IMG/VR virus record: IMGVR_UViG_3300042484_001840
Coordinates: 81,043-145,042 of that record
From: a virus
DNA: 64,000 nucleotides
Direction: 5' to 3' (one strand)
Shown: in pieces, positions 1 through 64,000 of the stretch
How positions within the stretch are numbered: position 1 is the stretch's first letter
How the letters are laid out: each line of letters opens with the position of its first letter
The notes under the pieces: generated by a model
Told to the model about the DNA's origin: nothing
Database searches by the model: none
Seen by the model: only the letters and a program-made list of their open reading frames with translations
Made by a program: the position numbers and the translations under genes

Positions 1-266
1 GACTTGAATTTCTTACCGTCCACTTCAAGTTTGGTAACTTGCTTGAGAACGATAGGCGAGACAAGTTCGGTCAATGCCTTCAGGTTGTACTTGGGTCGCT
101 CACCATTGACGATGAGAACCTTTTGTCCGTCCACGACATTGAAGTTGAGTCCCTTTTCAGCGTAGGCAAGTTTCAAGTCTGCCTCTGCTTGGGCTTTAGC
201 CTTTTCAGCATTTTCCAATGCTTGCTTGGCATTCAAGTAGTTGAGAGTGATTTGTGTGAGATTCAT
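1..266 (-). CDS. hypothetical protein, runs off the left edge (MNLTQITLNYLNAKQALENAEKAK...)
   Basis: Read manually: ATG at 266, AAGGGA RBS, ACTACT leader, promoter TTGCAA(326-321)-17-TATAAT(303-298); frame open to the window edge. Confidence 0.8.
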   Translation of the reverse strand, partial: MNLTQITLNYLNAKQALENAEKAKAQAEADLKLAYAEKGLNFNVVDGQKVLIVNGERPKYNLKALTELVSPIVLKQVTKLEVDGKKFK

Positions 267-345
267 AATTTGTCCCTTTCAGTAGTGGTGTGTATTCATT
301 ATACAGGTTGTGCGTAACAATTGCAACCTTATTTCTAAATTATTT

Positions 346-573
346 TCAGAATTCGTATTCGTCGCCTGTTGATACCCAACAGATTTCGCCATCTTGAAAA
401 CCTTGGCGGTAAAGTTTGCCAAGAACAACAAGTAAGCCGTTAGAGATACTCCCCAACTTGCTTGTGATGTATTCCTCGGCGGTAGCGTCGGTACTAAACA
501 ACTCGTAATTAGTGGCAATGTAATCGCCGTGCATTTCTCCATAAAGAACCGCTTGAAAGAAATTCGTACTCAT
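346..573 (-). CDS. hypothetical early protein (75 aa)
   Basis: ORF with GAAGGG RBS and its own TTGTAA-17-TATACT promoter (638-610). Confidence 0.8.
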   Translation of the reverse strand: MSTNFFQAVLYGEMHGDYIATNYELFSTDATAEEYITSKLGSISNGLLVVLGKLYRQGFQDGEICWVSTGDEYEF

Positions 574-656
574 ATTGTGTCCCTTCGTTAGTAATTGCTT
601 GCGGAAATAAGTATATCAGGTGGGTGTATGAATTACAACATTATTACTTAGATTTA

Positions 657-722
657 TCAGATATTTTTCAGAACCATAGATAATGTTCCGAGTAGGTATA
701 GACCAACGAATAAGAGTCCCAT
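657..722 (-). CDS. 21-aa hydrophobic micropeptide MGLLFVGLYLLGTLSMVLKNI
   Basis: Below ORF-track cutoff; own promoter (780-752), CTACTAC leader and GAAGGA RBS. Confidence 0.6.
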   Translation of the reverse strand: MGLLFVGLYLLGTLSMVLKNI

Positions 723-905
723 AGTAATCCTTCTGTAGTAGGTGAAATATAAGTATACAGGTTGGGTGTAAGAATTACAACCTTATTTATGTTACAGAAT
801 GATTACAATAATTGTAACAGAAATGTTATATTAAAATGTTGTATTTGTTACACAGAAGTGCTATACTTATATTCGTAAGTTACTACTACCGAAAAGGACA
901 AAACT

Positions 906-1103
906 ATGGAAGCGAAATGTTGCGCCGATAAGCCGATGCTAGAAGTTTATGGTTACGAGGGTTGTGCGGATTGTTACGATAAATGGTGCGAGGGCGAACT
1001 TATCGCCTATGAAGATTTACGCCGTGCAGAGTTCGCAAACTCTTGGGTGATTGGTGGCGGTTACGCCTCAGACGCTGATCTCGCTTACGAACAGTTTGCG
1101 TGA
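906..1103 (+). CDS. small Cys-containing acidic protein
   Basis: Promoter TTGTAT(839)-17-TATACT(862), ACTACTAC leader, AAGGA RBS. Confidence 0.8.
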   Translation: MEAKCCADKPMLEVYGYEGCADCYDKWCEGELIAYEDLRRAEFANSWVIGGGYASDADLAYEQFA

Positions 1104-1256
1104 TGGCGAGTCCCACTGCTGAAAGGCGGTGGGACAACCACTTAGTCCCGCTTGGGCAGTCTCATCCGCCACCGTCATTCATTGGGAGCGCGCGTGCGGG
1201 GCTATCTCGGTATACCCCACCCCTAAAGCCCCGTATCCCCCAAAAATTTCTGGGGG

Positions 1257-1288
1257 TTATCCACAGGCTGGGGATAACCTGTGGATAA
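1257..1288. promoter_or_regulatory. DnaA-box cluster A (3 boxes)
   Basis: TTATCCACA 1257, TGGGGATAA 1269, TGTGGATAA 1280. Confidence 0.85.
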
Positions 1289-1298
1289 CTTTGACCCG

Positions 1299-1475
1299 TC
1301 AGCAAGCCCCCTCACAATACTCGCAAGTGGTCTCGTCAACTTCGTGACAGCCATTCCAGCCTTCGTCAACTTTGTTGTTGTCGGCGCAATACTGTATGCG
1401 ACACCAGTCAGAACAGAAAACAATTCTGTCAACGATGTCGCCACTCTTATCTTCAATCAAAAGTAGGTGAGCCAT
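1299..1475 (-). CDS. 58-aa Cys-rich acidic protein (MAHLLLIEDKSGDIVDRIVFCSDWC...CEYCEGAC)
   Basis: Read manually; promoter 1541-1513, ACTACTAC leader, GAAGGG RBS. Confidence 0.75.
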   Translation of the reverse strand: MAHLLLIEDKSGDIVDRIVFCSDWCRIQYCADNNKVDEGWNGCHEVDETTCEYCEGAC

Positions 1476-1605
1476 TATTTTGTCCCTTCGGTAGTAGTGC
1501 CTTACCTTATCTATTATAGCAGGCGGGTGTAGAAATTACAACTCGATTTGTTAAATTTATTTAGAACTTTGGGGGCGGACTTTCGCCCGCCCCCAACGCT
1601 CATGA

Positions 1606-1893
1606 TCAGGCTTCGCACTCGCAGTCGTAGTGGAGTTCTTCGCACCAACCGCAGTGGTCACGATCCCACTCTTCGTCTTCGTCTTCTTCGTCCTGAATGT
1701 CAAAAGACACCCAAGCCATGACGGTACGAAGCAAGTGGTCGTAATCGCCAGCAGTGGCGTTCTGAGTGAACTCAGCGATTACTTCCCGTGATACGCCGTG
1801 ATTACGGAGCGCACCACAAACTCTTGCGATAATGCTGAACGCATTACCGTCCTGCCCGACGAGCAGAACCGAAACTTCAGGATACTTAACCAT
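1606..1893 (-). CDS. conserved small phage protein (GxDGNAF...GDYDHLL motif) with acidic/Cys tail
   Basis: Recognisable phage motif; own promoter and RBS. Confidence 0.8.
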   Translation of the reverse strand: MVKYPEVSVLLVGQDGNAFSIIARVCGALRNHGVSREVIAEFTQNATAGDYDHLLRTVMAWVSFDIQDEEDEDEEWDRDHCGWCEELHYDCECEA

Positions 1894-2066
1894 AATTTGT
1901 CCCTTCGTTAGTAGTTTTTCCTTACCTGATAAGTATAGCAGATAGGTGTAACAACTACACCATTGTAGAGCGTGTCATTTGTCACATAAGATTTATTCGT
2001 AAAAGTGTGTAAATGCTACACCCACCTGCTATAATATATATATCACCTACTACGAAAGGAAAAAAT

Positions 2067-2399
2067 ATGATTTGGAAAGCAAAAGCCTCCGACATTATTG
2101 ACCACCTTGTTTACTCAGGGGCAGACACCTATGAGTGGTATCACGAACTCACCGAAACCAAAGACGGACAAATTGTCTGTACGATGGAAACGGGCGAGTA
2201 CGACGATGAGTCTGAACCGTTGACAGCGAGTGTTGCGTTCTCCCCCACTCACGCCTTGACAGTCGCCAATGCGATTATCAAGGGACAGGGAGCGGGTTGG
2301 CGCACCGTTCAGTCAGCAGTCGCTAATGACGACTTTGACTCCGATGCCGCGGACATCGTTCTCCAGCACATCGTGCTGAGCGACTTGGTGTTCGGCTGA
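2067..2399 (+). CDS. acidic hypothetical protein (MIWKAK...)
   Basis: Start moved to the ATG after GAAAGGA RBS; promoter GTGTAA(2007)-17-TATAAT(2030). Confidence 0.8.
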   Translation: MIWKAKASDIIDHLVYSGADTYEWYHELTETKDGQIVCTMETGEYDDESEPLTASVAFSPTHALTVANAIIKGQGAGWRTVQSAVANDDFDSDAADIVLQHIVLSDLVFG

Positions 2400-2437
2400 G
2401 ACTTCAGGGCGGGGGAGGGAAACCTCCCCCAAGACCC

Positions 2438-2481
2438 TGTGGATAACCTTTTCCACAGCCTGTGGATAACCCTGTGGATAA
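2438..2481. promoter_or_regulatory. DnaA-box cluster B (4 boxes)
   Basis: TGTGGATAA 2438, 2461, 2473; TTTTCCACA 2449. Confidence 0.88.
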
Positions 2482-2596
2482 CTTTCCCGATAGCCCCGTA
2501 TACAAAGTGCGGGTGCGGGACTGTCACGATAAATAGTCGTGGAAATTCTTGAATTGAAAAAACGGGAAGCGGGGCTAACAAACTAAATAGCAGGGG

Positions 2597-2764
2597 TCAA
2601 GCCCCTGCCACACTAGTCACTCGGTCCACGAGAACCCGCAAATCCAACAGAATGTCTGTCATTTTGCCCGCCTCGGCAATACTGACTCCCCGCAAATCAC
2701 GGAGAGTCTCGTCAATGAGGTTATATATTTCCTCGGTTGGCGTGAGTAAATTTAACTGACTCAT
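2597..2764 (-). CDS. 55-aa hypothetical protein (MSQLNLLTPTEE...)
   Basis: Read manually; ATGA overlap with the upstream gene stop. Confidence 0.65.
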   Translation of the reverse strand: MSQLNLLTPTEEIYNLIDETLRDLRGVSIAEAGKMTDILLDLRVLVDRVTSVAGA

Positions 2765-3153
2765 ACTGTCGCCCCTTCCTTGATCTTGGCTAGTTGTTCG
2801 GCACGAATTGCGTTTACTTCCTCGGCTGAGAATACCTTACCGAACACGCTCAACATGGTACGAATGTCGTCGTCCACGCCCGTAGTGTTACCTTCCTCGT
2901 CGTACCCTGCGATAACAGCAGGTCCGACAAGTCGGTAACCTTCGCCAGCCAAAGTAGAAGCGAACTCGTTTAAGGCGAAGTCAGAACGGAATAAACCTTC
3001 CTCGTTCAACCACAAGTCAAGACCGTTCACCAATTGAACGCTCTCAATGAGTCCCTGAACGAGACTCTGGAGAAACTCCAAAGACTTTTGACCTTCGGGC
3101 TTCTGAACAATGTACGGCGAACCGTCTAAATCGTTGATGTAAATGACTTGCAT
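2761..3153 (-). CDS. DUF3846-like protein
   Basis: LQxLVxGxIE...LWLNEEG...LVGPAVI motif. Confidence 0.75.
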   Translation of the reverse strand: MQVIYINDLDGSPYIVQKPEGQKSLEFLQSLVQGLIESVQLVNGLDLWLNEEGLFRSDFALNEFASTLAGEGYRLVGPAVIAGYDEEGNTTGVDDDIRTMLSVFGKVFSAEEVNAIRAEQLAKIKEGATV

Positions 3154-3245
3154 AATTAGTCCCTTTCGTAGTAGTGTTTATATATTATAGCCTTGTGGGG
3201 CAGGAAAGTCAAATCCTGCCCCACAATTATTTCATTTCTTTAGGC

Positions 3246-3434
3246 TCAGACCGTGACCTTGCGTGCCTTGCGTCGCGCGCGGACATTGCGGATCTCTGCG
3301 CGAAGTGATGCGGTGAGTCCAGCCTTGATCCAAATGGCGGTTATCAAAGAAGCGTTGATCATAACCAGCAAGCCTCTGATGACTTCCAAAGTGTAATCCG
3401 AGAGAGTGAAGTTGATAGTGTATTGAGCAATCAT
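3246..3434 (-). CDS. small membrane protein with basic C-terminus
   Basis: One hydrophobic segment; promoter 3492-3464; RBS. Confidence 0.7.
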   Translation of the reverse strand: MIAQYTINFTLSDYTLEVIRGLLVMINASLITAIWIKAGLTASLRAEIRNVRARRKARKVTV

Positions 3435-3588
3435 TTTGTGCCTTTCGTAGTAGGTATGAGATAAGTATAGCGACTTTGTGTAACTTTTACAACCTTCTAG
3501 TAAGTGTCATTTGTCACACTACTCAATGTTGTAATTTCTACACAGACTCGCTATAATATACTTGTACACAACTACTAAAGGAGAAAAT

Positions 3589-3822
3589 ATGCTCAGCACC
3601 AAAATTGGAAATAGTGACTGGTACTTCGTTCTCAACAACGGAGCGACTCGCAAGTTCTCAGTTCAGTTTCTCGGCAGACGACGAGGAGACGACAAGCGAG
3701 ACATCGTGACATTCCGTGAAGGTGCGCCACACTACGAGGCGTACACGACCGAGACGGGCAAAGCAATTCCGAAGTTTGTCGCAAAAGCAATTTGGGAAGC
3801 AATGGAAAAGTCCCCCGCCTGA
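3589..3822 (+). CDS. hypothetical protein (MLSTKIG...)
   Basis: Promoter TTGTAA(3529)-17-TATAAT(3552), AAGGAG RBS. Confidence 0.8.
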   Translation: MLSTKIGNSDWYFVLNNGATRKFSVQFLGRRRGDDKRDIVTFREGAPHYEAYTTETGKAIPKFVAKAIWEAMEKSPA

Positions 3823-4003
3823 CAAGCGGGGGAAACCCTTTAGCCCCGTTGGATATATGCGTGCGTGGAAAGTTTTGACGCTTCTCTTCCGCCACCGTCA
3901 ATAGTAGGGAACACAGGGGCGGGGCTGTCACCCCTAAATAGGGGTGTTCAGGGGGCGTACCTCACGATACGCCCCCTTCGGGTGGCCAAACTCGCCACTC
4001 GCC

Positions 4004-4450
4004 TCACTCCTCGTTGAACAAGTCGTTCAGCATTTGCGTTTCTAAGTTCCGCATACTAGAACTTTCCACGATGTCACTAACCATCTTGCCTAGGTCAAAG
4101 CCCGCTTCTGCGAGTTCTGCTAGAAGTTCCTCAGACGGTTCTTCCTCAACTTCGGCGTAGTGTTGTTGCTTCTCGTCGTCGCTCATCGCTTGGATACTGC
4201 GGTCATAGCCAACCCAATTCCCAATGTTTGAGTACTCGTCTAGTTGCTCGTGAGTAAGATTGAACTCACGCATAACACGCTCGGTCATGACCGATGAAGG
4301 TATGCCTTCACCTAACTCCACGCTTCGCTTAGCGTTCTCTATGAGAAGGCTCGTACGGTAGTTACAAAGCCGTACGAAGTGGTCAGGGTAGTAGAACGAT
4401 ACTCCATTGGGGAATTCGCTATCAGGGAAAAAATCGGACTTGGTAATCAT
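4004..4450 (-). CDS. acidic hypothetical protein
   Basis: ORF; start after GAAAGGA RBS. Confidence 0.75.
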   Translation of the reverse strand: MITKSDFFPDSEFPNGVSFYYPDHFVRLCNYRTSLLIENAKRSVELGEGIPSSVMTERVMREFNLTHEQLDEYSNIGNWVGYDRSIQAMSDDEKQQHYAEVEEEPSEELLAELAEAGFDLGKMVSDIVESSSMRNLETQMLNDLFNEE

Positions 4451-4466
4451 TAGTAATCCTTTCGGG

Positions 4467-4694
4467 TCAGAGGTCTGGTAAGTAATCAAATTCTACGGTT
4501 GTCTCCCAAGAGATATCTTTCATTTCCCAACCGTAGTGGTAGCGAAGGTTCTTGGTTGCCATGTCAATGGCGACTTCTGTTAGTTGGTCATTATCCAAGT
4601 TGGTGAATGACGGCTCCTCTAAATCTATCTCAACAAAGTGAGTCAGAGAAAAGAAATCTCCAACAAAGGTGACATTACAACTTGCGTGCTTCAT
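4467..4694 (-). CDS. hypothetical protein
   Basis: ORF with GAAAGGA RBS and ACTAC leader. Confidence 0.75.
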   Translation of the reverse strand: MKHASCNVTFVGDFFSLTHFVEIDLEEPSFTNLDNDQLTEVAIDMATKNLRYHYGWEMKDISWETTVEFDYLPDL

Positions 4695-4737
4695 AGTAAT
4701 CCTTTCGGTTGTAGTTGGTATGGGGTGAAGTTGGGGG

Positions 4738-5253
4738 TCAGACCCCCAACTCCTCGGCTAGTTGCTTCTGAGTCTTACCTAGGTGCTTCTTAGCGCACAC
4801 AGGGCCGACTCCGACACGATGACCGTAGCCATCCTTGTCGTCTAGTTCGGCACTACAGAACAAACAAACGCCCGTACGCACGCCGTACTCCATAGCGACG
4901 AGTGCGGTGACCTTTTCGGTTGGCGAGAGCAGGGAGATCGCTCCACGCTCGTAAATCCAACCGCTTTCGCCACGACGCATTGCGTAGAGATTGCCACCTT
5001 CGGATTGCTTCACCTTGTAGATCAAGTGACCGACGAGGTAGAAACCGACTTCGGTAACCTTCTCGGCAGGCTTGACTTCCGTAGCAGGCTTAGCCATAAC
5101 CTTGGCGAACATTGAACGGATAGCCTTTTCTTGCGCTTCGCTCAATGCGCCCTTGTTCTCAAAAGTCTTAGCGATTGAGATTGCGAACGCACTCCACTGT
5201 TGGGCTTTCGCCCATTCAATGACGGAAGTAATCGGGGTCAATGTGGTAGTCAT
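4738..5253 (-). CDS. DUF6011-like zinc-ribbon protein
   Basis: C-terminal CxxC...L...GxGPVC motif; promoter 5315-5287. Confidence 0.75.
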   Translation of the reverse strand: MTTTLTPITSVIEWAKAQQWSAFAISIAKTFENKGALSEAQEKAIRSMFAKVMAKPATEVKPAEKVTEVGFYLVGHLIYKVKQSEGGNLYAMRRGESGWIYERGAISLLSPTEKVTALVAMEYGVRTGVCLFCSAELDDKDGYGHRVGVGPVCAKKHLGKTQKQLAEELGV

Positions 5254-5328
5254 AATTTCTCCTTAGTAGTAGTGGTGATAAATACAAGTATACAGCAGGG
5301 GTGTATGAATTACAACCCCTGCCTCGGC

Positions 5329-5451
5329 TCACCAAGTTGGTGGCCGACCGATGAAGTTGCCATCGGAGTCGTAGCAACCATTGTCGGGGTCAAGGTAGCC
5401 CTGAGCGTCGTAGCGGTCAGGATCGTTGTAGTCGTCATGATCGTTATTCAT
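5329..5451 (-). CDS. 40-aa Asp/Tyr-rich peptide (MNNDHDDYNDPDRYDAQG...)
   Basis: Read manually; promoter 5512-5484, ACTACTAC leader, AAGGGG RBS. Confidence 0.7.
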   Translation of the reverse strand: MNNDHDDYNDPDRYDAQGYLDPDNGCYDSDGNFIGRPPTW

Positions 5452-5533
5452 AATTTCCCCTTTGTAGTAGTTGGTATTTAATAAGTATACAGGCTTCGTG
5501 TAAGAATTACAACCTTATTCGCAAGATTATTGG

Positions 5534-5549
5534 TGTGACATTGGTCACA
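5534..5549. promoter_or_regulatory. perfect CRP/GlxR-type site TGTGA-N6-TCACA (related sites at 1972, 3504, 6228, 10419, 11571, 21818)
   Basis: GTG-N8-CAC palindromes just upstream of -35 boxes. Confidence 0.7.
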
Positions 5550-5774
5550 GGCCAGTCGTCTGGGGGCTTGGGGGTCGTCGGCCGGGTTTGGGGAGTTTGG
5601 CCACCCTGCTTCGGAGGCATTTAGTCCCGCTTGGTTATGGCGAGTTTCCCGTGTTTGTCGCAAGCCCCGCAGGTGAAAACGGCAAAGCGGAGATGCGGGG
5701 CTAGTGGTGGTTTTCGGATTAGCAATTATATGTAAGGGGTGGGGCAGGGTTTCCCCCGCCCCACCATGCCCCTG

Positions 5775-6143
5775 TCACCACACAGGAGTAAATCGTCGCT
5801 CGTCGGCGTTGTAAGCGTGTTCGTAGTGAGTGCCTTTATTCTCAAGGTTACGAACTTCAATTTCTTGAACGAGACGCTTGGCAATTGCGCTGAAGTTCAA
5901 GCCATCAGTGCCTGCCACCATTCGCTTGCGTCGGTGGGCGATAACCGAAGCGGTAACCAATTCCGAACGCTTGAGTGCGTTCTCGTCGGCGTACACCTTC
6001 GTTACTGCGTCGGCTACTTGTTGGTAATCCCAACAGGCGTTGTACATTCCGCCGAGCAGTGTAATTAAATCAAATCGTGACGGAAGTGAATAGTAATCGC
6101 CCTGTAATTTGGTGGGCTTATTCTTATGCCATTTGGTAAGCAT
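5775..6143 (-). CDS. hypothetical protein
   Basis: Promoter 6206-6178; GAAAGGA RBS. Confidence 0.8.
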   Translation of the reverse strand: MLTKWHKNKPTKLQGDYYSLPSRFDLITLLGGMYNACWDYQQVADAVTKVYADENALKRSELVTASVIAHRRKRMVAGTDGLNFSAIAKRLVQEIEVRNLENKGTHYEHAYNADERRFTPVW

Positions 6144-6316
6144 ATTTTTTCCTTTCGTAGTAGTGGTTATGAATATAAGTATACACCTTCTGTGTAGGAA
6201 TTACAACTTCTAGCGTCAAATAATTGTGTGACAAATGACACTAGGCAGAACTGTGTAAATGCTACACCCACCTGCTATACTTGTATATGTAAGGAAAACC
6301 TACCGAAAGGAATACT

Positions 6317-6499
6317 ATGAATAACGCAGAATTGTTCGTGTGGAATGAAATTGAAGAGGGCTTCATTCGTGAGTATGGAATTGAAGACGGTATACGAGTG
6401 TGCGATTACGCACAGCGTGTATATTACAGGAGTGGCAAGATGACCCTAGCCGTCAAGGCGGCAACGGAATGGGCTAGCAGAATGAGAATGGGAGTCTGA
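6317..6499 (+). CDS. small helical protein, probable paralogue of 8333-8512 and 11332-11499
   Basis: Shared ExLIRxYG/HG..G.RI pattern; promoter 6253-6281. Confidence 0.75.
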   Translation: MNNAELFVWNEIEEGFIREYGIEDGIRVCDYAQRVYYRSGKMTLAVKAATEWASRMRMGV

Positions 6500-6500
6500 T

Positions 6501-6701
6501 ATGGCAAGTGTTTCAGTAAGCGGTGTCGCCCTACTAGGTAAGACAACGGCAGTAGGTTCTCATATAGATTTACGAGAACGCCTAGCCTACCTAGAGGGCG
6601 TTCTCAGCGGGCTAGAGAACGCTGGAGTAGTTCTGCCTACGGGAGACTACGAGACGCTCTACAGGACGCTCAAAGATACCAAAGAATTTCTTTACGAATA
6701 A
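6501..6701 (+). CDS. hypothetical protein
   Basis: ORF directly coupled to the upstream gene, GGAG RBS. Confidence 0.7.
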   Translation: MASVSVSGVALLGKTTAVGSHIDLRERLAYLEGVLSGLENAGVVLPTGDYETLYRTLKDTKEFLYE

Positions 6702-6766
6702 CTTGACATTCCTACACCTAGGGTGTATAATATACCTATAACGAAAACTAACCGAAAGGACTACTA

Positions 6767-6937
6767 ATGGCTACCGTTCCCAACTACGAAATTGAACGAC
6801 TAAATGAGTTTGTCGCAGAAATTGAAATTGCGATTAAGGAACACGGTTACGCATATGCGTACGGTGCGACAATGTTCAACTTGAAGTCTTTGCTCAACCA
6901 AATTACCCGTGAGCCAGCACCTTGGGAGAACCTATGA
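6767..6937 (+). CDS. 56-aa hypothetical protein (MATVPNYEIERL...)
   Basis: Read manually; perfect TTGACA(6703)-17-TATAAT(6726) promoter; GAAAGGA RBS. Confidence 0.75.
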   Translation: MATVPNYEIERLNEFVAEIEIAIKEHGYAYAYGATMFNLKSLLNQITREPAPWENL

Positions 6938-7056
6938 AATACAAATGGAATGAACTAGAAAAGTTCGCCTTCGCCACGCAGAAGTTGCGGGCGAACCGAA
7001 TTCCTGACAAGAAAAAAGAGTCAAACCGAAAAGCGTGTAGGAAGCGAGACTACTGA
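6934..7056 (+). CDS. 40-aa basic peptide (MKYKWNELEKF...IPDKKKESNRKACRKRDY)
   Basis: Read manually; ATGA overlap, GGAG RBS. Confidence 0.65.
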   Translation: MKYKWNELEKFAFATQKLRANRIPDKKKESNRKACRKRDY

Positions 7057-7322
7057 GTCTCGCCAACTACTCCGCTAGCCCCGCCCTCATCTTGAGCGTG
7101 CGGGGCTTTTGCTTTCCATAAACCAATTGGACATTCTGCATTGGACAGGGTTGTCTTCAATGGCATGAAGCACCCGCAAATTCCGCAAGTGCTTAGACGC
7201 TTACTGAAGTGGTCACAGCCCCGACAGATGTCTAAGCGTTCTTTTCGTTCCAAGCGGGTCAAGCGGGGGATTGACGGGCGTAGTAAATCCGTGAATTGCG
7301 CAGGAGATTGTTCTTCGTTCAT
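7050..7322 (-). CDS. DUF6171-like Cys-rich protein
   Basis: RLxICxxC...CxxCGCFM..K.......CPxGxW; TACAAT 6 nt before ATG (leaderless). Confidence 0.75.
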   Translation of the reverse strand: MNEEQSPAQFTDLLRPSIPRLTRLERKERLDICRGCDHFSKRLSTCGICGCFMPLKTTLSNAECPIGLWKAKAPHAQDEGGASGVVGETQ

Positions 7323-7392
7323 ACGCTAATTGTATCCACGGAAGTATACCTAAGGGGTATGACATAGTTGCCCATGCCATACCCCTTGATTA

Positions 7393-7746
7393 TCACAATT
7401 GGATAAACCTACCCAATTTGAATATCTGCTGGATAAGTGCGCCCCATGAGCAGTAGTAGTGCATGACTACCAATTTCTTGCTCGCTGGGTAATACTTGCC
7501 CGTACCCCAAGTATCTGTCTTAGTGGGGTTCTCGCCTTGATTAACAGCATACGGTTGATTGAGTGCCACTCCGCAACAGGAACAGGGTAGTGAACCAAAT
7601 TCGCCATCAAGGGCTAAGTGGATCATCTGCATGTTGCGCTTACGCTTCATGCCTTGGCGGAGTGCTTCAAGCGTGTCTGCTTCGGCGTATGCCTTAGCAC
7701 CGTGTTCCCACGGTTTACGGTAAGCGGGTTTAGTAATGGTAGTCAT
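7393..7746 (-). CDS. hypothetical protein (MTTITKPAYRK...)
   Basis: GAGG RBS; promoter 7804-7776. Confidence 0.75.
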   Translation of the reverse strand: MTTITKPAYRKPWEHGAKAYAEADTLEALRQGMKRKRNMQMIHLALDGEFGSLPCSCCGVALNQPYAVNQGENPTKTDTWGTGKYYPASKKLVVMHYYCSWGALIQQIFKLGRFIQL

Positions 7747-8145
7747 TAGTAGTCCTCTCAGTAGTTGTAAATATAAGTATACAGGAGAAGTGTAACAATT
7801 ACAACATTGCATAGTATGACAATTGTCACTATCGGTATTGCGCCTAATTACTTATGAGTATATTATACACGATAGGTGAATGAATGTCAAGTATTTACAC
7901 AAAATAATTTATTATATTTAGTTTTATAAATAATATCTATAATATATAAATGTCTTCCGCCACCGTCAATAGTAGAAGCGCTTAGCCCCGTTCATTTTTT
8001 GGCAAATTTATATCATTTCTACCAATTTCATATCAGTTCGGGTGCGGGGCTGTCAGCCTTCTGAAATACTTTGTAATACAAGGTGATACAGGGAATTACT
8101 GCGTGCGGGGCTAATAGTTTTCTTTCCCGCCAATCAAGTCGCCCC

Positions 8146-8250
8146 TCATTCCATCAAATCTTTAAAATCATCCCAAAACAGAGCGACAATAATTCCCGCA
8201 ACCATTCCAAGCGCCCCAAGTCCAATCAAAAAGTCGTTTAGCAATTCCAT
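8146..8250 (-). CDS. 34-aa single-pass membrane peptide (MELLNDFLIGLGALG...)
   Basis: AAGGAG RBS, ACTACTAC leader, TATAAT at 8290-8285. Confidence 0.7.
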   Translation of the reverse strand: MELLNDFLIGLGALGMVAGIIVALFWDDFKDLME

Positions 8251-8295
8251 AATTTCTCCTTTGTAGTAGTTGGTTACATAGACAATTATACAGGA

Positions 8296-8326
8296 GGGGT
8301 GTGGCAGAGTTTCCCCTGCCACCCCC
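8296..8326 (-). terminator. GC hairpin fused to the downstream -10 (repeat family also at about 8563-8595, 9013-9044, 11293-11322)
   Basis: GGGGTGTGGCAGAG..CTGCCACCCC inverted repeat just after the upstream stop codon. Confidence 0.65.
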
Positions 8327-8332
8327 AAGCGA

Positions 8333-8512
8333 TCAGTAGACCGCTCGCTCTCGGCGTTCCCACTCAATCGCATTGGCGACTGCCTTGGCAATCCCCTTGG
8401 CGGTTTGGCTATGAGTACGACTGGCTCGTTCACCAATTCGCAACCCTCGCTCTAACCCGTACTGGCGGATTAGGTTTTCGTGGATCTCATCCCATAAGAA
8501 TTTGGTATTCAT
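8333..8512 (-). CDS. small helical protein (MNTKFLWDEIHENLIRQYG...)
   Basis: GGGAG RBS; -10 at 8557-8552; paralogue of 6317-6499. Confidence 0.75.
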   Translation of the reverse strand: MNTKFLWDEIHENLIRQYGLERGLRIGERASRTHSQTAKGIAKAVANAIEWERRERAVY

Positions 8513-8600
8513 ATTTTCTCCCTTAGTAGTGGTGACTTCCTTACATATATAAGTATACACAAGGGGTGTGGCAGAGTTCCCTCCGCCACGCCCCCAGCGA

Positions 8601-8966
8601 TCAGTAATCCTCATCCTCATCGTCCTCGTCCTCTTGGCTGAGAAACTCCTCATCGTCCATCCATTCGCCCTGCCCGATGAGACTCACGAAACCTGCGTTG
8701 GGGTTCTCGTGGTTGGTTGTGACTGCGTTGATGAACTTCAGACCACACGACTCGTCCCACCAAACTTTGAGCGTGGTGAGCATTTCCTCAGAAGTGCCCT
8801 CAAAAGTGCGGTCATCGCAGTGAACGCCGTTATAGTTCTCACGGAACCAGCCCGCCTGCTCCTCGTCCATTGCGAGGTAGATTTTGTGGCAACCGTCCCA
8901 AGCGATAAGGAGAGCGCCCTCAAGAGCGTCCTCAACTGGGTCAAATAAATTGTCTAAGGTTTTCAT
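8601..8966 (-). CDS. acidic hypothetical protein (WDGCHKIY motif)
   Basis: ORF, RBS, -10 at 9008-9003. Confidence 0.8.
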   Translation of the reverse strand: MKTLDNLFDPVEDALEGALLIAWDGCHKIYLAMDEEQAGWFRENYNGVHCDDRTFEGTSEEMLTTLKVWWDESCGLKFINAVTTNHENPNAGFVSLIGQGEWMDDEEFLSQEDEDDEDEDY

Positions 8967-9056
8967 AGTTTGTCCCTTTCAGTAGTTGTTGCTTACTTAG
9001 TAATTATACACAAGGGGTGTGGCAGAGTTTCCTCCGCCACCCCCTGACGCTTGAGA

Positions 9057-9272
9057 TCAGATCTCAGCCTCCCACATACGGCAGATCTCCTTGGTGATAT
9101 GGAGACCCTGAACAAGTGCCAAGCCAATGGCTCGCTTTAGTTCGTTGGGCGTTGCCAAGGGGAGGTAGTTGTCAATGTCCTCCCAAGCCTTGAGACCAGC
9201 AAGGATTTCCTCGTAGGTCTTGCTGGCATAAGCCTTGTCATTACTAGTTGGGAACTTGGTTTCGGTAGTCAT
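9057..9272 (-). CDS. hypothetical protein
   Basis: GAGG RBS; promoter 9338-9310. Confidence 0.75.
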   Translation of the reverse strand: MTTETKFPTSNDKAYASKTYEEILAGLKAWEDIDNYLPLATPNELKRAIGLALVQGLHITKEICRMWEAEI

Positions 9273-9612
9273 AATTTGTCCTCTCGGTAGTGGTTTTCCT
9301 TACCTAGTAAGTATACACCTTGGGTGTAGCACTTACACCATTATTCGTGTTACAGAATGGTTACAGATTTATGACGGAAATGTAATGGAGAGCCAAAATG
9401 CCGATATGGGCAATGTGTCACCATTACACGCTAGAACGCCCCCTAAGCGCCTGACCCCCCTCTCCGCCCCTAGCACCCAATCCTGAGCCTGAAACGGCTG
9501 AGAGACGATTTCCACAGATTTATACACAGCCTCTGAGCAGGGGAAATGTGGCAAAACCCCAGCGTGAGGGCACTTTTTGCATAACCCCTGCTAGTGGGCT
9601 TACACACGGTGG

Positions 9613-9908
9613 TTATCCACAGAAGTGACCACTTACCACCAGATTTCACCAGTAGTTATCCACAGGGGTGTGTATAAAGTTGGGGATAAGGTTATCCACA
9701 GGATATCCACAGGGTGTGGATAAAGTAGTTGTACTGTGCAAGTAAGTTATCCACAGGGGGTGTGGATAAAGGTGTGGATAAAGTTTTCCACAGGGTGTGG
9801 ATAAACCTGTGGAAAAGATAGTTGTAGTCTACAAGTAAGTTTTCCACAGGATGGGGATAAAGTTGTGGATAAAGTTATCAACAGGGCTGTGGATAAAGTT
9901 GTGGATAA
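9613..9908. repeat. large DnaA-box array C (about 19 boxes, 11 perfect)
   Basis: Perfect TTATCCACA/TGTGGATAA at 9613, 9656, 9692, 9715, 9747, 9761, 9773, 9796, 9864, 9888, 9900 plus one-mismatch copies. Confidence 0.95.
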
Positions 9909-10072
9909 CTTTTTGCTCTGTAAAAAATTCTCTTCCGCCACCGTCAAAGTTTTAGAAACGAGGGGGCGGGGCTAGTCCCCTACTAACAAGAATTGAAAAA
10001 TCTGAACTTATAAAAAAAAGCATTAGCCCCGTTTGTTTTTTCAAGAAGCATTAGCCCCGTTTGTTTTTTGAG

Positions 10073-10105
10073 TTTTCCACAGGTTTTTCCACAGGCTGTG
10101 GATAA
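10073..10105. promoter_or_regulatory. DnaA-box cluster D (3 boxes)
   Basis: TTTTCCACA 10073, 10085; TGTGGATAA 10097. Confidence 0.8.
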
Positions 10106-10137
10106 GGGGGTAGGGTTTGACCCCCACCCCCACTCAA

Positions 10138-10335
10138 TCACCAAGGGCACTCGTTGTGTCCTTTTCTCATTATCCATCGCGATTTCATTTCGCTGACGAA
10201 TCGGTAGGCAACTTTGTGCGGACTCCATAAGTAAGCGAGTCGCCTGATGCCTGTCATGTCCTCAGCCTCGTCCAATTCGCAATTGGCGGGCATGTAAAGC
10301 GAACCGCTCCACTCTAGTCCTTTGAGCCATTTCAT
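10138..10335 (-). CDS. hypothetical protein (MKWLKGLEW...)
   Basis: AAGGAG RBS; promoter 10397-10369. Confidence 0.75.
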   Translation of the reverse strand: MKWLKGLEWSGSLYMPANCELDEAEDMTGIRRLAYLWSPHKVAYRFVSEMKSRWIMRKGHNECPW

Positions 10336-10513
10336 ATTTTCTCCTTCTAGTAGTTCCTTACATATACAAGTATAGCAGACTTGTGTAACCATTACAACAT
10401 TTATCAACAAATATCTTTGTGACAAAAGACACGCCGTACAATGGTGTAAACTCTACACCCTCATGCTATACTTATGGAGTACGGAAAACCTACTACTAAA
10501 CAAGGGAGACAGT

Positions 10514-10792
10514 ATGAAGTTCATGACCGAAACGCTAGTGACAGACACGCTCTGCTACGAAGTAATTGCCGAGACAGCCAAGACGCTGACAATCAGGTCA
10601 ATGGCACGAGGCGAGCAGGTGTACACCGATGGCGCACCATTGCCAGTAATCGGACTCCGAGCGATTTCTGATCCGAACGGAGACACCAAAGTGGTGAGAC
10701 TCCGTAAAGACGGAACTTACCGCAAGGCTCAGGGATACAACCCCCTGCGGTTCACCGAGACTCCGATCTTCTACACGGACTACAAGTACTGA
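10514..10792 (+). CDS. hypothetical protein (MKFMTET...)
   Basis: GGGAG RBS; promoter GTGTAA(10444)-17-TATACT(10467). Confidence 0.8.
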   Translation: MKFMTETLVTDTLCYEVIAETAKTLTIRSMARGEQVYTDGAPLPVIGLRAISDPNGDTKVVRLRKDGTYRKAQGYNPLRFTETPIFYTDYKY

Positions 10793-10828
10793 GAGATGGG
10801 CGGGGGGCGAAAGCCCCCCCCCCCCCAG

Positions 10829-10850
10829 TTATCCACAGGGCTGTGGACAA
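10829..10850. promoter_or_regulatory. DnaA-box pair E
   Basis: TTATCCACA 10829; TGTGGACAA 10842. Confidence 0.75.
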
Positions 10851-10966
10851 CTTTGCGCGGAAAATCCGTGCGGGGCTATGGGCTTCCCGACGCGCCCGCT
10901 AGCCCCGTTGCTTCAAAATCTGGAGACTCACGGTATGGGCAGAACCCCGCAGGGCTTAGCGCCCCC

Positions 10967-11254
10967 TCAATCGGGGACGCTTGCCCATGCTTCGGCTTCG
11001 GTACTGAACTCGCCAAACTCGGAGACGGTACGAACTTCGGTCAGGCTTACGGCTTGACGGACAGTAAAGCGACGCTCGCCGTCCCAAGCGAAGCCGTTAG
11101 GGTCTTGCTCAGAAGTGACAAAGTAGCCATCGCCGTAGATATCTCCGTGAACCCTTGACGCAAACCAGCGCATAGTGCTATCGGAGAAAAAGTGGTAGCC
11201 AGCGTCTTTACTAGCCTCCACGAACTCACTTAGTGTCATGGTTGAAATACTCAT
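10967..11254 (-). CDS. conserved phage protein (GxHFFSxxTMRWFxSR...FVTSE motif)
   Basis: Recognisable phage motif; AAGGAG RBS. Confidence 0.8.
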   Translation of the reverse strand: MSISTMTLSEFVEASKDAGYHFFSDSTMRWFASRVHGDIYGDGYFVTSEQDPNGFAWDGERRFTVRQAVSLTEVRTVSEFGEFSTEAEAWASVPD

Positions 11255-11331
11255 AGTTATCTCCTTAGTAGTTGATGGATAAATTATACCGAGGGGGTGT
11301 GGCTCAGTTCCCCAAGCCACACCGAAGCCCC

Positions 11332-11499
11332 TCAGAACCGAGGTAGTTGGCTTAGGACATAATCCTCGGCACGGGTGATGTACTTAGCCGTAACAGCGCC
11401 TCGTGCTTTTCTATAAGCGAGGTCATAGATACGGTCAGCAACTTCAAAGCCATGCTTACGGATAAGAGCCTCGTAAAGTTCATTTTCTGAGAATGTCAT
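11332..11499 (-). CDS. small helical protein (MTFSENELYEALIRKHG...)
   Basis: AAGGAG RBS; -10 at 11536-11531. Confidence 0.75.
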   Translation of the reverse strand: MTFSENELYEALIRKHGFEVADRIYDLAYRKARGAVTAKYITRAEDYVLSQLPRF

Positions 11500-11595
11500 T
11501 ATTTTCTCCTTAGTAGTGGTGACAGATATAAGTATACACCCGCCGAGTGTAGAAACTACAACCATACGGTGTGTCTCTTGTCACACTACCTAACC

Positions 11596-11730
11596 GAACA
11601 GGTGTTCGCACGGAGACACCGAACAAGTGTTCCCCGAACGGGTGTTCGTACCGAACAAGTGTTCGCTTGATAAAAATACGCACCGACGCATAAAAATACA
11701 CCGAACAGGTGTTCTACGAACAGGTGTTCG
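11596..11730. promoter_or_regulatory. tandem array of six LexA/SOS boxes (CGAAC-N4-GTTC(G))
   Basis: CGAACaggtGTTCG 11596, CGAACaagtGTTCc 11620, CGAACgggtGTTCG 11635, CGAACaagtGTTCG 11652, CGAACaggtGTTCt 11702, CGAACaggtGTTCG 11717. Confidence 0.85.
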
Positions 11731-11816
11731 CTTGACAAATGTAGCCACATTACGGAGGGAATGTGGACACAATAAAAGCACAGAACTAGAACCGATAGCC
11801 CCGCTAGACTAAAGAT

Positions 11817-13724
11817 ATGAATGGGCAACTAATACTAGGAACGGACACGCTTGTTGCCGTGTTCCCGTACGATAAGGCGCAAGTTGCGCGGATCAGAACC
11901 ATACGCGGGGCTGTATGGGACAACGCATCTAAAACATGGCGGATACCCCTTACTCAATTCTCCAAGGCAACAGAATTGGCGTTGGAACTCGGCTGGTGGA
12001 TTAGCCCCGAAGTAGCAATGCTGAACATACCCAGTGAACCCGTGGACATGATGACGGTGAACAGCAAAACCGTGAGGCTTTCGTTCTCGTTTGACCCAGT
12101 AAAAGTGCGTGCGGTTAAGCGGATACCAGGCATAACTTGGGACAAAAAGACGGCATCGTGGGAAGCCCCGCTCTCGTCACTATCGGAATGTGCTGACTGG
12201 GCGAAGCAGTTTGACATGGAAGTAAGCGAAGATACGCAGACGCAAATATCAGAAATAACCGAAACCAGGTCAAAACTGATTGAGCAGTCAAGGCAAACCG
12301 ATGCTGACCTTGAAGTGGCGGGACTACCACTGCTTCCGTACCAAAGAGCGGGCGTGAAGTACGCTGCTGAGGCACGCAGATGCTTCATTGCTGACGACAT
12401 GGGACTTGGTAAAACACTCCAAGCAATCGCAACTCTTGAGTATGTTATGGATAGTTACCCCGCAGTTGTTGTCTGCCCACCCACGCTGGTACTGAACTGG
12501 AAGAACGAGTACAACAAGTGGCTACCAGGTAGAAATGTTGTCACGGTGAAGAACCGAAGCGAATTCCCAGACGGGGCTTATGATGTTGTCGTTGTTGGTT
12601 ACTCAAACATCAACGCATGGGCGAACAAACTCCAAAAGCACCGAAGTTATGTGTTTGACGAGTCGCATTACTGCAAAAGTGCTGATGCGCAGCGCACGAA
12701 GGCTGCCATCAAGATGGCGAAGTCGGCACCGAAAGAAGGAATTGTTCTTTGTTTGACTGGTACGCCCGTAACCAACCGCCCCGCTGAATACGCCCCGCAG
12801 TTGGACATGCTTGGAAAACTTTCTGATTTTGGTGGCAAATGGGGCTTTTACCGACGATATTGCGCGGCTTTCCGAGACAGATTTGGGCAATGGAACATCT
12901 CAGGCAACTCCAACTTGGAAGAACTCAACGACAGACTCCGAGGAAACTGTTATATCCGAAGAACTAAGGACCAGGTACTGGAAGAACTCCCACCCGTGCG
13001 TCACAACACGATCCTGATTGAAGGAACTGATGCGGGGCTGAAGGAGTATCGCAAGGCGGAAAACGACATCGTAAAATATCTAATGGAGCGTGCACGGCAA
13101 ATCGCTGAAGAACTTGGTGAATCACCGAACTCCGCTGCTGTGCGAGCAAAAATGAGGGCAGAACGGAACGAACATTTGATTCGCATCGGCGTTCTTCGGA
13201 AGTTAGCCGCTAAAGCGAAGATGCCCGCTGTTATTGAATGGGTTGATGGGCGCATTGAAGCGGGGCAAAAGGTGGTTATCGCCGCTCACCACCGTGAAAT
13301 CGTTGATGAACTTGCTCAGAAGTATGGGAACATAAAGATTCAGGGAGGCATGGATGTCAATGATGTGGAAGCAAACAAGAAGATGTTTCAAGAGAAAAGT
13401 GTCACAGAAAGCCCCGTTATCGTTCTTTCCATCCAAGCAGCGAAAACAGGTCACACGCTGACCGCTTCTCAAGATGTTCTCTTCGTGGAACTTCCATGGA
13501 CACCGAGCGATGTGGATCAAACTTACTCAAGATGCCACCGACTGGGACAAAAGGGCAGTGTAACAGCAACTTATCTGCTTTGTCAAGGAACTGTTGATGA
13601 AAAAATCTACGATGTCATTGAGCAGAAGCGTGGAGTTGTGAACGCTGCGACTGAAGGAACCGAAGTGAGCGGGGCTGGTGGAGAATTGTTTGACCATTAC
13701 CTCCAACTGTCAATGAAATACTGA
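11817..13724 (+). CDS. SNF2-family (SMARCAL1/HARP-like) helicase
   Basis: ADDMGLGKT, DESH, LTGTP, QTYSRCHRLGQ motifs; two N-terminal HARP-like repeats (IxGxxWDxxxxxW). Confidence 0.92.
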   Translation: MNGQLILGTDTLVAVFPYDKAQVARIRTIRGAVWDNASKTWRIPLTQFSKATELALELGWWISPEVAMLNIPSEPVDMMTVNSKTVRLSFSFDPVKVRAVKRIPGITWDKKTASWEAPLSSLSECADWAKQFDMEVSEDTQTQISEITETRSKLIEQSRQTDADLEVAGLPLLPYQRAGVKYAAEARRCFIADDMGLGKTLQAIATLEYVMDSYPAVVVCPPTLVLNWKNEYNKWLPGRNVVTVKNRSEFPDGAYDVVVVGYSNINAWANKLQKHRSYVFDESHYCKSADAQRTKAAIKMAKSAPKEGIVLCLTGTPVTNRPAEYAPQLDMLGKLSDFGGKWGFYRRYCAAFRDRFGQWNISGNSNLEELNDRLRGNCYIRRTKDQVLEELPPVRHNTILIEGTDAGLKEYRKAENDIVKYLMERARQIAEELGESPNSAAVRAKMRAERNEHLIRIGVLRKLAAKAKMPAVIEWVDGRIEAGQKVVIAAHHREIVDELAQKYGNIKIQGGMDVNDVEANKKMFQEKSVTESPVIVLSIQAAKTGHTLTASQDVLFVELPWTPSDVDQTYSRCHRLGQKGSVTATYLLCQGTVDEKIYDVIEQKRGVVNAATEGTEVSGAGGELFDHYLQLSMKY

Positions 13725-13832
13725 AATCACCCCACCCGTAGTATTCATTTGATAAACTATAGGGGCACAGAAAAACTACTACTTGCTATCGGCGTATGCG
13801 CCTGACCTTATCCACCGAACAACGGAGCAAAA

Positions 13833-14384
13833 TTGAAACCATCAACTGTAGCGAAGCATTATCTAATACCAATTTCTATCATCGCAAGTGCCATCATATT
13901 CATCTCAAGTACATTTGGAAGTAATCCAAGTAATCAAACATCGGTCTCTATAACCCCAACAGAAACACCAACAACTACTAGCGTTTTGACAACCGAAGCC
14001 CCGTCAACTACTACGACAACGCTTCTTCCCCCGAACTGGACTCCACCGACATTGCCGTCTGATGTTCCATGTCAAGAGTGGACTCAAACAGCACTTGATG
14101 CTGGCTGGCATTGGGCGCTCCTACCCGACCTGCTCCGTATTGTATGGCGTGAATCTCGCTGTCAGAATGTGATTGAAGGTCACCCTCAATGGAATGGACA
14201 TGACCGAGGACCGCTTCAGATCAATCAGGTGTGGCTTGACGAGATTGAGGCGAAGTATGGCACTTGGGAAGTGGTTGACGATCCCCACTACAACTTTGCT
14301 TGGGCGTGGGAAATGTACATCTGGTTTGAGGCTAATCGTGGGTGTGGATTTGACCCGTGGTACAAAACACATTCGTGTAAGTGA
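13833..14384 (+). CDS. membrane-anchored lytic transglycosylase-like protein
   Basis: N-terminal TM, Thr/Pro linker, RESRC and GPLQIN lysozyme-like motifs. Confidence 0.8.
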   Translation: MKPSTVAKHYLIPISIIASAIIFISSTFGSNPSNQTSVSITPTETPTTTSVLTTEAPSTTTTTLLPPNWTPPTLPSDVPCQEWTQTALDAGWHWALLPDLLRIVWRESRCQNVIEGHPQWNGHDRGPLQINQVWLDEIEAKYGTWEVVDDPHYNFAWAWEMYIWFEANRGCGFDPWYKTHSCK

Positions 14385-14393
14385 GGAGCAAAA

Positions 14394-14906
14394 ATGAACA
14401 TATTCAACAAATGGATCATCGGAGTCACCCTCTCCTTCGCAGTCATCGGCGTTTCCTTATGCGGGACTGCGGACAACAAGGCAAATGCTGAAAAAATAGT
14501 TCCAGCAACAGCACCGATTGACCTTTCGGGAGTGAATTGGACTGAACTCGCTCGTTTTATGTATGGAAGATGCGGGGAATACCATGACCTCGCCATCGCA
14601 GTCGGCTGGACTGAAGCGCATTGGAAGAAGTTGAGTTTCGTCATGTACCGCGAGTCCCGCTGTAACACGATGTCGTTCAACAAGAAGGACCCAAACGGTG
14701 GAAGTCGTGGACTTATCCAGATCAACGGTTTCTGGTGTAAACCAAGCAAGTACAACAAATCTGGCTGGTTACAGGCGCAAGGAATACTTAACACTTGCGA
14801 GGATCTGTTCATTCCCGAAGTAAACCTCCGTGCGGGGCTAGCGATGTGGAACTACAGCCAACAGCGCAACAAGTGCGGCTGGCAGCCATGGGCAACACGG
14901 TGCTGA
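14394..14906 (+). CDS. secreted lytic transglycosylase-like protein (paralogue of upstream gene)
   Basis: Signal peptide, RESRC, GLIQIN, GWQPW. Confidence 0.82.
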   Translation: MNIFNKWIIGVTLSFAVIGVSLCGTADNKANAEKIVPATAPIDLSGVNWTELARFMYGRCGEYHDLAIAVGWTEAHWKKLSFVMYRESRCNTMSFNKKDPNGGSRGLIQINGFWCKPSKYNKSGWLQAQGILNTCEDLFIPEVNLRAGLAMWNYSQQRNKCGWQPWATRC

Positions 14907-15036
14907 CCCCATTGTTCTGATAAATCTAACGGAACACAAAAGTGCTGGTCAGAGGCTTTTTTGTCGTATGACTTGCTTTAGATAAATCCATACGCTAGTA
15001 TTTCATATAAATCCAAACAGATACTAAGGAGAAATA

Positions 15037-16065
15037 ATGGCACATGAACTAGAAATGAAGGCAGACGGAACAGCGAAGTTCGCTTATTCGCTCAAGGGCG
15101 GTATCCCGTGGCATCGCCTCGGAGTCCCGCTTGAAGGTTTACAGACAGTAGACGCAATGCTCAAAGCATCGGAAGCCGACTACGAAGTAAAACTCACCAA
15201 AGTGGCGGCAGTTGATGATGATGGCAACTTCATTCTTGATGGCAATGGAAAGCCGATCATTATTGAAGATACCCGTGCCACTATCCGAGACAACGGAGAT
15301 GGAACGCTTGACGCACTTTCTTCAGTTGGAACTCGCTATGTGGTCAAACAGAACAGGGAAGTAGCAGAACGCGCGCTCGCAGTAGTCGGGGCTTCTGAGG
15401 GAGAGGCAGTTGTTGACACCGCTGGCGTTCTTCAGAACGGAAAGCGTTTCTTCATGACGCTTGACTTAGGATCACTCATCATTGATCCGATGGGTGTGAA
15501 TGACAAGATCGCTCGCTATCTCGTTGTATCCACGGGACATGACGGAGTGTGGCCAGTTCGCTACGCAAATACCGACATTCGTGCTGTTTGTAACAATACT
15601 GTTCGCCTTGGAATCAAGGAAGCAGAACGAGTGTTCGTGGCACGACATACAAAGAACATGGACTCAGCGTTTGACGATGCGAAGGAAGTCTTGCGCATCA
15701 GCGTTGACTGGGCGAAGAACTTCAAGGTCATGGCAGAAGAGATGCTGTCTATCGCAGTCCCGAAAGATTCAGGCAAGGTGGACAAGGTTCTCAACCGAGT
15801 CTTCCCCATCAAGAAAGATGAGACGGATCGCCAACGAACGAATCGTGAACGCACCAACATGATTATCCGTTCACTCTACGAATCGGACAAGAACGCTGGT
15901 GGTTTCGGACATAACGGCTGGAGTATGTACAACGCCATTGGCGAATACCTTGACCATCACCGAGACGCAGAGTTAGATGAGCGAGCATTTGCTTCACTTG
16001 ACGACAACTCATGGGTGACACGCATCAAGTTGGAAACCCAGCAGGCTGTTCTTTCACTAGTCTGA
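15037..16065 (+). CDS. DUF932 / TIGR03299-like phage-plasmid protein
   Basis: MAHEL..., PWHRLG, HDG...RxVCxNT, HT, W..YNA..EY.DH. Confidence 0.88.
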   Translation: MAHELEMKADGTAKFAYSLKGGIPWHRLGVPLEGLQTVDAMLKASEADYEVKLTKVAAVDDDGNFILDGNGKPIIIEDTRATIRDNGDGTLDALSSVGTRYVVKQNREVAERALAVVGASEGEAVVDTAGVLQNGKRFFMTLDLGSLIIDPMGVNDKIARYLVVSTGHDGVWPVRYANTDIRAVCNNTVRLGIKEAERVFVARHTKNMDSAFDDAKEVLRISVDWAKNFKVMAEEMLSIAVPKDSGKVDKVLNRVFPIKKDETDRQRTNRERTNMIIRSLYESDKNAGGFGHNGWSMYNAIGEYLDHHRDAELDERAFASLDDNSWVTRIKLETQQAVLSLV

Positions 16066-16087
16066 CAAACATCAAAAATAGAGTCAT

Positions 16088-16119
16088 AATGGGGTGGGAC
16101 AAAATAGTCCCGCCCCATT
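16088..16119 (+). terminator. stem-loop after the DUF932 gene
   Basis: AATGGGGTGGGAC...GTCCCGCCCCATT. Confidence 0.6.
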
Positions 16120-16134
16120 CTATTTGGAGAAAAA

Positions 16135-16500
16135 ATGAACTACGAAGGTATGGACCCTGACAAACTTCATAAAATAGTTCAATCCGCAATCAACCCGCTT
16201 GAGGTTTTTCGGAGGGCTTTCTGCCAACGAGTAGTTGAATCGGTGAACAGCCAATTCGGTGACGAAGGTTTGTACGACTTACTTCTTGGAATAGATGCAG
16301 TGGGCAACTTTGGTTCAGTAGTTGTTATCAACCGAGATGAAATAGATAACTATATGTTTTCAACATTCGGGACTTTTGACGAGTACATGTACGACAAAAT
16401 CGTCATGTCAGAAGAATGGGCGGACTTCTTGGGTCATGTTATGGCGGAAGCGGGCGCAACCTTAGGTAAAATCATTGACGACGCAATGGATAACGACTAA
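16135..16500 (+). CDS. acidic hypothetical protein
   Basis: ORF with GGAG RBS. Confidence 0.7.
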   Translation: MNYEGMDPDKLHKIVQSAINPLEVFRRAFCQRVVESVNSQFGDEGLYDLLLGIDAVGNFGSVVVINRDEIDNYMFSTFGTFDEYMYDKIVMSEEWADFLGHVMAEAGATLGKIIDDAMDND

Positions 16501-16730
16501 CTCCAGCCGTTGATGGGGTGGAACTCAGCGTAAGCAGTGTTATCTGAGAACGCAGTAACTACTAATCCAAGTTCCGTAACGAGAAGGTCTGCGACTTGAC
16601 CGAAATGGTCCCGCATCACTTCTAAGTCAACATCTTCTCCGCCGTCATTCGCCAAATCAACGAGCAAATCACGAATGTAGTTTGTGATGAAAAGTTGAGC
16701 AGTATGAGTTTCTGAAATTTCTGAATTCAT
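16497..16730 (-). CDS. hypothetical protein
   Basis: ORF filling the gap, convergent with the upstream gene. Confidence 0.6.
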   Translation of the reverse strand: MNSEISETHTAQLFITNYIRDLLVDLANDGGEDVDLEVMRDHFGQVADLLVTELGLVVTAFSDNTAYAEFHPINGWS

Positions 16731-16801
16731 GTTGACAATCTAGCATGATGCTGGTAACCTTGTCGGTAACAACCCCACAGGGGAACACGAGGAGAATACG
16801 A

Positions 16802-17263
16802 ATGTCAGCATCACCGACAACACTTACAGGAAACCTTGTTTCAGATCCCGAACTCAAGTTCTTGGATAATGGAACAGCGAAACTATCAGGCTCAATTGCC
16901 GTTGGTCACTATTGGACTGACGCATCGGGCGAAAAGCAAGAAAAGACTTCATTCATTGACTTCGTTGCTTGGCGTTACCTTGCCGACGACGCAGCACGAG
17001 TGTTGGAAAAGGGCGTTCGTATCATTGTTACGGGTCGCCTTGAACAGCGTTCGTGGGAACAAGACGGGGCTAAGCGAAGCAAGGTTGAACTTATCGCTGA
17101 CGACATCGCAGTCGCAGTGAAGTCAATTGAGTCGTTTGACCGTCGCCGTGCTGGTGAAAAGGGTGCTGTTGCGCCGAAGCCAGCCGCTGCTAGGCAGGCA
17201 CAACGCCCTGTACTTAAGGCGACACCAACGCAATCCGTAATGGAAGATGCCGAGCCATTCTGA
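16802..17263 (+). CDS. ssb: single-stranded DNA-binding protein
   Basis: GNLVSDPEL, VxGRLEQRSW, acidic EPF tail; TTGACA(16732)-17-TAACCT promoter. Confidence 0.93.
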   Translation: MSASPTTLTGNLVSDPELKFLDNGTAKLSGSIAVGHYWTDASGEKQEKTSFIDFVAWRYLADDAARVLEKGVRIIVTGRLEQRSWEQDGAKRSKVELIADDIAVAVKSIESFDRRRAGEKGAVAPKPAAARQAQRPVLKATPTQSVMEDAEPF

Positions 17264-17352
17264 GCGAATTCTCGTTCTTCATAGTGTGTCTACTAGGGAC
17301 ATACGCAGTAGTGAAATTGGTTGATGGTCGGGGCAAGAAATAGCCCCGACCA

Positions 17353-17556
17353 TTACCATTTCTGATGTATGAATTCCCACACTTCAACTGGCACAGAGTC
17401 CTCGTAGTACGGATCAAGGATTGTACCGATGAGTTCCGAAGCAATGTCGGGTCTGACCATCGCAAGGAAGTTTGATATCGCCTGCCCTAGTCGTTGACTC
17501 TCCCTATTGCGTTCAAAGTAATCGGTTGAGTTACTAAGGAACTCTATGTAGTTCAC
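17353..17556 (-). CDS. small phage protein (RxGQ...DPYY motif)
   Basis: GTGA overlap with the upstream stop. Confidence 0.7.
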   Translation of the reverse strand: MNYIEFLSNSTDYFERNRESQRLGQAISNFLAMVRPDIASELIGTILDPYYEDSVPVEVWEFIHQKW

Positions 17557-17816
17557 TCTGTCCACTCCCAAGTTCCGTTTTGGTGAAGCGTAGCATTTGA
17601 CGGAGCGTCACAGTTCTTGATGTCCACGAACATTTGCCCGTCGTTCTCCCAAGTAAAGTTAGCGTTGAGCACTACTGGGCAGGGATTGTCATTATCGGGG
17701 TCTACGATGTCTGCTAGGCGTGTTATACCAAGCATAGAGAATATTCCTAGTCCACCCCAAAAAGTGAAGCGGACTGCTGTGCGGATAGAGTAGTAGAGTG
17801 ATGTTTTAGTAGTCAT
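17553..17816 (-). CDS. membrane protein, probably leaderless
   Basis: TTGACA(17851-46)-17-TATAAT(17828-23), 6 nt before ATG. Confidence 0.7.
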   Translation of the reverse strand: MTTKTSLYYSIRTAVRFTFWGGLGIFSMLGITRLADIVDPDNDNPCPVVLNANFTWENDGQMFVDIKNCDAPSNATLHQNGTWEWTE

Positions 17817-17844
17817 AGTTACATTATACAAAACCTATCCATGA

Positions 17845-18312
17845 ATGTCAAGGATTGTTATGGCAGATAAGATAAACAAAAAATCAGCACCAAGACAGAA
17901 AATCTTAGGGATAGAACGGGAAGGCGCATGGGGAAGGGTTGAGTATCTCCATCGGTTGGCGTGCGGGCATACCGAGCGACGGAAGCGACCAGCGAAAACT
18001 GAGATTATCTCTTGTTCGTGGTGCGTGGTTGCGGAAGAGCAAACGGAAGTTCTACAGAGTTTCGCCACGAAGAGACCACAAAGCCCCGCTGAAGATGATG
18101 TTTTTGACAGAATGGGATCGCTGATTGCTGTTTCGGAAAGAGAAGTTTCCAAACTGAAGGCAGAAATTGCGTCTAAGTTTGATGTTCCTGTGGACTATGT
18201 TGATGTTGTCGTGGAAGACGATGACGGGACTCTTTCGGTTTCGTACGCAATTATCTTCTTGTCAGCGCAAGACATCAAGAACATTCTCGTGGACTCTAAA
18301 GAAAATACTTGA
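17845..18312 (+). CDS. hypothetical protein with CGH...CxxC zinc motif
   Basis: ORF track; Cys/His motif. Confidence 0.75.
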   Translation: MSRIVMADKINKKSAPRQKILGIEREGAWGRVEYLHRLACGHTERRKRPAKTEIISCSWCVVAEEQTEVLQSFATKRPQSPAEDDVFDRMGSLIAVSEREVSKLKAEIASKFDVPVDYVDVVVEDDDGTLSVSYAIIFLSAQDIKNILVDSKENT

Positions 18313-18378
18313 CATTCACCCACTCACTCAGTAGACTATGGCTAAAGTTACTACTAACAACAACAGAAAGATACAATC

Positions 18379-18795
18379 ATGAAGCGACTTATCCCAATTA
18401 TCATCGCCACCCTCGCACTTACTGCGTGTGGAACTAAAACCGTGTATGTCACCAGCACCGAAGCACCCGACACAACTGTAGAAGTTACCGAGACGACTGA
18501 TGCGCCAATTGCGACTCCTGCGCCTACAGTCCCGTCTTACACTTCAGAAGATGAATTCATCGCAGACATCTACAACGAAAACACTGGTCCCATCTACCTT
18601 GAAGACCAAGACCTGATTGACACAGGATATGCGGTTTGTGATGGTTTGCGTAGTGGTATGACTGGCTACGATGCACTTGATGCAATTGTCTCATCATCTG
18701 AAGGTGATACCGCTGTAGAGGAACTGCTTATCAATGTTACAGCATCGGCGGTTGTGAACTTCTGCCCTGAGCAGGCATACAAGTTCGGAGAATGA
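18379..18795 (+). CDS. DUF732-like lipoprotein
   Basis: Lipobox LTAC; GxxVC...FCP motif; TTGACA-17-TAGACT promoter (18309-18337). Confidence 0.8.
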   Translation: MKRLIPIIIATLALTACGTKTVYVTSTEAPDTTVEVTETTDAPIATPAPTVPSYTSEDEFIADIYNENTGPIYLEDQDLIDTGYAVCDGLRSGMTGYDALDAIVSSSEGDTAVEELLINVTASAVVNFCPEQAYKFGE

Positions 18796-18796
18796 T

Positions 18797-18982
18797 ATGA
18801 CCAATAGAGACACTTACGACATTTTGTCATACGAAGAAGAACAGAAGCAATCAAAAAGCGGGACTAACATTCAGATCAACACCCTGATTGACGCAATGAT
18901 TGATGCGGAGAAGTGTTTATTCCGTAACAAAGACGAAAACCTAATGCCTGTCAGTGAACAAGAATACAAATTAGGAGAATGA
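18797..18982 (+). CDS. hypothetical protein
   Basis: Operonic, GGAG RBS. Confidence 0.6.
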   Translation: MTNRDTYDILSYEEEQKQSKSGTNIQINTLIDAMIDAEKCLFRNKDENLMPVSEQEYKLGE

Positions 18983-18983
18983 A

Positions 18984-19415
18984 ATGAAGCGACTCGCCTT
19001 AATCGCACTACTAGTCCCGTTACTCGTTTCATGTAGCGCAGCCATGAGCAACGAGACAACAACTCTTCAGCCGCTACCAACAACGATCAACATTCCCGTT
19101 TTTGACACAATTCCCGCACTAGATGGCAAGCCATACACCGACGAAGAGTTCGCGTTTTTTGATGATGTAACTTTCTTCTACGGGGCTAGTACCGACTTGA
19201 GCGATGAGAAACTTCTTGAGTTGGGAGTTACATGGTGTCAGTTAATGATCGGAGGCATGAGTGCCGAAGATGTTATCGGGCGGATCAACGAAGGATCAAG
19301 CGATAACGCCGATGCTCTTCTTCACTTCTCTGTTGTAAATGCAGGGATTGAGAACTTATGCCCCTCGCAGTGGGATAAAGCGGAGTATATTGCTCTCAAT
19401 TCGTTCTTGCCGTGA
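18984..19415 (+). CDS. DUF732-like lipoprotein
   Basis: Lipobox LVSC; GxxWC...LCP motif. Confidence 0.75.
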   Translation: MKRLALIALLVPLLVSCSAAMSNETTTLQPLPTTINIPVFDTIPALDGKPYTDEEFAFFDDVTFFYGASTDLSDEKLLELGVTWCQLMIGGMSAEDVIGRINEGSSDNADALLHFSVVNAGIENLCPSQWDKAEYIALNSFLP

Positions 19416-19417
19416 TG

Positions 19418-19636
19418 TCATACGGGACTATCTGAAAGTGTGAGAAACTTTGTGATGGGGAAAAAAATGAAATTAGCCTCAGTTGGCATCGCCACAATTA
19501 CTGTTTCGTATGTTTTTTCAGCACTTCTGTTCATGCTTATTGCCATGACTCTCATGAACCCTACGCCTCGTGTTCGGGAGATATTCCTACAGCCCCGCAC
19601 TACGGGTCGTCGGCGTGGTTCGTTGTCTGACTTCAC
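19418..19636 (-). CDS. basic hypothetical protein
   Basis: GTGA overlap with the upstream gene. Confidence 0.5.
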   Translation of the reverse strand: MKSDNEPRRRPVVRGCRNISRTRGVGFMRVMAISMNRSAEKTYETVIVAMPTEANFIFFPITKFLTLSDSPV

Positions 19637-19803
19637 TTCATAGGTTTTTCGGTGAGTCTGATGTACGGACTTGCCATCGCCTTCGCATAGGCGCGCGAGT
19701 GGCTTAGTCCTTCTTGGTGGCGCTGTAGGACATACTCCATAGAGAACGCCCTACTCCACCTATTCGCCTTCATCGTTCTGAGTGTTAGTAGTTGGTAGTT
19801 CAT
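19633..19803 (-). CDS. 56-aa hypothetical protein (MNYQLLTLRTMK...)
   Basis: Read manually; GGAGG RBS. Confidence 0.6.
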   Translation of the reverse strand: MNYQLLTLRTMKANRWSRAFSMEYVLQRHQEGLSHSRAYAKAMASPYIRLTEKPMK

Positions 19804-19837
19804 TGTTGCCCTCCGTTCTAGGGGAACAGTACAGCGG

Positions 19838-20101
19838 TCACCACCCGCTGTACTGTTCGTATTCTTCCCGTGTTGGTACTTCGTTCAGCATACGCTGGTA
19901 GGACTCAACGCAACTCTCAAAGTCGCTGGTCTCGTGCCAATCTTCTTCGGACTTGCCTTCGTTGGTCTCTAGCCAAAAGCCGTATGACTCGTGGTAGGAG
20001 TCGGTTCCGATGAAACTCTCTGATGCCTCATCGTAAGCGTCTTGCGCTTCGTGCCTGTCTTGGTATGGCTGTTGTAGCCAAGTGTCGTAGTCAACGCCCA
20101 T
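19838..20101 (-). CDS. acidic hypothetical protein (MGVDYDTWL...)
   Basis: TTGACA-17-TATACT promoter (20170-20142); ACTACTAC leader; AAGGAG RBS. Confidence 0.8.
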   Translation of the reverse strand: MGVDYDTWLQQPYQDRHEAQDAYDEASESFIGTDSYHESYGFWLETNEGKSEEDWHETSDFESCVESYQRMLNEVPTREEYEQYSGW

Positions 20102-20275
20102 TGTCTTGCTCCTTTGTAGTAGTTGCTTCCTTATGAATACAAGTATAGCGAGAATGTGTAAGGTTGTCAACCTTTTGTTGGAAAATATTTAGAAATATAT
20201 TTTTGGGAAATAGTTGACATTCTCTCACTTATCCCGTATAATGTATCTATACACAAATCTACTAAAAGGAAAAAT

Positions 20276-20464
20276 ATGAAAATCTTAGAAATCCCCGAAA
20301 ACGAAACTATTGAAATCATCTCGGCTAATGTCATAGAGTTTTGGCGAGACGGGCAACTGATGGGCGATACCCACAAGGGTCTAGCCGATACCATTCGCCT
20401 GACGGGTATCAAGGGGCTGACAGTAGTCCTGACCGACAGACTCCCCAACGAGAGCGAGCGGTGA
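20276..20464 (+). CDS. hypothetical protein
   Basis: Perfect TTGACA(20214)-17-TATAAT(20237); AAGGA RBS. Confidence 0.75.
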   Translation: MKILEIPENETIEIISANVIEFWRDGQLMGDTHKGLADTIRLTGIKGLTVVLTDRLPNESER

Positions 20465-20512
20465 CAGCCGCTCGGCAAGCGGGGCTAGTTGAGATACTGG
20501 GGTAAAACCCGA

Positions 20513-20540
20513 ACGACCTGAGTATGTCGTAAAACTACTC
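20513..20540 (+). ncRNA. putative H-type pseudoknot RNA element
   Basis: ACGAC/GTCGT stem; loop GAGTA pairs with downstream TACTC. Confidence 0.4.
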
Positions 20541-20580
20541 TTCTTTGCTATCTCCCGATAGCCCCGTACTCGCCACGAAC

Positions 20581-20677
20581 TCGGATTTTTTTGTGACGGA
20601 CTTTTTGCTACTGCCGTTTTTTCATTTCGTGCTTCGGATTTTTTTGTGAAAACTTTTCGCTACTGCTATTTTTTCAG
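20581..20677. repeat. imperfect 44-bp direct repeat (53-bp period)
   Basis: TCGGATTTTTTTGTGA...ACTTTT.GCTACTGC..TTTTTCA at 20581 and 20634. Confidence 0.8.
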
Positions 20678-20703
20678 TACGGGCTTTTATGCAAAAAAAA
20701 AAG

Positions 20704-20736
20704 TTATCCACAGGCTGTTGATAAACCTGTGGATAA
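20704..20736. promoter_or_regulatory. DnaA-box cluster F (3 boxes)
   Basis: TTATCCACA 20704, TGTTGATAA 20716, TGTGGATAA 20728. Confidence 0.85.
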
Positions 20737-20739
20737 CTC

Positions 20740-21048
20740 TCATTGCTGACTCGTGGAAACTTTTGTTCTGTTCCGTAACCCAATCATTGCGGACAAATAA
20801 AATCCTGCCGCGTGACGCTCCATCTCTGTTTCTCCGCCCCACACGCCGTACTCGTGGTTTTTCCTGCCGTACTCTCGGCACTCTGCGGATACAGGGCATT
20901 GCCGACATATAGCGACCGCTTGTGCTTCACGCTTTACCCGTCTCTCAGGTCGCTCGGCAACCTTAGGGAAGAATAGGTCTAACTTGCCACTACAAATTCC
21001 CAACTTCTGCCATTCGGTATCTAGAGTTTGAGTGTCGTTGTCGGTCAT
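20740..21048 (-). CDS. whiB: WhiB-family Fe-S transcription factor
   Basis: C...LFF...CxxCPV...C, GVWGG.TE.ER. Confidence 0.92.
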   Translation of the reverse strand: MTDNDTQTLDTEWQKLGICSGKLDLFFPKVAERPERRVKREAQAVAICRQCPVSAECREYGRKNHEYGVWGGETEMERHAAGFYLSAMIGLRNRTKVSTSQQ

Positions 21049-21749
21049 ACAAACTCCATAATCAGAACTGAGTCGTCTTCCATTGTGTCTCTGCCAAGCA
21101 CATGAACTTCCGTGCCTTCGCTATTCCATATTGCTCGCACATGATGATGACCGCAAATGTGAAAGCGAGGCTTCACCTTCTGCTGGATCTCAAGTACTAA
21201 CTCTCGCTGGTACACAGATACGGGAATGTCGTCCTTGTATGTGAGTTCAACTCCGTAGGGTGCGTCATGAGTAATGAGCACATCTACTTCCTCGTCGCTG
21301 AGTGTGTCAATATGGTAGGGGCTGATGAGTTCTTGCTTCCACCAAGTACGACCTAGTTCCCTATCTTTCCAATCCACGCTATACGCTCCGCCATACCCCA
21401 TAAAGGTATAGCCGTTCATATCAAAGCGACAGCCACGAGGTATCCACTTCACCCATTCGTTGGGCGTAGGGATAGGTCTAGTGTCTCCGTGCTGAGTGCG
21501 TAGGTCGTCTAGTAGGTCGTGGTTCTCGTGGTTGCCATCTATCCACATGAGTGGAATATTGTTGGCTTCTGCGAGTGCCACACAGCGTGCTAGGAACTTC
21601 TTACCAAAGGGCAAATGTACCCAGTAGCCAAAGTCACCGCAAGCGATAATCGTATTCACTTCGTTCTTGTGTGCGTGGGCGTATAGCCATTCAAGGTGCT
21701 GAATGTTTCCGTGAATGTCGCCTGCGAATAGTACTTTCATTATGTTCAC
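21045..21749 (-). CDS. calcineurin-like metallophosphoesterase
   Basis: GDIHG, GDFG, GNHE, THD, GHHH motifs. Confidence 0.9.
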   Translation of the reverse strand: MNIMKVLFAGDIHGNIQHLEWLYAHAHKNEVNTIIACGDFGYWVHLPFGKKFLARCVALAEANNIPLMWIDGNHENHDLLDDLRTQHGDTRPIPTPNEWVKWIPRGCRFDMNGYTFMGYGGAYSVDWKDRELGRTWWKQELISPYHIDTLSDEEVDVLITHDAPYGVELTYKDDIPVSVYQRELVLEIQQKVKPRFHICGHHHVRAIWNSEGTEVHVLGRDTMEDDSVLIMEFV

Positions 21750-21835
21750 CTCCAGGGTGATTAGTAGTTATGTGTATAGTATATCAGAATTGTATATAGA
21801 TTACAACCCCGATGAGCGTGTGATTAGTCACACGA

Positions 21836-22105
21836 TTACTTGACATCTCCCCAACCTCGCCAAGCCTTACCCCAACGAGGCGAGGTAGTGCGTAGGTAGC
21901 ACGCCCACAAGGGGTGGCGCTCTACGACCATCTCGGGCAAGATGACATGAACGAATAGGTCTAGTCGCCGTATGAACCTACAAGGCGAACCTAACCTATA
22001 GCGAGACACAGGGGCGCTCTCATGAGCCTCCACGAACGCTCTAAGGCTCGTAGGGTCTATATCCCAAGGGTCAAGCCCTACTCTGTCTGCGAGTGTGCGT
22101 ATCAA
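21836..22105 (-). CDS. hypothetical protein
   Basis: ORF overlapping the upstream stop; start uncertain. Confidence 0.5.
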   Translation of the reverse strand: MIRTLADRVGLDPWDIDPTSLRAFVEAHESAPVSRYRLGSPCRFIRRLDLFVHVILPEMVVERHPLWACYLRTTSPRWGKAWRGWGDVK

Positions 22106-22368
22106 ACTAGTTCGTACCACTTCATGATATGCGGACCACAACCCCCATAGTGGATAGCCATGATCTCGGCAAGCACTAACTCAAACTCTTTGCCTTGTGA
22201 GTAGGTCAAGGTAGGGTCGTTGCCTAGCACTTGCTTGACTCCCTTGTATGTGTCTGCGATGAGTTGAGCCTGCCTAAGTGACTCAAGGCGAGGCGTTGTA
22301 TTCTTTGATACTGCCTTGCTTCTGACGATCTCTCGTACTTGCTCTATGTTGCTGAGTAGGTCGTTCAT
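22102..22368 (-). CDS. hypothetical protein
   Basis: Operonic ORF. Confidence 0.65.
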   Translation of the reverse strand: MNDLLSNIEQVREIVRSKAVSKNTTPRLESLRQAQLIADTYKGVKQVLGNDPTLTYSQGKEFELVLAEIMAIHYGGCGPHIMKWYELV

Positions 22369-22369
22369 C

Positions 22370-22600
22370 TCATTTCCCCTTCGTTGTTTGTAGTCGTACT
22401 CGTGTGCTCGTGACTTTCTTTTGCTCTGTTGCCTTGCGTGTCAAGCGACCCCAACCCCAACTAGTAGGTGACTTCACTTCGCTTTGCTTTGCCTTGCGTG
22501 TCAAGTAAAAGTGTGCGACAAGTGTGTCATTGGGATTGAACTCTGACAGTTCATCTATGAGCATTTGTACTGTCATTTTTGATAATGTATTGCGTGTCAT
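22370..22600 (-). CDS. basic hypothetical protein (LTRKA twice)
   Basis: ACTACTAC leader, AAGGA RBS, TTGCTT-17-TATGAT promoter. Confidence 0.7.
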   Translation of the reverse strand: MTRNTLSKMTVQMLIDELSEFNPNDTLVAHFYLTRKAKQSEVKSPTSWGWGRLTRKATEQKKVTSTRVRLQTTKGK

Positions 22601-22751
22601 GCTTTGTCCTTTAGTAGTAGTGACAAGGTAATCATACACAACTATCAAACAAAAAGCAACCTTTATCAAAAGAAATATTTATTATAGTTATGTGACATAA
22701 TCAACAACTATCATAACAATAATGATTACATATATAGCAATTACATATCAG

Positions 22752-22926
22752 TTATACACAACCTGTGGATAAGGTGTGGATAACTTTGTACACAGGCTGT
22801 GGGTAACGCTGTGGATAACGATGAGTGCTGTGGATAATGCTGTGTATAACCTGTGTATAACCTGTGGATAAAGCGAGGCATCAACTGTGGATAACTAGCA
22901 CCATCTGTGGACAAAGATGTGGATAA
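22752..22926. repeat. large DnaA-box array G (about 13 boxes, mostly co-oriented) next to an AT-rich tract
   Basis: TGTGGATAA 22764, 22775, 22810, 22829, 22863, 22886, 22918; TGTGTATAA 22841, 22852; TTATACACA 22752. Confidence 0.93.
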
Positions 22927-23037
22927 CTGTTGCGAAAATGAGGATGCGGGGCTATTTTTCAGACGACCTCAGAACAGGGGGGTAGAGACACACACACCAT
23001 ATTGCATTGTTTCCATATAGATTTATCCAAAGTCGTC

Positions 23038-23075
23038 GTAGTGCACTACCCTTTAATCTCGGTGTAGTGCACTAC
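23038..23075. repeat. two perfect 12-bp palindromes GTAGTGCACTAC
   Basis: 23038-23049 and 23064-23075. Confidence 0.85.
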
Positions 23076-23090
23076 TTCAACTTTTCGTGA

Positions 23091-23318
23091 TTACAGCGAC
23101 GCGATGAATTCGCGTGATGCGCTGTCGTACGCTACGAGTGACAAGCCTGCATAACCCAGTGCGTCCAGTAGGAGGCTAGGTGTGAGTTCGCCACCGTCAT
23201 CTTCATACGGCATGAATTGCGCGAGTTCTTTGAGGAGGGCTTCTGCATAAGCAGTTTGCTTACCATCCGCAAGTTTTTGTAGTGTTTTTTCTTCTGTTGA
23301 GTTAAGTATGATTTCCAT
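23091..23318 (-). CDS. hypothetical protein (MEIILN...)
   Basis: ORF; start after GAAGG. Confidence 0.65.
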   Translation of the reverse strand: MEIILNSTEEKTLQKLADGKQTAYAEALLKELAQFMPYEDDGGELTPSLLLDALGYAGLSLVAYDSASREFIASL

Positions 23319-23328
23319 AGTTGATATT

Positions 23329-23535
23329 CTACCTTCCAGTTTCAGTATTGTCAAGTGTTTGTTTGATTTGTTTTCTTTTACCATTTTTGCTCGTGGATAG
23401 TCCGTTGATGCACTTGTGGTTTTTATGCCAGTCTTCAACATGTTTCCATTCGCCCCATCTGAATGATTTTCTATTACAGAGGGTGCATTGACCCCTGTGA
23501 TTTTTACCAGTTGTTATGTTCTTTAGGGTCAACAT
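23329..23535 (-). CDS. small zinc-binding hypothetical protein (CxxC...HxxxHxC)
   Basis: ORF track. Confidence 0.5.
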   Translation of the reverse strand: MLTLKNITTGKNHRGQCTLCNRKSFRWGEWKHVEDWHKNHKCINGLSTSKNGKRKQIKQTLDNTETGR

Positions 23536-23740
23536 TTTTATTTACTCTGCGTTGTTTCTGTTTAGATTTATCTAACTTTTTCTCATACTCGCGCCGATCT
23601 TGCTCGTAATATTTTTGCATCTCTTCTTCGTAATATTTTTGCAATTTACGATGAGCGAGTTGCGTTTTGATGGCATCTCTCGCGTAGTCAAAAAACATAA
23701 GTGCGTGTACTGTCAGACTGATTGTCAAGATTGTTTTCAC
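23504..23740 (-). CDS. small membrane-anchored protein
   Basis: N-terminal hydrophobic stretch; overlap with upstream stop. Confidence 0.55.
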   Translation of the reverse strand: MKTILTISLTVHALMFFDYARDAIKTQLAHRKLQKYYEEEMQKYYEQDRREYEKKLDKSKQKQRRVNKNVDPKEHNNW

Positions 23741-24090
23741 TTGAATATCTCCTCTAATTTTTGCATGATGTCTTCAGGTAAGTTTTTTTGCGTTGTGTAA
23801 ATTTGCTTCAGCACTTCGTAGTAATACTCTCGTTCTTCTACTTCACAATGATGACAACCTTTTACAGAGCATCGTACAAGTGCAAGATTTTTTACTATCG
23901 GTTCTTTGTCTGTTTTTTGGTAATAGTTCATGGGGTGCCTCTCAAAAAAAAAATCGGTTTTGTTCTGTGCGTTTAGATTTATCTGATATTGCATGTGGGC
24001 TGTTTCTAAATACGAGGGGGTTTTGTTTCTAAACACGAGGGTAAAAAAGTTATACCCTCTACCATCATTTTCAGATCGCAGAGGGTACAA
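23737..24090 (-). CDS. hypothetical protein (true start probably internal)
   Basis: ORF track; CxxxxC motif. Confidence 0.45.
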   Translation of the reverse strand: MYPLRSENDGRGYNFFTLVFRNKTPSYLETAHMQYQINLNAQNKTDFFFERHPMNYYQKTDKEPIVKNLALVRCSVKGCHHCEVEEREYYYEVLKQIYTTQKNLPEDIMQKLEEIFK

Positions 24091-24199
24091 CCCCGTAGTT
24101 GGTTTAAGTTGTCAATGGCAATTTTTGCCACCGTCAGATTTCTCTGCACCAACATATTATCTGCGCCCGCTATTTTTGTCAACCTAAGCAACAAAATTT

Positions 24200-24496
24200 T
24201 CAGTCCATTAAGGATTCAAATTCTTCATAAATCTTGCCTGTGATATCTGCGATCTGATTGTTCCACCAGTGTTCGGGTGGGCAGGTTGGCGAGATGAGAA
24301 CTTCAATTGACTTGGAAACTTTTTTTGCTTCGGGATGGCTCTTGAAGAACTTGTCAACTTCTGTCATGTTCTTGAATGGACCGAAGAACACTCGGTCAGT
24401 TGCTCGGACATGATGAAGGATGAGTGAATAGTTGGGCGTTTCGGGCTTCTCGGGTTCGTTATTCTCCACGAAAAGCATTTCTCCTCGGTAAATCAT
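24200..24496 (-). CDS. hypothetical protein
   Basis: Operonic ORF. Confidence 0.7.
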   Translation of the reverse strand: MIYRGEMLFVENNEPEKPETPNYSLILHHVRATDRVFFGPFKNMTEVDKFFKSHPEAKKVSKSIEVLISPTCPPEHWWNNQIADITGKIYEEFESLMD

Positions 24497-25096
24497 TTAT
24501 GCGCTCCTTATAGCAGTTTTGATGTATGTGATTGCTTTGCCAATGTCTCGGGCGTAGTTGAATATCCAGTCATTGGCATTCTTGTATGAATTGTCTTTGA
24601 TTGGGTGCCAAAAGAAATGACCCTCATCTATGGGTGTGTGTAAAAAATCTTTGAGTTCAGAGACAGCCAAAAAGTTCTTATTGAAGTCAGTCAATTTTCT
24701 AACGATTGACTTGCCTGTATCTATATTGTATGCGTGTCGGTCAAATTGACTTGAAGATAAATCAACAAAATGAGTTCGTGTTACCGTCACTAGATGGGCA
24801 TTGAAATCGCCTGTAGTGCTTTTGATTTCTCCGACCCAGTTCGGTCCAACACCAACACTCCAAGCAGTCTTAGACCATTTATCCCGTGGTACAGAGGTGC
24901 TGATGCTCTCTACCATCTCCTCATTGCAAACAAACGCAGACACAGGTATCACTTTGTTCTGAATATTGAAGTAGTTGAATACTTCTGATGTGATCCGTGC
25001 TGAAAGTATGCAACAATTCTTTTTGACATTTGGGGCTACTTCTGCTTGCCAAAATTCGTTGAGTTTCTCGGTTACAAATGCTTGTTTAGTAGTCAT
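24497..25096 (-). CDS. hypothetical protein with C...H...D motif (transglutaminase-like triad possible)
   Basis: NCCIL...NAHLV...FVDL; ATGA overlap. Confidence 0.65.
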   Translation of the reverse strand: MTTKQAFVTEKLNEFWQAEVAPNVKKNCCILSARITSEVFNYFNIQNKVIPVSAFVCNEEMVESISTSVPRDKWSKTAWSVGVGPNWVGEIKSTTGDFNAHLVTVTRTHFVDLSSSQFDRHAYNIDTGKSIVRKLTDFNKNFLAVSELKDFLHTPIDEGHFFWHPIKDNSYKNANDWIFNYARDIGKAITYIKTAIRSA

Positions 25097-25317
25097 GAAA
25101 TTTTGATTTTCTTGATTTTGATTTCGTCTAGCGGAAGCCAACCGAACCATTTGTTATTGATGCTTTTCAATAGAACCTGATTGACTCTATTTGGATTGGG
25201 CATCATAAAGAATTCAGGTCCGTGTTCTTTGACTCGGTTGCGTGTTCTCTTTGATGCAGTTTGACCGTTGATTGTAATAAATACTTCTTCGGTAATTTGA
25301 GGGTCAGGCGCTGTCAC
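25093..25317 (-). CDS. small phage protein (RTRNRVKEHG...WFGWLP)
   Basis: Operonic overlap. Confidence 0.7.
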   Translation of the reverse strand: MTAPDPQITEEVFITINGQTASKRTRNRVKEHGPEFFMMPNPNRVNQVLLKSINNKWFGWLPLDEIKIKKIKIS

Positions 25318-25769
25318 TTCTCTGCCTTTCTCTCTTCTTTCGGATTACGAACTTGGTAAAGACCTTTTTTGATCTTTCTAAAGTACTGAGGGTTTGATTC
25401 AATAAACTTAAGAATTGTCGGATATGACATTTCGGATAAGTCTGTCAAAAATTGAGTAGTGACGGTTGCTTCAGCGTTGTCATCTAGCCACTTGTAGATT
25501 TCGTCATACTTGTCAACACGCTTAACTTTTGGTTCTAGACCATCAAACTCGGGATTGACCTTGGCAATAATGCTCGGTGGGAACATATATTTACTGAGTG
25601 TTTCAGCGGTGACTTTGCCTTCGTATTTTTGCATGGTGTAGCGAAGGCGAATAATCTCTGACGGCTCCCGCATTTCTTCGGGTGGAACGCTTGTGGCATT
25701 ACCATACTTAGCAATGAGATTTTGAATTGCGATGCGGTATTCGTTTTCGGCGGTTTCAATAGTTGTCAT
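25314..25769 (-). CDS. hypothetical protein with C-terminal winged-helix-like region
   Basis: AAGGA RBS; ...SYPTILKF...FRKIKKGLY. Confidence 0.7.
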   Translation of the reverse strand: MTTIETAENEYRIAIQNLIAKYGNATSVPPEEMREPSEIIRLRYTMQKYEGKVTAETLSKYMFPPSIIAKVNPEFDGLEPKVKRVDKYDEIYKWLDDNAEATVTTQFLTDLSEMSYPTILKFIESNPQYFRKIKKGLYQVRNPKEERKAEK

Positions 25770-25862
25770 AATTGTCCTTTGCTAGTAATCGGTTATGTAT
25801 ATTATGGCATGTCTAAAAGCAAAAAGCAAATAATTATTAAAAATAGCCTCTGACCAGCGGTT

Positions 25863-26195
25863 TTAGTCAACTATGTTTTTGGTGAATTTGCTTTCTTTTA
25901 CCTTTTTGACAATTCTTGAGATGTCATCTTCCGAAGCATCGTCAACAATGAAGAGTTCTGCCGTGGATGTTGACCCAAGGTTCATCTTGTAACAATCCTT
26001 GATAAATTCATATGAATCACTAGCCATACTTTGTTCGCCATTTTTTGTGTAGCGAACAGCAGTTTTCTTATCTTCTAGGAGAACGGCGAACGGAATGTTC
26101 CCATTTTTGTTTTCATAGTAGAAAATTGCTGGATATGTGAATTTTTCTTTCAGATTCTTCTTTGCTCGCTCTGTTACATCAATATCTTGCTTCAT
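25863..26195 (-). CDS. hypothetical protein
   Basis: TGATG overlap with the kinase gene. Confidence 0.7.
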   Translation of the reverse strand: MKQDIDVTERAKKNLKEKFTYPAIFYYENKNGNIPFAVLLEDKKTAVRYTKNGEQSMASDSYEFIKDCYKMNLGSTSTAELFIVDDASEDDISRIVKKVKESKFTKNIVD

Positions 26196-28234
26196 CAGAG
26201 TCCGCCAGTGGAATTGCTTGCGCCGAAGCCCAAGTCACTAAATGTCTCCGTAAGAGCGCCGGGGTTGTCTTCTAGATATTTAAGTCGTGTCATAGCAAGT
26301 GTCCTCATCGCATTCATATGCGCTTTCTCAGTAGGTGTCAATTCTATACCACGACCACTAAGCCTGTCAAGTGAAAAAATCTGGTCAAGTTGGGCACGAA
26401 TTCTTTCTACGGCAATTTTTTGCCCATTATTAAATCGTTCCATTGCTTCATCATCACTAAAAACCCTAGTTCCAAAATCGCCCAAATAATTAAAAAATAT
26501 GTTTCCCCCACTACTTGAATAGTTTGTCGGAGTCATATCTTTGCGATATAGGGCATGTTCGTCAAATTCGGTGCCTAAGACTTCTACATCGTAACCTATT
26601 GACATAAGTTCTGACGCTCGCCCTCCGAACATTAAACCATTGTCAATCACGCCGAGTCGCTGGTCGCCCTTTTCGTCATATGCAACTTTTACATTAAACT
26701 CATGGCGGTCAAGATTGTCAAAAATATAATCAAGCGCAAGAATTTGGGCAACATCTTCAGGACTTACATTGTCTGCGTCAATTCCACCAGCATCGCCAGA
26801 GTCACGCCAAAGTACAGTCTCACCCTCATCGTCCATTTGAGTTTTTAGGGGCACTGTCGTTTCCCATGACTCAATACTCCTCATTGCTGTCCAGCGAACA
26901 CTTCTTCCCTGTGTGTTATTCCAGTCTGGTGATTGAGGGTTAACAACTGGAACCCTTGTCCCTGTACGAATTTCCTTGGAATCATTCCTAGCAGCGAGGT
27001 CAAGAACGGCGGATGCTTCCATCCCGATATTTTCAAGAAGTCCATCGTTAGCGCCAAATGTTGAAGCCTTCATGTACCAGACTTCGCCAGTTTCTTTATC
27101 TTCTACCTTAAATACAGTCCAGAGTCCGCCATACTCATGACCACCATTTGACTCTTTACCTTGATTACCCTTGAGCGCCTTGAATTTAAAACGCTTATTT
27201 TCAAATGTTGTGTCCTTGTCTATCGTGTCTGGTTCAAAGTTCCCAGTCATGATGTCCTCAAATGTGATGTCAACACCCTGAGGATTTAGTAGACCTAGCC
27301 CACTATTTTCATCAATAATAATATTTTCGTCAAAGACTGCGGCTGCAAAAATATCATCATCAAGGTCAGCGACATCGCCACCTCCATAGTGAATATCGGC
27401 TACAGCATTGCGATACTTCTCGTCATCAATTGTACTAATGCGGGTTGGACCAATAAGTTCAGCCTTTGCTTCTTCTGCTCCAGCAAATTGGACCTTGGGC
27501 TTTCCGTATCGCATGACTTCTACGCCATCGGGTACATTTCCAGATCCGCCAATTCTGTTAATAAAATCGTCGTAGTCTCGCTTTGAAAGAACTAATATTT
27601 CCTTATCCGTCTCAACAACATAATGGTCGCCCGAAGTAAATGCGAGTTCTTGTGCTTTTTCGTCAGCACGCTTAAATGCGCGATTTCTATTGATACGAAT
27701 AGGGACACGCTGGTCCTGAGGTAGACCTCGCGCGAGGGCACTAAATGCATCTTCAAAATCTTCTGCTGGCTCTTCTGGAGCACTGGTATCTGCAATGCTC
27801 GCATCAAAACCAAGACGATCTTGTGAAATTTCACTAGATGGCTGTGGAGGGTCAAGAATGTTCTCAACCGATGGAACCCGAGTTTCAAGACCGGGGTATC
27901 CAATTTCCTCAAGCGATGAAGATCCCAGCGATAGCCCACGCTCTGAAAGTGATGGGTATCCAAGTTTTCCTAATTGAGAAGGTTTCCCGCGCTTTTTTGC
28001 AGACGCAGCCGACCCATAGGAAGGCTTGTAGGAAATATCCGCACCGTCAGAACCGACCACCCTCATTGAGGGACGGTTCATTGAGGTTAATCCCCGCTGA
28101 ACCTCATTGCCAATTTCGTCAAGTAAGCGACTCCCAGCAGGGCGTTCCCATGCTGTACCTTCTTGGACAATGCCGTCATTGTCAGCATCTATGGCATCTG
28201 GGTCATAGGGTTCTACGCGGAGTTTTAGTGCCAT
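26195..28234 (-). CDS. 679-aa protein with C-terminal HipA/PI3-PI4-kinase-like domain
   Basis: WYMK, DYIFDNLDRHEFN, VIDNG catalytic motifs; N-terminal DADNDGIVQEG motif. Confidence 0.75.
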   Translation of the reverse strand: MALKLRVEPYDPDAIDADNDGIVQEGTAWERPAGSRLLDEIGNEVQRGLTSMNRPSMRVVGSDGADISYKPSYGSAASAKKRGKPSQLGKLGYPSLSERGLSLGSSSLEEIGYPGLETRVPSVENILDPPQPSSEISQDRLGFDASIADTSAPEEPAEDFEDAFSALARGLPQDQRVPIRINRNRAFKRADEKAQELAFTSGDHYVVETDKEILVLSKRDYDDFINRIGGSGNVPDGVEVMRYGKPKVQFAGAEEAKAELIGPTRISTIDDEKYRNAVADIHYGGGDVADLDDDIFAAAVFDENIIIDENSGLGLLNPQGVDITFEDIMTGNFEPDTIDKDTTFENKRFKFKALKGNQGKESNGGHEYGGLWTVFKVEDKETGEVWYMKASTFGANDGLLENIGMEASAVLDLAARNDSKEIRTGTRVPVVNPQSPDWNNTQGRSVRWTAMRSIESWETTVPLKTQMDDEGETVLWRDSGDAGGIDADNVSPEDVAQILALDYIFDNLDRHEFNVKVAYDEKGDQRLGVIDNGLMFGGRASELMSIGYDVEVLGTEFDEHALYRKDMTPTNYSSSGGNIFFNYLGDFGTRVFSDDEAMERFNNGQKIAVERIRAQLDQIFSLDRLSGRGIELTPTEKAHMNAMRTLAMTRLKYLEDNPGALTETFSDLGFGASNSTGGL

Positions 28235-28246
28235 AGGTTAACTATT

Positions 28247-28612
28247 TTACTCTTTTTTCTGTTGACTGACAGGTTCCCAACCTTGTTCACAAAAAGAATG
28301 ATGAAGCGTTTTGAAATGACCGTGTTTACCCTTGCGCATAAGTTCGCCAGGTTTCCCTGTTACTTCACAAGTTAAAAGGGAGATCCGTTCTGCATTTCGT
28401 ATTAAGCCATCAATTCGTTCGCTGAATTCAGGATTTGAAGGTGCGTAGTAAAATCGTAAACCACCAAATTTTTCTTTAATTTGGTAGATCTTATAATCTG
28501 GGTCTATTTTGAGAATATCATTATGTAGTCGCTCAATCAGCGGGAACCAACCCTCATCACAACTAACTGTTGCGGGAAATGTTGGGTGGAATCTTAGTAA
28601 AATATCTTCCAT
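28247..28612 (-). CDS. conserved phage protein (QxKEKFGGLRFY family)
   Basis: GW...QIKEKFGGLRFY...CEVTGKPG. Confidence 0.8.
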   Translation of the reverse strand: MEDILLRFHPTFPATVSCDEGWFPLIERLHNDILKIDPDYKIYQIKEKFGGLRFYYAPSNPEFSERIDGLIRNAERISLLTCEVTGKPGELMRKGKHGHFKTLHHSFCEQGWEPVSQQKKE

Positions 28613-28635
28613 AAAATCCTTATCGTTTATTTTGC

Positions 28636-29256
28636 TTAAAAATCATATTGCAAAAAATACCCTGCTGTCTCGTGTAAGCCAACAGAAATTGCTAGATGAA
28701 ATGTATCTATGTCTTCTGGAATTATACCAGTTTCCATATTTAAAATTTCTTGCGCTTCGCTAATATATTCATTATTTCTAAGTACAGTAGGGTCTTCCGA
28801 ATGGACCAAAGCGCCCCATGTAACCTTTTTACCTAATTTTATCTTAAATGGTATAGCGCATAAATCTATAGTGTCTACATCAACATAATTTATTGTTAAG
28901 CATTCATTAACTCCGCTTTTTGGATCAAGAAATGCCTCTACTAGGTTTTTGTCGCGGGTTAGTTCGGGGTTTTTAGACATATACCCCTCTGCTAGGACGG
29001 TGAATGAATCACAATGCCACCCTCGCCTGAGTGCATTATATGCATCGTGCGTGCGCTCAATCTTTTCATCGTCATCGCTCATAAAAGATGTGTCCATTTG
29101 CGCCACGCAAACAAGTTCATCATCGCGCCATCCAAAAATATTCATGGCTAGTTCTTCACCGATACCGTGGTCTTTGACAACTTGCGTTTTAGCAGCCTGA
29201 CCAACAGCGAGTGTCAAACTAATCTTTGAAATAGAATCTGGATATTTTCCCTGCAT
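28636..29256 (-). CDS. hypothetical protein
   Basis: 206-aa ORF. Confidence 0.75.
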   Translation of the reverse strand: MQGKYPDSISKISLTLAVGQAAKTQVVKDHGIGEELAMNIFGWRDDELVCVAQMDTSFMSDDDEKIERTHDAYNALRRGWHCDSFTVLAEGYMSKNPELTRDKNLVEAFLDPKSGVNECLTINYVDVDTIDLCAIPFKIKLGKKVTWGALVHSEDPTVLRNNEYISEAQEILNMETGIIPEDIDTFHLAISVGLHETAGYFLQYDF

Positions 29257-29336
29257 ATAGACAACTTAGTAGGAAAATAGTATGGGTGGGGGGAACCTTC
29301 CACTAGCGGTCAAAGTAATCCACTAATGTTTCGTTT

Positions 29337-29660
29337 ATGACACAGAGCAATAATCCCAAAAAGAAGGCAGTAGCCAAAAAAACTACTGTCCCCAAAAAAG
29401 CAACAGCAAAGAAAACCAGTCCTTCACTAGCCCCAGCAAAGCGTGGTCGCCCACCGAAGAAGAAGGCAGAAGAAGTTGTTGAGGAAATCAACAATGCAGT
29501 AGATTCAGCACAAGATACTGTTACTGAAATTGTTGAAGAAAAAATTGATCAGGCTTTTGCCTTGATTGATGATTTGGTTGAATATGTTGTTACACCAGAA
29601 AACATCAAAAAGGCAAATCGGGTACAACGATTTTTCCGTTCACTTTTTAAGCGTAAGTAA
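29337..29660 (+). CDS. Lys-rich, AT-hook-containing nucleoid-like protein
   Basis: KKAVAKK/KKATAKK repeats and KRGRPPKK. Confidence 0.7.
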   Translation: MTQSNNPKKKAVAKKTTVPKKATAKKTSPSLAPAKRGRPPKKKAEEVVEEINNAVDSAQDTVTEIVEEKIDQAFALIDDLVEYVVTPENIKKANRVQRFFRSLFKRK

Positions 29661-29662
29661 AA

Positions 29663-29980
29663 CTATTTAATATTTTTCCCGCACTTCATACAGCGCGTTC
29701 CCCACGGAAACCATTTTAGTGTTTCCGCTGGGTGACCACACTCAAGGATGCCTATTGCCATCTTGTTTGCTGCGTTGCGTAAAAATTCACTGAGAGTAAT
29801 GTTTTCTTTGTCTGCAGCGCGCTTCCAGTAAGCGTGATCTTCGTCTGTTGTCCTAATTAAAACTTGTTTTGTAGCAGTAGAACCATCTTCTGCTCCAGTA
29901 TTAGGCTTGCGAGTGGGCGTAATTGTTTCAGCAACTTTAGCCATGGCTGCTTCTACATTGTCAATATTTTCGTCATTCAT
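29663..29980 (-). CDS. ribbon-helix-helix-like DNA-binding protein with C-terminal Zn motif
   Basis: QVLIR...WKRAA...LSEFLR; CxH...CxxC. Confidence 0.7.
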   Translation of the reverse strand: MNDENIDNVEAAMAKVAETITPTRKPNTGAEDGSTATKQVLIRTTDEDHAYWKRAADKENITLSEFLRNAANKMAIGILECGHPAETLKWFPWGTRCMKCGKNIK

Positions 29981-30611
29981 AAACTGTTTCCTCATCGTCG
30001 TCTATATCTGCTGTCTGCGCTTCAATTTCCGCAAGGGAAGGCAAAGCCCTAACATTTTCTCCTAGAATTTGCTTAACCGTATCAGATGGAAGTACTCCAG
30101 ATAATCCCATAAGTTCAAGAAGTGCTCGCGCCTCTGTCTCGGGGTTAAATTTATTGATTTCTGCTGGTCCAGCATTGGAAGTACCAGCAAGAATAGCCCG
30201 TGGCAAACTATCTATTGTCTCCACTGTCAGGTTGACGGTCTGTTGCTCCATGCCTAGTAGTTTTGCTCGCCTGTCCATAATTCCAAGTACCTGTTGTATT
30301 GCCTTCAAATCTGGCTCTACGGTAATTTCAGTACCATCATCTAGCGTGGTTTTACGGTGCTGGGTTAGCGGCCAGATTGCTTGTTGCAATGCGTCTAGTC
30401 GCTCTAATTCCATGCGAAGCACTTCGGGATATGCCATTAGTGCTTCTTTATTCATTTTTTCCAGTTGACGCTTAATAGCAGCATTAACTGATTGGGTCGT
30501 AATATTGAAACGCCGACCAATTTCCTGCGGAGAAACACCTGCTTGACGCATCTTGAAAATACGCAAATCGCGTTCAGCCAAAAATTCTTTTGTCAAGCCT
30601 TTGCTACTCAT
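29973..30611 (-). CDS. HTH protein, terminase small subunit-like
   Basis: N-terminal HTH; LERLDAL...W...AIxxVLxIMDRRAKLLG. Confidence 0.65.
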   Translation of the reverse strand: MSSKGLTKEFLAERDLRIFKMRQAGVSPQEIGRRFNITTQSVNAAIKRQLEKMNKEALMAYPEVLRMELERLDALQQAIWPLTQHRKTTLDDGTEITVEPDLKAIQQVLGIMDRRAKLLGMEQQTVNLTVETIDSLPRAILAGTSNAGPAEINKFNPETEARALLELMGLSGVLPSDTVKQILGENVRALPSLAEIEAQTADIDDDEETVYE

Positions 30612-32323
30612 CAGTCACCTTCTAGGAATTCTAGCACTTCAAACGGAAATACCTTCCCACGCTTCATTTTAGTCGGCCATCTACGCTGGTCACGGGCACC
30701 TCGGAAGTGTCTGACCTCGTAAACATAGCCATCAACTGATGTTGGATCTGGCTGTAAGGACAAGCCAAATTCAGGCCAGCGTGACCATACGGCGGAACCA
30801 AATGGTCGTAGATCTCTTGATGCCATGGCGCTACCAAGCGGAGCATGATGCTCAAACCAAAAGGCGCACTTAAAATACTCACGAAGAGTGTCAAAGTATT
30901 TAGCAATCTCAATTGCTACCGATTCGCTTGTTCTTCCGCCTGGGTCAATAAATGACTTATAAATAGGACCAAGGAATACAATGTCAGGCTTAACTATTTC
31001 AAGTTTTTCCTCAATCATCATCCTGTCCTGCATTCTCATCAAGTCAATACCGTCAGGCTTGATAAGTAGATGGGCATCAGGAACATGCTTATTGCCGTAA
31101 TGCAATGTCGCATTATAGATATTTCGCGATGTTCGCCTAATGATTCTTTCTGGGTTTTCCAAGTCAATCATGAGAGTACGCATAGGTGGAATTGCCTCAA
31201 AGGTAAAAGGATGCAGACCAGAGGAAACGCAAAGTGCCACCTGTCGTGCAAGCATTGTTTTTCCAACACCCTCGGCAGCAACAACCATAACTCGCTCGCC
31301 ACGCTCTAGGAGACCAGGTATAACCCAATCGTATGTATCCGTCTCTGACTCATTAACGAATTCTCCCCACTCAACTAATCGTCCCTCGTTCTTTACTGCC
31401 ACCACCTGAGGGTCTAATTCAAGAAGAATTCTTTCAGCACGCTGGATTTTTGCTTGATGGGATAAATTATCTTTCTCAAATAATTTGTGAAGTTTGTCTA
31501 AGACTGGCGCATATGGATCGTGAGCCTCAGGCTCATCTACCATTTGATCAAAATCACGCAAGTCCTCAAGTTTCCCGCCACCCTTAAGAAGATCAGTTAC
31601 ATCTTTTACCTTGTCGGCAATTTTAACTGAGACTTGACACTCTGCTTGGATTAATCTATTTGAAACATCAATAGCGTGCTTTTTACCAACTTCATCGTTG
31701 TCAGCAACTATGACGATCTTTGCACCAGCAAGTGTCTCGGTGTGAATGTCTAGCCATTTACCAGCACCGCCCGGCATTGTTGTTGCAGGTATTCCCATTT
31801 TAATAAGGGTATTTGAGTCCTTTTCACCCTCAACTACCCAAATTGTTTCGTCTGCATCACGAGCAGCACAAATCATTGGCAAGTTATATAGGACTTTTTC
31901 AATCCCATCAAGATTCATTACCCATTCGCCACTTACTGGGTCTACACGGCGTTGACGGAATGTTTTTTTACCATCCTCATCAACAAATCTTTGTTTTTGA
32001 AATAGTAATTCACCCAAAGCATCACGATAATCGTAAGTTTCTACGAGGGTTAATCTTTGTTTCTTTTTTGGAATATCTTTCGGTGGCATTAGATCAGAAA
32101 CTGTCATTCCAACCGACCCACAAATAGTTTCCACATCACACGGAATTCCGCGGTGACATGTAACTAGGACGCGACCATCAGTACCTTGACCAATTGAAAG
32201 GGATGGGTTTTTATCATCATTTCTACACGGGCATTGTGCTGACCAATTTTGACCGTTTTGTTTTACGCCATTAAGTTTTGATAGAAATTTCTCTACCTCT
32301 GATGAAGTATTTTCCCTTGCCAT
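30611..32323 (-). CDS. DNA primase-helicase (Zn finger + TOPRIM + AAA_25/RepA-like)
   Basis: CPC..D..PSLS, VEGEKD, DNDxxG, AEGVGKT Walker A. Confidence 0.9.
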   Translation of the reverse strand: MARENTSSEVEKFLSKLNGVKQNGQNWSAQCPCRNDDKNPSLSIGQGTDGRVLVTCHRGIPCDVETICGSVGMTVSDLMPPKDIPKKKQRLTLVETYDYRDALGELLFQKQRFVDEDGKKTFRQRRVDPVSGEWVMNLDGIEKVLYNLPMICAARDADETIWVVEGEKDSNTLIKMGIPATTMPGGAGKWLDIHTETLAGAKIVIVADNDEVGKKHAIDVSNRLIQAECQVSVKIADKVKDVTDLLKGGGKLEDLRDFDQMVDEPEAHDPYAPVLDKLHKLFEKDNLSHQAKIQRAERILLELDPQVVAVKNEGRLVEWGEFVNESETDTYDWVIPGLLERGERVMVVAAEGVGKTMLARQVALCVSSGLHPFTFEAIPPMRTLMIDLENPERIIRRTSRNIYNATLHYGNKHVPDAHLLIKPDGIDLMRMQDRMMIEEKLEIVKPDIVFLGPIYKSFIDPGGRTSESVAIEIAKYFDTLREYFKCAFWFEHHAPLGSAMASRDLRPFGSAVWSRWPEFGLSLQPDPTSVDGYVYEVRHFRGARDQRRWPTKMKRGKVFPFEVLEFLEGD

Positions 32324-32365
32324 AATGTCCTCTTGTTTAGCATAGAACTACTAGAAGGACGCAGA

Positions 32366-33043
32366 TTACGGCGCTTTTCTTCCATTAGCAATAAATGAAT
32401 TATATGTCGCTGGCATTTGTTCGGCAAGGATTTGCTCTAATGCATTGGCATAGTCACGAATTTCTTTTTGTGCATGCGAGTCTGCCCTTAGTTCAATGAA
32501 GTTCATCAAAGAACGAGCATTACATGTTGCGTAGAACTGAGTAAATGTCCCTACAGGAAGAACAACACGAGCAAGTTCCTTAGCAACACCAAGTTCTAAA
32601 AGTAAACGATACGAATCATAAGCATGAAGCATGAGTCCGTTCATTATCTCTGACGCATCAACCGCAATATCCTCATTTAGTGGTTCAAAAGAGTAGCGAC
32701 CAGGTACGCCAACTTGCGTACGAAAATCTTCAATTTCTGGGATAAAAAACTCATCGGTCATTTCTGCATACCGCGCTGAAAATTCGTTATACGACCAGCC
32801 GATTCTGTGACGGAACCATTCTCTTGTTACAAAAATAGGTGCCTTGATATGAAGTCTAAAAAAGTTATGTTCAAATGGCGTGCCGTGCTGATTTTTTAAA
32901 AGATAGTTAATGAGTCCAATGTCTCCATCGGAAATTTCCTCTACGCGCTTTCCAAAAGACACTCGCGCACTATTCACAACACTTCTGTCATCAGCCATTA
33001 CTGCGTCTAGGCGTACAAAACCGCCACCTGCTATTTCAATCAT
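32366..33043 (-). CDS. thyX: flavin-dependent thymidylate synthase
   Basis: HGTPFEH, RHR...SARY, ELARxVLP, NARSLMNF, AQKEIR. Confidence 0.95.
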   Translation of the reverse strand: MIEIAGGGFVRLDAVMADDRSVVNSARVSFGKRVEEISDGDIGLINYLLKNQHGTPFEHNFFRLHIKAPIFVTREWFRHRIGWSYNEFSARYAEMTDEFFIPEIEDFRTQVGVPGRYSFEPLNEDIAVDASEIMNGLMLHAYDSYRLLLELGVAKELARVVLPVGTFTQFYATCNARSLMNFIELRADSHAQKEIRDYANALEQILAEQMPATYNSFIANGRKAP

Positions 33044-33297
33044 TTTGATATTGCACTCACTCTCCGTGAAACACCTCGTTCTATCGGTGTTTTTCCTCCC
33101 CAAATACCAAAAATTTCTTTATTCTCTAAAGCGGACAACAAGCATTGTTCCCTGACTTTACATATACCGCAAAGTGTTTTTGCCTGAACCATCAACTTAC
33201 GACTTTCGCGACTGTTCATTTCTTTTGGGTACCACCATTCTTGTGGTTGCCCCTTGCACATGGCATCTTTAGCCCAATCGTTATTTTTGAATTCCAT
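33040..33297 (-). CDS. whiB: WhiB-family Fe-S transcription factor (second copy)
   Basis: WxxxAxC...CxxCxV..C...GIWGGKTPxER; GGAGG RBS. Confidence 0.9.
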   Translation of the reverse strand: MEFKNNDWAKDAMCKGQPQEWWYPKEMNSRESRKLMVQAKTLCGICKVREQCLLSALENKEIFGIWGGKTPIERGVSRRVSAISK

Positions 33298-33463
33298 TTT
33301 GCCTCCTTGGAAATGAAGAATTGATCTTACGCACAATGTTTTTCAATGTCAAGTATTTGCGATTTAAATATTTACTTTTACTCCGAGAAGGCGCAATCCA
33401 ATTTTTGTATTCAGGATTATTCGTAAAATCTTTGTACCTGAAATACTGATTGCTATCGTTCAC
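33281..33463 (-). CDS. small basic hypothetical protein
   Basis: Operonic overlaps on both sides. Confidence 0.45.
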   Translation of the reverse strand: MNDSNQYFRYKDFTNNPEYKNWIAPSRSKSKYLNRKYLTLKNIVRKINSSFPRRQNGIQK

Positions 33464-34584
33464 AGTTCCCCAAATAAAGATAACTGTTCTTGCTTTTCGG
33501 AATGAGCCTTTACTGCTTCGTTGACTCGCTTATCAATAAGCGTTAAGTATTCAGGGTTTAACTCTATGGCAACGCCTTTTCTGTCATTCAAAATTGCAAC
33601 AGCAACAGTTGTTCCAGATCCACCAAAAGGATCAATTACAGTTCCGTCTGGCGGACAACCAGCAAGAATGCAAGGTTCAATAAGGTCTGGTGGGAAAGCG
33701 GCAAAGTGTGCGCCCTTGTATGGTCGCGTTGCTACTGTCCACACTGATCTTTTATTCTTGAATTCTCCCGTAGCGCCTGACATGTTATTCATTGCTGTAC
33801 CACGGCGTGAGTCTTTTCGTGCACCCCTATTATCGCCTGCATAAACTGCTGGCTCTTTGATTGCGTCAGCATCAAAGTAGTAGTGAGGATTCTTGGATAG
33901 TAAGAAAATATACTCGTGCGCTTTTGTGCACCTATCTTTTACAGACTCAGGCATTGGGTTCGGCTTGTGCCAAATAATGTCTTGGCGTAAATACCAACCA
34001 TCAGCCTGCAATGCAAGTGCTACTCGCCAAGGAATTCCTACAAGGTCTTTTGGCTTTAGACCATCGGAAATTCTGTTAGTTATCGTTTCTCGTGGATTGC
34101 CAAATCCAGCCCTGCCTCCATTGCTGGCGCGCGAATTATTCCCTGCGTATGAATCACCAAGATTCAACCAAAGCGTTCCATCATCTTTAAGCACTCGTCG
34201 TAGTTCTCTAAATACCAAGACCATTTGCTCAACGAATTCATCGGGGGATTGCTCTAAGCCAATTTGTTGATCAATTCTAGTTGCTCCGCACAAATGGCAG
34301 TTGTCTGATGCTCCGCCCCTATTCGCCACCTCTGGTCGTAGTACTTGAGTCCCACGCTTTGGGTCGTTCCATTTGGTTGGCATGGAAATTGTATGTTCAC
34401 AGTCGGGTTCGCCACCTTCCCACTCTGCTGTGCCATAGTCGCGAAGCCCCCAATAGGGTGGAGAAGTTACACAGCAATTAATGCTTTTTTCTGGCAACAG
34501 CGACAATACTTCTCGGCAGTCGCCATTATAAATGCGATATTTCTCGCCCTCTAATGCGGGTAAAATGTCCAATTTGGTCTCCAA
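33460..34584 (-). CDS. DNA amino-methyltransferase (N6/N4 beta class, probably m4C)
   Basis: TSPPY motif IV; DPFGGSGT motif I. Confidence 0.92.
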   Translation of the reverse strand: METKLDILPALEGEKYRIYNGDCREVLSLLPEKSINCCVTSPPYWGLRDYGTAEWEGGEPDCEHTISMPTKWNDPKRGTQVLRPEVANRGGASDNCHLCGATRIDQQIGLEQSPDEFVEQMVLVFRELRRVLKDDGTLWLNLGDSYAGNNSRASNGGRAGFGNPRETITNRISDGLKPKDLVGIPWRVALALQADGWYLRQDIIWHKPNPMPESVKDRCTKAHEYIFLLSKNPHYYFDADAIKEPAVYAGDNRGARKDSRRGTAMNNMSGATGEFKNKRSVWTVATRPYKGAHFAAFPPDLIEPCILAGCPPDGTVIDPFGGSGTTVAVAILNDRKGVAIELNPEYLTLIDKRVNEAVKAHSEKQEQLSLFGEL

Positions 34585-34666
34585 TAGTTAAGATAAATGT
34601 GAAAATACATACAAAAGCAAATATGCTGACGCTACCAAGGCAGTAATTTCTTGCCAGTCTCGCATT

Positions 34667-35044
34667 TTAGAATCCTTGTGATTTTGCTTCATCAGTTAAC
34701 GCCTTCCTATAGTCCTGCCACTCTGTAATTGGCGAGATATCAATTTCTGACATCAGACTAGGGTCAGTGAATACTAGGCGGTCATAGAGCGCCTGAGATA
34801 GGTCTGCAAGCGATTGCGCATGGTCTGTCTCTGTTGAGTACAAAGAAAATCCACTCACCGCCATTGCCATCAATACCAAGAGTGAACGGGATGCCGTAGA
34901 AATGACCTGAGCGTCTTCTTCAGACATGTTTTCATACTTGCCAATTTTGCCCAGTAGTGTAGATGTTGCTAGAATATAGTCAACCATGTCTTCATCTGGC
35001 GGACGGAATTCAGTATTAAATAAATTCTCTGGAGTATCAGGCAT
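34667..35044 (-). CDS. hypothetical protein
   Basis: ORF, GGAG RBS. Confidence 0.65.
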   Translation of the reverse strand: MPDTPENLFNTEFRPPDEDMVDYILATSTLLGKIGKYENMSEEDAQVISTASRSLLVLMAMAVSGFSLYSTETDHAQSLADLSQALYDRLVFTDPSLMSEIDISPITEWQDYRKALTDEAKSQGF

Positions 35045-35262
35045 TACTTGCTCCTCGTTTGTAGGGTTGAATCTCTAAATGAACCTATTGCCCTCTGAAC
35101 TAACGAATTAGAAGCCAAGTCTGGGTATATTTTTACACAATTAAAGAGTGCATCAACTAGTTCTTTATTAATACTAGCAAGATGATCTTGTTCGGTTAGT
35201 TTTTTTCTTTTTGCGTAAAACATTCGGCAACAGTAATCAGGGAAGATGCGCTTGTCAAGCAT
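35044..35262 (-). CDS. hypothetical protein
   Basis: TAATG overlap; start uncertain. Confidence 0.5.
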   Translation of the reverse strand: MLDKRIFPDYCCRMFYAKRKKLTEQDHLASINKELVDALFNCVKIYPDLASNSLVQRAIGSFRDSTLQTRSK

Positions 35263-35385
35263 TTGAATGACTGTAAAAATAAAATTGAAAAATATTCTTA
35301 CAGAAGTTGCATAATTATTTGACTGTAGGTACTATGTACTCGTGGTTAGAACCACAACAACTACAAACATTTAGGAGAAACTATT

Positions 35386-35637
35386 ATGGCAACAGAGTTT
35401 GAAAAACTTGCGAGCAGTCCAACTGGGATGCGCCGTGGACGCATTAGTCGTCTTACGGCGGAACAGAAGGCTGAAAAACTTGTTGAGACAAAGGCAAAGA
35501 ATCGTCTTCGCAACGAAGCGCGTCGCCGTGCTCACATCGTCTTACAGTATCGCTACCAGAGCGAATTTGAACAATTGATTGAATCAGAAATGAAGAATTT
35601 GATTGCTAACGATCCTCGTTACGCAACAATTTCCTGA
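35386..35637 (+). CDS. small basic helical protein, possible DNA binder
   Basis: AGGAG RBS; ARRRA...EFEQLI; followed by a terminator. Confidence 0.75.
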   Translation: MATEFEKLASSPTGMRRGRISRLTAEQKAEKLVETKAKNRLRNEARRRAHIVLQYRYQSEFEQLIESEMKNLIANDPRYATIS

Positions 35638-35657
35638 AAATAAAAAATATGTGGCGG

Positions 35658-35684
35658 GAGGCACCCTTCGGGGTGTCTTTTTGC
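35658..35684 (+). terminator. rho-independent terminator
   Basis: GGCACCC-TTCG-GGGTGTC followed by a T-run. Confidence 0.8.
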
Positions 35685-35731
35685 TTTATAAGGTCTAACG
35701 GCAAAACCCCGTTGTGATGTACCATCTTTAG

Positions 35732-36037
35732 ATGAGTTATGAAGCCGACAAAAACACAGAATATGTTCTCGGCAACATAAAAGTCCTCAGGCAAAGTCAT
35801 GAACCGTGCATTGTTTGTGGACACCCAACAGGAGACTGCTCAACTAGCACATCTCAGCCTCATCATATTTGGGGGATGACGGAAGTGCCGTCGCTACAAG
35901 ATACAAACATGATGCTTGTAGAGCATGATGTTATTGAATGGAGACAAATAACGCCATTCACAAAAGCGAAAGTGATTATTGTTCGTGCTGGACAACAGAT
36001 ACCAGTCTCACGAGCAATAGAACTCGGAATCATCTAG
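35732..36037 (+). CDS. hypothetical protein (CxxCGHPTGDC)
   Basis: ORF, probably leaderless. Confidence 0.7.
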   Translation: MSYEADKNTEYVLGNIKVLRQSHEPCIVCGHPTGDCSTSTSQPHHIWGMTEVPSLQDTNMMLVEHDVIEWRQITPFTKAKVIIVRAGQQIPVSRAIELGII

Positions 36038-36120
36038 TCTGTCCGTTAAACCAACGAGCAGACGAAAGATTTTTTGACTCTGCTTTATAACATCAACCAA
36101 AAACATAGAAAGAAAAAAAA

Positions 36121-38049
36121 GTGGCTCACATTAGCGACCAATTTGTATCAAAGTACGCAGCACAGCAAGCACCTTGGGGATTCGGTGGACTTGGAGAAAT
36201 TGTTTATCTCCGAACCTACAGTCGTCGTATTGAAGAAATTGATCGTAATGAAATGTGGCATGAAACAATTCAGCGCGTCATCAATGGTGCCATTGAAATT
36301 GGAGTTCCATATACGCAAGAAGAAGCAGAAGTTTTATTTGACCACATGTTCAATCTTCGTTGCTCATTTTCTGGTCGCGCATTGTGGCAACTAGGAACGC
36401 CATTAGTCAAGCAATTCAACGCCGCTTCGCTTAACAATTGTTACTTTGTAAACATTGAATCTGTTAACGATTTTGAATTTCTTTTTGATCACTTGATGCT
36501 TGGCGGTGGAGTTGGTTTCTCTGTTGAACGAGCAAAAATTCACGAATTGCCAAAAGTTAAAAGCAATGTGAAGATTTCGCATGAGCGAACAAACGATGCC
36601 GACATCATTGTTCCAGACTCGCGTCAAGGATGGAGCAGACTTCTTCATTCCGTATTGAAGTCATACTTTGAAACAGGAAAATCTTTTACTTATTCAACAA
36701 TTCTTGTTCGTGAATTTGGCGCTCCACTAAAGAAGTTTGGTGGCACAGCATCAGGACCGGGCGCTCTTATTGATGGCGTTACCGACATCTGTAAGGTCAT
36801 GGAAAATCGCGCTGGCAAGAAGTTGCGTTCAGTTGATGTGTTGGATATTTGTAACATCATTGGTCGTATTGTTGTTTCAGGTTCATCGCGCCGTTCAGCG
36901 CAAATTGCAATCGGAGACCCCGACGATGTTTTGTTCCTTCGTGCAAAGAACTGGTCATCAGGAACTGTTCCAGCATGGCGAGCAAATAGCAACAACAGTA
37001 TTTATGCCGATGCGTGGGACGAAATTCTTCCCGAAGTATGGAAAGGCTATGACGGTTCTGGTGAGCCGTATGGTCTCGTAAATCGCAAGTTGGCTCGTAC
37101 CGTTGGTCGTTTGGGCGAGAAGCACGCAGACCCATCAATTGAGGGATACAACCCTTGTGCAGAAATCGCACTTGGCGATGGTGAGTCGTGCAACCTTGCA
37201 ACACTTTTCTTGCCCAATGTTGAATCACTTGAGCAGATGAAAGAAATCTCTCGCTTGCTTTACATGTGCCAAAAGCAAATTACTCGTCTTGAGTACCCAT
37301 ACGAAAAGACCAATAAGATTGTTGCAAAGAATGCTCGCCTAGGTCAGTCAATCACTGGAATTCTTCAGTGTGATGAAGAGCACCTTTCATGGTTGTCGCC
37401 AACATACGACTATCTGCGTTCAGTAGATAAAGAGTACTCAAAAGAGCACGGCTTCCCCGAGAGTATTCGCTTAACGACTGTTCAGCCATCAGGAACATTG
37501 GCACTCTTGCCTGGTAATACGCCTGGTATTCACCCCGCTTATGCCCGTTACTACATTCGCCGTGTTCGTTTCGGTGCATCAGATCCACTAGTTGATGCCT
37601 GTCGTCGCCGTGGATATGCCGTGAAGTGGGATGTCGGTCTTGATGGACGCGAAGACCACACTCGTTATGTGGTTGAGTTCCCAGCAGAGTCGCCAGAGAA
37701 CGCTGTCCTCGCTAAGGACATGACTGCCGTTGAGCAGTTGGAATGGGTAAAGAAGATGCAGACCGAATGGGCGGACAACGCCGTATCAGTAACGGTCTAT
37801 TACCGCAAGGAAGAACTTCCGTCCATTAAAGAATGGCTTGCATCTAACTACACGAATTCAGTGAAGTCAGTTTCATTCCTTCTCCACAGTGACCACAACT
37901 TCCCACTTCCCCCTTATGAGGAAATCACCAAGGATGTTTACGACAAGATGCTTTCAAAGGTTGATTATTCATTACCCTTGGTTTTGATCGCTTCGGGAAC
38001 CGAGTTGGACGATACTGACTGCGCTACTGGCGCTTGTCCAATCCGCTGA
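36121..38049 (+). CDS. nrdJ: class II adenosylcobalamin-dependent ribonucleotide reductase
   Basis: NNC, GGGVG, RRSAQ, NPCAE, TVQPSGT, C-terminal CATGACP. Confidence 0.93.
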   Translation: MAHISDQFVSKYAAQQAPWGFGGLGEIVYLRTYSRRIEEIDRNEMWHETIQRVINGAIEIGVPYTQEEAEVLFDHMFNLRCSFSGRALWQLGTPLVKQFNAASLNNCYFVNIESVNDFEFLFDHLMLGGGVGFSVERAKIHELPKVKSNVKISHERTNDADIIVPDSRQGWSRLLHSVLKSYFETGKSFTYSTILVREFGAPLKKFGGTASGPGALIDGVTDICKVMENRAGKKLRSVDVLDICNIIGRIVVSGSSRRSAQIAIGDPDDVLFLRAKNWSSGTVPAWRANSNNSIYADAWDEILPEVWKGYDGSGEPYGLVNRKLARTVGRLGEKHADPSIEGYNPCAEIALGDGESCNLATLFLPNVESLEQMKEISRLLYMCQKQITRLEYPYEKTNKIVAKNARLGQSITGILQCDEEHLSWLSPTYDYLRSVDKEYSKEHGFPESIRLTTVQPSGTLALLPGNTPGIHPAYARYYIRRVRFGASDPLVDACRRRGYAVKWDVGLDGREDHTRYVVEFPAESPENAVLAKDMTAVEQLEWVKKMQTEWADNAVSVTVYYRKEELPSIKEWLASNYTNSVKSVSFLLHSDHNFPLPPYEEITKDVYDKMLSKVDYSLPLVLIASGTELDDTDCATGACPIR

Positions 38050-38758
38050 TAACAGTTTCAATAAATGTGTTGACCACTTGCTCAATTGCTTGTTCTAGCG
38101 GTTGAAGCAAGTGGGATACACCTTTTATTTGCGTAACTGGCTTTCCCCAGACATGATTGTCTGCCGTAATAAGAGAAACTTCTAGTTCTTTGGGGAATTC
38201 TTCGGTATCTAAAACAAATGCCGTTGAGTTTGAGTAGCAGATACCAAAAAGGACAGTTCTTTGCGACATTAGTTTCTTAAATTTGTCATCTCTAATATCG
38301 CATTTGTTGTGCGTTTTCCAGTGCGTTTTCAGATCAGTAACTAATTCAAGATTTCTTATAAATTTATTAAATCCAAATGTAAAGTCTGCACTTGAACTAA
38401 CACTTGCACCTTTTAGAAAAACACGATTTTTATCTGCTCCATGCGTTCTTAGTGGAAGCCCTGCGTCCTTGAATTGTATGGCTATTGCATCCTCGCAGAG
38501 CCAACCAAGAGCAATGTCCGTTGCGTACTCCACTGGCGTACGAGTATCCCTATTATGAGAAAGACTTTGCGATCCAAGTATTGAATCTATATAAGCCTGT
38601 GTTTTTTCGCTAACTTGGCTATTGACAAGTTCATAAAATACTTCAGACTTGATAATGTCGCTATTTGGAAATGTTTCATTTTCGTATTCAGATAATAATG
38701 AAGACATATCTATTTGAGAACGCTCAAGAAATTGTGTAAAAATTTTAGTACTGTTCAT
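38024..38758 (-). CDS. possible PD-(D/E)xK endonuclease-like protein
   Basis: ED...ADF...LELV pattern; AT-rich; overlaps the nrdJ 3' end. Confidence 0.45.
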   Translation of the reverse strand: MNSTKIFTQFLERSQIDMSSLLSEYENETFPNSDIIKSEVFYELVNSQVSEKTQAYIDSILGSQSLSHNRDTRTPVEYATDIALGWLCEDAIAIQFKDAGLPLRTHGADKNRVFLKGASVSSSADFTFGFNKFIRNLELVTDLKTHWKTHNKCDIRDDKFKKLMSQRTVLFGICYSNSTAFVLDTEEFPKELEVSLITADNHVWGKPVTQIKGVSHLLQPLEQAIEQVVNTFIETVISGLDKRQ

Positions 38759-38777
38759 TTTCTACTCTCGTTCGCCC

Positions 38778-39434
38778 TTAAATCCAGTCATCCTTAAGAT
38801 ACCCAATAGCAATAGGAGTATCCTCGGTCATATCAAGGATTGTTCGCCCAACGGTCAAGGTTAGCACATGTCTTAGTTGCCCAATCCAGTGTTCGGCAAA
38901 ATATCTATTTATATATCCAAGTGGAGAGTTTAGTCGGACCGCATCACATCGTGCCCACCAATATGTTCCACCATAAAACATATTTTCATCTGGCGTTCCT
39001 CTGGCTACCTCTAGCCAATGACATCCTGCAAGGTACATACCATTAACTAGTGCCTGCCTCGGTATTTCCCAATTTACAAAGTTGTGGTATTCCATACTTC
39101 GTCGCCACGATGTATTAATTTCTGACGGATGAGCGGAACCTTTTGAATGGGAGTAAATTACTATCCCATCGTTTTCTTTACTAAATTTATGTAAATGCTC
39201 TAGCGTCACTTGTTCCCAGCCAGATTCTTGCTCCGCTATGACGGTATAGGTTAAATTTTGGTCATTTAAAAATTGTTTTACTGCTTGAGTATTTTCTACT
39301 GAACCAACAAGCCCAATATTTATTGATGACAATTGTTGGTCAAATGAATTCCTTCTTAGTGCTGTGATATGCTCGGATACAGGTTCATGCCAACTCCCAT
39401 CGGCATAAATATGGTAAAAATGATGTAACTCCAA
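38778..39434 (-). CDS. glycosyltransferase-like protein (YxHxKG / GxYWWA family)
   Basis: HSKG, WRRSM, GTYWWAR, AEHWIG; start uncertain. Confidence 0.65.
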   Translation of the reverse strand: MELHHFYHIYADGSWHEPVSEHITALRRNSFDQQLSSINIGLVGSVENTQAVKQFLNDQNLTYTVIAEQESGWEQVTLEHLHKFSKENDGIVIYSHSKGSAHPSEINTSWRRSMEYHNFVNWEIPRQALVNGMYLAGCHWLEVARGTPDENMFYGGTYWWARCDAVRLNSPLGYINRYFAEHWIGQLRHVLTLTVGRTILDMTEDTPIAIGYLKDDWI

Positions 39435-39448
39435 CTTGTGAGGTCCTT

Positions 39449-40183
39449 TTGTCAATTGAAACATACATAACAGTTCACGATTCAACAATAGTTGCTGAAT
39501 GCGAGAATTCGGGGAGGTTCAATTCGGTTAGCCATACATATTTATTTGTTGGACCGAGGACTGTTGATGTTGCGGATGATATTAAAATAATTGTTTGTAA
39601 AGACATACAGCCAAACTATGAACACCTACCGCATTTTTATGATTTCACTGGATGGTTTGTCCTTGGAAAATACGAATTATTTTCAACAGACAACGCCATA
39701 TTTTTACAGTATGACCACCTCATTAACTCCGAAAACTTAGAGTCTCAGACTGAATCAGCATTGGCTGATAATCACATGATTGGGTATGCGCCAGCAGGAC
39801 CAGAGTTATGGACATTGCAATTGCCAAACTTCTACGAACGACAATTAGATGGCATTAGGGCGTGTGGCAACGACTGGGAAAAACTGCTGACTGAAGTTCC
39901 CTTTACAATTTGGCCAACGACTCAAGGTACGGCTTGGCGAACAAATGAATTTTGCCAGTTTATGAAGTGGTTTGAACCAGCCTTTGAATCCTTTAAAGAC
40001 CACACATTTGCTGGACATCTTGCTGAACGAATGATTCAGCCATTTTTGATGGCAAACGGCATGACTGCTGGTTATTTACCAGGCTTAATTTCTCATGAAT
40101 CACTTGACTGCCATGGAACTAAGGATTTAATTTTGGGGAATATTGATTCCTACAATAAAAAAACATCAACCTTCGGATTATAG
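39449..40183 (+). CDS. glycosyltransferase-like (GT-A/DUF4422-like) protein
   Basis: QYD motif, GHLAER motif. Confidence 0.55.
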   Translation: MSIETYITVHDSTIVAECENSGRFNSVSHTYLFVGPRTVDVADDIKIIVCKDIQPNYEHLPHFYDFTGWFVLGKYELFSTDNAIFLQYDHLINSENLESQTESALADNHMIGYAPAGPELWTLQLPNFYERQLDGIRACGNDWEKLLTEVPFTIWPTTQGTAWRTNEFCQFMKWFEPAFESFKDHTFAGHLAERMIQPFLMANGMTAGYLPGLISHESLDCHGTKDLILGNIDSYNKKTSTFGL

Positions 40184-40789
40184 AATTTTTTTATTGACAT
40201 ACCAGTCTTCGTAGGGCTTCATGTAATACAGGGGATTCGTGTCAAGACATGGCGCATCTTCAACAACTCGCTCAAATCCATTATTTGACATAATTTGGAA
40301 TATTAAGTTTTTATTTACTGGACCATCCATGTATAGATTATGCTCAATTGTTGCTGAGTTAATTTGATATTTAGAAAAATCAAAAGACAGCAATACATCT
40401 GGTTCCATGCCCTCAATGTCCATTGACATGTAATCAATCTCATATGGGGCGTTTGCCAACTCAAGAATTGTCTCAAGTTTTGAACAAGGAACTAATGGGG
40501 CATTTTTATCTGATGTTGATGAAAATCCAGAAAAGTTTATTTCTCCTTCAAATGAAGCAGCGGCTACATTTAAATTTTTACAGTTAGGGCGATTAACAAT
40601 AAGCGACTGAAATACCTCTGGGCTTGCTTCAACGCATACCCCAGTCCATCCTTGTTCTTCCAATGCCCATGTATTGCTCGTATTGATGCCATCGTATGCG
40701 CCAATATCCACAAAAAATTTAGGAGATTGCTTGTACTGCATTATTTCTAAAACCCACTTATCCTGACCTGCTTGGGAATAGAAGTTCAT
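40178..40789 (-). CDS. FkbM-family methyltransferase
   Basis: SQAGQD, DIGAYDG..SNT, DIEG. Confidence 0.9.
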   Translation of the reverse strand: MNFYSQAGQDKWVLEIMQYKQSPKFFVDIGAYDGINTSNTWALEEQGWTGVCVEASPEVFQSLIVNRPNCKNLNVAAASFEGEINFSGFSSTSDKNAPLVPCSKLETILELANAPYEIDYMSMDIEGMEPDVLLSFDFSKYQINSATIEHNLYMDGPVNKNLIFQIMSNNGFERVVEDAPCLDTNPLYYMKPYEDWYVNKKIL

Positions 40790-41736
40790 AAAATCTCCTT
40801 AATCATTTTTTCAATATCATTAATAAATAAGTTTGCATATTTATTCTTCAAGTCAATAGCATTATTGCTAAATGTATCGTAACTATTAACAATATCTGCA
40901 AAGTTTACATTTGGATATCTTGGGACACTTTCATCAATGTGCCTAAAAAGTGCACAGTCGCTCAATAACATTGGTTTTCCAGATGCAATCAAATAGTCAG
41001 CAGAAGAAGATATCCCAGCATTGCTTGGTGGGAGTTCATAAAATAGTGCATTGATATCATTTGAGGCAAGCATTTCAACAATTTCTTCTTCACTTACATA
41101 ATCACTAGTGTGGTTAAAGCGAATATTGGGTTTTGTAATTTCCCTAAGGATTGATTGAATAATCTCATCTGTATAATCCCCAGTAAAAGTACCAACTGTC
41201 ATGTGTAGGTTAAAAACGGCATTATCAAAATGTTTGTTTATTTCTCGCATAATGATATGAAAATTCTTATGGGGTAAACCAAAGCCAAAACTGCCTATTC
41301 GTATTTCGCCATCACTTAGTTGGGTGTCTACGCTTTTACCCGCGTGAATTGTTCTACCAACTGGGAATATACGATTATCCGATGTTTTTAGTGTTGGATC
41401 ATTGCATATCATGTAGTCAAACAAGCCAGAATAACCATTCATTATTGCGGTGATGCTTGTTGGATCAAATAGGTGCTGTACTACGACTCTCTTGGCGGGG
41501 AAACCAGATATTGAGTCTTTTGATACCCATGGCATAACAAGTTGCATATAATTAAAGAAAACAATAGACGGCTGATGTATTGCGTAGATAGAGGCGTACT
41601 CGTCTGCTGAATTACACTCAGCGTAAACAGCATCCAAGAGTGAACTCTTCGCTAACTGATTAAACTGCCGTTTTCCAAAGTCATAAACACCACAGCGAGA
41701 ACCGAGACCGTGGTTTATATAAAGGACTTTTATCAT
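40786..41736 (-). CDS. GT-B (GT4-like) glycosyltransferase
   Basis: CGVYD, FGFGLPHKN, SS...ASGKP..SD. Confidence 0.75.
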   Translation of the reverse strand: MIKVLYINHGLGSRCGVYDFGKRQFNQLAKSSLLDAVYAECNSADEYASIYAIHQPSIVFFNYMQLVMPWVSKDSISGFPAKRVVVQHLFDPTSITAIMNGYSGLFDYMICNDPTLKTSDNRIFPVGRTIHAGKSVDTQLSDGEIRIGSFGFGLPHKNFHIIMREINKHFDNAVFNLHMTVGTFTGDYTDEIIQSILREITKPNIRFNHTSDYVSEEEIVEMLASNDINALFYELPPSNAGISSSADYLIASGKPMLLSDCALFRHIDESVPRYPNVNFADIVNSYDTFSNNAIDLKNKYANLFINDIEKMIKEIL

Positions 41737-42959
41737 GAACCAACTATATCAAACACTGGACAAGGGAAAACAAACTTTCCGCCACCATCAAGGTATGACT
41801 TTTCGCGGGTAATGAATTCAGCGCGGAAGTGCCAAGGGAGTACAAGGAGATAGTCTGGTTTTGCTTCTCGCATTTCATCTTCTGATTTGATCGGGATATT
41901 TGTGCCGATAGTGCGGAGACCAAACTTATACGGAGAGCGTTCTGCAATTGCGTCTACCATTGTTTCGTCAATGCCAAAGTATTGCAACAATGTATTGCCC
42001 TTAGTTGAGGCACCGTAACCCCAAACAGTCTTACCTTCTTCTTTTGCCTTCTTAAGAAAAGCCAAAGTTTGCGCTTTAAGGTTTTCAATCTTTACAAAGA
42101 AATCATTCCATACTTCTGGAGTATTAACTTTTGTTTCGCGCTCATGAGCAAGAATAGAATCAACTCTAAATTTACATACATCACGATGAGGCTGTGTGCC
42201 AAATTTTGTCTTATCAGCAACATCTTTCATCGCGTAAATTCGGAAACTTCCGCCGTTTACATCATTGAGTTGACAGTCCATAATTTTAAAACCGCATGAT
42301 TCAAATAGTGTTTTGATTGATTCAAGGCTGTAATAATAAACATGTTCGTGGCAAATATTATCAAATGCGACTTGAGCCAACATTAATGGCGTATAACTCA
42401 TCTGAAGAATAAAAATTCCATCATCGTCCAAGACTGAATATGCATCATTCAAGAATGGACGCGGATTGTCTAAATCATAGAACATAGCAATACATGTAAT
42501 AATGTCCGCTTTTGGAGCATTTGAAGGGTATGACTTGGCAGAAAAATAATCACGGATAACTACATCGCCGTGCTTTTTTGCTTCTTCCGTAAAAGACTCA
42601 TCAGCAGGGTCAATGCCGATTTTGTAGATATTCTGTGGGATTTTTTCAAGAAGTGTTCCGTCATTACAGGCAATATCAAGCCATGTTGAAATATTCTTTT
42701 GCCCCTTAACTTGAAGTGCAGAAGCAACAATTCCAGCAAGTTCATCTTTCATAGTTTGGTTAGTGCCAGACCGATACCAATAACGACCATACATAAATGA
42801 AGGATCAGCAGTTTGCTTAAGGCGGGCACAGTTGAGTTCTGAGTCCCACTCCAACTGAAGATCAACTGGCTCGCATCGCGGTTCTTCACCATTGGCAAGA
42901 AAGTCAGACAGAAATAGATTTCCAAGATTGAACAAATCCACAATAAACTCCAAAGTCAA
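41733..42959 (-). CDS. NDP-hexose C-methyltransferase-like protein
   Basis: DIACNDGTLL, FDNICHEH, YGASTKGNTLL, LPWHF. Confidence 0.88.
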   Translation of the reverse strand: MTLEFIVDLFNLGNLFLSDFLANGEEPRCEPVDLQLEWDSELNCARLKQTADPSFMYGRYWYRSGTNQTMKDELAGIVASALQVKGQKNISTWLDIACNDGTLLEKIPQNIYKIGIDPADESFTEEAKKHGDVVIRDYFSAKSYPSNAPKADIITCIAMFYDLDNPRPFLNDAYSVLDDDGIFILQMSYTPLMLAQVAFDNICHEHVYYYSLESIKTLFESCGFKIMDCQLNDVNGGSFRIYAMKDVADKTKFGTQPHRDVCKFRVDSILAHERETKVNTPEVWNDFFVKIENLKAQTLAFLKKAKEEGKTVWGYGASTKGNTLLQYFGIDETMVDAIAERSPYKFGLRTIGTNIPIKSEDEMREAKPDYLLVLPWHFRAEFITREKSYLDGGGKFVFPCPVFDIVGS

Positions 42960-43012
42960 AACATTGTTTATTTTTGTTTATTATAGATCAATATTTTTTT
43001 ACAAGGTATAAG

Positions 43013-43798
43013 TCAATTTATTGTCTTTAATTCTTTGAACCTAGCCGTCATATCATCGCGATATAAATTTGCAATATCAGCAACTAATGTTTGAATTTGT
43101 TCGTTGCGTACTCGTTGTGCAGTAGATGGTCCAATATGTTGTTTATATAATAACTTACCAATATGAAACATCTTAGTTATAAGAAAAGTTCTAACAATTA
43201 ATTCATAGTCATCAGCAACAGGATATTTGGGATCGTGACCATTTAGTGCTCTATAAACATCAGCGCGCCAAGCACGAACATGATTAGGTGCAGAAACGAT
43301 ATGACGGATAGTTGCATCATTAATTTCAGGTGCGCTCATTACACTCACACCATACTCCTCGGACCAATACTCTGAACCAAAACCAAAAGCCCAACCCATA
43401 GGGTAAACGCCTGATTGACCGTTTGGTAACAGTTCACACCAGTCCGAGTAAACAAATCCAACTTCGGGGTCTTGAAAGGCGTTATGGATTTCCTGCAAAC
43501 AGTCAGGGGTTAACTCATCATCGTGGTCTAACTCAACAAGAATGTCGCCCTCAGCAACCATAAAGCCTTGACGCTTTAGACGACCAATGTTGCCTGAGTG
43601 AACATGTGAACGATGCATGGAAATCTTGTAGCGTTCATCAGAACAGAATCCGTATAGTTGACTCCAAGTTTCAGTATTAGTAGAGTCATCCCAAATAACC
43701 CATTCCCAGTCTGTGAAAGTTTGTGCTTTTAGCGATGCCCAAGTGCGAGCAAGAATGTCTGGGTCTGTGTTATAGGTTGGCGTAATAACTGAGATCAT
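43013..43798 (-). CDS. GT2 glycosyltransferase
   Basis: SVITPTYN, WDD, LDHDD, DDYEL. Confidence 0.9.
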   Translation of the reverse strand: MISVITPTYNTDPDILARTWASLKAQTFTDWEWVIWDDSTNTETWSQLYGFCSDERYKISMHRSHVHSGNIGRLKRQGFMVAEGDILVELDHDDELTPDCLQEIHNAFQDPEVGFVYSDWCELLPNGQSGVYPMGWAFGFGSEYWSEEYGVSVMSAPEINDATIRHIVSAPNHVRAWRADVYRALNGHDPKYPVADDYELIVRTFLITKMFHIGKLLYKQHIGPSTAQRVRNEQIQTLVADIANLYRDDMTARFKELKTIN

Positions 43799-43867
43799 TG
43801 AAAAACATTAACACGCATCAACATCTAGTTGTACATTGGACATTGGTTATTTTCCTATGGCGTTTTA

Positions 43868-44128
43868 TTAAATGACAGAATTATTATATGATGGAACTAC
43901 AAAAGTATCTGTTTCGGGATCGTATGTGTAACCAATTCCTGGATAACATCCACGGAAGTTAGCATTATATGATGCCTGAATCCATGTCCCTCCCCCGAAG
44001 AGGTTAGTGCAGAAAGCAATACCAATCTCTTCTGATTCATTACCATCTTCATCAAAAATATCAAAGTTGTTAACAACAATAATCTGTACTACCTGGTTAA
44101 GTTCGTCTAACTGAGCAAAATGTGCCAT
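43868..44128 (-). CDS. tail-fibre-associated protein (MAHFA...WxQTSYN-type family)
   Basis: MAHFAQLD...WIQASYN..FR..YPGIGYTYD; follows a Gly-rich gene. Confidence 0.8.
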   Translation of the reverse strand: MAHFAQLDELNQVVQIIVVNNFDIFDEDGNESEEIGIAFCTNLFGGGTWIQASYNANFRGCYPGIGYTYDPETDTFVVPSYNNSVI

Positions 44129-45126
44129 TATGCCTCCCATCCGATAAACACTACGCCACTTCCGCCTGAGCCACCAGACCCCGAGTTACCAGCACCGCCT
44201 CCGCCACCACCATGATTTGCTAATCCAGCACTTGCAGCAAATACACTTCCATAAGTTCCACCACTACCACCATTACCACCACTACCTGTTGCAAGTCCTC
44301 TACCATAAGTTAAACCATTGTTTGCTTCATCTTGTGCGCCGCCGCCACCACCCGAACTACATGCGGTACTTGTTACAAATCCTGCAAAACCAGGACTTAT
44401 TCCAATACCACCGTTACCACCAGTTCCTGTTCCAGTTGATACTGTGGCGTTTGAACCAGCGGTTAGGGCACCACCTCCACCACCACCACCAAAAGTACCT
44501 GTACCAGAACCACTGTTGTATCCTGTTCCTCCACCGTATCCTTGAGAACCTATCCAAGTAATTGCTGGGGCTGGTGGAAATGCGTGACTACCGCCACCAC
44601 CGCAACCACCCGCTGCACCAGAAGTGCTTGGATGCCAACCTTGACCACCACCACCACCAATAGCAACCGTTAAAGGATCAAGAAGGCTGTTACAAATAGA
44701 AGTAGTAATTCCCATGCTTCCACCTGTACTTGAACCAGATGAACCACCAGCACCCCCCGCACCAACAACAATAGTGTAAGTTCCGACGGGTACATTTGTT
44801 ATATATTGTTGAAGATATCCGCCACCGCCACCGCCACCACCTGCTCTTAGTACACCAGAATCAGCACCTGCGCCACCTCCACCACCACCACACGCAAACA
44901 CTCTCAATACACCACCACCATTAACTACAGTAAAAGTACCTGAACCATTCCATTTTGCAATGTTGTAGTTAACACCAGATACAGCGACAGTAGTTACTGA
45001 TGCTGCACCAGTAGTGGTAATTGTATAGTTTGCCTGCTTTGATGGGACAGAAATAGTTCCATTGTTTTGACCAAACCATGTAGACACCTGACTAGACGCT
45101 AAAGATTTATTAACTCTGAAAGTCAT
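44128..45126 (-). CDS. glycine-rich virion/fibre protein
   Basis: Poly-Gly tracts; GGSGVV C-terminus. Confidence 0.8.
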   Translation of the reverse strand: MTFRVNKSLASSQVSTWFGQNNGTISVPSKQANYTITTTGAASVTTVAVSGVNYNIAKWNGSGTFTVVNGGGVLRVFACGGGGGGAGADSGVLRAGGGGGGGGYLQQYITNVPVGTYTIVVGAGGAGGSSGSSTGGSMGITTSICNSLLDPLTVAIGGGGGQGWHPSTSGAAGGCGGGGSHAFPPAPAITWIGSQGYGGGTGYNSGSGTGTFGGGGGGGALTAGSNATVSTGTGTGGNGGIGISPGFAGFVTSTACSSGGGGGAQDEANNGLTYGRGLATGSGGNGGSGGTYGSVFAASAGLANHGGGGGGAGNSGSGGSGGSGVVFIGWEA

Positions 45127-45488
45127 GGAGTAATCCTATTCACATATCCAGAGATAGTAATAACATTGGCAGTTCCCGCAAAAGCGGTAATTGTTGATGC
45201 CGCCGACCCAGTACCAGTAAGAATTAGCCCGGGAGTAATTAATGTTAGCCCTGATGTTGCTGGAATAGATAGTTTGATTTGGTTATCTGGTGCGGTAACG
45301 CCACCATATTCAATGGTCAAGACAACGGCACTGCCGCTTGAGTTATACGCGTACAGCCATGCTTCGTCAATTGTTGTTGCTGATGTGCCTGTACTATGTA
45401 TGGTTGTTCCAAGGGTTGCTGTTGCAACAACTTTAATTGCTTTACCTTGAGATGATGCTGATAAGAGTGTTTTTGCGAATATAGTCAT
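45123..45488 (-). CDS. virion structural protein
   Basis: Ser/Thr/Ala-rich; GGAGG RBS. Confidence 0.7.
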   Translation of the reverse strand: MTIFAKTLLSASSQGKAIKVVATATLGTTIHSTGTSATTIDEAWLYAYNSSGSAVVLTIEYGGVTAPDNQIKLSIPATSGLTLITPGLILTGTGSAASTITAFAGTANVITISGYVNRITP

Positions 45489-45498
45489 TATCTACCTC

Positions 45499-45708
45499 CT
45501 AAGAAAAAACTTGCATTGCAAGTATAATTTGGTCGTCAACAACTGTTGTAAAGTACTCAAGAACAGACCATGCTGTGGAGCCATTACCAATCTTTAACTT
45601 GCCTGTATCTGTTTCAAAGCCCATTTCACCTGAGGCAAGAGTTGGGTTTTTGTCAGTCCATTCAGCGGCGGTATCACGCCGTACTTGGATTAGGTCGTTA
45701 CGAGGCAT
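45499..45708 (-). CDS. Mtd_N/hyaluronidase-N-like tail adaptor domain protein
   Basis: IQVRRDTAAEW...NP.LA.GE.GFETDTGK.KIG.G. Confidence 0.8.
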   Translation of the reverse strand: MPRNDLIQVRRDTAAEWTDKNPTLASGEMGFETDTGKLKIGNGSTAWSVLEYFTTVVDDQIILAMQVFS

Positions 45709-45716
45709 TGGTACTC

Positions 45717-46016
45717 CTAAATAAAGTGTTTAATAATTGAGGCACTAGCCAGGATAGTCCATAGAACATTAAATAAAATGATGGTCGGCAGGGTTTTCTT
45801 AGTAGATGACCAAATCAGGGAAACGCTTGAGATAATGGCAAAAATGTACAGCCACCACCATTGTTTCCCTAAGAGCAGACCAGGGAAGATAATTGCGATT
45901 TTTGTTGCAAATCCCCATGCCTCAACAGTATTAGGACGATCCCAGTACTGCTTTTTGGACATCGTTTTAACGGCATGAACTATCTTTTGAGTAAAATCCA
46001 CTAAGTGACTAATCAT
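45717..46016 (-). CDS. small multi-pass membrane protein
   Basis: Three hydrophobic segments. Confidence 0.7.
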   Translation of the reverse strand: MISHLVDFTQKIVHAVKTMSKKQYWDRPNTVEAWGFATKIAIIFPGLLLGKQWWWLYIFAIISSVSLIWSSTKKTLPTIILFNVLWTILASASIIKHFI

Positions 46017-46246
46017 TCTGACGAGCCTAGAAGTTCAGAAAATGATAGGAGACTAGTTAAATCAAAAACTGCTTGAGATACTTCCTCGGGGGGTAGTGAA
46101 TAATGAAGGCGACCTCTAACTTCAAGGTAATTCTCATTAGTAACGACCTGAGGCTCCATGCCCGCACGAATGGTGAGTTTATGTGATTCTTTTGTGCAGT
46201 AATCTCTCAAAACTTGATGCAGTTCTTTATGCGTTACTTCAGTCAT
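46013..46246 (-). CDS. hypothetical protein
   Basis: Operonic; GGAAGG RBS. Confidence 0.55.
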   Translation of the reverse strand: MTEVTHKELHQVLRDYCTKESHKLTIRAGMEPQVVTNENYLEVRGRLHYSLPPEEVSQAVFDLTSLLSFSELLGSSE

Positions 46247-46979
46247 TTGCTTTTCCTTCCAATACTGTCTCTGGCGGGGGAGGGCATGTGCATGGGGCGT
46301 TTGGGGGAATGCATCTAATGAAAGATGAAACAATCCACTTATCTGAAGAAAGTGGCATCAAGCCTTCATGAGGGTGAGTCCAATATGAAGGGAATAGTGC
46401 AACTCGCCCAGCAACAGCATCTACCGTTGTTTGGTGGAATGGGAAATTCGTCCCCCCACCTTCGCTTACGGTGTTGAGATAAAGAATCAGACCCAAAGTC
46501 CTCGTCTCAGAACCACCGAGCCAAGGCGCTCCATCAATATGCTCATTATAGAAACCGCTATTTTGTTTATATTTCTGAACTTGATAACCAGTATCTGAAA
46601 CCATGCAATAATCAAAACTATCAGCATGGCGCAATGTTGGAAAAGTTTCTTTATATAAATTAACTACTTTCCATATTTGTTCAAAAATTCTTTTGTCAAA
46701 TTCTAATTCTTTTTCTGAAGGAGAATTCGCTTCAACATTTAAGTTCCAGTCAGTAGAAACTTTTACGCGGAAATCCGTACCACCCATAGTTCTACCAATT
46801 TTGGAATAATGCGAATTTTCTTCACAGTGTTTAATTAAATTTGTACAAAAACCTTCGTCAAATACGCCATCAACATAAGCAATGGCAGATTGCCTTCCAA
46901 CTGGAAAGGTGAGAGGTGAGTTAAAGAACTTTTCTGCGCTTCCAGCAAAGTTAATCACTTCCTGAATATTGTCAGTCAT
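46239..46979 (-). CDS. 2OG-Fe(II) oxygenase (prolyl-4-hydroxylase-like)
   Basis: HID...LYLN..EGGxT.F...FP..WTHPH...K. Confidence 0.88.
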   Translation of the reverse strand: MTDNIQEVINFAGSAEKFFNSPLTFPVGRQSAIAYVDGVFDEGFCTNLIKHCEENSHYSKIGRTMGGTDFRVKVSTDWNLNVEANSPSEKELEFDKRIFEQIWKVVNLYKETFPTLRHADSFDYCMVSDTGYQVQKYKQNSGFYNEHIDGAPWLGGSETRTLGLILYLNTVSEGGGTNFPFHQTTVDAVAGRVALFPSYWTHPHEGLMPLSSDKWIVSSFIRCIPPNAPCTCPPPPETVLEGKAND

Positions 46980-47730
46980 CGGAGTTTTTTCTATTTTTGC
47001 GATAACGCTGTCCAACGGAACCATCTAATGAAATGGTTGGTCCATCCGACATTCCGCGGGCGTAAACATATTTGTAGTTTTCCTCGTCAGCAAATTTAAT
47101 TTCTTGAATATCACCAGAGCGTTTGAAAGGAATGACATGAGCAAGAGGTGTTCCGTAGCGAATAACAAAAGGCTCATCACCCTTTAAGTTCAAAACAACA
47201 TTCATGTGGTGGTAATAATCCGTATGAACAATCGCTGGGACTACATCGTAATTATTGTTTGGTTCGTAGGGAATCCCACTAATAATTGATGACCAACCCT
47301 TGGCGGTAATGAATGAATAAGGATTCACCAATTTTGGATACGGTGACTCTTCCTGCTTCCTATTACGAGTCATTGGACATTCGCCAGTTGTTGACATTGG
47401 GAATGGTTGACTTTCAAAAGGGACTAAAGAAAAAGGCATTTGCCCAATCTCTACTTCCCAACCACCAAGGTCAGGTCGTGGGTTGAAGGAAAAGTCTGAC
47501 CACGCAGGGATAATATATCCAAGATTTAAATAGTCTTGAACCCCAGCGCACTTGCGAATTCCATCTTTTGGAGAAATCTTGAACCATGTAGGTAGCGTTT
47601 TGGCGCTAGTGGCATATGGCTTTGCGTCCTCAAGCAGACGATTATCCATTGGGATAATTAGAGTCTGTCCTTCTTTTACGCTTTTGCGCATAGATGAATA
47701 AACATTTCGTGGCTTAGTTGTAAATTTCAT
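46972..47730 (-). CDS. DUF6065-like beta-clip protein
   Basis: IRKC...GYIIP.W.D, NP...T.KGWS, GTPLAHVIPFKR. Confidence 0.7.
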   Translation of the reverse strand: MKFTTKPRNVYSSMRKSVKEGQTLIIPMDNRLLEDAKPYATSAKTLPTWFKISPKDGIRKCAGVQDYLNLGYIIPAWSDFSFNPRPDLGGWEVEIGQMPFSLVPFESQPFPMSTTGECPMTRNRKQEESPYPKLVNPYSFITAKGWSSIISGIPYEPNNNYDVVPAIVHTDYYHHMNVVLNLKGDEPFVIRYGTPLAHVIPFKRSGDIQEIKFADEENYKYVYARGMSDGPTISLDGSVGQRYRKNRKNSDD

Positions 47731-49189
47731 TGAGTGCCTCCGCGTGGTCTACTAGTTCTTCTGTGAGTCTAGTATTTCTTACATTAGAAATTTCTTTAAG
47801 CGCCGAGTCAATTTTGTCAAAGTTCTGCATCATTCTACCAATAGGCTCGGTACTAATAACATTTTGTCCTTGTGCAACATGAAGTAAATGCGCTATTTGG
47901 AACATTTCACCGTGATTATTTGATATATGGTCACGAGGTAGTGTCGTTTCTTGCCATAAATCTAAAAGTTCTTGAAGTGAGTCGTTGACTGGCATTTCTG
48001 CTGTGGCGCGCCAGAATTCTGTATCTCGCCTGTCTGACATATAGTGAAGCCTAATCATAATAAGGATGTTGTCCATCATTATATTGAAATTCTTGTTTAC
48101 TGTTTTTTGGGATGCCCAATGACCATGTTTATATGAACCTAAAAATGGCATTATTTGGTCCATCTGTTGAATTGTTGAGCCGATTGATGTTGCTTCCAGT
48201 GGTTCAACAAATGAACTTGCCAGACCGACCGTAAGGCAGTTCTTGACCCATGGTGTTTTAAGATGACCAGGGTCAAACTTGAATGTTCGTGCAGGACTAA
48301 TATTTATCCCTAATGTTTCCGAGGCTTCTTTGATGGCATCTTCTTCGCTAAGGAAGGCGGATGAATACACATAGCCATTTCCCCGTCGTTCCTGTGTAGG
48401 AATTTCCCACATCCAGCCTGACGAAAGTGCACGCGCCCGTGTGTATGCTCTAATTTTGCCATTTTCATCTTTTTCTGTTGGAAAAGCAAAAGCAGAATCT
48501 GCTAACAAATACTTACTAAATGATTCCCATTCCGTATTCCCTAATGCTTTGCTGAGAATTCTTTGAAATCCAGTAGCATCTATCCAAAAATTAGCAATTA
48601 CTTTTTTCCCTGACTTTAGGTCAACTGATTCAATATGACCCTGTTCGGGGTTTAGGTTTACTTTTTCAATAAAACCCTCAATGAAACCAATATGCCTGCG
48701 ACCAGCAACATTTCTGAAATACTCGTTTAATTTAAATGTATCAAAGTGATATTGGTTAGTTGCATTATGCATATGCTTTTTACTAATTTTATCTGTAAAT
48801 AAACCAACACTTCCAGTATTATTTGTTAACAATTTACCGTCAGCAATAAGTTTGCTATACACGGCATAAAGTCTCCACATAAAAATTTCTTCATCACCAG
48901 AAACGCTATGAATATAATCAGGGAATACCGTTGACCAATTCTCAAACCTGATTCCGTATTTGTGAGTTGCTTTTGTTTCTGCCATCATCTCAAGAAGCGG
49001 AATATCACATCGGCTCATCATTGTTCGCCAATGCTCAGTACTGCCTTCTCCAACGCCTACAATGCCCACTTCGCTTGAGGAAATAATAGTTATTTTTGCT
49101 TGCGGGAAAGCAGAGCGCAACATTATTGAAGATATTAGACCTGCTGTACCAGAACCACAAATACCAAATGACAAAGGTGTTTCATTCAT
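47714..49189 (-). CDS. tryptophan-halogenase-like flavin-dependent enzyme
   Basis: GSGTAG, GVGEGS, catalytic Lys in ATHKYGI, WMWEIP, FVEPLEATSI. Confidence 0.9.
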   Translation of the reverse strand: MNETPLSFGICGSGTAGLISSIMLRSAFPQAKITIISSSEVGIVGVGEGSTEHWRTMMSRCDIPLLEMMAETKATHKYGIRFENWSTVFPDYIHSVSGDEEIFMWRLYAVYSKLIADGKLLTNNTGSVGLFTDKISKKHMHNATNQYHFDTFKLNEYFRNVAGRRHIGFIEGFIEKVNLNPEQGHIESVDLKSGKKVIANFWIDATGFQRILSKALGNTEWESFSKYLLADSAFAFPTEKDENGKIRAYTRARALSSGWMWEIPTQERRGNGYVYSSAFLSEEDAIKEASETLGINISPARTFKFDPGHLKTPWVKNCLTVGLASSFVEPLEATSIGSTIQQMDQIMPFLGSYKHGHWASQKTVNKNFNIMMDNILIMIRLHYMSDRRDTEFWRATAEMPVNDSLQELLDLWQETTLPRDHISNNHGEMFQIAHLLHVAQGQNVISTEPIGRMMQNFDKIDSALKEISNVRNTRLTEELVDHAEALNEIYN

Positions 49190-49203
49190 AACTAGATACT
49201 ACA

Positions 49204-49908
49204 TCAATCAACCTTACGGACGCAAAGGGTGTAGGAAATATATCCTTGCATGTGCATTATGTCAAATTTTTGTGTGTCTTTTAATCTTGCGTGCACTTGA
49301 TGAGCAAAACCTGTTTCACCAGACTCTTGGTAAAGTTCACCACCATTTGAAGAGTTTGACACTATGAGTAATCCACCAGGCTTGATGGCATTGACTACGG
49401 CATCAAAAATATCATTGTCAGCAAAGTAATTAACTACAACTTGAGCAAAATCAATTTGAGGCATGGAAGTTTTTATAGTTTCCCAAGGCAGTGTTGTCAC
49501 ATTATTGATGGATGTCGTATCCATCGCTTCATTGAGCAAGAACAAAGAACTGTGGTTTGCTGTATAAACTGTTTCTAGAACATCGGATGCCAATAATAAT
49601 TCCGTTGCTGAACCAATAACTAATCCTGTTGAGGCTTTTATTGCTGTAGCAAAGAACTTTGGGAAGTGACTAATAGACCAAAGCATAGGAGCAAGAATCT
49701 CACCGTTGGGTGCCCCAGTTACTCCGAAGTAGTGGAACTCCGTTGATTTTGATGCCAAGTCAACACTGCCACCACCACTTGTTTTGACATTTTCATAAAT
49801 AAGTTTACAAAAATTAATATAATCATCAATTGATGTTAATTTACTATTTTGTGATGATGATAAAGCAAAAAATGTCTCTTCGCCCATTTTGATAAATTGG
49901 CTAGGCAT
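49204..49908 (-). CDS. degenerate class I SAM-methyltransferase-like protein
   Basis: LVIGSA..., IKPGGLLIV. Confidence 0.5.
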   Translation of the reverse strand: MPSQFIKMGEETFFALSSSQNSKLTSIDDYINFCKLIYENVKTSGGGSVDLASKSTEFHYFGVTGAPNGEILAPMLWSISHFPKFFATAIKASTGLVIGSATELLLASDVLETVYTANHSSLFLLNEAMDTTSINNVTTLPWETIKTSMPQIDFAQVVVNYFADNDIFDAVVNAIKPGGLLIVSNSSNGGELYQESGETGFAHQVHARLKDTQKFDIMHMQGYISYTLCVRKVD

Positions 49909-49909
49909 A

Positions 49910-50146
49910 TCAGAAGGTCTCTTCTTTAGTTACTACAGAAAAAAACAAAATACTTCTCAATTCATTTAACACTTTGATGTTGTCTCCGCCAGATAAAGAA
50001 ATTACAAGTGCTTGCCTAATCATTTCATAGTTTGATTCGTCTACAAAACATGGTTCAATACCTATCAAAGAACAAATATAAAAAGACCTCTCAGCAAGGT
50101 AACTATAATGGTCATTTTTATCGTAATTAATCATTAGTGGAGCCAT
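49910..50146 (-). CDS. hypothetical protein
   Basis: Operonic ORF. Confidence 0.6.
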   Translation of the reverse strand: MAPLMINYDKNDHYSYLAERSFYICSLIGIEPCFVDESNYEMIRQALVISLSGGDNIKVLNELRSILFFSVVTKEETF

Positions 50147-50306
50147 CTATAAAAAAAGGGGTATCCAATAAGGGGCACCCGGTATTCGTTGTTTCTTGGT
50201 TAATCATCCAATTTTGCAAATGAAGACCTTCTTCAATCGGAATACAATACTTATCTTTTAACTTTTGTTTTTCTATCCGTTGAATAAGTTCTTCTGGTGT
50301 TGCCAT
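50127..50306 (-). CDS. 59-aa hypothetical protein (MATPEELIQRIEKQK...)
   Basis: Read manually; fills the operon gap. Confidence 0.55.
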   Translation of the reverse strand: MATPEELIQRIEKQKLKDKYCIPIEEGLHLQNWMINQETTNTGCPLLDTPFFIDGSTND

Positions 50307-50309
50307 GAG

Positions 50310-50552
50310 TTAAACCCCAAGGGCAACCAATTTTGTTGCAATAATTTTCAAACCGTCACAAACTTGCTCAACGCGATAAACATCACCATCAAAGGCGTAA
50401 TTTTCCATCGCTACTTCGTCTTCAATATCAAATAACGAAGGGTCAATTGCATGACGAAGCAGGATGCTCGTCAATTCTGTTGAGAGTTGTATGCGCGCTT
50501 GTTCAAGAAGGTTAACTTTTGTAGAAAGTGGCATATCATCAAAAAAAGACAT
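50310..50552 (-). CDS. hypothetical protein
   Basis: AGGAG RBS. Confidence 0.7.
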   Translation of the reverse strand: MSFFDDMPLSTKVNLLEQARIQLSTELTSILLRHAIDPSLFDIEDEVAMENYAFDGDVYRVEQVCDGLKIIATKLVALGV

Positions 50553-50573
50553 TATTTCTCCTATTTTTTAACT

Positions 50574-52436
50574 TTATTTATTGAGTATAACATAGACATT
50601 TCCAGCACCACCAGTTCCAGTGCCACCAGTTCCTGCGCCAACAGAGGTGGTAATTTGAGAAAGTGTGGATGTTGATGGTGTAATGAATATTTTACCACCA
50701 GCGGGACCAGTATCTCCAATAGCGTATGTCGCCGTACTTGAAAAGGAACGCACGGGACGCACATAGTACGCGGTGGACTTGGCAAAGTCAAAAGTAAGGC
50801 TGCCGTCAAAATTCCAAAACGCCGCTTGGCTGGCGGAAAGTTCAGAAGAACTCCAATAGGGGCCAGACGAAAAACTTGTGTTTAAAGCAACTCTGTTGAT
50901 ATGCATCTGTTCTAGTTCATTATAGGACGGCAAAAACCAGTCCGATTGTCCGCCAGAAACTAATTCGCTACAATAAACAGCAGCCGATGATGATGCCAGA
51001 TTTCCTGACTGGGCAACAATATCTGCGGTGTTCTGTTCGCCTGTACCAATTGCTGTACCGTCAGCGCCACTAACTGACGCAATCTGGTTGCCTCCAGTAG
51101 CCCAAGTTCTACCAACTTGAACGCTAACAGGGGCAACCTCAAAATATTTAAATGGCTCTGTGACGACAATAATGGCACCGCCACCGCCATTATATCCAGC
51201 CTGACCAGTGCCCCCAGTTACCGCTGGGGCAGCCGCTCCACCCGCTCCGCCTGCTCCGCCTGCATATGAGGAATTTGTGTTGCAGATATGATTGGCGTGA
51301 GTGCTGTTGTGGGCGTTGCAGACACTATGGTGGGCATGATTTTGTTGGTGGAAGTGATGGTTGCTTTGTTGGTGGAAGTGATGGTTGCTTCGTTGGTGGA
51401 AGTGATGGTTGCTTTGTTGGTGAGCATGATTGACGCAGTGACTAGCATGTCCATGCTGGGTACAGTAAGAGTGATGGTGCCCGTCTCTTACATTCTCGTG
51501 GGCGTTGGTCCGAACCTCCTCGTGGGCGTTGGTCCGAACATTCTCGTGGGAGTTGGTCCGAACATGACCGTGAGTAACGCAGTTGGCAGTATTGGCAGGG
51601 GATGTGTGGTTATTGCACCCAGCAATAGTGCTAGTGCTGTTTGTTCCAGCATTGACAGTTAGGGTTGGGGCTGTTGCTCCCGTATTTCCAGCAGTACCAG
51701 GACTTCCCGTACTTCCCGCACTTCCAGAAGAGCCACTAAATCCAACTGCCGAAATCGTTCCAGTACCTGTGATGGTTTTAGCAATAATAACCGCTAATGC
51801 GCCACCATTACCACCTGTTCCGCCAGCCCCTCCAACTCCTGCTGTTGCGCCCGTTGCCGTACCAGAGTTGCCTGTATAGCCTTTTCCACCAGAAGCGCCC
51901 TCGGTATTGGCGTTGGGTGAGTATGCGCCTGCGCTTCCTGCTGTGCCTGCCTTGCCAGACCAAGTGTCAGCGTTGGTTAATGCCGCTGTTGTATTTCCAG
52001 TGCTTCCTGCTATACCAGCAGAGCCTCCACGAACCGACGCTAGTCCACCCACCTGAACAGGAGACGAATCTAAAACCAATCCATAGATATTTTCTGTGAC
52101 CCACGATGGGGCGGAGTTTGCTGATGACCCCGCGCCAATGCCACCTAAAACATTAGAAACATTTGACGATGTTGTTACCGCAAATATTGTTCCCGTGGTC
52201 GTCCCCGTATTTACGGAAATAGTCCCATTTAGGGTGAGGGTATTTTTGACAAATATTTTATATCCACTACAAGTTAATGTTACCCCGACATTAACTGTCA
52301 GGTTATTGTAATACTTATCCGATGTCAGGGTTGTATTTCCAGTAATAGTTACATCACCATCAGTGCCCTGACCATAAATAGCGTCATTGCCTGTTCGTTG
52401 AGTTGTTGATGAGCCGTAACTAAATAATCCACTCAT
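50574..52436 (-). CDS. Gly-rich virion protein with His/Cys hairpin and DUF1566/C-type-lectin-like module
   Basis: Gly-rich arms, 8-aa His repeats, DWFLPS..EL...YWSSSE...VRPVRSF. Confidence 0.82.
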   Translation of the reverse strand: MSGLFSYGSSTTQRTGNDAIYGQGTDGDVTITGNTTLTSDKYYNNLTVNVGVTLTCSGYKIFVKNTLTLNGTISVNTGTTTGTIFAVTTSSNVSNVLGGIGAGSSANSAPSWVTENIYGLVLDSSPVQVGGLASVRGGSAGIAGSTGNTTAALTNADTWSGKAGTAGSAGAYSPNANTEGASGGKGYTGNSGTATGATAGVGGAGGTGGNGGALAVIIAKTITGTGTISAVGFSGSSGSAGSTGSPGTAGNTGATAPTLTVNAGTNSTSTIAGCNNHTSPANTANCVTHGHVRTNSHENVRTNAHEEVRTNAHENVRDGHHHSYCTQHGHASHCVNHAHQQSNHHFHQRSNHHFHQQSNHHFHQQNHAHHSVCNAHNSTHANHICNTNSSYAGGAGGAGGAAAPAVTGGTGQAGYNGGGGAIIVVTEPFKYFEVAPVSVQVGRTWATGGNQIASVSGADGTAIGTGEQNTADIVAQSGNLASSSAAVYCSELVSGGQSDWFLPSYNELEQMHINRVALNTSFSSGPYWSSSELSASQAAFWNFDGSLTFDFAKSTAYYVRPVRSFSSTATYAIGDTGPAGGKIFITPSTSTLSQITTSVGAGTGGTGTGGAGNVYVILNK

Positions 52437-52438
52437 GG

Positions 52439-53155
52439 TTATACCAACTGAATATAGTTATATGTGCCAGGGTAAGCGCCATTAACGGAAGTGTAGACAT
52501 TTGCTGGCAAGGATGCTCCAGAGGAAATGACGATAATAACGCCTCCGCCACCCCCCCCTCCGCCTTCCGCAATAAAATTTGCTTTAGTTAAAGTATCAGC
52601 AGTACAGGCAATGTAACGAGCAGCACAAATAATCACTCCACCACCAAGTCCACCAGTTCCTCCAGCGCCACCTCGTAAATATGTGGGTCCACCACTGGCA
52701 GTTATTGAAAAACCACGAACAGCCTGATGAGGTTGTTTATAGTAATTAGCGCCACCTAGAGCACTTGTTGGTGCGGTTGCTGTTGCCGTGGAGCCGTTTC
52801 CACCAAGACTATGCGTAACAGAAACTGTCGCCGTGCCACCCTGTTGGATTGTTCCTGCCGTAGACCACCCCGTGCCATCAGCCCATCCAATACGCGATGC
52901 ATTACCAAGGGTTAATAGGTTTTGAACAAATATACGATAACCGTTAGGTTGGATTCTTACACTGTCACTAACAGACATGTTGTAACAATAAATGTCTCTA
53001 GTCAATGAGTACACACTAGAAGAAGGTGCCATACTTAAAATCGTCGTAGTGCCGTCAAAAACAACAGAACCATCGTCGCCAGTTCCATAAACAACATCTG
53101 GCGCGTCAAGGAATTGCGCCAATCCGTTTGAACCATATTTGACTACAGCAGGCAT
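52439..53155 (-). CDS. Gly-rich virion protein, paralogue of the N-terminus of 50574-52436
   Basis: Shared YGxGxDG..., GYxIFVxNxLTL. Confidence 0.78.
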   Translation of the reverse strand: MPAVVKYGSNGLAQFLDAPDVVYGTGDDGSVVFDGTTTILSMAPSSSVYSLTRDIYCYNMSVSDSVRIQPNGYRIFVQNLLTLGNASRIGWADGTGWSTAGTIQQGGTATVSVTHSLGGNGSTATATAPTSALGGANYYKQPHQAVRGFSITASGGPTYLRGGAGGTGGLGGGVIICAARYIACTADTLTKANFIAEGGGGGGGGVIIVISSGASLPANVYTSVNGAYPGTYNYIQLV

Positions 53156-53514
53156 CAGGTCTCCTCAATACCGACCACTGTCATATTAACAGATGTTGCA
53201 GAAGAACATAATGCCGTCAATTGGTCACTGTTTGTAGCGTTTGCTGTAGAGCCGTTGTTTGTCATAACCAAGGAACAGTTAAAGGAAATTGTCTCATTAG
53301 CCGCAATTGTCATTGCACTTAAAATATCGTGCGTAGCGGCTTCCGTGACATTTAATGGCTTGAGGCGAACTGTCACCGTCTTTGCTGCTGCCGTGGTATT
53401 TGTCAAAATAATTTGCTTGACGACTGTCGTTGTACTGATGGGGACAGTGTAGTACACGGCAGTTGAAGCCGTAAGTTGCGATGGTCCGACAAGTCTTTTC
53501 TGTGTTAAGGGCAT
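53155..53514 (-). CDS. virion structural protein
   Basis: YTVP..TTTVVKQI..N pattern. Confidence 0.75.
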   Translation of the reverse strand: MPLTQKRLVGPSQLTASTAVYYTVPISTTTVVKQIILTNTTAAAKTVTVRLKPLNVTEAATHDILSAMTIAANETISFNCSLVMTNNGSTANATNSDQLTALCSSATSVNMTVVGIEET

Positions 53515-56500
53515 TACATAACCTCCATTATAAATCTCATTTCAGCATCACGCACATTCGTTGTCAAAGCAACAGTACCAGTAGCATTGGGTAAAGTAAT
53601 TGTTCTATCGGCAGTTGGGTCAGTAACGCTTAGGGTTGTTTCGTAAGTATTCGCAGTTGCGCCTTCAAAAATAACTGAACCTGTTAAGGCAATATTGCCG
53701 TCAACATCTAGTTTTTCAGCAGGGTCGTATTTGCCAATACCCACACGATGGTTAGTAGCATCAACTTTTAATGTTGTGGAACTTATCCCAGCCCCATCAA
53801 CTCTTAGGTCTCCTTCTAATACAAGACCAGTTGAGGTGTCATATAAAAGGTTTGCACTGCCTGCGGGATTGTTTGAACTATCTTTGTAAACGACCTGATA
53901 CGCATCACCAGCAACAGGACCTGTTGCACCTGAGGGTCCCTGCGCTCCAATTGCTCCCTGCGGACCCGTATCACCTTGAGGTCCAGTATTACCATTTGTG
54001 CCATTCATGCCAGGATAGCCCTCTGGACCTTGTGGTCCAGTTGCACCCGTTGGTCCTGCTGGGCCTTGCGCTCCCGTTGCTCCCTGAGGTCCAGTATCTC
54101 CCGTTGGACCAGCATCCCCCGTGGCACCTGTTGGTCCTACTGGACCCTGCGCTCCCGTTGCTCCCTGAGGTCCAGTATCTCCCGTAGCACCCGTAGGACC
54201 CGAAGGACCCTGCGCTCCCGTTGCCCCCTGAGGACCTTGCGCTCCAACATCGCCAGTACGAGCAAAAGTAATAATGATGCTCTCACTATTACTAAACGCC
54301 GTAGCAGAACCTGAAACATACGAACAGTCAACATCAAAGAAGCCTGTTTCTTCCGTGACAGCAGAAATGGTAAACAAAGCAAAATCTGATGAATCAGCCT
54401 TATTAGAAATACGGAAGTGACCCTTTATCGTACTTGTTGAGTCGTCAATAGTTCTTAGATATGACTGAATGTCAGTTGCGTTGACATCAACATCGTCAAT
54501 TTTTAGTTCTGAAGCAAGACTGATGTTTGCGTTGCTGAATTTAAGTTTTCCTGTACCAGGATCGGTATGTGCTGTATCGGTATCAAATACATATTCAAAT
54601 GTGATTCCGCCAAAGTTGCCTTGGGCACCTTGTGGTCCTGTTGCGCCTTGGCTTCCTGTCGCGCCTTGAGCGCCCACATCACCTTGCGGACCCTGAGGAC
54701 CCGTAGAACCTTGTGCGCCAGTGGCTCCTTGCGAGCCAGTTGCACCTTGGCTTCCAGTTGCGCCTTGCGGTCCGACATCACCTTGTGGACCAGTCGCGCC
54801 CTGAGCGCCTGTAGCACCTTGTGGTCCAGTCGCCCCCTGTGCGCCTTGAGGTCCAGCATCACCTTGCGGTCCTGTCGCTCCCTGACTTCCAGTAGCACCC
54901 TGCGCTCCCGTAGCGCCCTGTGGACCTTGCACGCCCTGTGGACCCGTCGCCCCCTGAGCACCAGTGGCTCCTTGCGAACCAGTCGCACCCTGAGGACCAG
55001 ACTCCCCCTGAGGTCCTTGTGAGCCAGTTGCGCCCTGAGGTCCAGTTGAACCTTGCGCACCTGTAGCCCCCTGAGCGCCAGTTGCACCCTGAGGTCCTTC
55101 AGGTCCCTGACTGCCAGTAGCGCCCTGTGCTCCAGTACTACCCTGAGGTCCTGTCGCTCCTTGGGCACCCTGACTACCCGTTGAACCCTGTGGTCCAGTA
55201 CTGCCTTGCGGACCTTGGGCACCCTGTGCGCCCATTTCTGCAATAAGAGTCCAGAATGTTCCTTCTACGGGCGTATCGCCAGTGTTGCCCCCATTTGCAT
55301 TAATGCGGTACCAAGTCTCGCCGTTATATGTGGCAACATCACCAATCGCATAAGAAGATCCAATATTGTACGCACCAGTAAAATTCCATAAGGCGTTAGC
55401 CCCCTGTGGTCCCTGAGCGCCCTGCGGACCAGTACTGCCCTGTGGACCCGTACTTCCTTGAGGACCCTGCGAACCCGTAGCACCCTGACTACCAGTTACT
55501 CCTTGAGCGCCCGTACTACCCTGCGGACCAACATCACCTTGAGGACCAGTCGCACCCTGACTACCCGTCGCACCTTGCGCTCCAGTTGCTCCCTGAGGAC
55601 CTTGCGCTCCTTGAGCGCCTTGAGGACCGACAGCAGTGGTAGGAACAAACTTGGTGCCATTAAAAACTAGGGCTTGAGCACTTGTTGCGCCAGTCGGGTC
55701 AATCTCAATACTGTCAACGGTCAAGGTACTTGAAGACAATGCTCCAGTAACTGTAAGTGATGTTGCATTTCGTGAGCCGTCTGCAAGAAGGTACTGAGTA
55801 TGGTCGTCGTCGCTAAGACCAGTGAGAGAACCGTGGTCAGATACTGGCTCTGTTGGTACGCCACCACCAGAAACAATAGAGCGCACATCCGTTACAGCAA
55901 CAAACGCTGCACTTGGCGTATTTTCAAATGAATTTTTACACTCATAAATAATTTTATAAAGAGGTCTAAATTCAACAATAGGGAACCCAGCCAAGTCTAG
56001 GTCACTATAAATAGCCGCTTCAGCAGCGCTCTTTTGACCATAACTATTTTGACCAAGAATTGAAATTACTGGATAGTTAAGATTGTTAGTAGCAATGATG
56101 AATGACACACCAAAATAGTTGTTTTGAACATCAACGGTAGACCATGTACCAGCAGTATTTAAGTTATACCGAGGGCGAGATGTACCCTGCTTTAACGGGA
56201 ATTGTGTTGGCGCATCATGTTTCCAATGCGCATTAGTGCGATAAAAAACAGGGATTTCAGCAATACCTTGAAGAACTTGTTCCCAAGTATTTGCTGTAGG
56301 TGTATTTGAATGTGTGATGTCAACTTGTAAATCTTCATCAAAGAAAGTTCCGTCAGCGATATCTAGTTGAGCGTGAGAATCTAGCGAACCATTACCATCA
56401 AGAATATAGTTGTTCGCGCCAAATCCGTTGGCGATAGCCGCGCCACGAGTTCTGTGAAGATACTCGTGTGTTTGCCAGTCAAGAACAATGCCGTGGCGTT

Positions 56501-57131
56501 CATCAGCAAAGAAGTATGCTTTGTTGTCTACTTCATTCCAGTAAATATATGCGGTAGGGGTGTCGTTTTCCCAATCAAAATATGATGTGCGATACGAAAG
56601 AACACCAGTATTGCTGTAATAAATATAGTAAAGACCACTCGTGTCAGGAATGTCAACAGTTTCCGTAGTTGTTTTCGTATATTTGACACCCTTGCACCAG
56701 ACTTCAAATGATGCTGAAACTGGGGAGATTGAGAATCGTCGGTTGCCTTCATCAAAAGCAATAGTGCTTTGCGACTTATCAGTATGACCAATTGGTTCTC
56801 CACCAGGAAGATTGACTGGGGCAGTACCTGGAGCGAACTTAGTACCGTTATAAACAAGCGTGTTGCCTGTAGCCGCACCAGTTGTATCTACTTCAATACT
56901 GTCAACATAAAGCGTAGGAACTTTAAGGGTGTCGTCAGTCTTTAAAACATTGGCAGAGTCACGATAAATGTTGGTATCAACAGCATCAGTTCCATTACCC
57001 CACGAAATTTTTCCGCCAGCATCAATACTGAGGCGAGGATTAGCATCACCATTAACGCCAACATCTATGGCGGTGTCTGCTGCTGTACTAAAAAATCGTG
57101 CGCGGATAGCCGCGAAAAACTTGTTTGCCAT
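53514..57131 (-). CDS. collagen-like tail fibre protein (1205 aa)
   Basis: Long ([12 protein letters not shown])n blocks; [14 protein letters not shown] fibre motif. Confidence 0.9.
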
Positions 57132-57174
57132 TGAGCCTCAACTCAAAATAGGTGACCCCGCAAGGTCTATAATT

Positions 57175-58512
57175 TTAGCCTGTTACTACTACTCGGTAAG
57201 AAGAAGCACCAGGCGCGACACTGAAAGTAACTTGAACTCTGTTGACCGAGGACCGAACAACATCTGTAAAAACAGTGTCGTACGAGGCTGAGTCAAAAAC
57301 TTGAACTGTGACATCGCGCGTATTGAAGTTGTGGTCAATATCAAATGTTGTCGCAACGCCAGTTACTGTTTGCGAAGCAACACGAGCCAATGCTGGGGTG
57401 TTGGTTGTGCCTCCAGTGATGTCGCCAGCAAGGTTAGTTCGTGCGCCACCAGCAGTACCTGAGCCAGTACCACCATCTGCGACAGCAATATCAGTGCCGT
57501 TCCATGTACCAGTTGTGATGGTTCCAAGGGTTGTAATTGTTGCTTGACCAACATAGTTAGTTGAAATGTCAATTGCGTCAGACGAAACAGAAATACGGTT
57601 TTCTGTTCCGACGGCATCAATTTTGTTACCGTCTTTAGTTAAACCGTTTCCAGCAATACTTTGACCAGCAGATGAGAACTGAACGAAAGTGAGGTTGGTC
57701 GTATTGAGGGTGATAGTGCCGTCTGTTGTAAGAACCCAACCCGAGTCAGACCATGCTGTTCCTTGCTCAATAAAAACAAACAAGCCCGGCGTAACTTCAG
57801 ATGATGCGTTAGCGTCTGATGCTCGTGTTAAGACCCAAGGGTTTGAACCGTCACCAGCGTCAGTGACAGTGTAAATACCGTTATAGGGGGCATTGCTGGA
57901 AGTCTCATTTTTGACAAGGATACGAACACCCTCATCAACACCACGAGTCAATGTCGTTCCGTCAACAACTAGAGCGGCGTTTGCCGATGCTGTCAAAACA
58001 TTAGATAAGAATGTGTATCCAGACAAAACAGCGTTAGTTGCCAATTTTGCTGATTGCTTGACATCTAGACCCGAGCGAGCAGCATCAACATATGCTTTGT
58101 TGGCTGCGTCAAGATCATTTTCTGGTGCCGTTACCTGTAGGCGACCATTAGCATCTCGCACTGCCAAGGTTCCGTTTGTATTGGATGCTGTGGCATTATT
58201 TAATAGGGTGTAAAAAGCACTCGTTAAAAGACCAGCGTTGCTTCCGTCAGCAAGGTTGAGAGTGAGGGTGATTTCCCCCGCGTTGCTTTCGCCAACCGTC
58301 AGGGCGCTAGCGTAAGTTCCAGCGGATGTAACGCCATTGATAAGCGTTTCCCAAGCCGCACCTGTGTAGTATTTTACAGCATCGTCGCCCGTATGGTAAA
58401 ACATACGACCTTCAAATAGGTTGCTATCAGGATTAGCGCCAAGTTTTTCAAATGTACCATTTAGAATCTGATTGCTATTCAGATCTAAATTTGTAAGAAA
58501 TTTTGTTGCCAT
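57175..58512 (-). CDS. tail fibre/virion protein
   Basis: DAANKAYVD, RILVKNE...NGIY...LTRASD, AVADGGTG. Confidence 0.82.
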   Translation of the reverse strand: MATKFLTNLDLNSNQILNGTFEKLGANPDSNLFEGRMFYHTGDDAVKYYTGAAWETLINGVTSAGTYASALTVGESNAGEITLTLNLADGSNAGLLTSAFYTLLNNATASNTNGTLAVRDANGRLQVTAPENDLDAANKAYVDAARSGLDVKQSAKLATNAVLSGYTFLSNVLTASANAALVVDGTTLTRGVDEGVRILVKNETSSNAPYNGIYTVTDAGDGSNPWVLTRASDANASSEVTPGLFVFIEQGTAWSDSGWVLTTDGTITLNTTNLTFVQFSSAGQSIAGNGLTKDGNKIDAVGTENRISVSSDAIDISTNYVGQATITTLGTITTGTWNGTDIAVADGGTGSGTAGGARTNLAGDITGGTTNTPALARVASQTVTGVATTFDIDHNFNTRDVTVQVFDSASYDTVFTDVVRSSVNRVQVTFSVAPGASSYRVVVTG

Positions 58513-58524
58513 TGAATTTATCCT

Positions 58525-59010
58525 TTAGGTCAAATACGCATAGCCCGAAAAAGGCGCAGTAAAAGATACACGCACCTGAGATGTACTTATATATGATACT
58601 TCCCCAATAACCGTTGTAGATGCAGTATCAACCACAGTTACGCTTGGATACCCACCTAGGGTGTGATTAATGGTCCATGTGGAAGATGCTGATGCCTGAG
58701 TATGAACATGACGAGTTGTTGCACCGGGGATAAAAAATGGAGATGCAGGCCATCCTGACGATGTTTTTGGTCCCCATAATGAACTATTTGTAGTATTTAC
58801 ATATATTTCACCAACTCTGCCAATGTTGGAGGTCGGGTTTGTGGTTCCAGTGACAATTCCAAGACCCTTTGACCCCGAAATGCCAACTAACGAAACAAGG
58901 ACATTAGTAGTTTCCTCATTTACGGAAACAAGGTTGCGTAACTGGTCGGGGGCATTCTCAATATTTAGTTTTGTTACTTCTTGGACTACCGAGACATTGA
59001 CATCGGTCAT
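58525..59010 (-). CDS. virion structural protein
   Basis: WGPK..GW; WTINHxLGxYPSVTVVD. Confidence 0.78.
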   Translation of the reverse strand: MTDVNVSVVQEVTKLNIENAPDQLRNLVSVNEETTNVLVSLVGISGSKGLGIVTGTTNPTSNIGRVGEIYVNTTNSSLWGPKTSSGWPASPFFIPGATTRHVHTQASASSTWTINHTLGGYPSVTVVDTASTTVIGEVSYISTSQVRVSFTAPFSGYAYLT

Positions 59011-59354
59011 CTAGTGACCTCTAATTCAAGTTTTATTTTACCTTTTAAGATGCGAAACACTCTACTTTGTGCGTCAACGATCTCAATGTCGTACACGCCA
59101 TCCGAAGTCATCAGGGCAGTATCCGCGGCAAGGATAACTAAAGTAACTGTACCTTCATCGCCACCGAGTGTAATTCCACCATTTGCGGTGGTTAGTGATT
59201 TGACGATAGTAGAAGAGTCAATTTCTGTTCTAATTTGCATACGAGCGGTAAAGCCCGTCAAATCATATATTGAATCATCGGAATTAGTTATAGTTACAAC
59301 ACGCTCAAAATGAGCGCCCTGGTCAATTGTAAAGTTATAATTGCCAGCAAGCAC
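59007..59354 (-). CDS. baseplate-upper/adaptor-like structural protein
   Basis: IDQGA...DLTG.TARMQIR...VYDIEI; GTG start after GGAGG. Confidence 0.75.
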   Translation of the reverse strand: MLAGNYNFTIDQGAHFERVVTITNSDDSIYDLTGFTARMQIRTEIDSSTIVKSLTTANGGITLGGDEGTVTLVILAADTALMTSDGVYDIEIVDAQSRVFRILKGKIKLELEVTR

Positions 59355-59476
59355 ACTAAACCTCCAAAACAATGGCTACAACTAATTCTAGCCCTAAATG
59401 TGACAGTTTTACAGCATATAAGCAAACGGAGCGGTCAGGAGGGTACCGCTCCGTTGCTCTCCTTGTCGGGAGGACC

Positions 59477-59743
59477 TTATTCTTCGTCGGTATCTTCGTC
59501 TAGGTCATCATTATCGCTATAAAAGAATGATGCATCTAATTCTCTAGTCATCATAATTTCTCTGGCACAATCAAGCATTCCCGTACCAAGCCAAGTAGTC
59601 ATCCCATCGGATGTCCCAAGGTGAAGGTCGCGAGAATCATTATCAAGTACTTCGGCAATAATGATCCAGTTTGTGATCATTTGCTCTGGGAACGCCTCGG
59701 ATATTAGACCCTGTAGATCTTTATCATCGTAAGGATTTCCCAT
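59477..59743 (-). CDS. acidic hypothetical protein (W...GML motif)
   Basis: ORF, probably leaderless (TAAAAT 6 nt upstream). Confidence 0.7.
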   Translation of the reverse strand: MGNPYDDKDLQGLISEAFPEQMITNWIIIAEVLDNDSRDLHLGTSDGMTTWLGTGMLDCAREIMMTRELDASFFYSDNDDLDEDTDEE

Positions 59744-59788
59744 TTATATATTTTAGCAGTCAAATGAGACTAAAGAATTAAACTAAAA

Positions 59789-62596
59789 TCATGCCTGTAC
59801 AATGAAAATCTTTCCACCACTAGGTCCAGTATCCCCAACGGTGTATGACCGATAAGCCAAAAATGAGCGTACAGGGCGTACAAAAGCATTTGTTGTTTTT
59901 GTTTGACCATTTAGACTACCAGTATCTATTCTTTGCGTCCATGCCAAGGATGAACTGTTGAGGTACTCAGTTGAAGTCCAGTATGCGCCAGTCTGAAGGT
60001 CACCAATAGCCTCCCTCTGAATACGCAATTGAGCAAATTCATCCTTTGATGGCAAAAACCAGTCAGAATAACCGCCATAAACTAAATCTGCACAATACGC
60101 AGAGGCGTTAGTTGACGCAACACCACCAGTATCAGCAATGATATCTATTGTATTTTGCGCTCCAGTACCAATAGCAACGCCATCAGCGGCAGTCAGTCCC
60201 CCAGTATTCGCAACAATAAATGCCTCATCTAATGAGCCATCACTATTTAGGCGAGCAATAAAGTCAGTTATGGTAGTGCCAATTGTTACAAAAGTACCAC
60301 CAATAATAATTTTTCCACTAGACTGAATTTCCACACCTTGGACACCCGCACTAGGAGTGCCATTGCCAATGAATGATGTGTCCAATGAGCCATTGCTATT
60401 CAGACGAACAAGATTGTTTGCTGTCGTGTCATTGAATGCAGTAAAATTTCCACCTACAACTATTTTACCGTCAGACTGAATTCCCATATCATAAACACCA
60501 AGAGTTGCAGTAAATCCAGTACCAGCATTTGTAGTAAATGCGGTATCTAATGAGCCATCGCTATTCAGTCTTGCAATTCTATTTACGGTAGTCCCATTGA
60601 ATGAAGTTATACCGCCACCTACTAATATTTTACCATCAGACTGAATTTGTATTACAAAAACAGTGTTAATAAATCCAGTACCAGCAGCGGCAACGAAATC
60701 GGTGTCTAATGAACCACCACTATTTAGACGAGTTAAATACCTTGTAGTAGTTCCATCAAATGTAGTAAAATATCCACCTACAACTATTTTACCGTCAGAC
60801 TGAATTTTAATTGCTGAAACAATGTAATTAAATCCAGCACCAGTAGCAGTATCAAAATCAGTATCTAATGAACCATTACTATTTAGGCGAGTTAAATAAT
60901 TTACGGTAGTTCCGTTGAATGTAGTAAATTGACCACCTACAACTATTTTGCCGTCAGACTGAATTTCAATTGCTTCAACAACGCCATTAAATCCAGTACC
61001 AGTGTTAGTTGTAAAAGTTGTATCTAAAGTGCCATCAGAATTTAAGCGAACAATACGACCTACGGTAGTTCCATTGAATGTCGTGAAAGAACCACCTACA
61101 AGTATTTTTCCGTCAGACTGAATTGCTATATAACTAACGGAGTGACTAAATCCAGTACCAGTAGTAAACGAGTTATCTAATGAGCCATCGCTATTCAGGC
61201 GAATTAAACAATTTACAATTATATTATTGAATGAAGTAAAACCACCACCAACAAGTATTCTTCCGTCAGACTGCGTTTTAGTTATATAAACGACCAGATT
61301 GGCACCCGCCTCAACCACACCAGAAGATGGTGCCCAAAGTCTAGTTACTTCTTGAGAGGCTGGCGCAACTTCAAAACATGTTATTGGAGTAAAAAATTCC
61401 TTACAGATGTGTTGAATCGTAAAACCCATTGGGCGTGATTTTTCTACAGCATTAATCACTGTCTCGGAGTCTTCTAAGACAACCCCACCTGGAGTTTCCG
61501 ATGTATATGTTTCAAGGGTAATAGTCCACGGGTTGACAATTGGATCTACTATATAATTTACGGTTTTCGTGCCAGTAAGAACAGTTTGAGCAGATTCAAT
61601 GATTGCAGTCTTTGTTCCAGCGTTGTGACCTATTCTTGCTGTCGTAATCTGATCTCGTCGCCCTTGGACAAAGTTGTTGTCAGAAGTATCGTATGACTCA
61701 ATTTCATCCCAATCCGCCGTAGCGTTACCGTCAGCAGGATCGTCTATTAATGATACAAAAGAAGCCCATGTAGTTGGCAAGTTACCCCACGGAGTAGAGC
61801 CACCAGCAGATTGACTGAGTTTTGTGCCAACAATCTGGGCAAGCCAAGGAAGGAATTCCTTGTTCGCTACTTGTGGTTCAACTAAAGAACTTTTTGTTGA
61901 GTTGTCCGTTGCGTCATATCCGCCATCAATATCCAAATAGGGGAATGAGTCAAGTTCGTCAACTGCCTTACCTGCATAAGCCAAACCAACATCCATGAGC
62001 CTTAGCATGGGGAAATTGGGCGCTGTTTGCTCCGAGTCTTTTTCTATAAAAAATACTGGCATCCGTTCCATGCACATACGCAAAAAGAGGTTATTTCTAA
62101 TTGCATAGGTGTTAGTCAAAACTGGGTGGGCTAAATAAATTGCTGAGTTATTGTGATTTACAATTTGGATTGTTGTGGTGAAACCAGTATTTCCCTCAGT
62201 TGGGGGGACTACGATCTCTGGTCCACGAACAATTCCCCATGTGAGGGCGTTTAATACTGTTGTGACTGAACTGCTATCGCCATACGAAGAAGTGACAGTT
62301 ACGGTTGCGGTTACTTTAGACTCACAATAGATGCGACCATAAAATGTAATGAAGTCATTCTTGTACGAAGATGGTAATTGAATCTGTTCGTGTTGTAATG
62401 TTACTTGACTAGAGGACGATGGGGTCACCTTTAGCGTATGGTATTGATTTTTAAATCTAAATGAAAAATCAACACTTGATGTTCCATTTGTGGTTTGCCA
62501 AGTTCCAGTAGATGTATTGAAATAAAAATCTTCTGGATCAAGTAAATTTCTACAACTACCACTTAGGCTTTCCGCAGCATCAGAACTAGTAGCCAT
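59789..62596 (-). CDS. baseplate wedge/tail protein fused to delta-60 beta-propeller repeats and DUF1566-like module
   Basis: FLPWLAQIVG (gpI-like); about 7 QSDGKIxVGGxF...RLNSDGSLD repeats; DWFLPSKDE...VRPVRSF. Confidence 0.82.
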   Translation of the reverse strand: MATSSDAAESLSGSCRNLLDPEDFYFNTSTGTWQTTNGTSSVDFSFRFKNQYHTLKVTPSSSSQVTLQHEQIQLPSSYKNDFITFYGRIYCESKVTATVTVTSSYGDSSSVTTVLNALTWGIVRGPEIVVPPTEGNTGFTTTIQIVNHNNSAIYLAHPVLTNTYAIRNNLFLRMCMERMPVFFIEKDSEQTAPNFPMLRLMDVGLAYAGKAVDELDSFPYLDIDGGYDATDNSTKSSLVEPQVANKEFLPWLAQIVGTKLSQSAGGSTPWGNLPTTWASFVSLIDDPADGNATADWDEIESYDTSDNNFVQGRRDQITTARIGHNAGTKTAIIESAQTVLTGTKTVNYIVDPIVNPWTITLETYTSETPGGVVLEDSETVINAVEKSRPMGFTIQHICKEFFTPITCFEVAPASQEVTRLWAPSSGVVEAGANLVVYITKTQSDGRILVGGGFTSFNNIIVNCLIRLNSDGSLDNSFTTGTGFSHSVSYIAIQSDGKILVGGSFTTFNGTTVGRIVRLNSDGTLDTTFTTNTGTGFNGVVEAIEIQSDGKIVVGGQFTTFNGTTVNYLTRLNSNGSLDTDFDTATGAGFNYIVSAIKIQSDGKIVVGGYFTTFDGTTTRYLTRLNSGGSLDTDFVAAAGTGFINTVFVIQIQSDGKILVGGGITSFNGTTVNRIARLNSDGSLDTAFTTNAGTGFTATLGVYDMGIQSDGKIVVGGNFTAFNDTTANNLVRLNSNGSLDTSFIGNGTPSAGVQGVEIQSSGKIIIGGTFVTIGTTITDFIARLNSDGSLDEAFIVANTGGLTAADGVAIGTGAQNTIDIIADTGGVASTNASAYCADLVYGGYSDWFLPSKDEFAQLRIQREAIGDLQTGAYWTSTEYLNSSSLAWTQRIDTGSLNGQTKTTNAFVRPVRSFLAYRSYTVGDTGPSGGKIFIVQA

Positions 62597-62597
62597 A

Positions 62598-64000
62598 TTA
62601 AATGCTTTCTGTGGTTACGGAAGAGACGGGGAGCGTGCCTTTGAAGTTGAAAACAACATTGCCAGAAACATCTACTGATGCAAGTTCACTACTATTTGCA
62701 TTGACACTCATTGTGAATGAGTCAACATAGTCAACGCCAGAAATTTGAGAAACATCGGCAATCATCTGATTTTTACGAATTTGTGTTGTAAAAGGATATT
62801 CAGATGGAGATAAATAATTAGTTAAATATGAATCTATTTCTGTTCTAACATCAAGTGATGAATAGCCTTCAATGACGGCAACTGAAACCGTAACTGAAAT
62901 GTAAGCAAGAATAACATCGGTAATAGACACATCAAGACCACCAATGCATCTTGAAGCGATATCGTCAGCAATTACGCCCTTTTGTTCTGCCGTTAGACTA
63001 GCGCCAGTTGAATCTGATAAGAAAATTGTAATAGCGCCAGTCTGTTCAGCAGCATCAAATCGTACTGTGTCCAAGATCTCCACCTGAGGTGACTGCCCAC
63101 CTACGGTGGTTAGAACGGTAGTTGCCGCTCCAGTATAAGAATATTCAGCAACTACGCTTCCACTAGCAACTACACTTGCATTAGTGCCTGAGATGCCCCA
63201 AATGGTTTCATAATCATTAATCCCAGTATTTGTAACTCGGACCGTTGAGGCTGCGCTCATAATGGGAAATGAGGCTGTTGGTAAGGTATAAAAACTTTCG
63301 CCAGTTGAAGTATATTTAATGGCATCATAGCCAGTTCCAGTATTGGCGAAGACTGCCCGTACTACGCCTGCCGAGTACCTACCAAGTGAATCTGCCTCTA
63401 ATTTAACCAAACGAGTCAAGTCATATGTTTCTACACGGTAGGTGTCAGAGTAATTCGTCAAAATATAGTCTGTTGTCTGCGATGCCGTAGCCAATGAACG
63501 ACTAAGACTTCCGAGGTATGTCCGTGTACGGCTAAAGAATTCAGCGTCTGTTTCCGTTGCCTCACCTTGAACTAAGGTTCCATCAAATTGTGCGTCAATT
63601 AATTTGACAATTGGACTCAAAATTGTCAAAACTGTTCCATCAGCAATAACTGGTTTTGCGCCAGAAGTAATTGCCTTTACCTGCGTTGAAGCCGACTCCG
63701 TATCCCCGCTGGCAATAGTTACTGATGCCGTGGTCTCAAAGATATGAAGGACCACTTGGTCGTCAGTAGTCTCGTAGTATCCAACTTGAGTTCCAGCAGG
63801 AATCGTCAAGCCAGAATCATCAATTGCCGAAAAGATAACAGCACCAGAAGCAAATGTTGACTCAAGGCGATACATGCCCATGACGCGGAGCATTCCCTCA
63901 ATGAGGCTATTTGGAAGCCTATTGATCGCCCCTGTGACGAGACCTGAGACATACGCCATTGCCTGAAGCATGGCATCTTCCACGGTTCCTGTTCGTGGGT
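62598..64000 (-). CDS. baseplate J-like protein (5' end outside window)
   Basis: TIPAGT, G...ETDAEF..R, I.GVDYV motifs. Confidence 0.82.
   Translation of the reverse strand, partial: PRTGTVEDAMLQAMAYVSGLVTGAINRLPNSLIEGMLRVMGMYRLESTFASGAVIFSAIDDSGLTIPAGTQVGYYETTDDQVVLHIFETTASVTIASGDTESASTQVKAITSGAKPVIADGTVLTILSPIVKLIDAQFDGTLVQGEATETDAEFFSRTRTYLGSLSRSLATASQTTDYILTNYSDTYRVETYDLTRLVKLEADSLGRYSAGVVRAVFANTGTGYDAIKYTSTGESFYTLPTASFPIMSAASTVRVTNTGINDYETIWGISGTNASVVASGSVVAEYSYTGAATTVLTTVGGQSPQVEILDTVRFDAAEQTGAITIFLSDSTGASLTAEQKGVIADDIASRCIGGLDVSITDVILAYISVTVSVAVIEGYSSLDVRTEIDSYLTNYLSPSEYPFTTQIRKNQMIADVSQISGVDYVDSFTMSVNANSSELASVDVSGNVVFNFKGTLPVSSVTTESI

What the first reader, a model, noticed from the sequence alone, without database searches (positions are those of the whole stretch)
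1..23080. Candidate new system: a 23-kb early region built as a non-coding platform of host-regulator binding sites (DnaA, LexA, CRP-like, GlnR/MtrA-like, unknown heptamer)
Seen: several unrelated motif classes are concentrated in 1-23 kb and were not noticed in the remaining 41 kb. They are about 45-50 DnaA boxes in 7 clusters, 6 tandem SOS boxes, about 7 CRP-like palindromes, GTTAC-N6-GTTAC sites and 38 CGGGGCT heptamers. Known: DnaA initiates host replication, LexA represses SOS, and CRP/GlxR and GlnR/MtrA report nutrient and cell-cycle state. Inference: this is probably the first-expressed DNA. It may both read host physiology (single sites at promoters) and titrate host master regulators by copy number (arrays away from promoters). 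That would be a protein-free takeover layer working alongside about 50 tiny early genes.
Basis: partly seen in the sequence, partly recalled or inferred. Interest (0 to 1): 0.92.

Follow-up and report, generated by a model that had tools for sequence, protein, structure and literature searches.

The report
Phage early region studded with host-regulator sites
The early, gene-cassette region of an uncultured 134-kb phage of actinobacteria really is packed with consensus DnaA and LexA sites, and with a 7-base word (CGGGRCT) found nowhere else in the genome. The host sites most likely act as control inputs to phage promoters rather than as a pure sponge, and the word is a tag of unknown reader that is conserved across the phage family.

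Summary
In window 1-23 kb there are 27 perfect and about 21 one-mismatch DnaA boxes in 7 clusters. There are also 6 tandem CGAAC-N4-GTTCG (LexA-type) boxes, 7 CRP-like palindromes and 38 CGGGGCT, and none of these classes is enriched in the other 41 kb. GTTAC-N6-GTTAC occurs only once.

New here:
- The region extends 9.5 kb left of the window, making a 32.7-kb domain R of a roughly 134-kb, circularly assembled, whiB-encoding actinophage. No DnaA, LexA, CRP, integrase or DNA polymerase gene was recognised in the phage.
- The heptamer is really CGGGRCT: 62 copies in R and 0 elsewhere (10.7 expected). It is partly made by synonymous codons, evenly spaced inside an operon, and forms AGYCCCG-N17-19-CGGGRCT pairs between cassettes. 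It is the top 7-mer in most of 80 relatives and is confined to one domain in the complete relatives whose sites were all listed.
- R is an array of at least 24 stereotyped promoter-ORF-hairpin cassettes with hypervariable ORFs, like the PeSL cassettes of T4-type phages.
- The SOS array and the 13-box DnaA array directly adjoin leftward cassette promoters. The 19-box array lies about 300 bp upstream of one.
- The heavy DnaA load is lineage-specific, and perfect boxes are at chance level in five distant complete relatives.

Verdict: real and unusual. The "read host state" idea is plausible, "titration platform" is unproven and not family-wide, and the heptamer tag is the most novel element. Other first-stage notes on this same genome had already flagged these motifs.

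The parts
1..23080 (.). Right two-thirds of domain R (genome 71.5-104.2 kb). GC is 0.46-0.49 against 0.40-0.45 elsewhere, coding density is low, and small genes lie on both strands.
1257..1288 (.). DnaA-box cluster 1: 3 boxes as an inverted pair plus one, in a convergent 3' zone beside heptamers at 1144, 1197 and 1227.
2438..2481 (.). DnaA-box cluster 2: 4 boxes with a 12-bp period, in a convergent 3' zone.
9613..9908 (.). DnaA-box array of about 19 boxes. The core at 9654-9908 is a 92-bp unit repeated 2.8 times. Each unit holds 6 boxes and a TTGTA..TACAA palindrome. The array lies about 300 bp upstream of the leftward promoter whose -10 is at 9315.
10073..10105 (.). DnaA-box cluster 4: 3 boxes just past the 3' hairpin of a minus-strand cassette.
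10829..10850 (.). DnaA-box cluster 5: an inverted pair directly after the G/C hairpin that ends gene 10463-10792.
20704..20736 (.). DnaA-box cluster 6: 3 boxes directly downstream of the whiB gene at 20740-21048 (minus strand).
22752..22926 (.). DnaA-box array of about 13 boxes with an 11-bp period, at the right edge of R. It lies upstream of the promoter of minus-strand gene 22370-22669.
22662..22761 (.). AT-rich tract (80% AT, tied second among the most AT-rich 100-bp windows of the genome) that abuts the 13-box array. It has a 62-bp indel relative to the near relative.
11595..11730 (.). Six tandem LexA-type boxes (CGAACnnnnGTTCG). They lie between the leftward cassette promoter (-10 at 11536, palindrome at 11570-11585) and a TTGACA hexamer ahead of the helicase gene.
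11570..11585 (.). CRP-like palindrome TGTGAC-N4-GACACA, one of 7 in the window. The others are at 1971, 3503, 5534 (perfect), 6227, 7815 and 10418.
9349..9364 (+). The only exact GTTAC-N6-GTTAC. It occupies the upstream-operator position of the cassette promoter at 9315.
1144..22953 (.). 53 CGGGRCT words (38 G-type, 15 A-type). Between cassettes they occur in clusters of 2-3. Inside the operon from 12.1 to 19.6 kb there are 25 evenly spaced singles.
11817..19415 (+). Plus-strand operon: SNF2 helicase (11817-13724), two SLT-like proteins, DUF932 (15037-16065), SSB (16745-17263) and DUF732 proteins.
10360..10480 (.). Example of a back-to-back cassette promoter pair that shares one palindrome: TTGTAA, 17-nt spacer, TG, then TATACT.

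Best explanation
Domain R is the hyperplastic early and accessory region of a large, probably lytic, whiB-encoding actinophage that appears to depend on the host DNA polymerase.

Layout. R is built from at least 24 stereotyped mini-cassettes. Each has an upstream palindrome, then a sigma-A-type promoter (TTGTAA inside a palindrome, a roughly 17-nt spacer, TG, then TATACTTAT), then a conserved leader, a small variable ORF and a 3' inverted-repeat element. R also holds one helicase/SSB operon.

Host-regulator sites. The consensus DnaA, LexA and CRP-like sites are interchangeable cis-regulatory modules placed in the intergenic spacers. The SOS array and the 13-box DnaA array directly adjoin cassette promoters, and the 19-box array lies about 300 bp upstream of one. 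The small DnaA pairs lie at promoters in relatives and at cassette 3' ends here. The inferred mechanism is that host DnaA and LexA gate particular phage early genes, so the phage reads the host's replication and SOS state. The 13-box array with its AT tract may in addition recruit DnaA to start phage replication with the host replisome. Sequestering DnaA or LexA would be a by-product, or an add-on in this lineage, arising from recent tandem amplification.

Heptamer. CGGGRCT is a separate, DNA-level tag that marks the whole domain for an unidentified, probably phage-encoded, DNA-binding protein. That protein might drive domain-wide shut-off or activation, or act as a roadblock.

Shown: the sites, their positions, their conservation, and the absence of phage homologues of the host regulators.
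For: Sites are real and region-limited.

Phage gene content:
- The phage lacks a DnaA C-terminal domain, a LexA DNA-binding domain and a CRP HTH.
- It lacks a recognisable PolA, PolB or DnaE, and lacks tyrosine and serine integrases.
- It has three whiB genes.

SOS module:
- An SOS triple (spacings 15 and 48 bp) next to a leftward promoter and its palindrome is conserved in L038, L052, L060 and L077, whose helicases are about 60% identical to this one. L004 has four boxes with different spacing.
- The copy number is 6 here and 8 in the 99% relative.

DnaA sites:
- In relatives, DnaA pairs sit about 20 nt upstream of a -35 element.
- In G001 the 13-box array directly adjoins a palindrome, promoter and leader.
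- The arrays are recent tandem repeats.

Cassette turnover:
- Cassette ORFs have no homologue in the loci of 81 relatives, whereas the helicase, DUF932 and SSB do.
- G000 and G001 differ by cassette-size indels whose breakpoints lie at or near intergenic modules.

Heptamer:
- 62 copies in R and 0 outside, where 10.7 are expected.
- Some copies are created by synonymous codons.
- They occur in both orientations and in all reading frames.
- Spacing inside the operon is even: CV 0.50, matched by only 4 of 20000 random placements.
- It is the top 7-mer in most relatives and is domain-limited in G002, G006, G007, G009 and G010.
- In type-2 relatives there is a sharp boundary at the helicase start.
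- The paired form is seen 149 times in one order against 2 in the other, and the two arms vary independently.
Against:
- The host is unidentified, so its own DnaA, LexA and CRP consensus sequences are assumed from general knowledge of actinobacteria.
- Thirteen to 19 DnaA boxes and 6-8 LexA boxes are far more than a promoter needs, which leaves room for a sponge or origin role.
- The small DnaA clusters in this genome sit at gene 3' ends, not at promoters.
- The CRP-like palindromes could be operators of a phage repressor.
- No reader protein for CGGGRCT was found. The intergenic pairs can also fold as hairpins, with slightly more pairing than spacer-shuffled controls.
Confidence: 0.5

Rival explanations
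1. The arrays are selected mainly as a protein-free sponge. As the phage DNA multiplies, about 50 DnaA boxes and 6-8 LexA boxes per genome drain the host's DnaA and LexA. This blocks initiation at the host oriC, freeing the host replisome for a phage without a polymerase, and it derepresses the SOS response.
For: - Box numbers far exceed regulatory needs, and the boxes are perfect consensus.
- Tandem amplification is recent and ongoing: a 92-bp unit repeated 2.8 times, an 11-bp unit repeated 9.8 times, and 6 versus 8 SOS boxes between genomes whose helicases are 99% identical.
- The phage has no recognisable DNA polymerase, so it should benefit from idle host replisomes.
Against: - The DnaA load is at chance level in five complete or nearly complete relatives, and most loci hold only a few pairs.
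- The arrays sit upstream of promoters, two of them directly adjacent.
- The CRP-like and GTTAC classes are parts of the promoter module.
- No test of titration was possible.
Confidence: 0.2
2. One or both large DnaA-box arrays are the phage's replication origin or origins. Host DnaA would oligomerise on helically phased boxes, open the adjacent AT-rich tract and load the host replisome, as at oriC or at DnaA-dependent plasmid origins.
For: - The boxes have 11-12 bp phasing.
- An 80% AT tract abuts the 13-box array and is tied second among the most AT-rich 100-bp windows of the genome.
- No phage DNA polymerase or classical initiator was recognised.
- A primase-helicase gene lies 8 kb away.
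Against: - The 19-box array has no AT-rich flank.
- The AT tract carries a 62-bp indel relative to a 96-99% relative.
- Distant relatives lack such arrays.
- Cumulative GC skew tracks the coding strand and gives no origin signal.
- The phage primase-helicase may have an origin of its own.
Confidence: 0.3
3. A boundary of the T5 type. R would be the first DNA to enter the cell, and the DnaA-box array at its right edge would bind membrane-associated DnaA to pause injection, as has been proposed for the T5 injection-stop signal.
For: - The 13-box array lies exactly at the right edge of the tagged domain; the last heptamer is at 22947.
- The boxes occur in pairs 2-3 bp apart, as in T5 relatives (bioRxiv 10.1101/866236).
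- R holds small early-type genes.
Against: - The physical ends of the genome are unknown. The record and its relative are circular assemblies, and the 11.3-kb end duplication carries tail genes, not R.
- Most boxes lie well inside R.
- Relatives lack a boundary array.
- The T5 model itself is only a proposal.
Confidence: 0.07
4. The 'host' motifs are in fact operators of unrecognised phage-encoded repressors that happen to share these consensus sequences, and CGGGRCT is only the conserved stem base of cassette terminators with no function at the DNA level.
For: - Most R proteins have no Pfam match, so novel DNA binders are possible.
- The intergenic heptamer pairs can fold, with MFE -15.3 against -13.1 for spacer-shuffled controls.
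- In G010 nearly all sites are pairs, one per cassette.
Against: - Nine-of-nine matches to TTATCCACA and the CGAAC-N4-GTTCG palindrome are the near-universal DnaA site and the Gram-positive/actinobacterial LexA site (my own knowledge).
- Heptamer singles inside coding sequence occur in both orientations, are made by synonymous codons and are evenly spaced.
- The two arms show no covariation.
- The word is strictly avoided outside R.
Confidence: 0.1

Closest known systems
PeSL (promoter-early stem-loop) mobile regulatory cassettes in the hyperplastic regions of T4-type phages (PMC2839356, PMC4122927)
   Same: - Small variable ORFs of unknown function are each framed by a conserved early promoter and a stem-loop.
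- Indels and replacements between close relatives break at or near these modules.
   Different: - This is a different phage group (actinophage) with different motif sequences.
- The modules here additionally carry DnaA, LexA and CRP-like sites and a domain-wide heptamer.
- The recombination role is inferred from the positions of breakpoints only.
DnaA boxes in the injection-stop (iss) region of T5-like phages (bioRxiv 10.1101/866236)
   Same: Consensus TTATCCACA boxes and one-mismatch variants occur in pairs about 3 bp apart, among inverted repeats, in the non-coding DNA of a pre-early or early region.
   Different: - T5 relatives have 8 boxes in a fixed layout inside a terminal repeat. Here there are about 50 boxes in 7-8 clusters, tandemly amplified, and the position of R relative to the genome ends is unknown.
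- The layout is not conserved in distant relatives.
DnaA-box clusters of chromosomes: oriC, E. coli datA and the B. subtilis DnaA-box clusters (review PMC5835720)
   Same: High-affinity boxes are densely packed and phased by the helical repeat. One array lies next to an AT-rich tract.
   Different: - These arrays are on a phage.
- There is no neighbouring dnaA or dnaN gene.
- Neither unwinding nor titration has been shown.
LexA-controlled phage genes (for example coliphage 186 tum, CTX phage and Bacillus phage GIL01; cited from my own knowledge)
   Same: Host LexA operators at phage promoters couple phage gene expression to the SOS response.
   Different: - Known cases use one or two operators in temperate phages. 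Here there are 6-8 tandem boxes in a phage with no integrase.
- The module is shared by a divergent promoter region.
Stoperators of Cluster A mycobacteriophages (PMC9283540)
   Same: Dozens of copies of a short asymmetric site are dispersed through an actinophage genome, in intergenic and coding DNA, and are read by one phage protein that blocks transcription.
   Different: - Stoperators are 13-14 bp, are oriented with transcription, are spread over the whole genome, and have a known repressor.
- CGGGRCT is 7 bp, has no orientation preference, is confined to one domain, is avoided elsewhere, and has no known reader.
DNA uptake sequences (Haemophilus USS, Neisseria DUS) and region-restricted chromosome tags such as matS (cited from my own knowledge)
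   Same: A short word occurs in both orientations. It is evenly spaced, forms inverted pairs at gene ends, and occurs as single copies inside genes through codon choice. Like matS, it is confined to one domain.
   Different: No uptake or macrodomain machinery is known for a phage. This is an analogy of pattern only.

Membership tests
DnaA-dependent origin (oriC type) | A cluster of consensus 9-mer DnaA boxes with helical phasing | tested here: met
   There are 19 boxes at 9613-9908 and 13 boxes at 22752-22926, spaced 11-12 bp apart.
DnaA-dependent origin (oriC type) | An adjacent AT-rich unwinding element | tested here: inconclusive
   An 80% AT tract at 22662-22761 abuts the 13-box array, but it has a 62-bp indel in a near relative. 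There is no such tract at the 19-box array.
DnaA-dependent origin (oriC type) | Conservation of the origin in relatives, or linkage to an initiator gene | tested here: not met
   There are no arrays in distant relatives, and no dnaA-like gene in the phage.
DnaA titration locus (datA-like) | Many high-affinity boxes that lower the level of free DnaA | not testable with these tools
   The box count is met. The effect on initiation needs an experiment.
T5-type injection-stop signal | DnaA boxes in pairs about 3 bp apart among inverted repeats | tested here: met
   One example is TTATCCACA-GGC-TGTGGATAA. The pairs are 2-3 bp apart.
T5-type injection-stop signal | Location in the first-entering terminal repeat | tested here: inconclusive
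   The record and its relative are circular assemblies. The 11.3-kb end duplication holds tail genes, not R. The true termini are unknown.
LexA (SOS) operator, Gram-positive/actinobacterial type | A CGAAC-N4-GTTCG palindrome at a promoter | tested here: met
   There are six boxes (4 perfect, 2 with one mismatch) between a leftward promoter and a TTGACA hexamer.
LexA (SOS) operator, Gram-positive/actinobacterial type | Binding by host LexA | not testable with these tools
   The phage has no LexA DNA-binding domain. The host is not identified.
CRP/GlxR site | TGTGA-N6-TCACA | tested here: inconclusive
   There is 1 perfect site, 1 with one mismatch and 5 with two mismatches. All sit at a fixed position in the repeated promoter module. 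The phage has no CRP HTH.
GlnR/MtrA-type direct repeats | Recurrent GTTAC-N6-GTTAC | tested here: not met
   There is one exact site in 145 kb.
PeSL-type mobile regulatory cassettes | A conserved early promoter and stem-loop framing variable small ORFs | tested here: met
   There are at least 24 promoters of one design, inverted-repeat elements at 3' ends, and ORFs without homologues in 81 relatives.
PeSL-type mobile regulatory cassettes | Indel breakpoints between close relatives fall at the modules | tested here: met
   G000 and G001 differ by replacements or insertions of about 200-640 bp. Their breakpoints are at 5714, 8560 and 20470, which lie next to a heptamer pair, a -10 element and a heptamer.
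Stoperator-type dispersed repressor sites | An asymmetric site oriented with transcription, with a known cognate repressor | tested here: not met
   There is no orientation bias, and no reader was identified.

The most novel reading that the evidence does not exclude
A large family of uncultured whiB-encoding actinophages marks one 25-35 kb genome domain with a dedicated DNA word, CGGGRCT. Some lineages use only the G form and some only the A form. The word is kept at an even density of 2-3 per kb by codon choice and is purged from the rest of the genome. It would act as a macrodomain-style address read by an unknown protein, switching, shielding or handling the early region as one unit. Within that domain, individual lineages plug in and amplify binding sites for host master regulators (DnaA, LexA), both to sense those regulators and to deplete them.
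Probability: 0.25. Interest if true: 0.88.

Novelty: new variant of a known kind. Interest (0 to 1): 0.75.

Why it matters
If host DnaA and LexA do bind here, this phage ties its early programme, and perhaps its replication start, directly to the host's replication-initiation and DNA-damage state. It would do so using DNA sites rather than proteins. That would give a clean system for asking whether DNA alone can sequester a master regulator during infection.

The CGGGRCT tag is the more general point. It shows that a phage genome can carry a region-specific sequence code. The code is conserved in most of the 80 fetched loci, out of 540 relatives detected in metagenomes. It is enforced by synonymous codon choice in one domain and by avoidance everywhere else, and nothing is known yet about what reads it.

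The cassette array also extends PeSL-like modular gene shuffling from T4-type phages to actinophages.

Tried and rejected
- megablast of R against GenBank phages found no match. Protein hits to Arthrobacter and Gordonia phages are only about 31-34% identical.
- No tRNA gene was found.
- Host identification failed. The ribonucleotide reductase scan of genome contigs returned only a contig binned as 'Bacteroidia MAG', probably a mis-binned phage. Relatives cannot be drawn for a virus record. The frequency of CGGGRCT in host genomes therefore could not be tested.
- The literature search for the heptamer found nothing relevant.
- Rfam gave no family in R.
- GC skew follows the coding strand and gives no origin signal.
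- The idea that heptamer pairs are base-paired RNA stems was weakened. The variable position in the two arms fits independence exactly, and pairing beyond the heptamer is only slightly above shuffled controls.
- The integron-attC idea was rejected, because there is no tyrosine or serine recombinase and because single copies occur inside coding sequence.
- The idea that R is a recent foreign insertion was rejected. R shares the genome-wide avoidance of GGCGCC, GACGCC and GAGCCC.
- A search for a conserved reader gene by presence in relatives' loci gave only helicase, DUF932, SSB and a few others, none of them an evident site-specific binder.

Full report
**1. What the DNA is**

The window is the last 64 kb of a 145,042-bp virus record. 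Bases 1-11341 of that record repeat at 133702-145042 with 99.6% identity. The unique genome is therefore about 133.7 kb and was assembled as a circle. Its 99%-identical relative G001 also closes on itself, through a 193-bp overlap.

- The genome encodes tail fibres, a primase-helicase, a ribonucleotide reductase, ThyX and an N6/N4 DNA methylase.
- It carries three whiB genes and a DUF732 protein, so the host is almost certainly an actinobacterium. At 44% GC the host would be a low-GC one.
- I found no DnaA C-terminal domain, LexA DNA-binding domain, CRP-type HTH, tyrosine or serine integrase, or family A, B or C DNA polymerase.
- There is no close relative among GenBank phages.

**2. The observation**

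All the strong motif classes are real and region-limited.

- DnaA boxes. There are 27 perfect TTATCCACA in the window, all before 23 kb. With one mismatch allowed there are 57 matches against 18.6 expected, and no shuffle reached 57.
- SOS boxes. Six CGAACnnnnGTTCG boxes lie at 11595-11730.
- Heptamer. CGGGGCT occurs 38 times in the window and 43 times in the genome, never outside the region.
- CRP-like palindromes. Seven exist.
- GTTAC-N6-GTTAC. It occurs only once.
- Extent. Genome-wide binning shows that the domain (R) runs from about 71.5 to 104.2 kb. That is 9.5 kb beyond the window's left edge, and the extra stretch holds an eighth DnaA cluster.
- Character of R. It has higher GC, lower coding density and small genes on both strands.

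**3. R is a cassette array**

An unbiased k-mer contrast of R against the rest of the genome recovered the DnaA box and the heptamer. It also recovered a promoter word (TAAGTATA, the reverse complement of TATACTTA, 17 in R against 1 elsewhere) and a leader word.

- Promoter design. Aligning the promoter sites shows at least 24 promoters of one design. Each has an upstream palindrome of the TGTG-N8-CACA type or a TGTAAC repeat. A -35 element TTGTAA follows, embedded in its own palindrome. Then come a roughly 17-nt spacer, a TG, the -10 element TATACTTAT, and a leader ending in an AGGA-type ribosome site before the ATG.
- Consequence for two motif classes. Back-to-back promoters share one palindrome. 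The 'CRP-like' and 'GTTAC' classes are therefore parts of this repeated module, not independent sites.
- Variable ORFs. The cassette ORFs have no Pfam family apart from DUF3846. They also have no homologue in the loci of 81 relatives, whereas the helicase (81 of 81), DUF932 (65) and SSB (39) are shared.
- Shuffling. Even G000 and G001 differ by insertions and replacements of about 200-640 bp. Their breakpoints lie next to a -10 element or a heptamer.
- Closest match. This pattern is that of the PeSL cassettes of T4-type phages (PMC2839356, PMC4122927).

**4. Where the host-regulator sites sit**

- SOS array. It adjoins the palindrome at 11570-11585 and the leftward promoter whose -10 is at 11536. 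Its last box abuts a TTGACA hexamer ahead of the helicase gene.
- SOS module in relatives. The same module is conserved in L038, L052, L060 and L077 (about 60% helicase identity): a leftward promoter, a palindrome and an SOS triple with spacings of 15 and 48 bp. There it lies 4.6-7.8 kb from the helicase. L004 has four boxes with different spacing. The module therefore belongs to the divergent promoter region, not to the helicase as such.
- SOS copy number. The 99% relative has 8 boxes instead of 6.
- 13-box DnaA array. In G001 the array runs straight into a palindrome, a promoter and a leader of a leftward gene. In this genome a 62-bp AT-rich insertion separates them.
- 19-box DnaA array. It is a 92-bp unit repeated 2.8 times, and it lies about 300 bp upstream of the promoter at 9315.
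- Small clusters. Those at 1257, 2438, 10073 and 10829 lie at cassette 3' ends beside heptamer pairs. The cluster at 20704 lies just downstream of whiB.
- DnaA pairs in other sublineages. In L046, L047, L064 and L068 the pairs lie about 20 nt upstream of a -35 element.
- Distant relatives. Five complete or nearly complete relatives have only 1-6 perfect boxes per 137-159 kb, which is chance level, and no excess of TTGTCCACA.

The DnaA and LexA sites are thus modular, movable and amplifiable intergenic elements. The heavy DnaA load is an innovation of this lineage.

**5. What the arrays do**

Reading by host DnaA and LexA is the simplest view, because the sites match the consensus perfectly and the phage has no homologue of either protein.

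- Regulation. Placement next to promoters argues first for regulation. The phage would sense initiator activity and SOS state.
- Origin. An origin role for the 13-box array is plausible. It has 11-bp phasing and abuts an 80% AT tract that is tied second among the most AT-rich 100-bp windows of the genome, and the phage has no polymerase. The variable AT tract, the absence of arrays in relatives and the uninformative skew all weaken this.
- Titration. It would follow automatically from copy number, and it could help a phage that needs the host replisome. It is untested and not conserved across the family.
- T5-like injection stop. This is the closest published parallel for DnaA boxes in early non-coding phage DNA (bioRxiv 10.1101/866236). 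The genome ends are unknown here.

**6. The heptamer**

The word is CGGGRCT. There are 43 G-type and 19 A-type copies, all 62 in R. Outside R there are 0 copies against 10.7 expected (P about 2e-5). The core CGGGGC occurs 47 times in R and once in the remaining 112 kb, where 18-22 are expected.

- R is not a recent insertion. It shares the genome-wide avoidance of GGCGCC, GACGCC and GAGCCC.
- Codon choice. In the helicase gene the word is made by synonymous codons. For example, the same ISPEV and DAGLK peptides in the 80%-identical L001 use other codons.
- Orientation. The sites occur in both orientations and in all frames.
- Spacing. Inside the operon from 12.1 to 19.6 kb, 25 single sites are spaced 143-740 bp apart with a CV of 0.50. 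Only 4 of 20000 random placements are as even, and none has so large a minimum gap.
- Paired form. Between cassettes the word appears as AGYCCCG-N(17-19 or 26-27)-CGGGRCT. This order is seen 149 times across the family and the opposite order twice. The variable position in the two arms combines exactly as expected under independence: 41/54/24/30 observed against 41.4/53.6/23.6/30.4 expected. Extra pairing beyond the heptamer is slight. This argues for two protein half-sites rather than a stem selected for pairing, although the pairs can also fold as hairpins.
- Family-wide enrichment. A helicase profile found 540 relatives. In most of the 80 loci fetched, AGCCCCG is the top 7-mer. Some lineages use only the G form (L085-L092), some only the A form (L027, L034, L071), and most use both.
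- Domain restriction in relatives. In G006, G007, G009 and G010 every site lies in one stretch of 24-35 kb. In G002 all 13 CGGGGCT copies lie in the first 21.5 kb of 50 kb.
- Two types of relative. In 'type-2' relatives the word stops sharply at the helicase start, with 0 copies in the next 12 kb. In 'type-1' relatives, like this genome, the helicase operon is inside the tagged domain.

My reading is that CGGGRCT is a DNA-level address for the domain. Its reader is unidentified and probably phage-encoded. The pattern resembles uptake sequences and matS. The nearest functional analogue is the stoperator (PMC9283540). No paper mentions the word in this context, and Rfam has no match in R.

**7. 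Verdict**

The most novel element is the domain tag. Other first-stage notes on this same genome had already flagged the arrays, the cassettes and the heptamer. I checked those claims here independently.

Noticed in passing
genome 1-11341 = 133702-145042 (window 52660-64000): The record's two ends are an 11.3-kb duplicate (99.6% identity) that carries tail-fibre genes. This looks like a wrap-around of a circular assembly across strain variants, not a true terminal repeat. IMG/VR classes the record as 'linear'.
   Followed up: partly
whole genome: This 134-kb phage has no recognisable DNA polymerase of family A, B or C. It does encode a primase-helicase, SSB, ribonucleotide reductase and ThyX.
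   Followed up: partly
whole genome: Several short words are absent or strongly depleted both in R and in the rest of the genome: GGCGCC (0 against 56 expected), GACGCC (0 against 40), GAGCCC (0 against 20), GGATCC (0 against 14) and AGCGCT (8 against 64). This looks like avoidance of restriction sites.
   Followed up: no
window 1166, 3889, 7957, 9935 and genome 77832; also L046, L052, L068, L077: A second family-wide intergenic word, (T)TCCGCCACCGTC, is always on the same strand and lies 5-40 nt before a heptamer or heptamer pair. In one frame it reads Pro-Pro-Pro. Its function is unknown.
   Followed up: no
window 1-11500 and genome 72-81 kb: Almost none of the small cassette ORFs has a homologue in the loci of 81 relatives, while the flanking promoter and heptamer modules are conserved. 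The gene content is hypervariable within a conserved frame.
   Followed up: partly
window 2761-3153 (minus strand), 15037-16065, 16745-17263, 13833-14906: DUF3846, DUF932, SSB and SLT-like proteins occur together. From my own knowledge, this set is typical of the leading regions of conjugative elements.
   Followed up: no
L093 (JBDNIH010000009.1, 'Bacteroidia bacterium' MAG): A 25.9-kb contig binned into a Bacteroidia MAG encodes a ribonucleotide reductase 75% identical to the phage's. It is probably a mis-binned contig of a related phage.
   Followed up: no
window 26195-28234 (minus strand): A 679-aa protein gives a weak PI3/PI4-kinase-like hit.
   Followed up: no
window 20470-21045 compared with L003 19355-19703: The whiB cassette of R is replaced by a different, shorter segment in the 99% relative.
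   Followed up: no
window 7852-7951: This is the most AT-rich 100 bp of the genome (84% AT). It lies inside R next to a CCGCCACCGT word and heptamers, and no DnaA boxes are nearby.
   Followed up: no

What the first reader, a model, noticed from the sequence alone, without database searches (positions are those of the whole stretch)
1197..22953. Unexplained heptamer CGGGGCT/AGCCCCG: 38 copies in the first 23 kb, none noticed afterwards
Seen (hand count): 19 copies on each strand, e.g. 1197, 1227, 2492, 2570, 3842, 3920, 5663, 5696, 7077, 7101, 7984, 8045, 9967, 10025, 10871, 10901, 20480, 20560, 22947. Seven lie inside the SNF2 coding sequence. About 3 would be expected at uniform base composition. 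Intergenic copies often occur as opposed pairs 25-80 bp apart, extended to GCGGGGCTA. Inference: a Chi-like nuclease-attenuation signal, a translocase/nucleoid-protein site, or a site for an injected phage protein that protects or pulls in the leading DNA.
Basis: partly seen in the sequence, partly recalled or inferred. Interest (0 to 1): 0.8.

Follow-up and report, generated by a model that had tools for sequence, protein, structure and literature searches.

The report
Heptamer that labels a phage's early compartment
A 7-base DNA word, CGGGRCT, is packed about 60 times into one 32-kb early-gene block of a 134-kb actinobacterial phage and is completely absent from the other 100 kb; hundreds of related uncultured phage contigs carry the word enriched around the same gene, which points to a still unidentified protein that tells early DNA from the rest of the chromosome.

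Summary
All 38 CGGGGCT copies sit at the listed positions, against 3.9 expected. The real word is CGGGRCT: CGGGACT adds 19 copies. That gives 62 sites (30+/32-), all within 32 kb of a ~133.7-kb circular phage genome and none in the other 100.7 kb.

Codon usage does not explain it. Eleven genes carry 24 sites against 2.1 after synonymous shuffling.

The same word marks one block of 28-46 kb in four other complete genomes (137-159 kb). Across the five site-free arcs 43.6 sites are expected and 0 are seen. It is enriched in about 70 of 80 related loci.

Sites are conserved at orthologous positions, and G/A exchange at base 5 is tolerated. There is no bias in strand, gene orientation or reading frame. 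No -10 element lies at a fixed distance. The arms of inverted pairs show no hairpin covariation. Neighbouring sites keep a ~10-bp helical phasing, with AGYCCCG-N17-19-CGGGRCT dominant.

Best reading: a double-stranded-DNA binding word for a trans-acting protein that marks the early compartment, probably to silence or insulate it. A Chi-like signal, promoter, terminator or attC/REP element is disfavoured. The reader protein and the function are inferred, not shown.

The parts
1..22953 (.). Window part of the CGGGRCT-rich compartment. The whole compartment is genome 72011-103989, which is window -9031 to 22953. This part holds 53 of the 62 sites (38 CGGGGCT and 15 CGGGACT). GC is 0.46-0.50, against about 0.42 elsewhere.
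1144..1233 (.). Intergenic hub between convergent genes, with sites at 1144(-, A-type), 1197(+) and 1227(-). DnaA boxes lie at 1257 and 1281.
2492..2576 (.). Hub with sites at 2492(-), 2516(+, A-type) and 2570(+). Sites 2492/2516 form a 24-bp-phased inverted pair with one G-type and one A-type arm. Three DnaA boxes lie just upstream (2439-2482).
3842..3926 (.). Hub with sites at 3842(-) and 3920(+), downstream of a minus-strand cassette.
5623..5702 (.). Hub with sites at 5623(-, A-type), 5663(-) and 5696(+). Sites 5663/5696 form a 33-bp-phased inverted pair. The hub lies between the stop of one cassette and the promoter of the next.
7077..7223 (.). Hub with sites 7077(-)/7101(+), a 24-bp-phased inverted pair, plus 7217(-).
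7984..8112 (.). Hub with sites at 7984(-), 8045(+) and 8106(+), spaced 61 and 61 bp.
9967..10059 (.). Hub with sites at 9967(+), 10025(-) and 10053(-); the last two are a tandem pair 28 bp apart. It sits beside the large DnaA-box array at 9613-9901.
10871..10907 (.). Hub with sites at 10871(+) and 10901(-), between convergent genes. A DnaA box lies at 10829.
11797..19597 (.). 28 sites (16 G-type, 12 A-type) along the plus-strand operon: SNF2/HARP, two SLT-like genes, DUF932, SSB, two DUF732 genes and small ORFs. 24 sites lie inside the 11 ORFs and every ORF has at least one. They occur in both orientations and in varied reading frames. Gaps between consecutive sites run from about 100 to 740 bp.
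20480..20566 (.). Hub with sites at 20480(+) and 20560(-). DnaA boxes lie at 20704 and 20729. It is next to a WhiB-like gene at 20740-21048 (-).
22947..22953 (+). Last site, and the right edge of the compartment. It abuts the co-oriented DnaA-box array at 22765-22927.
22954..64000 (.). Window part of the site-free arc, which carries replication, nucleotide-metabolism and tail genes. CGGGRCT occurs 0 times here and in the rest of the genome (101.7 kb arc in all; 7.7 expected).

Best explanation
CGGGRCT is a recognition word on double-stranded DNA for a sequence-specific, trans-acting DNA-binding protein. It works as an address label for one genome compartment. That compartment is the early block: small, individually promoted genes plus the SNF2-DUF932-SSB operon. 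The phage belongs to a large family of uncultured actinobacterial phages of about 130-160 kb.

Inside the compartment selection keeps about 1.5-2.5 sites per kb. In intergenic hubs they form helically phased pairs (AGYCCCG-N17-19-CGGGRCT and longer spacings stepping by about 10 bp). Inside genes they occur as single sites. Selection removes the word from the other ~100 kb.

On that reading a stray site elsewhere would be harmful. I found no RNA polymerase or sigma-factor gene in the phage.

The best candidate reader, also inferred, is a conserved 121-aa protein with a helicase-associated (HA) domain and a sigma-70 region-4-like helix-turn-helix (HTH). It is encoded inside the compartment.

Shown: the word, its degeneracy, its confinement and exclusion, its conservation, its strand symmetry and its phasing. 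The confidence given is for the whole statement. That it is a selected protein-binding word on duplex DNA I put at about 0.8, and the silencing/insulation output alone at about 0.35.
For: Confinement and exclusion. There are 62 sites in 32 kb and 0 in 100.7 kb. Four other complete genomes each have one block with all 27-65 sites; across the five site-free arcs 43.6 sites are expected and 0 are seen, P about 1e-19. In an unbiased scan of all 7-mers for spatial confinement, this word ranks first in all five genomes.

Family-wide presence. It is enriched in about 70 of 80 SNF2-linked loci with GC 0.43-0.59. Block edges are sharp. In one clade the density drops from 2-4 per kb to 0 exactly at the SNF2 start and stays at 0 for at least 12 kb.

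Selection on sites. At 70-80% nucleotide identity, 68% of sites are retained at the orthologous position, against 18% of control 7-mers. At 80-90% identity the figures are 88% and 40%. Mismatches concentrate at base 5 and are largely G<->A. Codon shuffling gives 2.1 sites against 24 observed.

Double-stranded-DNA protein site. There is no strand bias (30/32), 196 sense against 206 antisense inside conserved genes, all frames used, no flank conservation and no -10 at a fixed offset. Inverted pairs peak at start-to-start distances of 24-26, 33-34, 44-46 and 53-57 bp. Tandem pairs peak at 27-29 and 36-38 bp. The opposite inverted arrangement is almost absent below 60 bp. The two arms do not covary: 33 Watson-Crick-compatible pairs against 54.5 expected.

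Context. The block coincides with small ORFs of mixed orientation and about 18 sigma-A-type cassette promoters. No sigma region 2, T7-type RNA polymerase or integrase was found. Two WhiB-like genes lie at or in the block.

Candidate reader. The HA plus sigma-70 region-4-like protein is present inside the block in all five genomes. Sites lie at -101, -77, -29 and +74 from its start here, and four lie upstream of its homologue in G004. The recognition helix (T/S)RQR(I/V)HQI is almost invariant across homologues. The model has pLDDT 87 with a C-terminal three-helix HTH.
Against: 'Early' is therefore inferred from gene content and promoter type only.

Roadblock sites inside the phage's own SNF2-SSB operon would also hinder its expression before shutoff.

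The candidate reader has no nearby sites in the two G-only genomes, G005 and G007. Its recognition helix barely changes in the A-only lineages, only T to S, so it does not obviously explain the shifts in specificity. Its fold search gave no significant whole-chain match.

Hubs often also carry host DnaA boxes, which fits a host factor at least as well. Absolute exclusion from 100 kb is stronger than usually seen for transcription-factor sites and looks more like avoidance of a cleavage site.
Confidence: 0.45

Rival explanations
1. The word is a binding site for a conserved host (actinobacterial) DNA-binding protein. The early compartment either recruits that protein at time zero or titrates it as a decoy or sponge, together with the DnaA and LexA boxes found in the same hubs.
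For: 8 of 13 hubs also have perfect DnaA boxes within about 70 bp, and six LexA boxes precede SNF2. Early DNA must work before any phage protein exists. The core word is invariant across phages with GC 0.43-0.59. Earlier first-stage notes proposed a decoy panel of host-regulator sites.
Against: DnaA and LexA boxes are not conserved in distant relatives, whereas the heptamer is. Whole clades use only G or only A at base 5, and this does not follow GC content, which suggests a co-evolving reader. A decoy does not by itself explain strict purging elsewhere. No known actinobacterial regulator motif that I can recall matches, and a literature search for the word found nothing relevant.
Confidence: 0.2
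2. The word is the target of a sequence-specific enzyme, such as a restriction-like nuclease, a nickase or a DNA-modifying enzyme of phage or host origin. The rest of the genome avoids it as it avoids restriction sites, while the early block is deliberately processed or marked at these sites.
For: It is a 7-bp asymmetric word with one degenerate purine, which resembles Type IIG/IIL/III and BREX recognition sequences (my own knowledge). Exclusion of 0 against 43.6 expected is comparable to the genome's clear restriction-site avoidance: GGCGCC, GACGCC and GAGCCC each occur 0 times. The phage encodes an N6/N4 DNA methylase and a DUF1599 'nucleotide modification associated' domain protein.
Against: Tenfold enrichment, conservation of sites at orthologous positions and ~10-bp helical phasing of pairs are not expected of cleavage targets. 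Cutting 62 sites in DNA that must be packaged intact is hard to reconcile. The word's top strand has no adenine when R is G. No nuclease gene has been linked to it.
Confidence: 0.12
3. It is a Chi-like signal that attenuates a host helicase-nuclease (RecBCD, AddAB or AdnAB) on the first-entering or replicating DNA.
For: It is a short, G-rich, asymmetric word at high density. The block carries recombination genes (SNF2/HARP, SSB, DUF932, metallophosphatase) with an exonuclease nearby. Known Chi words differ between taxa and can be degenerate (my own knowledge).
Against: There is no strand polarity at any scale: 30+/32-, interleaved, 196 sense against 206 antisense. The preferred arrangement is a phased inverted pair. 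The word is purged from the other 100 kb, which Chi would not require. The density of about 2 per kb is roughly ten times that of Chi in E. coli (my own knowledge). The assemblies are circular, so no 'leading end' is established.
Confidence: 0.07
4. It is a structural nucleic-acid element: the stems of terminator hairpins, REP/REPIN-like elements, or integron attC-like cassette recombination sites at the 3' ends of the gene cassettes.
For: In the cassette region, sites occur as inverted pairs with 17-73-nt spacers, mostly just downstream of cassette stops or between convergent genes. One pair (7077/7101) is followed by a T-run.
Against: The arms do not covary; heterotypic C/A and T/G arm combinations are favoured, with 33 compatible pairs against 54.5 expected. 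Spacing is helically phased. 24 sites lie singly inside genes in all frames. No tyrosine or serine recombinase or Y1 transposase was found in the genome. There was no Rfam match.
Confidence: 0.03

Closest known systems
Stoperators of Cluster A mycobacteriophages (L5 gp71 / TipsytheTRex repressor; PMC9283540)
   Same: Both occur in actinobacterial phages. Both have many copies (more than 20) of a short asymmetric word spread over kilobases, bound (there) by one protein, and used to stop transcription beyond promoters.
   Different: Stoperators are 13-mers found throughout the genome in short intergenic spaces. Their orientation follows the direction of transcription and is required for function, and the phage is temperate. 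Here the word is a 7-mer with one degenerate base. It occurs in both orientations, inside genes as well, and in phased inverted pairs. It is confined to one compartment and purged from the rest. The phage has no integrase.
Domain-restricted chromosomal sites: matS/MatP (E. coli Ter macrodomain) and Noc/SlmA binding sites (my own knowledge)
   Same: In both, a DNA word is present only in, or absent only from, one large chromosomal domain, and a dedicated protein reads it to treat that domain differently.
   Different: Those sites are 13-16-bp palindromes that number in the tens per chromosome of several megabases. Their absence elsewhere needs little selection. Here a 7-mer must be actively purged (0 against 43.6 expected), and this happens in a phage.
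Chi (crossover hotspot instigator) sites (my own knowledge)
   Same: Both are short, G-rich, asymmetric, over-represented words that can lie inside genes in any frame.
   Different: Chi is read on one strand and is strongly co-oriented. These sites have no polarity, are phased in inverted pairs, and are excluded from most of the genome.
NarL/GerE-type 'heptamers' and sigma region 4 recognition of the -35 element (my own knowledge)
   Same: In both, a 7-bp partly degenerate half-site is read by a small sigma-4/GerE-like HTH, and the half-sites appear in several orientations and spacings. The candidate reader here has such an HTH.
   Different: NarL sites lie at promoters of a regulon. They are not spread at 2 per kb over a 30-kb domain or purged elsewhere. 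No receiver domain is present, and binding has not been shown here.
T4 MotA boxes / prereplicative middle promoters, and the repeat- and DnaA-box-rich first-step-transfer region of T5 (my own knowledge)
   Same: In both, a word or set of repeats is characteristic of the early part of a large lytic phage genome.
   Different: MotA boxes sit at -30 of oriented promoters that have a -10 element. Here no -10 lies at a fixed offset and there is no orientation rule. T5's signals are local, not spread over the compartment.

Membership tests
Chi-like nuclease-attenuation site | Recognised on one strand, so copies are co-oriented relative to DNA ends or the direction of replication | tested here: not met
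   30+/32-, interleaved along the block. 196 sense against 206 antisense in conserved genes family-wide. Five genomes are each close to 1:1.
Chi-like nuclease-attenuation site | Over-represented and skewed in the host chromosome, with a cognate RecBCD/AddAB/AdnAB | not testable with these tools
   The host is unknown. The one genome-contig scan returned only a phage contig binned into a Bacteroidia MAG.
Stoperator / immunity-repressor sites (Cluster A type) | Site orientation correlates with the direction of transcription | tested here: not met
   Both orientations occur within single genes and operons. The feature is as described in PMC9283540.
Stoperator / immunity-repressor sites (Cluster A type) | Sites lie in short intergenic spaces across the whole genome of a temperate phage | tested here: not met
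   24 sites lie inside 11 ORFs. Sites are confined to 24% of the genome. No integrase or resolvase was found.
Stoperator / immunity-repressor sites (Cluster A type) | Bound by a phage-encoded repressor that blocks elongation | not testable with these tools
   There is only a candidate reader, the HA plus sigma-4-like HTH protein.
Hairpin elements (intrinsic terminator, REP/REPIN, integron attC) | The two arms base-pair, so variable positions covary | tested here: not met
   In R-type loci, 33 of 103 pairs are Watson-Crick compatible against 54.5 expected under independence.
Hairpin elements (intrinsic terminator, REP/REPIN, integron attC) | A cognate enzyme is present (IntI tyrosine recombinase, or RAYT/Y1 transposase) | tested here: not met
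   PF00589, PF00239 and PF01797 were not found in the genome, and the controls gave hits.
Promoter element (-35-like or MotA-box-like) | A -10 element at a fixed distance, and orientation that follows the downstream gene | tested here: not met
   TANNNT occurs at most 26 times among 1427 sites at any offset, and sites show no orientation rule.
Restriction-site avoidance | The word is depleted relative to composition throughout the genome | tested here: inconclusive
   It is depleted to 0 outside the block (43.6 expected over five genomes), but enriched about tenfold inside.
Domain-marking sites (matS / Noc-NBS type) | Sites are restricted to one contiguous chromosomal domain | tested here: met
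   There is one block per genome in five complete genomes, and this is the top-ranked confined 7-mer in each.
Domain-marking sites (matS / Noc-NBS type) | A 13-16-bp palindrome bound by a dedicated dimer (MatP, Noc, SlmA) | tested here: not met
   The unit is a 7-bp asymmetric word. Pairs have 17-19-bp non-conserved spacers. No homologue was searched for.

The most novel reading that the evidence does not exclude
CGGGRCT is the address label of an unrecognised genome-partitioning system in a large clade of uncultured actinobacterial phages. A dedicated reader assembles on helically phased sites and handles the whole 30-45-kb early compartment as one physical unit. It might silence or sequester it, hold it during stepwise DNA entry, or selectively modify or process it. 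One phage chromosome would then run as two separately controlled domains, and the word would be lethal anywhere else.
Probability: 0.3. Interest if true: 0.9.

Novelty: new variant of a known kind. Interest (0 to 1): 0.8.

Why it matters
Temporal control in large lytic phages is usually explained promoter by promoter. Here a 7-base word divides the chromosome into a 'with' and a 'without' domain. It is under strong selection both to be present and to be absent, across a family with at least 540 contigs in IMG/VR.

If a reader protein is found, it would give:
- a new way for a phage to switch off or insulate an entire gene class;
- a compact, orientation-independent DNA tag and binder pair for engineering in Actinobacteria;
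- a simple sequence signature for delimiting early regions in uncultured phage genomes.

The case is also a clear example of positive and negative selection acting on the same word within one genome.

Tried and rejected
- Composition or codon artefact: rejected by dinucleotide shuffles, Markov expectations and synonymous-codon shuffles.
- tRNA or known RNA families: none found.
- Longer repeat unit: no flank conservation.
- Loci that seemed to lack the word (L004, L040, L050, L051, L055, L060, L062): most carry SNF2 proteins identical or nearly identical to those of word-rich loci and simply lie on the site-free side of a block edge. My first idea of a 'motif swap' to ACGACAA in L004 is therefore not supported and was not pursued.
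- Gene presence/absence association across 82 loci: uninformative, for the same reason.
- Close cultured relatives: none by DNA. The SNF2 is at most 35% identical to those of cultured phages. The capsid protein is about 50% identical to those of Brevibacterium phage Cantare and Gordonia phages, but the 50-kb half of Cantare that I fetched shows no SNF2 block among its annotated genes and only 3 CGGGGCT and 9 CGGGACT copies, all on one strand. There is no homologue of the candidate reader in cultured phages.
- Host identification: the scan with the phage ribonucleotide reductase found only a mis-binned phage contig.
- Literature: the word itself gave nothing relevant, and the AdnAB/Chi search gave no motif.
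- Fold search of the candidate reader: no significant whole-chain match, only local HTH similarities to resolvase/Hin, IstA, sigma-4 and LuxR-type domains.
- Specificity-residue comparison for A-only lineages: only two sequences, confounded with phylogeny.

Full report
**1. The observation**

The pattern search finds exactly 38 CGGGGCT/AGCCCCG copies in the window. Dinucleotide-preserving shuffles give 3.85 +/- 1.96, with a maximum of 10.

The window is the last 64 kb of a 145,042-bp virus contig. The contig's final 11,341 bp repeat its first 11,341 bp with 42 mismatches, so the unique genome is about 133.7 kb and was assembled as a circle. Genome-wide there are 43 copies, all at genome 72089-103989. 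The feature therefore starts 9 kb before the window. 'First 23 kb' is an accident of where the window begins.

**2. The real word**

Of the 21 single-base variants, only CGGGACT behaves like the core word: 19 copies in the block and 0 outside. None of the others is enriched. The word is therefore CGGGRCT, with 62 sites (30+/32-) over 31,978 bp.

Outside the block, 6-11 copies are expected from Markov models of order 1-4, and none is present.

The flanks carry little information. The absence of C at -1 and +1 in this genome can be explained by overlapping words that the genome avoids everywhere, such as GGGCTC/GAGCCC, which occurs 0 times. Over 1427 unique family sites no flank base exceeds 45%.

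**3. Not codon usage**

In the plus-strand operon at 11817-19643 (SNF2/HARP, two SLT-like genes, DUF932, SSB, two DUF732 genes and small ORFs) there are 24 sites inside 11 ORFs. Shuffling synonymous codons within each gene gives a mean of 2.1 and a maximum of 7 in 2000 trials.

The sites occur in varied reading frames and both orientations, and they encode different peptides. Every one of the 11 ORFs has at least one site.

**4. What the block is**

Major capsid, portal and protease genes identify a tailed phage. The nearest cultured capsids, at about 50% identity, belong to Brevibacterium and Gordonia phages. Two WhiB-like genes, DUF732 domains and Gram-positive-type LexA boxes point to an actinobacterial host.

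The block has these properties:
- Its GC is higher than the rest of the genome: 0.46-0.49 against about 0.42.
- It consists of small ORFs of mixed orientation.
- It carries about 18 near-identical sigma-A-type promoters (TTGTAA, 17-bp spacer, TATACTTAT, then a shared leader), most of them followed by a short ORF, with a small palindrome in the spacer.
- It carries arrays of perfect DnaA boxes, 29 copies against 2 elsewhere.
- Six LexA boxes precede SNF2.

No sigma region 2, T7-type RNA polymerase, integrase, resolvase or Y1 transposase was detected. I infer that the block is the early, host-polymerase-driven compartment of a lytic phage. No expression data could be obtained.

In the cassette part, the sites sit in 2-5-site intergenic hubs, mostly just after cassette stops or between convergent genes. 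Eight of the 13 hubs also have DnaA boxes within about 70 bp. In the operon they lie inside genes, with gaps between consecutive sites of about 100 to 740 bp.

**5. It is a family trait**

A scan of IMG/VR with an SNF2 alignment found 540 related stretches, of which 80 loci were kept. CGGGRCT is enriched, at 1-3 per kb, in about 70 of them, across GC 0.43-0.59.

Some clades use only G at base 5 and one clade uses only A.

The loci that seemed to lack the word mostly carry SNF2 proteins identical or nearly identical to those of word-rich loci. They simply lie on the far side of a block edge. In one clade of 23 loci the density is 2-4 per kb for at least 10 kb upstream of SNF2, then exactly 0 from the SNF2 start for at least 12 kb.

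Five more contigs were examined in full, and the pattern repeats:

| Genome | Length | Sites | Block length | Site-free arc |
|---|---|---|---|---|
| G000 (this phage) | 133.7 kb | 62 | 32.0 kb | 101.7 kb |
| G004 | 144.9 kb | 45 | 28.5 kb | 116.4 kb |
| G005 | 148.4 kb | 65 | 46.5 kb | 101.9 kb |
| G006 | 137.8 kb | 27 | 34.4 kb | 103.4 kb |
| G007 | 158.7 kb | 36 | 34.2 kb | 124.5 kb |

G004-G007 are complete circular assemblies. A fifth contig, the 50-kb fragment G001, has 26 sites in its first 21.5 kb and 0 in the remaining 28.8 kb.

Summed over the five complete genomes in the table, 43.6 sites are expected in the site-free arcs and none is seen, P about 1e-19. In an unbiased test of every 7-mer with at least 10 copies for confinement to an arc, this word ranks first in all five genomes. 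It is the only word in the top 30 of all five.

**6. Selection on individual sites**

In blastn alignments between family members, sites are retained at the orthologous position far more often than control 7-mers stay identical:

| Alignment identity | Sites retained | Control 7-mers identical |
|---|---|---|
| 70-80% | 68% | 18% |
| 80-90% | 88% | 40% |
| 90-97% | 97% | 72% |

Mismatches pile up at base 5 and are mostly G<->A: 54 of 61 in the 80-90% class and 11 of 11 in the 90-97% class. This is the signature of a recognition word with one degenerate purine.

**7. How it is read**

- Inside conserved genes the sites are 196 sense against 206 antisense, and all frames are used. A signal read from RNA or from one DNA strand is therefore unlikely.
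- No TANNNT lies at a fixed offset, at most 26 among 1427 sites at any offset. It is not a promoter element.
- Neighbouring sites are strongly ordered:
  - The arrangement AGYCCCG...CGGGRCT dominates. Start-to-start peaks are at 24-26 bp (106 unique pairs), 33-34 bp (30), 44-46 bp and 53-57 bp.
  - Tandem pairs peak at 27-29 and 36-38 bp.
  - The opposite inverted arrangement is almost absent below 60 bp.
  - A ~10-bp ladder of this kind is what face-of-the-helix protein contacts on duplex DNA produce.
- The two arms of the inverted pairs do not covary. In lineages that use both G and A, only 33 of 103 pairs could base-pair at the variable position, against 54.5 expected. Mixed G/A pairs are preferred. 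This argues against hairpins (terminators, REP, attC). It suggests, if anything, avoidance of perfect palindromes.
- This phage has pairs at 24 bp (2492/2516, 7077/7101, and window -3184/-3160) and at 33 bp (5663/5696), and a tandem pair at 28 bp (10025/10053).

**8. Best explanation**

The shown facts call for a trans-acting protein that recognises CGGGRCT on double-stranded DNA, binds cooperatively at phased sites, and is beneficial in the early compartment but harmful elsewhere.

I consider the most likely use to be compartment-wide silencing, insulation or roadblocking of early DNA while the host polymerase is redirected. This would explain:
- the even coverage, including at least one site in every gene of the operon;
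- the independence from orientation;
- the sharp edges at the borders of transcription units;
- the purging from the long middle and late operons.

This step is inference.

One candidate reader is a 121-aa protein encoded inside the block in all five genomes (L001:16917-17282). It has a helicase-associated (HA) domain and a C-terminal sigma-70 region-4-like HTH. Its recognition helix is nearly invariant across homologues of 41-98% identity. The structure model is confident, pLDDT 87. Its gene is flanked by four sites here and preceded by four in G004.

Three points weaken this candidate. There are no nearby sites in G005 and G007. The recognition helix changes by only T to S in the A-only lineages. 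The fold search gave only local HTH similarities.

Other DNA-binding candidates are a winged-HTH 160-aa protein just outside the block and the two WhiB-like proteins. A host protein remains possible.

**9. Rivals**

- *Host-factor site, for recruitment or as a decoy.* It fits the co-location with DnaA and LexA boxes and the need for early DNA to act before phage proteins exist. It fits the lineage-specific G-only and A-only usage and the strict exclusion less well.
- *Enzyme target (restriction-like, nicking or modifying).* It fits the shape of the word and the absolute exclusion. It does not fit the enrichment, the positional conservation or the phasing.
- *Chi-like signal.* It fails on polarity and arrangement.
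- *Hairpin, terminator, REP or attC.* It fails the covariation test and lacks the enzymes.
- *Composition.* It fails every control.

**10. Comparison with the known**

The nearest described system is the stoperator network of Cluster A mycobacteriophages. There, more than twenty asymmetric 13-mers across the genome are bound by a monomeric repressor that also stops elongation, and site orientation follows transcription and is required (PMC9283540).

The present case differs in several ways:
- the word is 7 bp long with a degenerate base;
- there is no orientation rule;
- sites lie inside genes;
- sites form phased inverted pairs;
- the word is confined to one compartment and actively excluded from the rest;
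- the phage has no integrase.

Domain-restricted bacterial sites (matS, Noc/SlmA sites), NarL-type heptamers and T4 MotA boxes each share one aspect only.

I therefore class it as a new variant of multi-copy regulatory binding sites. It is not a member of any named family. Its two-sided selection and compartment logic are, to my knowledge, undescribed. Neither the literature search for the word nor a word search of this scan's earlier notes found it.

**11. Limits**

There are no binding, expression, modification or DNA-end data. The host is unknown. 'Early' is inferred from gene content and promoters. The family sample is anchored on SNF2, so phages without that gene were not examined.

Noticed in passing
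window 52660-64000 (duplicate of genome 1-11341): The contig's last 11,341 bp repeat its first 11,341 bp with 42 mismatches. Of these, 41 lie within the first 655 bp of the repeat (about window 52765-53313), just beyond the 3' end of the 1205-aa collagen-like tail-fibre gene. This could be strain microdiversity collapsed by the assembler or a hypervariable locus. Either way the genome is circular or permuted in assembly, not 145 kb long.
   Followed up: partly
whole genome (window 1-64000 and upstream): Several restriction-type words are strongly avoided in both compartments. GGCGCC, GACGCC/GGCGTC and GAGCCC/GGGCTC each occur 0 times. AGCGCT, ACGCGT, GGATCC and CCWGG are heavily depleted.
   Followed up: no
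window 9613-9901 and 22765-22927, plus smaller clusters at 1257-1289, 2439-2482, 20704-20737: Arrays of perfect DnaA boxes (TTATCCACA): 29 copies in the block against 2 in the other 100 kb. Eight of 13 heptamer hubs have boxes within about 70 bp. These boxes are not conserved in distant relatives.
   Followed up: partly
window 11595-11730: Six tandem Gram-positive-type LexA boxes (CGAAC-N4-GTTCG) lie directly upstream of a TTGACA and the SNF2/HARP gene.
   Followed up: no
window 615-11536 and upstream (L001): About 18 copies of a shared sigma-A-like promoter (TTGTAA, 17-bp spacer, TATACTTAT), with an embedded palindrome TGTAA-N3-TTACA and a common leader ending in an AAGG-type ribosome site. 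Most are followed by a short ORF. This looks like an operator for a second, different regulator.
   Followed up: partly
window 1165, 3888, 7956, 9934 (+ strand) and upstream copies: A 16-nt repeat, TC(A/T)TCCGCCACCGTCA, lies 25-40 nt from a heptamer. On the minus strand it could be the start of leaderless ORFs (GTG GCG GA...).
   Followed up: no
L001:8525-8815 (+) and window 20740-21048 (-): Two WhiB-like transcription factor genes. One sits at the left edge of the heptamer block in all five complete genomes (about 70% identity). The other is inside the block.
   Followed up: partly
L001:11811-12281 (-), window 33460-34584 (-), window 47714-49189 (-): A DUF1599 'nucleotide modification associated' domain protein, an N6/N4 DNA methylase and a tryptophan-halogenase-like flavoprotein. 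They hint that the phage DNA may be modified.
   Followed up: no
L004 (IMG/VR contig, 5.3 kb): ACGACAA/TTGTCGT occurs 9 times on both strands (0.6 expected) in a locus that lies outside the heptamer block. It may be a word of another compartment, or a coding bias.
   Followed up: no
L121 (JBDNIH010000009.1): A 25.9-kb contig filed under a 'Bacteroidia bacterium' MAG encodes a ribonucleotide reductase 75% identical to this phage's. It is probably a related phage contig binned by mistake.
   Followed up: no

Follow-up and report, generated by a model that had tools for sequence, protein, structure and literature searches.

A tandem array of DnaA boxes in a putative actinophage genome, a possible trap for the host initiator

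The window, that is, the whole stretch of 64,000 nucleotides that we analysed, contains a gene-free gap of 865 bp (9273–10137) between two small leftward genes, 9057–9272 and 10138–10335, as judged from the list of open reading frames (ORFs) and the sequence. The original prediction had placed a gap of about 800 bp here and, within it, 11 perfect and about 8 single-mismatch DnaA boxes in both orientations; an exact recount between 9613 and 9908 gave 11 and 8. The perfect TTATCCACA boxes are at 9613, 9656, 9692, 9715, 9747, 9761, 9773, 9796, 9864, 9888 and 9900, and the one-mismatch boxes at 9669, 9681, 9703, 9784, 9808, 9840, 9852 and 9875, which makes 19 boxes in 296 bp. Their spacing is 11–14 bp inside units and 32 bp between blocks. 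Across the window, we counted 57 boxes with at most one mismatch, compared with 18.6 ± 4.4 in shuffled sequences, and 0 of 100 shuffles reached 57. Perfect boxes numbered 27 in the window, all between 1257 and 22926 and none in 23–64 kb, and 31 on the whole contig.

The cluster begins with a solitary perfect box on the plus strand (9613–9621). The main array (9654–9908) was recognized by Tandem Repeats Finder as a 92-bp unit repeated 2.8 times (score 315, 80% matches). The 92-bp unit consists of two triplets, arranged as box> <box <box, and a spacer. Six triplets (18 boxes) are located at 9656, 9692 (inverted), 9747, 9784, 9840 and 9875, with a first gap of 3–5 bp and a second gap of 2–3 bp. 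An additional inverted triplet on the minus strand (10073–10105) is 88% complementary to the unit 9784–9816. Seven pairs of boxes (9669/9681, 9692/9703, 9761/9773, 9796/9808, 9852/9864, 9888/9900 and 10073/10085) have the same orientation and a gap of 2 or 3 bp, which is the geometry of the double DnaA box. The spacer of each 92-bp unit forms the centre of a 41–45-bp palindrome: the 41-bp palindrome at 9715–9755 covers two diverging boxes and the spacer TTGTAC-N-GTGCAA, and the 45-bp palindrome at 9806–9850 marks the second block boundary. The single-stranded fold of 9640–9915 has a predicted energy of −51 kcal/mol (z = −9.6 relative to shuffled sequences). This organization, a 92-bp repeat built from six triplets, is new here.

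The same array locus is carried by a sister phage (G005) on a separate contig with 92–97% identity. Just two differences separate the phages at the array: a unit of 22 bp with two boxes, and a spacer unit of 21 bp. Because the sister phage has the same locus with these unit differences, both an assembly artefact and a coding function are ruled out for the array; the ORFs that run through it are considered non-coding because the 22-bp and 21-bp indels fall across them. Between these near-identical phages, the copy number of the array shifts by whole units. A protein-coding or RNA gene in the gap was rejected on the basis of these indels, the lack of an Rfam hit and the lack of a tRNA. According to the original prediction, its reading would fall if the segment proved to be a chimeric piece of host oriC flanked by dnaA and dnaN. 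This objection fails: dnaA and dnaN are absent from the contig, the same locus is present on the sister contig, and the array is a self-generated, internal 92-bp tandem repeat. The search of the contig for dnaA and dnaN (Pfam in six frames, and tblastn with 51 DnaA and 39 DnaN sequences) gave a best E-value of 0.09, and the six-frame Pfam search detected no DnaA domain, domain IV included. In phages that share the SNF2 helicase at 55–59% identity, neither box enrichment nor arrays were found.

On the left of the array, the gene 9057–9272 is preceded by a candidate promoter and 5'-UTR cassette (9292–9347, minus strand; GGTGTAA-N17-TATACT type, read from the sequence), and a 56-nt inverted copy of this cassette stands before gene 10463 (10435–10490). 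Early genes share the cassette G/TTGTAA-N17-TATACT, followed by CTACTACTAA ahead of the ribosome site, and ACTACTAA occurs 16 times in the window between 1 and 26 kb. On the right, the 65-aa gene at 10138–10335 (minus strand) has an AAGGAG ribosome site and a predicted promoter, TTGTAA-N17-TATACT at 10397–10369, which is directed at the array. The 17-mer TCTTCCGCCACCGTCAA lies at 9931–9947 on the plus strand, with copies at 3885 and 7953 and a variant at 1162; it had 7 matches, compared with 0.12 expected, always on the plus strand and usually with GCGGGGCT within about 30 bp after it. The 17-mer at 9931 was rejected as a promoter, because a good −10 element is present only at the 7953 copy. 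No DNA in the genome is less stable than the segment 7872–7970 (86–95% AT), located 1.65 kb to the left of the array, which carries perfect TTGACA-N17-TATAAT promoters as well as one TCTTCCGCCACCGTCAA copy. The gap also contains a short tract of 80% AT (9980–10019; dG −42.2, among the least stable 0.6% of 40-mers) and two 27-bp direct repeats with a AAGCATTAGCCCCGTTTGTTTTTT core on the plus strand (10015–10069). T-rich direct repeats adjoin DnaA triplets, namely the two 27-bp copies just mentioned and two copies of about 52 bp at 20583–20677. The motif CTTTTTGCT(A)CTG recurs next to terminal boxes. The octamers CGGGGCTA and TAGCCCCG are highly over-represented, with more than 20 copies in early-region spacers (window 1–24000), often ahead of a T-run.

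Boxes are also clustered elsewhere in the window. A dispersed triplet is found at 1257–1288 (plus strand). Another (2449) is accompanied by one extra box, the two together spanning 2438–2481 on the plus strand between two convergent terminators; in phage G002, a triplet is likewise found downstream of a DUF3846 homologue, the arrangement seen at 2438. The triplet at 20704–20736 (plus strand) is directly 3' of a WhiB-like gene, and its minus strand reads as a hairpin followed by a T-run. A further box cluster is at 10829. The second array (array 2; 22752–22926, minus strand) begins with a triplet and contains 13 boxes, nearly all co-oriented. On the canonical unwinding side it adjoins a stretch of 81% AT (22664–22743); only one 80-mer of the genome is less stable. 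The promoter scan gave a candidate leftward promoter, TTGATA-N17-GATAGT at 22669–22641, with this stretch upstream of it; array 2 ends 83 bp upstream of the promoter. In all, the phage has at least 11 triplets. The original prediction for this locus named neither the flanking triplet at 10073–10105 nor the clusters at 1257, 2438, 10829, 20704 and 22752–22926.

The window is the final 64 kb of a 145,042-bp IMG/VR contig of an uncultured virus, the completeness of which is rated 98%. The first 11,341 bp of the contig recur at its end with 42 mismatches (genome 1–11341 = 133702–145042), which leaves a unique genome length of 133,701 bp (~133.7 kb). This overlap suggests that two variants were assembled in circular or permuted form, and it does not look like a clean terminal repeat. 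Judged from the sequence, the host is an actinobacterium, because the phage has a WhiB-family gene (20740–21048), a capsid protein whose nearest counterparts, at ~50% identity, are in Brevibacterium and Gordonia phages, a primase-helicase with its nearest kin in Arthrobacter, Gordonia and Microbacterium phages, and six tandem SOS (LexA-type) boxes, CGAAC-N4-GTTCG, upstream of the SNF2 helicase gene (11596–11730). The primase-helicase gene of the phage, which the original prediction had mentioned, is indeed present (30611–32323; Toprim and AAA_25). The phage also encodes the SNF2 helicase, a class II ribonucleotide reductase and a thymidylate synthase. No DNA polymerase of family A, B or C was detected on the whole contig of this 134-kb phage, and neither an integrase nor a serine recombinase was found. 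A temperate or plasmid lifestyle was rejected for want of the latter two, although ParB_N proteins are present. The late genes include a tryptophan halogenase and a C-methyltransferase (window 47714–49189 and 41733–42959). A search of cultured-phage DNA with window 8000–12000 as the query gave no match.

The array is very probably bound by host DnaA, to judge from its boxes, and since the contig lacks a DnaA domain, the partner must be the DnaA of the host. Double DnaA boxes with a 2–3-bp gap are needed by E. coli DnaA in vivo, 1 bp more abolishes binding, and the whole E. coli chromosome has 32 perfect boxes (PMC11317965). The exact triplet was found at no fewer than 120 bacterial loci, 80 of which we examined; dnaA lay within 8 kb of the triplet in 50 of the 80 and dnaN in 39. 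In Actinomycetota the order is triplet, dnaA, oriC, with the triplet ~2.3 kb from an array of 17–20 boxes. One perfect triplet at a single locus was present in 23 of 401 sampled Actinomycetota genomes, and the spacers in these 23 genomes, GGC/GCC and ACC/AGT/AAC, have the same letters as in the phage. The outer flanks AAAG...CTTT are likewise common to host and viral triplets. Conservation across phyla was seen for a triplet upstream of dnaA that resembles the DARS core (Actinomycetota chromosomes L152, L132, L084 and L160). The consensus boxes, the tandem double boxes and the chromosomal match strongly support the reading of the boxes as DnaA sites. The 80 chromosomal loci had a median of 7 and a maximum of 16 boxes, compared with 19 in 296 bp in the phage; the density of the array is above all 80, a value that only the densest among 69 viral loci reach. 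The original prediction had likened this density to that of actinobacterial oriC, and it is in fact similar to that of Rubrobacter-type oriC. Rubrobacter-type oriC arrays have a fixed spacing pattern (12, 21, 11, 17, 17, 12, 12, 22, 12).

As for the role of the bound protein, we tentatively favour the reading that the array is a high-capacity trap for host DnaA, acting in trans. This reading is based on the number of boxes, which exceeds that of the 80 chromosomal loci, their consensus grade, the quick change of unit copies, the lack of conservation in distant relatives and the missing unwinding elements. Several consensus boxes outside an origin, as in titrating clusters, are present (11 perfect boxes here, 31 on the contig); precedents are datA, the B. 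subtilis DBCs and a Streptomyces cluster (PMC3245932). The phage may have built a docking platform by amplifying a three-box module in tandem; in this module one box is opposed to two tandem boxes 2–3 bp apart, and actinobacterial chromosomes keep a single copy of it, upstream of dnaA. We infer that an array could bind ~18–22 DnaA molecules cooperatively, and a genome ~50. Because the usual route cannot open DNA at the array, the main effect is proposed to be in trans: the phage would soak up DnaA, increasingly as it replicates, and this capture would hold back new host initiations and relieve DnaA-repressed host genes. The host replisome and nucleotides would then be freed for a phage without its own DNA polymerase gene. 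We also consider it possible, with more doubt than confidence, that the array is a DNA-only device for host takeover, in which a multimerized module of the dnaA-promoter/DARS type would sequester DnaA or change the nucleotide bound to it; it would shut down or derail host initiation without a phage protein, be tuned by the gain and loss of units, and recur in many unrelated phages. One observation speaks against the trap: a multicopy DnaA-box cluster in B. subtilis did not act like a simple sink.

A second counterargument points to control in cis, which we consider rather doubtful. The original prediction considered neither promoter control nor the DARS-core layout, which are both viable alternatives. 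Under control in cis, DnaA on the triplets and arrays would be a transcription factor or roadblock at early promoters, coupling early genes to the replication state of the host or, through dilution of DnaA, to phage copy number. Of the six dispersed triplets in phage G004, five are ~7 bp upstream of the −35 element of TTGACA-N17-TATAAT promoters; these promoter-abutting triplets, together with the position of array 2 upstream of its candidate early promoter, point to cis control and against the trap. The main array also lies between the promoters at 10397 and 9347, and DnaA is a known regulator via double boxes (PMC11317965). The chromosomal module is upstream of dnaA, a position at which E. 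coli DnaA boxes autoregulate (PMC3245932). However, 19 boxes far exceed the needs of an operator, the nearest downstream promoter is 266 bp from the main array, and the triplet at 2438, between its two convergent terminators, has no promoter nearby.

Replication in cis appears unlikely. DnaA on the arrays would help to open DNA or to load the helicase or primosome, possibly via the box-bearing palindromes or hairpins, and array 2 or both arrays would be the origin. The orientation of the basal unwinding system was calibrated on the oriC of Bacillus and Jeotgalibacillus, where trios are followed by a GC spacer and then by TGTGGATA boxes. DnaA-trios were defined as at least three trios (NAN, TAG-like) 0–16 bp 5' of a TGTGGATAA-type box (PMC8287927). 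No TAG-like run adjoined the main array; the sole run of four NAN trios, CAG TAC AAC TAC, is part of the spacer palindrome, at a distance of 13 nt from box 9703, and is not TAG-like. An unwinding element was not found on the proper side of the main array either; the only AT-rich candidate is the 40-bp tract, towards which both neighbouring boxes point their TTA ends. The prediction that the flanks are not markedly AT-rich largely held; the exception is this tract at 9980–10019, which is unremarkable at 60–80 bp and on the wrong side of both boxes. Cumulative GC skew showed no switch at the array and followed gene direction; because the skew tracks transcription, it is uninformative as an origin marker. 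No Rep or initiator gene adjoins the array, and the flanking ORFs had no family hit. Among oriC features, the main array has the box cluster and lacks the trios, the unwinding element and the linkage to dnaA and dnaN. The suggestion of an oriC mimic is thus weakened for the main array, which is without DnaA-trios, a properly placed unwinding element or a skew switch.

Array 2 differs in that it has an AT-rich, unwinding-element-like feature on the canonical side. A replication role, especially for array 2, is conceivable because of this unstable DNA on the correct side, the absence of iterons or repeats next to the primase-helicase gene (20 kb from the main array) and the absence of a polymerase. 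A phage without a polymerase or a recognized initiator might start replication via DnaA, which is a third point against the trap. The strong single-stranded fold of the main array, the promoter at 10397 that reads towards it and the oriC-like box density are consistent with such a role. Against it, an AT-rich flank on the unwinding side occurred in 12 of 25 orientation-biased viral arrays, no more commonly than by chance, and is not a consistent feature of them. Two large arrays and at least five dispersed triplets, the phage's own helicase-primase and the absence of arrays from the relatives that share the SNF2 helicase also argue against replication in cis. Taken as a whole, the main array looks more like an initiator trap or dock than like a replication start.

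It is improbable that the triplets act in the manner of DARS, stripping ADP from DnaA and regenerating ATP-DnaA, with host over-initiation or a DnaA-dependent phage process as the outcome. The triplets have the layout of the DARS cores, whose effect is reactivation of DnaA and not its capture, and this is a further objection to the trap. In the E. coli K-12 sequence, the DARS1 core reads TTATCCACT-N5-TGTGGATAA-N3-TGTGTATTA and the DARS2 core TTATTCACC-N5-TGTGGATAG-N3-TGTGAAGAA; box I is opposed to boxes II and III (PMC5742627), as in seven local triplets. One of these seven (9747–9781) has the exact 5-bp/3-bp spacing. The other six, however, are spaced 3–4/2–3. DARS activity is known from E. 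coli only, where DARS2 requires sites for IHF and Fis; Actinomycetota have no known DARS, and the chromosomal counterpart of the triplet sits at the dnaA promoter. Very improbable indeed is a role of the sites in binding a phage-encoded protein, or in a T5-like injection stop or membrane tether, instead of in DnaA-dependent replication or regulation: many small early ORFs have no assigned family, the T5 iss has paired boxes 3 bp apart in inverted repeats (10.1101/866236) and T5-like phages match the tandem pair, but the motif, its variants, the spacers and the flanks equal the chromosomal DnaA module, DnaA domain IV is absent from the contig, the T5 injection-stop model is itself a proposal, and the physical genome ends are not readable from contig ends that are an 11.3-kb overlap with 42 mismatches.

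In this lytic-type actinophage, perfect boxes are about as numerous as in the entire E. coli chromosome (31 vs 32), and they are arranged as copies of the module upstream of host dnaA. Chromosomal DnaA-box clusters are known as origins, as sinks (datA and the DBCs) and as reactivators (DARS), and plasmids, P1 and T5 have one to eight helper DnaA boxes. If non-coding DNA by itself traps or reprograms DnaA, this would be a new class of host takeover and would provide a natural tool to manipulate initiation in Actinomycetota. For chromosome biology, a testable lead is the three-box layout that DARS cores have in common with sites upstream of dnaA in different phyla. A bench test is possible because cultured Streptomyces phages carry a single triplet.

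Among known systems, the actinobacterial triplet upstream of dnaA, with the dnaA-dnaN oriC array, has the same three-box layout, 12-bp pitch, GGC/GCC and ACC/AGT spacers and AAAG/CTTT flanks. In contrast to the actinobacterial chromosome, the phage has its many triplets instead of one, arranges them in a 92-bp tandem repeat, and is without dnaA/dnaN neighbours, trios or a proper unwinding element. The datA locus, the B. subtilis DBCs and the Streptomyces cluster are likewise non-origin clusters of consensus boxes that could lower free DnaA, and datA, with 5 boxes and an IHF site, promotes ATP hydrolysis (PMC3245932, PMC5742627). These loci are chromosomal and self-regulatory, whereas the phage array is viral and 4–10 times denser. 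Compared with the DARS cores, most phage units are 1–2 bp tighter and multimerized, with no IHF or Fis region evident.

Among viruses, 69 IMG/VR stretches, whose GC content ranges from 26% to 67%, contain the exact triplet, several of them with arrays of 12–26 boxes. Five IMG/VR contigs with such arrays are without dnaA, and the other viral arrays are mostly surrounded by small genes of unknown function, with no replication genes. In 14 viral contigs (most with a GC content of 54–58%; including L008, L009, L015, L018, L034, L035, L038 and L039), a perfect triplet is ~0.5 kb upstream of the large terminase gene, unlike the early-region context here. Cultured phages with the module include Streptomyces Stanwilliamsviridae, T5-like, Lactococcus 949-like and large Microbacterium phages; no cultured-phage match covered 80% or more of a 166-bp array query. 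The Streptomyces phage Comrade (Stanwilliamsviridae) has the same triplet in a 1.46-kb gene-free gap among small early genes, but phages of this type have one triplet and no array and are not closely related to this phage. The closest published phage case is the T5 iss, where box pairs 3 bp apart are also phage-borne and lie in inverted repeats, in untranslated DNA among early genes (10.1101/866236); box pairs within inverted repeats are found here in the palindromes 9715–9755 and 9806–9850. T5 has 8 boxes, located in the terminal repeat, compared with 19 here, and their proposed role is that membrane DnaA stops injection.

Follow-up and report, generated by a model that had tools for sequence, protein, structure and literature searches.

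To our knowledge, nearly all phages known to use LexA are temperate, and in them it triggers induction. Repression is tight and released late at the colicin operon and at the E. coli recN and lexA promoters, where two or three SOS boxes adjoin or overlap, and a cluster of binding sites, E. coli datA, titrates DnaA. The LexA of M. tuberculosis, whose boxes have the consensus TCGAAC-N4-GTTCGA, binds to four of them in the lexA-Rv2719c region (PMC3381160), and the LexA motif of S. venezuelae reads tCGAAC-N4-GNNCGa (PMC9380542). Host LexA also acts on a phage in the tectivirus GIL01 of Bacillus thuringiensis, where it occupies tandem boxes at promoters P1 and P3 alongside the co-repressor gp7 and the LexA homologue gp6 (PMC4551915, PMC6182141). 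Virulent phages read other host regulators, through Spo0A sites in phi29 and CtrA sites in alphaproteobacterial phages, under the heading of 'lytic deferment' (PMC9437464), and it is well established that decoy sites can titrate a regulator (PMC3322331, PMC8599769). In the literature we searched, to which subscription journals did not belong, we found no description of LexA-box arrays in actinophages.

Here we describe such an array in a 64,000-nt stretch of viral DNA (the window), positions 81043-145042 of a viral record of 145,042 bp (98% complete). We propose, at roughly even odds (about 0.5), that its six repeats are operators for the LexA of an actinobacterial host and form an SOS-sensing multi-operator at the early control region. 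The record also carries a direct terminal repeat of 11,341 bp (99.63% identical; window 52660-64000, which is genome 133702-145042, and genome 1-11341) and is classed as linear without end repeats despite it; the unique genome length is therefore ~133.7 kb.

Six LexA-type boxes and their surroundings

An earlier note on this DNA had pointed to six copies of CGAAC-N4-GTTC(G) within 135 bp. Our counts bore this out: the window holds 12 strand-matches to CGAAC-N4-GTTC against 0.40 expected, none of 100 shuffled sequences reached 12, and the six boxes account for 10 of the 12. The repeats are CGAACA-NN-TGTTC(G) palindromes spanning 11595-11730, with start-to-start steps of 25, 15, 17, 50 and 15 bp. 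Three of the six read as perfect CGAACA-NN-TGTTCG and the other three carry one mismatch; elsewhere in the 145,042-bp genome only one site has at most one mismatch (genome 77941; 0.45 expected). The boxes, from left to right, are:

11595-11608, no strand assigned: LexA-type box 1, CGAACAGGTGTTCG, perfect, 20.4 bits, with an ortholog in relative L033
11620-11633, no strand assigned: LexA-type box 2, CGAACAAGTGTTCC, one mismatch, 17.0 bits, its unit duplicated in relative L006
11635-11648, no strand assigned: LexA-type box 3, CGAACGGGTGTTCG, 20.0 bits, starting 15 bp past box 2
11652-11665, no strand assigned: LexA-type box 4, CGAACAAGTGTTCG, perfect, 19.0 bits, starting 17 bp past box 3
11702-11715, no strand assigned: LexA-type box 5, CGAACAGGTGTTCT, one mismatch, 19.1 bits, starting 50 bp past box 4
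11717-11730, no strand assigned: LexA-type box 6, CGAACAGGTGTTCG, perfect, 20.9 bits (the best in the genome), starting 15 bp past box 5

Tested as LexA-type half-sites, all six boxes showed zero or one mismatch over 10 half-site positions. The outermost T and A of the operator are replaced by C and C/T in the phage boxes; since position 0 is T in only 42% of host sites, these outer bases fall inside the host spread. Every box shares the asymmetric centre RG. Bit scores came from a matrix of 155 boxes upstream of actinobacterial lexA genes, whose LexA may not be that of the phage's own host, and the phage boxes (17.0-20.9 bits; median of the host boxes, 19.3) outscore every other site in the genome. 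Circularity affects this matrix in part, at the half-sites, but not at the flanking A/G and T/C positions, where the phage boxes fit as well. We rejected a coding repeat on the irregular spacings, since steps of 25, 17 and 50 bp disrupt any reading frame, and an RNA element because the region has no credible Rfam match.

As the earlier note had stated, the array lies between divergent genes: a non-coding stretch of 317 bp (11500-11816) parts a leftward gene of 55 aa from a rightward helicase gene. The note had called the latter a SNF2/HARP helicase. Its SNF2 part is clear (2.3e-27), and the N-terminal HARP match was weak (0.0042) and below the cut-off. After the helicase, the rightward unit continues with two SLT-like genes, DUF932 and SSB. 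The features around the boxes are:

11332-11499, minus strand: 55-aa gene, first of the leftward unit, with no Pfam match, found only in the window and in L006/L062
11531-11561, minus strand: leftward early promoter cassette, with -35 TTGTAG at 11556-11561 and -10 TATACT at 11531-11536
11570-11585, no strand assigned: CRP-like palindrome TGTGTCTCTTGTCACA, 9 bp left of box 1 (8 nt to its flanking C)
11666-11701, plus strand: AT-rich spacer of 36 bp from box 4 to box 5, a decayed early promoter cassette
11738-11751 and 11760-11773, no strand assigned: two AATGT-N4-ACAWT palindromes between the array and the helicase
11805-11810, plus strand: -10-like hexamer TAGACT, 6 nt before the helicase ATG at 11817, without a Shine-Dalgarno sequence
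11817-13724, plus strand: SNF2-family helicase gene, first of the rightward unit (Pfam SNF2-rel_dom 2.3e-27, Helicase_C 2.2e-08)

On the helicase side, TAGACT probably marks the start of a leaderless transcript, and TAGACT-N6-ATG is preserved in L006 although the flanks differ. The note's placing of this hexamer at 11805, its distance of 75 bp from the last box and a TTGACA abutting the array were all accurate. The TTGACA lies at 11732-11737, one base after box 6, and we rejected it as a promoter because no -10 stands at 16-18 nt in either the window or L006. The two AATGT-N4-ACAWT palindromes are the only ones in the genome (0.6 expected), are both retained in L006 despite diverged surroundings, and may be the operator of a different regulator. 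We also observed a heptamer, CGGGGCT, whose 43 copies are confined to the 32-kb early region, where ~4 would be expected; the remaining 113 kb has none. Its range covers window positions from about 1197 to 22947 and genome 72089-81042; it often occurs as GCGGGGCTA, and several copies have TCCGCCACCGTC ~20 nt upstream. Some copies are found within the helicase gene and one at 11797, in the interval from array to helicase.

The nearest recognisable promoter points left, to the 55-aa gene. It belongs to a cassette present in ~25 copies in the early region, TTGTAA-N17-TATACT followed by a leader ACTACTA..AAGGA, in which the 17-nt spacer contains TACAC; the copy at the array has a 19-nt spacer with TACAC, and the leader ACTACTAAGGAG after its -10. 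In the window and in relatives L119, L065, L020 and L076, the order on the left side is cassette promoter, CRP-like site, LexA boxes, and in these four relatives the last LexA box is fused to the CRP-like site as GTTCTGTGAC. The CRP-like TGTGA-N6-TCACA is centred ~53 bp before the start of the cassette promoter at a fixed distance in the window and the same four relatives. In the comparison with L033, the site forms a conserved island.

A second cassette, in decayed form, lies inside the array. The 36-bp spacer, which contains ATAAAAATAC twice, has TTGATA at 11667-11672, TACGCAC within a 17-nt spacer and then ATAAAA; an early cassette, TTGCAA-TTGTTACGCACAACCTG-TATAAT, has TACGCAC at the same place. 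The -10 of this decayed cassette is poor, its -35 reads ATTATA in L006, and the whole stretch is missing from L033. A sigma-70 scan of the spacer returned one weak match, equal at best to those in shuffled sequence.

Host lexA control regions and the likely binder

To place the boxes among host operators, we searched prokaryote genomes, one for each species, for pairs of boxes 15 bp apart and obtained at least 120 loci. These chromosomal loci were mostly from Actinomycetota (among the matches listed: Acidimicrobiia, Demequina, Saccharopolyspora, Actinomyces and others), and 52 of the at least 120 loci carried 3-6 boxes with spacings conserved within lineages. Among the matches listed, a lexA start lay within 300 bp of the array at 41 of 120 loci, at 38 of the 52 loci with three or more boxes, and at 14 of the 15 arrays of 5-6 boxes. 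All seven loci that we checked had Pfam LexA_DNA_bind and Peptidase_S24, with a LysM gene or nrdR divergent from it. Finding the same tandem boxes upstream of the lexA genes of actinobacterial hosts supports the earlier assignment of the repeats as LexA-type operators. The accompanying statement that one to three copies are usual fails for Actinobacteria, in which the lexA control regions found here have 3-6 boxes and the published M. tuberculosis region has four (PMC3381160).

Spacings at the host loci followed their lineages. In Acidimicrobiales (L145, L164, L197, L207, L182, L150, L169, L172), five boxes lie upstream of lexA at steps near 15, 31, 30 and 46, and Demequina and its relatives carry a three-box array with spacing 52, 15. 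The right part of the phage array, in which a 50-bp step leads from box 4 to boxes 5 and 6 at 15 bp, resembles this 52, 15 module of host lexA.

The gene content of the phage points to an actinobacterial host: three of its genes match WhiB above the Pfam cut-off, a level that Corynebacterium alone reached among the controls. The actinobacterial setting that had been proposed is thereby supported. In the phage collection, the best matches of the helicase protein reached at most 35.9% identity and were mainly from Arthrobacter phages, and a near-identity DNA search of the same collection gave no match. The ribonucleotide reductase matched viral clusters only in the protein atlas and the SSB metagenome proteins only, so neither gave a host pointer. 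We found no Phage_integrase or Resolvase (tyrosine or serine recombinase) in the phage genome, and the phage does not class as temperate, with a plasmid-type prophage being possible.

Judged from the match of the boxes to host operators, host LexA is very probably the protein that binds the array. A phage-encoded mimic might take its place, as truncated gp6 does in GIL01 (PMC6182141), and both this precedent and the same asymmetric RG centre throughout the array would fit such a protein. So would a 94-aa protein with a LexA_DNA_bind domain only (E 3.2e-13; G003:C1:22678-22857), encoded by G003, a 72-kb phage with eight boxes (the record with L032). However, neither LexA_DNA_bind nor Peptidase_S24 gave a match in the present genome, even at E up to 1, and LexA_DNA_bind was absent from 10 of 11 other array-bearing records. 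Since the phage genome has no LexA_DNA_bind domain, binding by a phage protein is unlikely here. The genes that flank arrays fall into 138 unrelated groups among 180 proteins, box centres vary between phages while half-sites stay constant, and tandem duplication explains a centre shared within one array. Taken together, we consider a mimic quite improbable.

Conservation of the array and its spread among viruses

We then compared the array with those of relatives. In L006, whose helicase is 99% identical, there are eight boxes rather than six, the extra two being a ~30-bp insertion in a run of 15-bp units that left the half-sites intact. In L033 (helicase 65% identical), an orthologous five-box array has the same base as the window at 39 of 40 half-site positions and an identical 17-bp step from box 3 to box 4, and divergence shows in the flanks and between boxes 1 and 2. 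Such variation in copy number among near-identical phages is what a selfish or neutral tandem repeat with no function would show, but half-sites that survive 35% protein divergence while spacers decay, and a motif and spacing that reappear in unrelated phages and at host lexA, make this explanation the least credible of those we considered.

The link to the helicase, as the earlier note had drawn it, stands as adjacency and is weak as a regulatory tie: no box covers TAGACT-N6-ATG, and 2.6-6 kb of DNA with other genes separates the array from the helicase in relatives L033, L025, L020 and L065. In L004 (80% identical helicase), L007 and L008, no box was found within about 4 kb of the helicase. 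We therefore rejected the helicase as a conserved target of the array. By comparison of these sequences, the conserved trait is the place of the array at the divergence point of the early region, and no link with the helicase promoter is conserved.

The single additional box of the genome occupies a different position. This seventh box, CGAACTAATGTTCG (genome 77941; 77941-78324; locus L248 1942-2325), lies 3.1 kb before the window start. Only 4 nt separate its end from the ATG of a gene without a Shine-Dalgarno sequence, which encodes an HA-domain (PF03457) protein of 121 aa. The box covers TAATGT, a -10-like hexamer of this leaderless gene. Relatives G001 and G010 carry the same 14-mer in surroundings that differ. 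The conserved footprints in L006, in L033 and at the seventh box argue that the lineage is really wired to LexA.

Arrays of this type are widespread in IMG/VR, where at least 111 viral contigs match the pattern of two boxes 15 bp apart; at least 51 have three or more boxes, at least 29 four or more and at least three have eight. A looser scan that allowed any gap from 0 to 30 bp gave three or more boxes at 37 of 114 loci among the matches listed. The contigs range in GC content from 0.35 to 0.71, and the centres and flanks of their boxes vary around constant half-sites. We found no lexA-like gene at the 111 viral loci listed. WhiB was present in 23 of 32 array-bearing records, including all eight of those at least 90% complete, and no integrase or Resolvase was found in the 11 most complete array-bearing records, eight of them complete. 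We dropped a sorting of array flanks as divergent, tandem or convergent from ORFs only, because it mis-called the window's own relative. In one complete, high-GC phage of 171 kb (L250, G005:C1:29300-37300), 17 perfect boxes and one near-perfect box lie within 8 kb, as singles and arrays, many of them followed by a repeated word, gggccgaatgacctat.

Viral arrays also keep company with DnaA-like boxes, which occur at 2.27 per kb within 200 bp of the arrays and at 0.29 per kb elsewhere in the same loci, an eightfold difference. In unrelated contigs (L078, L029/L111, L084/L080), the last LexA box and the first DnaA box are fused as GTTCTGTGGATAA, and in L033 the array continues directly into a DnaA-box array. 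The junctions are:

L078, about 1364-1430: LexA/DnaA junction
L029, about 1182-1250: LexA/DnaA junction
L084, about 4954-5020: LexA/DnaA junction
L033, 3350-3480: LexA/DnaA junction

At the GTTCTGTGGATAA fusions, binding of LexA and of DnaA would probably be mutually exclusive. These fusions, together with an AT-rich spacer that repeats ATAAAAATAC and the position of the array at a divergence point adjoining the helicase and SSB genes, would suit a platform for replication control, on which LexA occupancy would gate DnaA loading or local unwinding so that replication follows the SOS state. Against this, the AT-rich spacer is missing in L033 and resembles a decayed promoter cassette, and no initiator gene was found; the repeats match a host repressor site, where an origin of the iteron type would have sites for a phage initiator. 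We judge such a platform improbable, if somewhat less so than a mimic. The coupling of the arrays to DnaA-box arrays keeps some role in replication control conceivable.

The same coupling bears on another explanation, that the array was selected to soak up LexA and not to control its neighbours. A replicating phage genome would then present hundreds of near-consensus sites, draw LexA off host promoters and turn on recA and the SOS genes without damage; such a sink may act jointly with the phage's DnaA-box arrays. Several observations are consistent with it: the boxes do not overlap clear promoters, all six are near consensus, slippage of the 15-bp unit changes their number (6 versus 8), integrases are absent from the 11 most complete array-bearing records and the phages are apparently lytic, 17 perfect boxes crowd into 8 kb of the 171-kb phage, and DnaA-like boxes are enriched around viral arrays. 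Yet equally dense arrays at host lexA serve ordinary regulation, the seventh box covers a -10 in the manner of a classical operator, and the array of the relatives stays at the divergence point, with a CRP-like site and a promoter as neighbours, a constancy of place that a sink does not need. We regard titration of LexA as rather unlikely, although it is the foremost of the alternatives. A shade less probable is the joint form, in which LexA arrays and fused DnaA arrays act as DNA-encoded sinks that strip the host of both its SOS repressor and its replication initiator. If it were true, recombination and repair genes would be turned on and host replication initiation halted with no phage protein needed, a counter-host strategy written in non-coding DNA and common to many lytic actinophages.

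A proposed SOS-sensing multi-operator and its known counterparts

We favour the multi-operator reading over these alternatives because the layout mirrors a region that hosts use for ordinary regulation, because the regulatory neighbourhood of the array is fixed in relatives, because the 50-bp gap contains a decayed promoter and because the seventh box is the one clear case in the lineage of a LexA box over a promoter. In an undamaged cell, LexA dimers would occupy the 135 bp between the leftward early unit and the rightward helicase-SSB unit, with dimer pairs 15-17 bp apart, as at the host's own lexA promoter. RecA-driven self-cleavage would remove LexA and free the region, and its transcription would change. 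This could happen by either of two routes, in which loss of LexA would open the neighbouring CRP-like activator site of the leftward promoter or free the weak cassette-type promoter between box 4 and boxes 5-6. With 6-8 near-consensus sites, occupancy would be tight and release late and steep. LexA binding itself, the promoter affected and the direction of the effect are what we infer in this scheme.

We counted several findings against an operator function. No box lies over the -35 or -10 of the only clear promoter, the centre of box 1 being ~76 bp upstream of the leftward start, and none comes closer than 75 bp to the helicase TAGACT. In the gap promoter the -10 is poor and L006 has lost the -35, phages with 99% identical helicases have six boxes in one case and eight in the other, and the distance from array to helicase varies in relatives. 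Moreover, this phage has no lysogeny genes, and its gain from LexA repression is therefore not obvious.

Under either reading, LexA arrays of up to eight boxes occur in apparently virulent actinobacterial phages, including abundant uncultured aquatic lineages. If the boxes are operators, these phages would tune their early or replication programme to damage of the host's DNA, such as sunlight might cause in surface waters; as sinks, they would let non-coding phage DNA rewire the host SOS response. The array could serve as a sequence marker of regulatory coupling between phage and host, with a motif that hints at the host phylum of uncultured phages, and as operator or as sink it would be simple to test in model actinobacteria.

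Among described systems, the lexA-Rv2719c cluster and the GIL01 boxes are the closest in function, and the Spo0A and CtrA sites in logic. The lexA-Rv2719c (LysM/chiZ) region of M. tuberculosis (PMC3381160) has the same half-sites and the same divergent intergenic setting as the phage array, and actinobacterial lexA regions share with it several boxes, a tandem step of 15 bp and a module in which ~50 bp is followed by 15 bp. They differ in that the phage region has neither lexA nor LysM and carries 6-8 boxes (counting relatives), all near consensus, without visible overlap of core promoter elements; of the four boxes in M. tuberculosis, three depart from the consensus at 2-3 positions. In GIL01, as proposed here, host LexA on paired boxes of the Gram-positive type controls phage genes, there for replication and later functions. 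GIL01, however, is temperate, with a prophage in the form of a linear plasmid, and its promoters contain two boxes each, while this phage and 11 other array records lack an integrase, arrays reach eight boxes, and no gp6-like protein was detected here.

The phages with Spo0A or CtrA sites resemble this one in being apparently lytic and in carrying sites for a host master regulator in the early region; the present case differs in the regulator, LexA, in the host phylum and in having tandem arrays instead of single promoter sites. The operators of the colicin operon, recN and lexA have another motif (CTGT-N8-ACAG) and two or three boxes that always lie over the promoter. datA and decoy arrays, natural or synthetic (PMC3322331, PMC8599769), are like the phage array in their dense high-affinity sites, in having no obvious tie to a promoter and in a copy number that rises with replication, but the phage array keeps a fixed regulatory neighbourhood, and the effect on the LexA pool is a proposal made here. 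What differs from all of these is an array of 6-8 sites, in non-integrating actinophages, joined to sites for other host factors.
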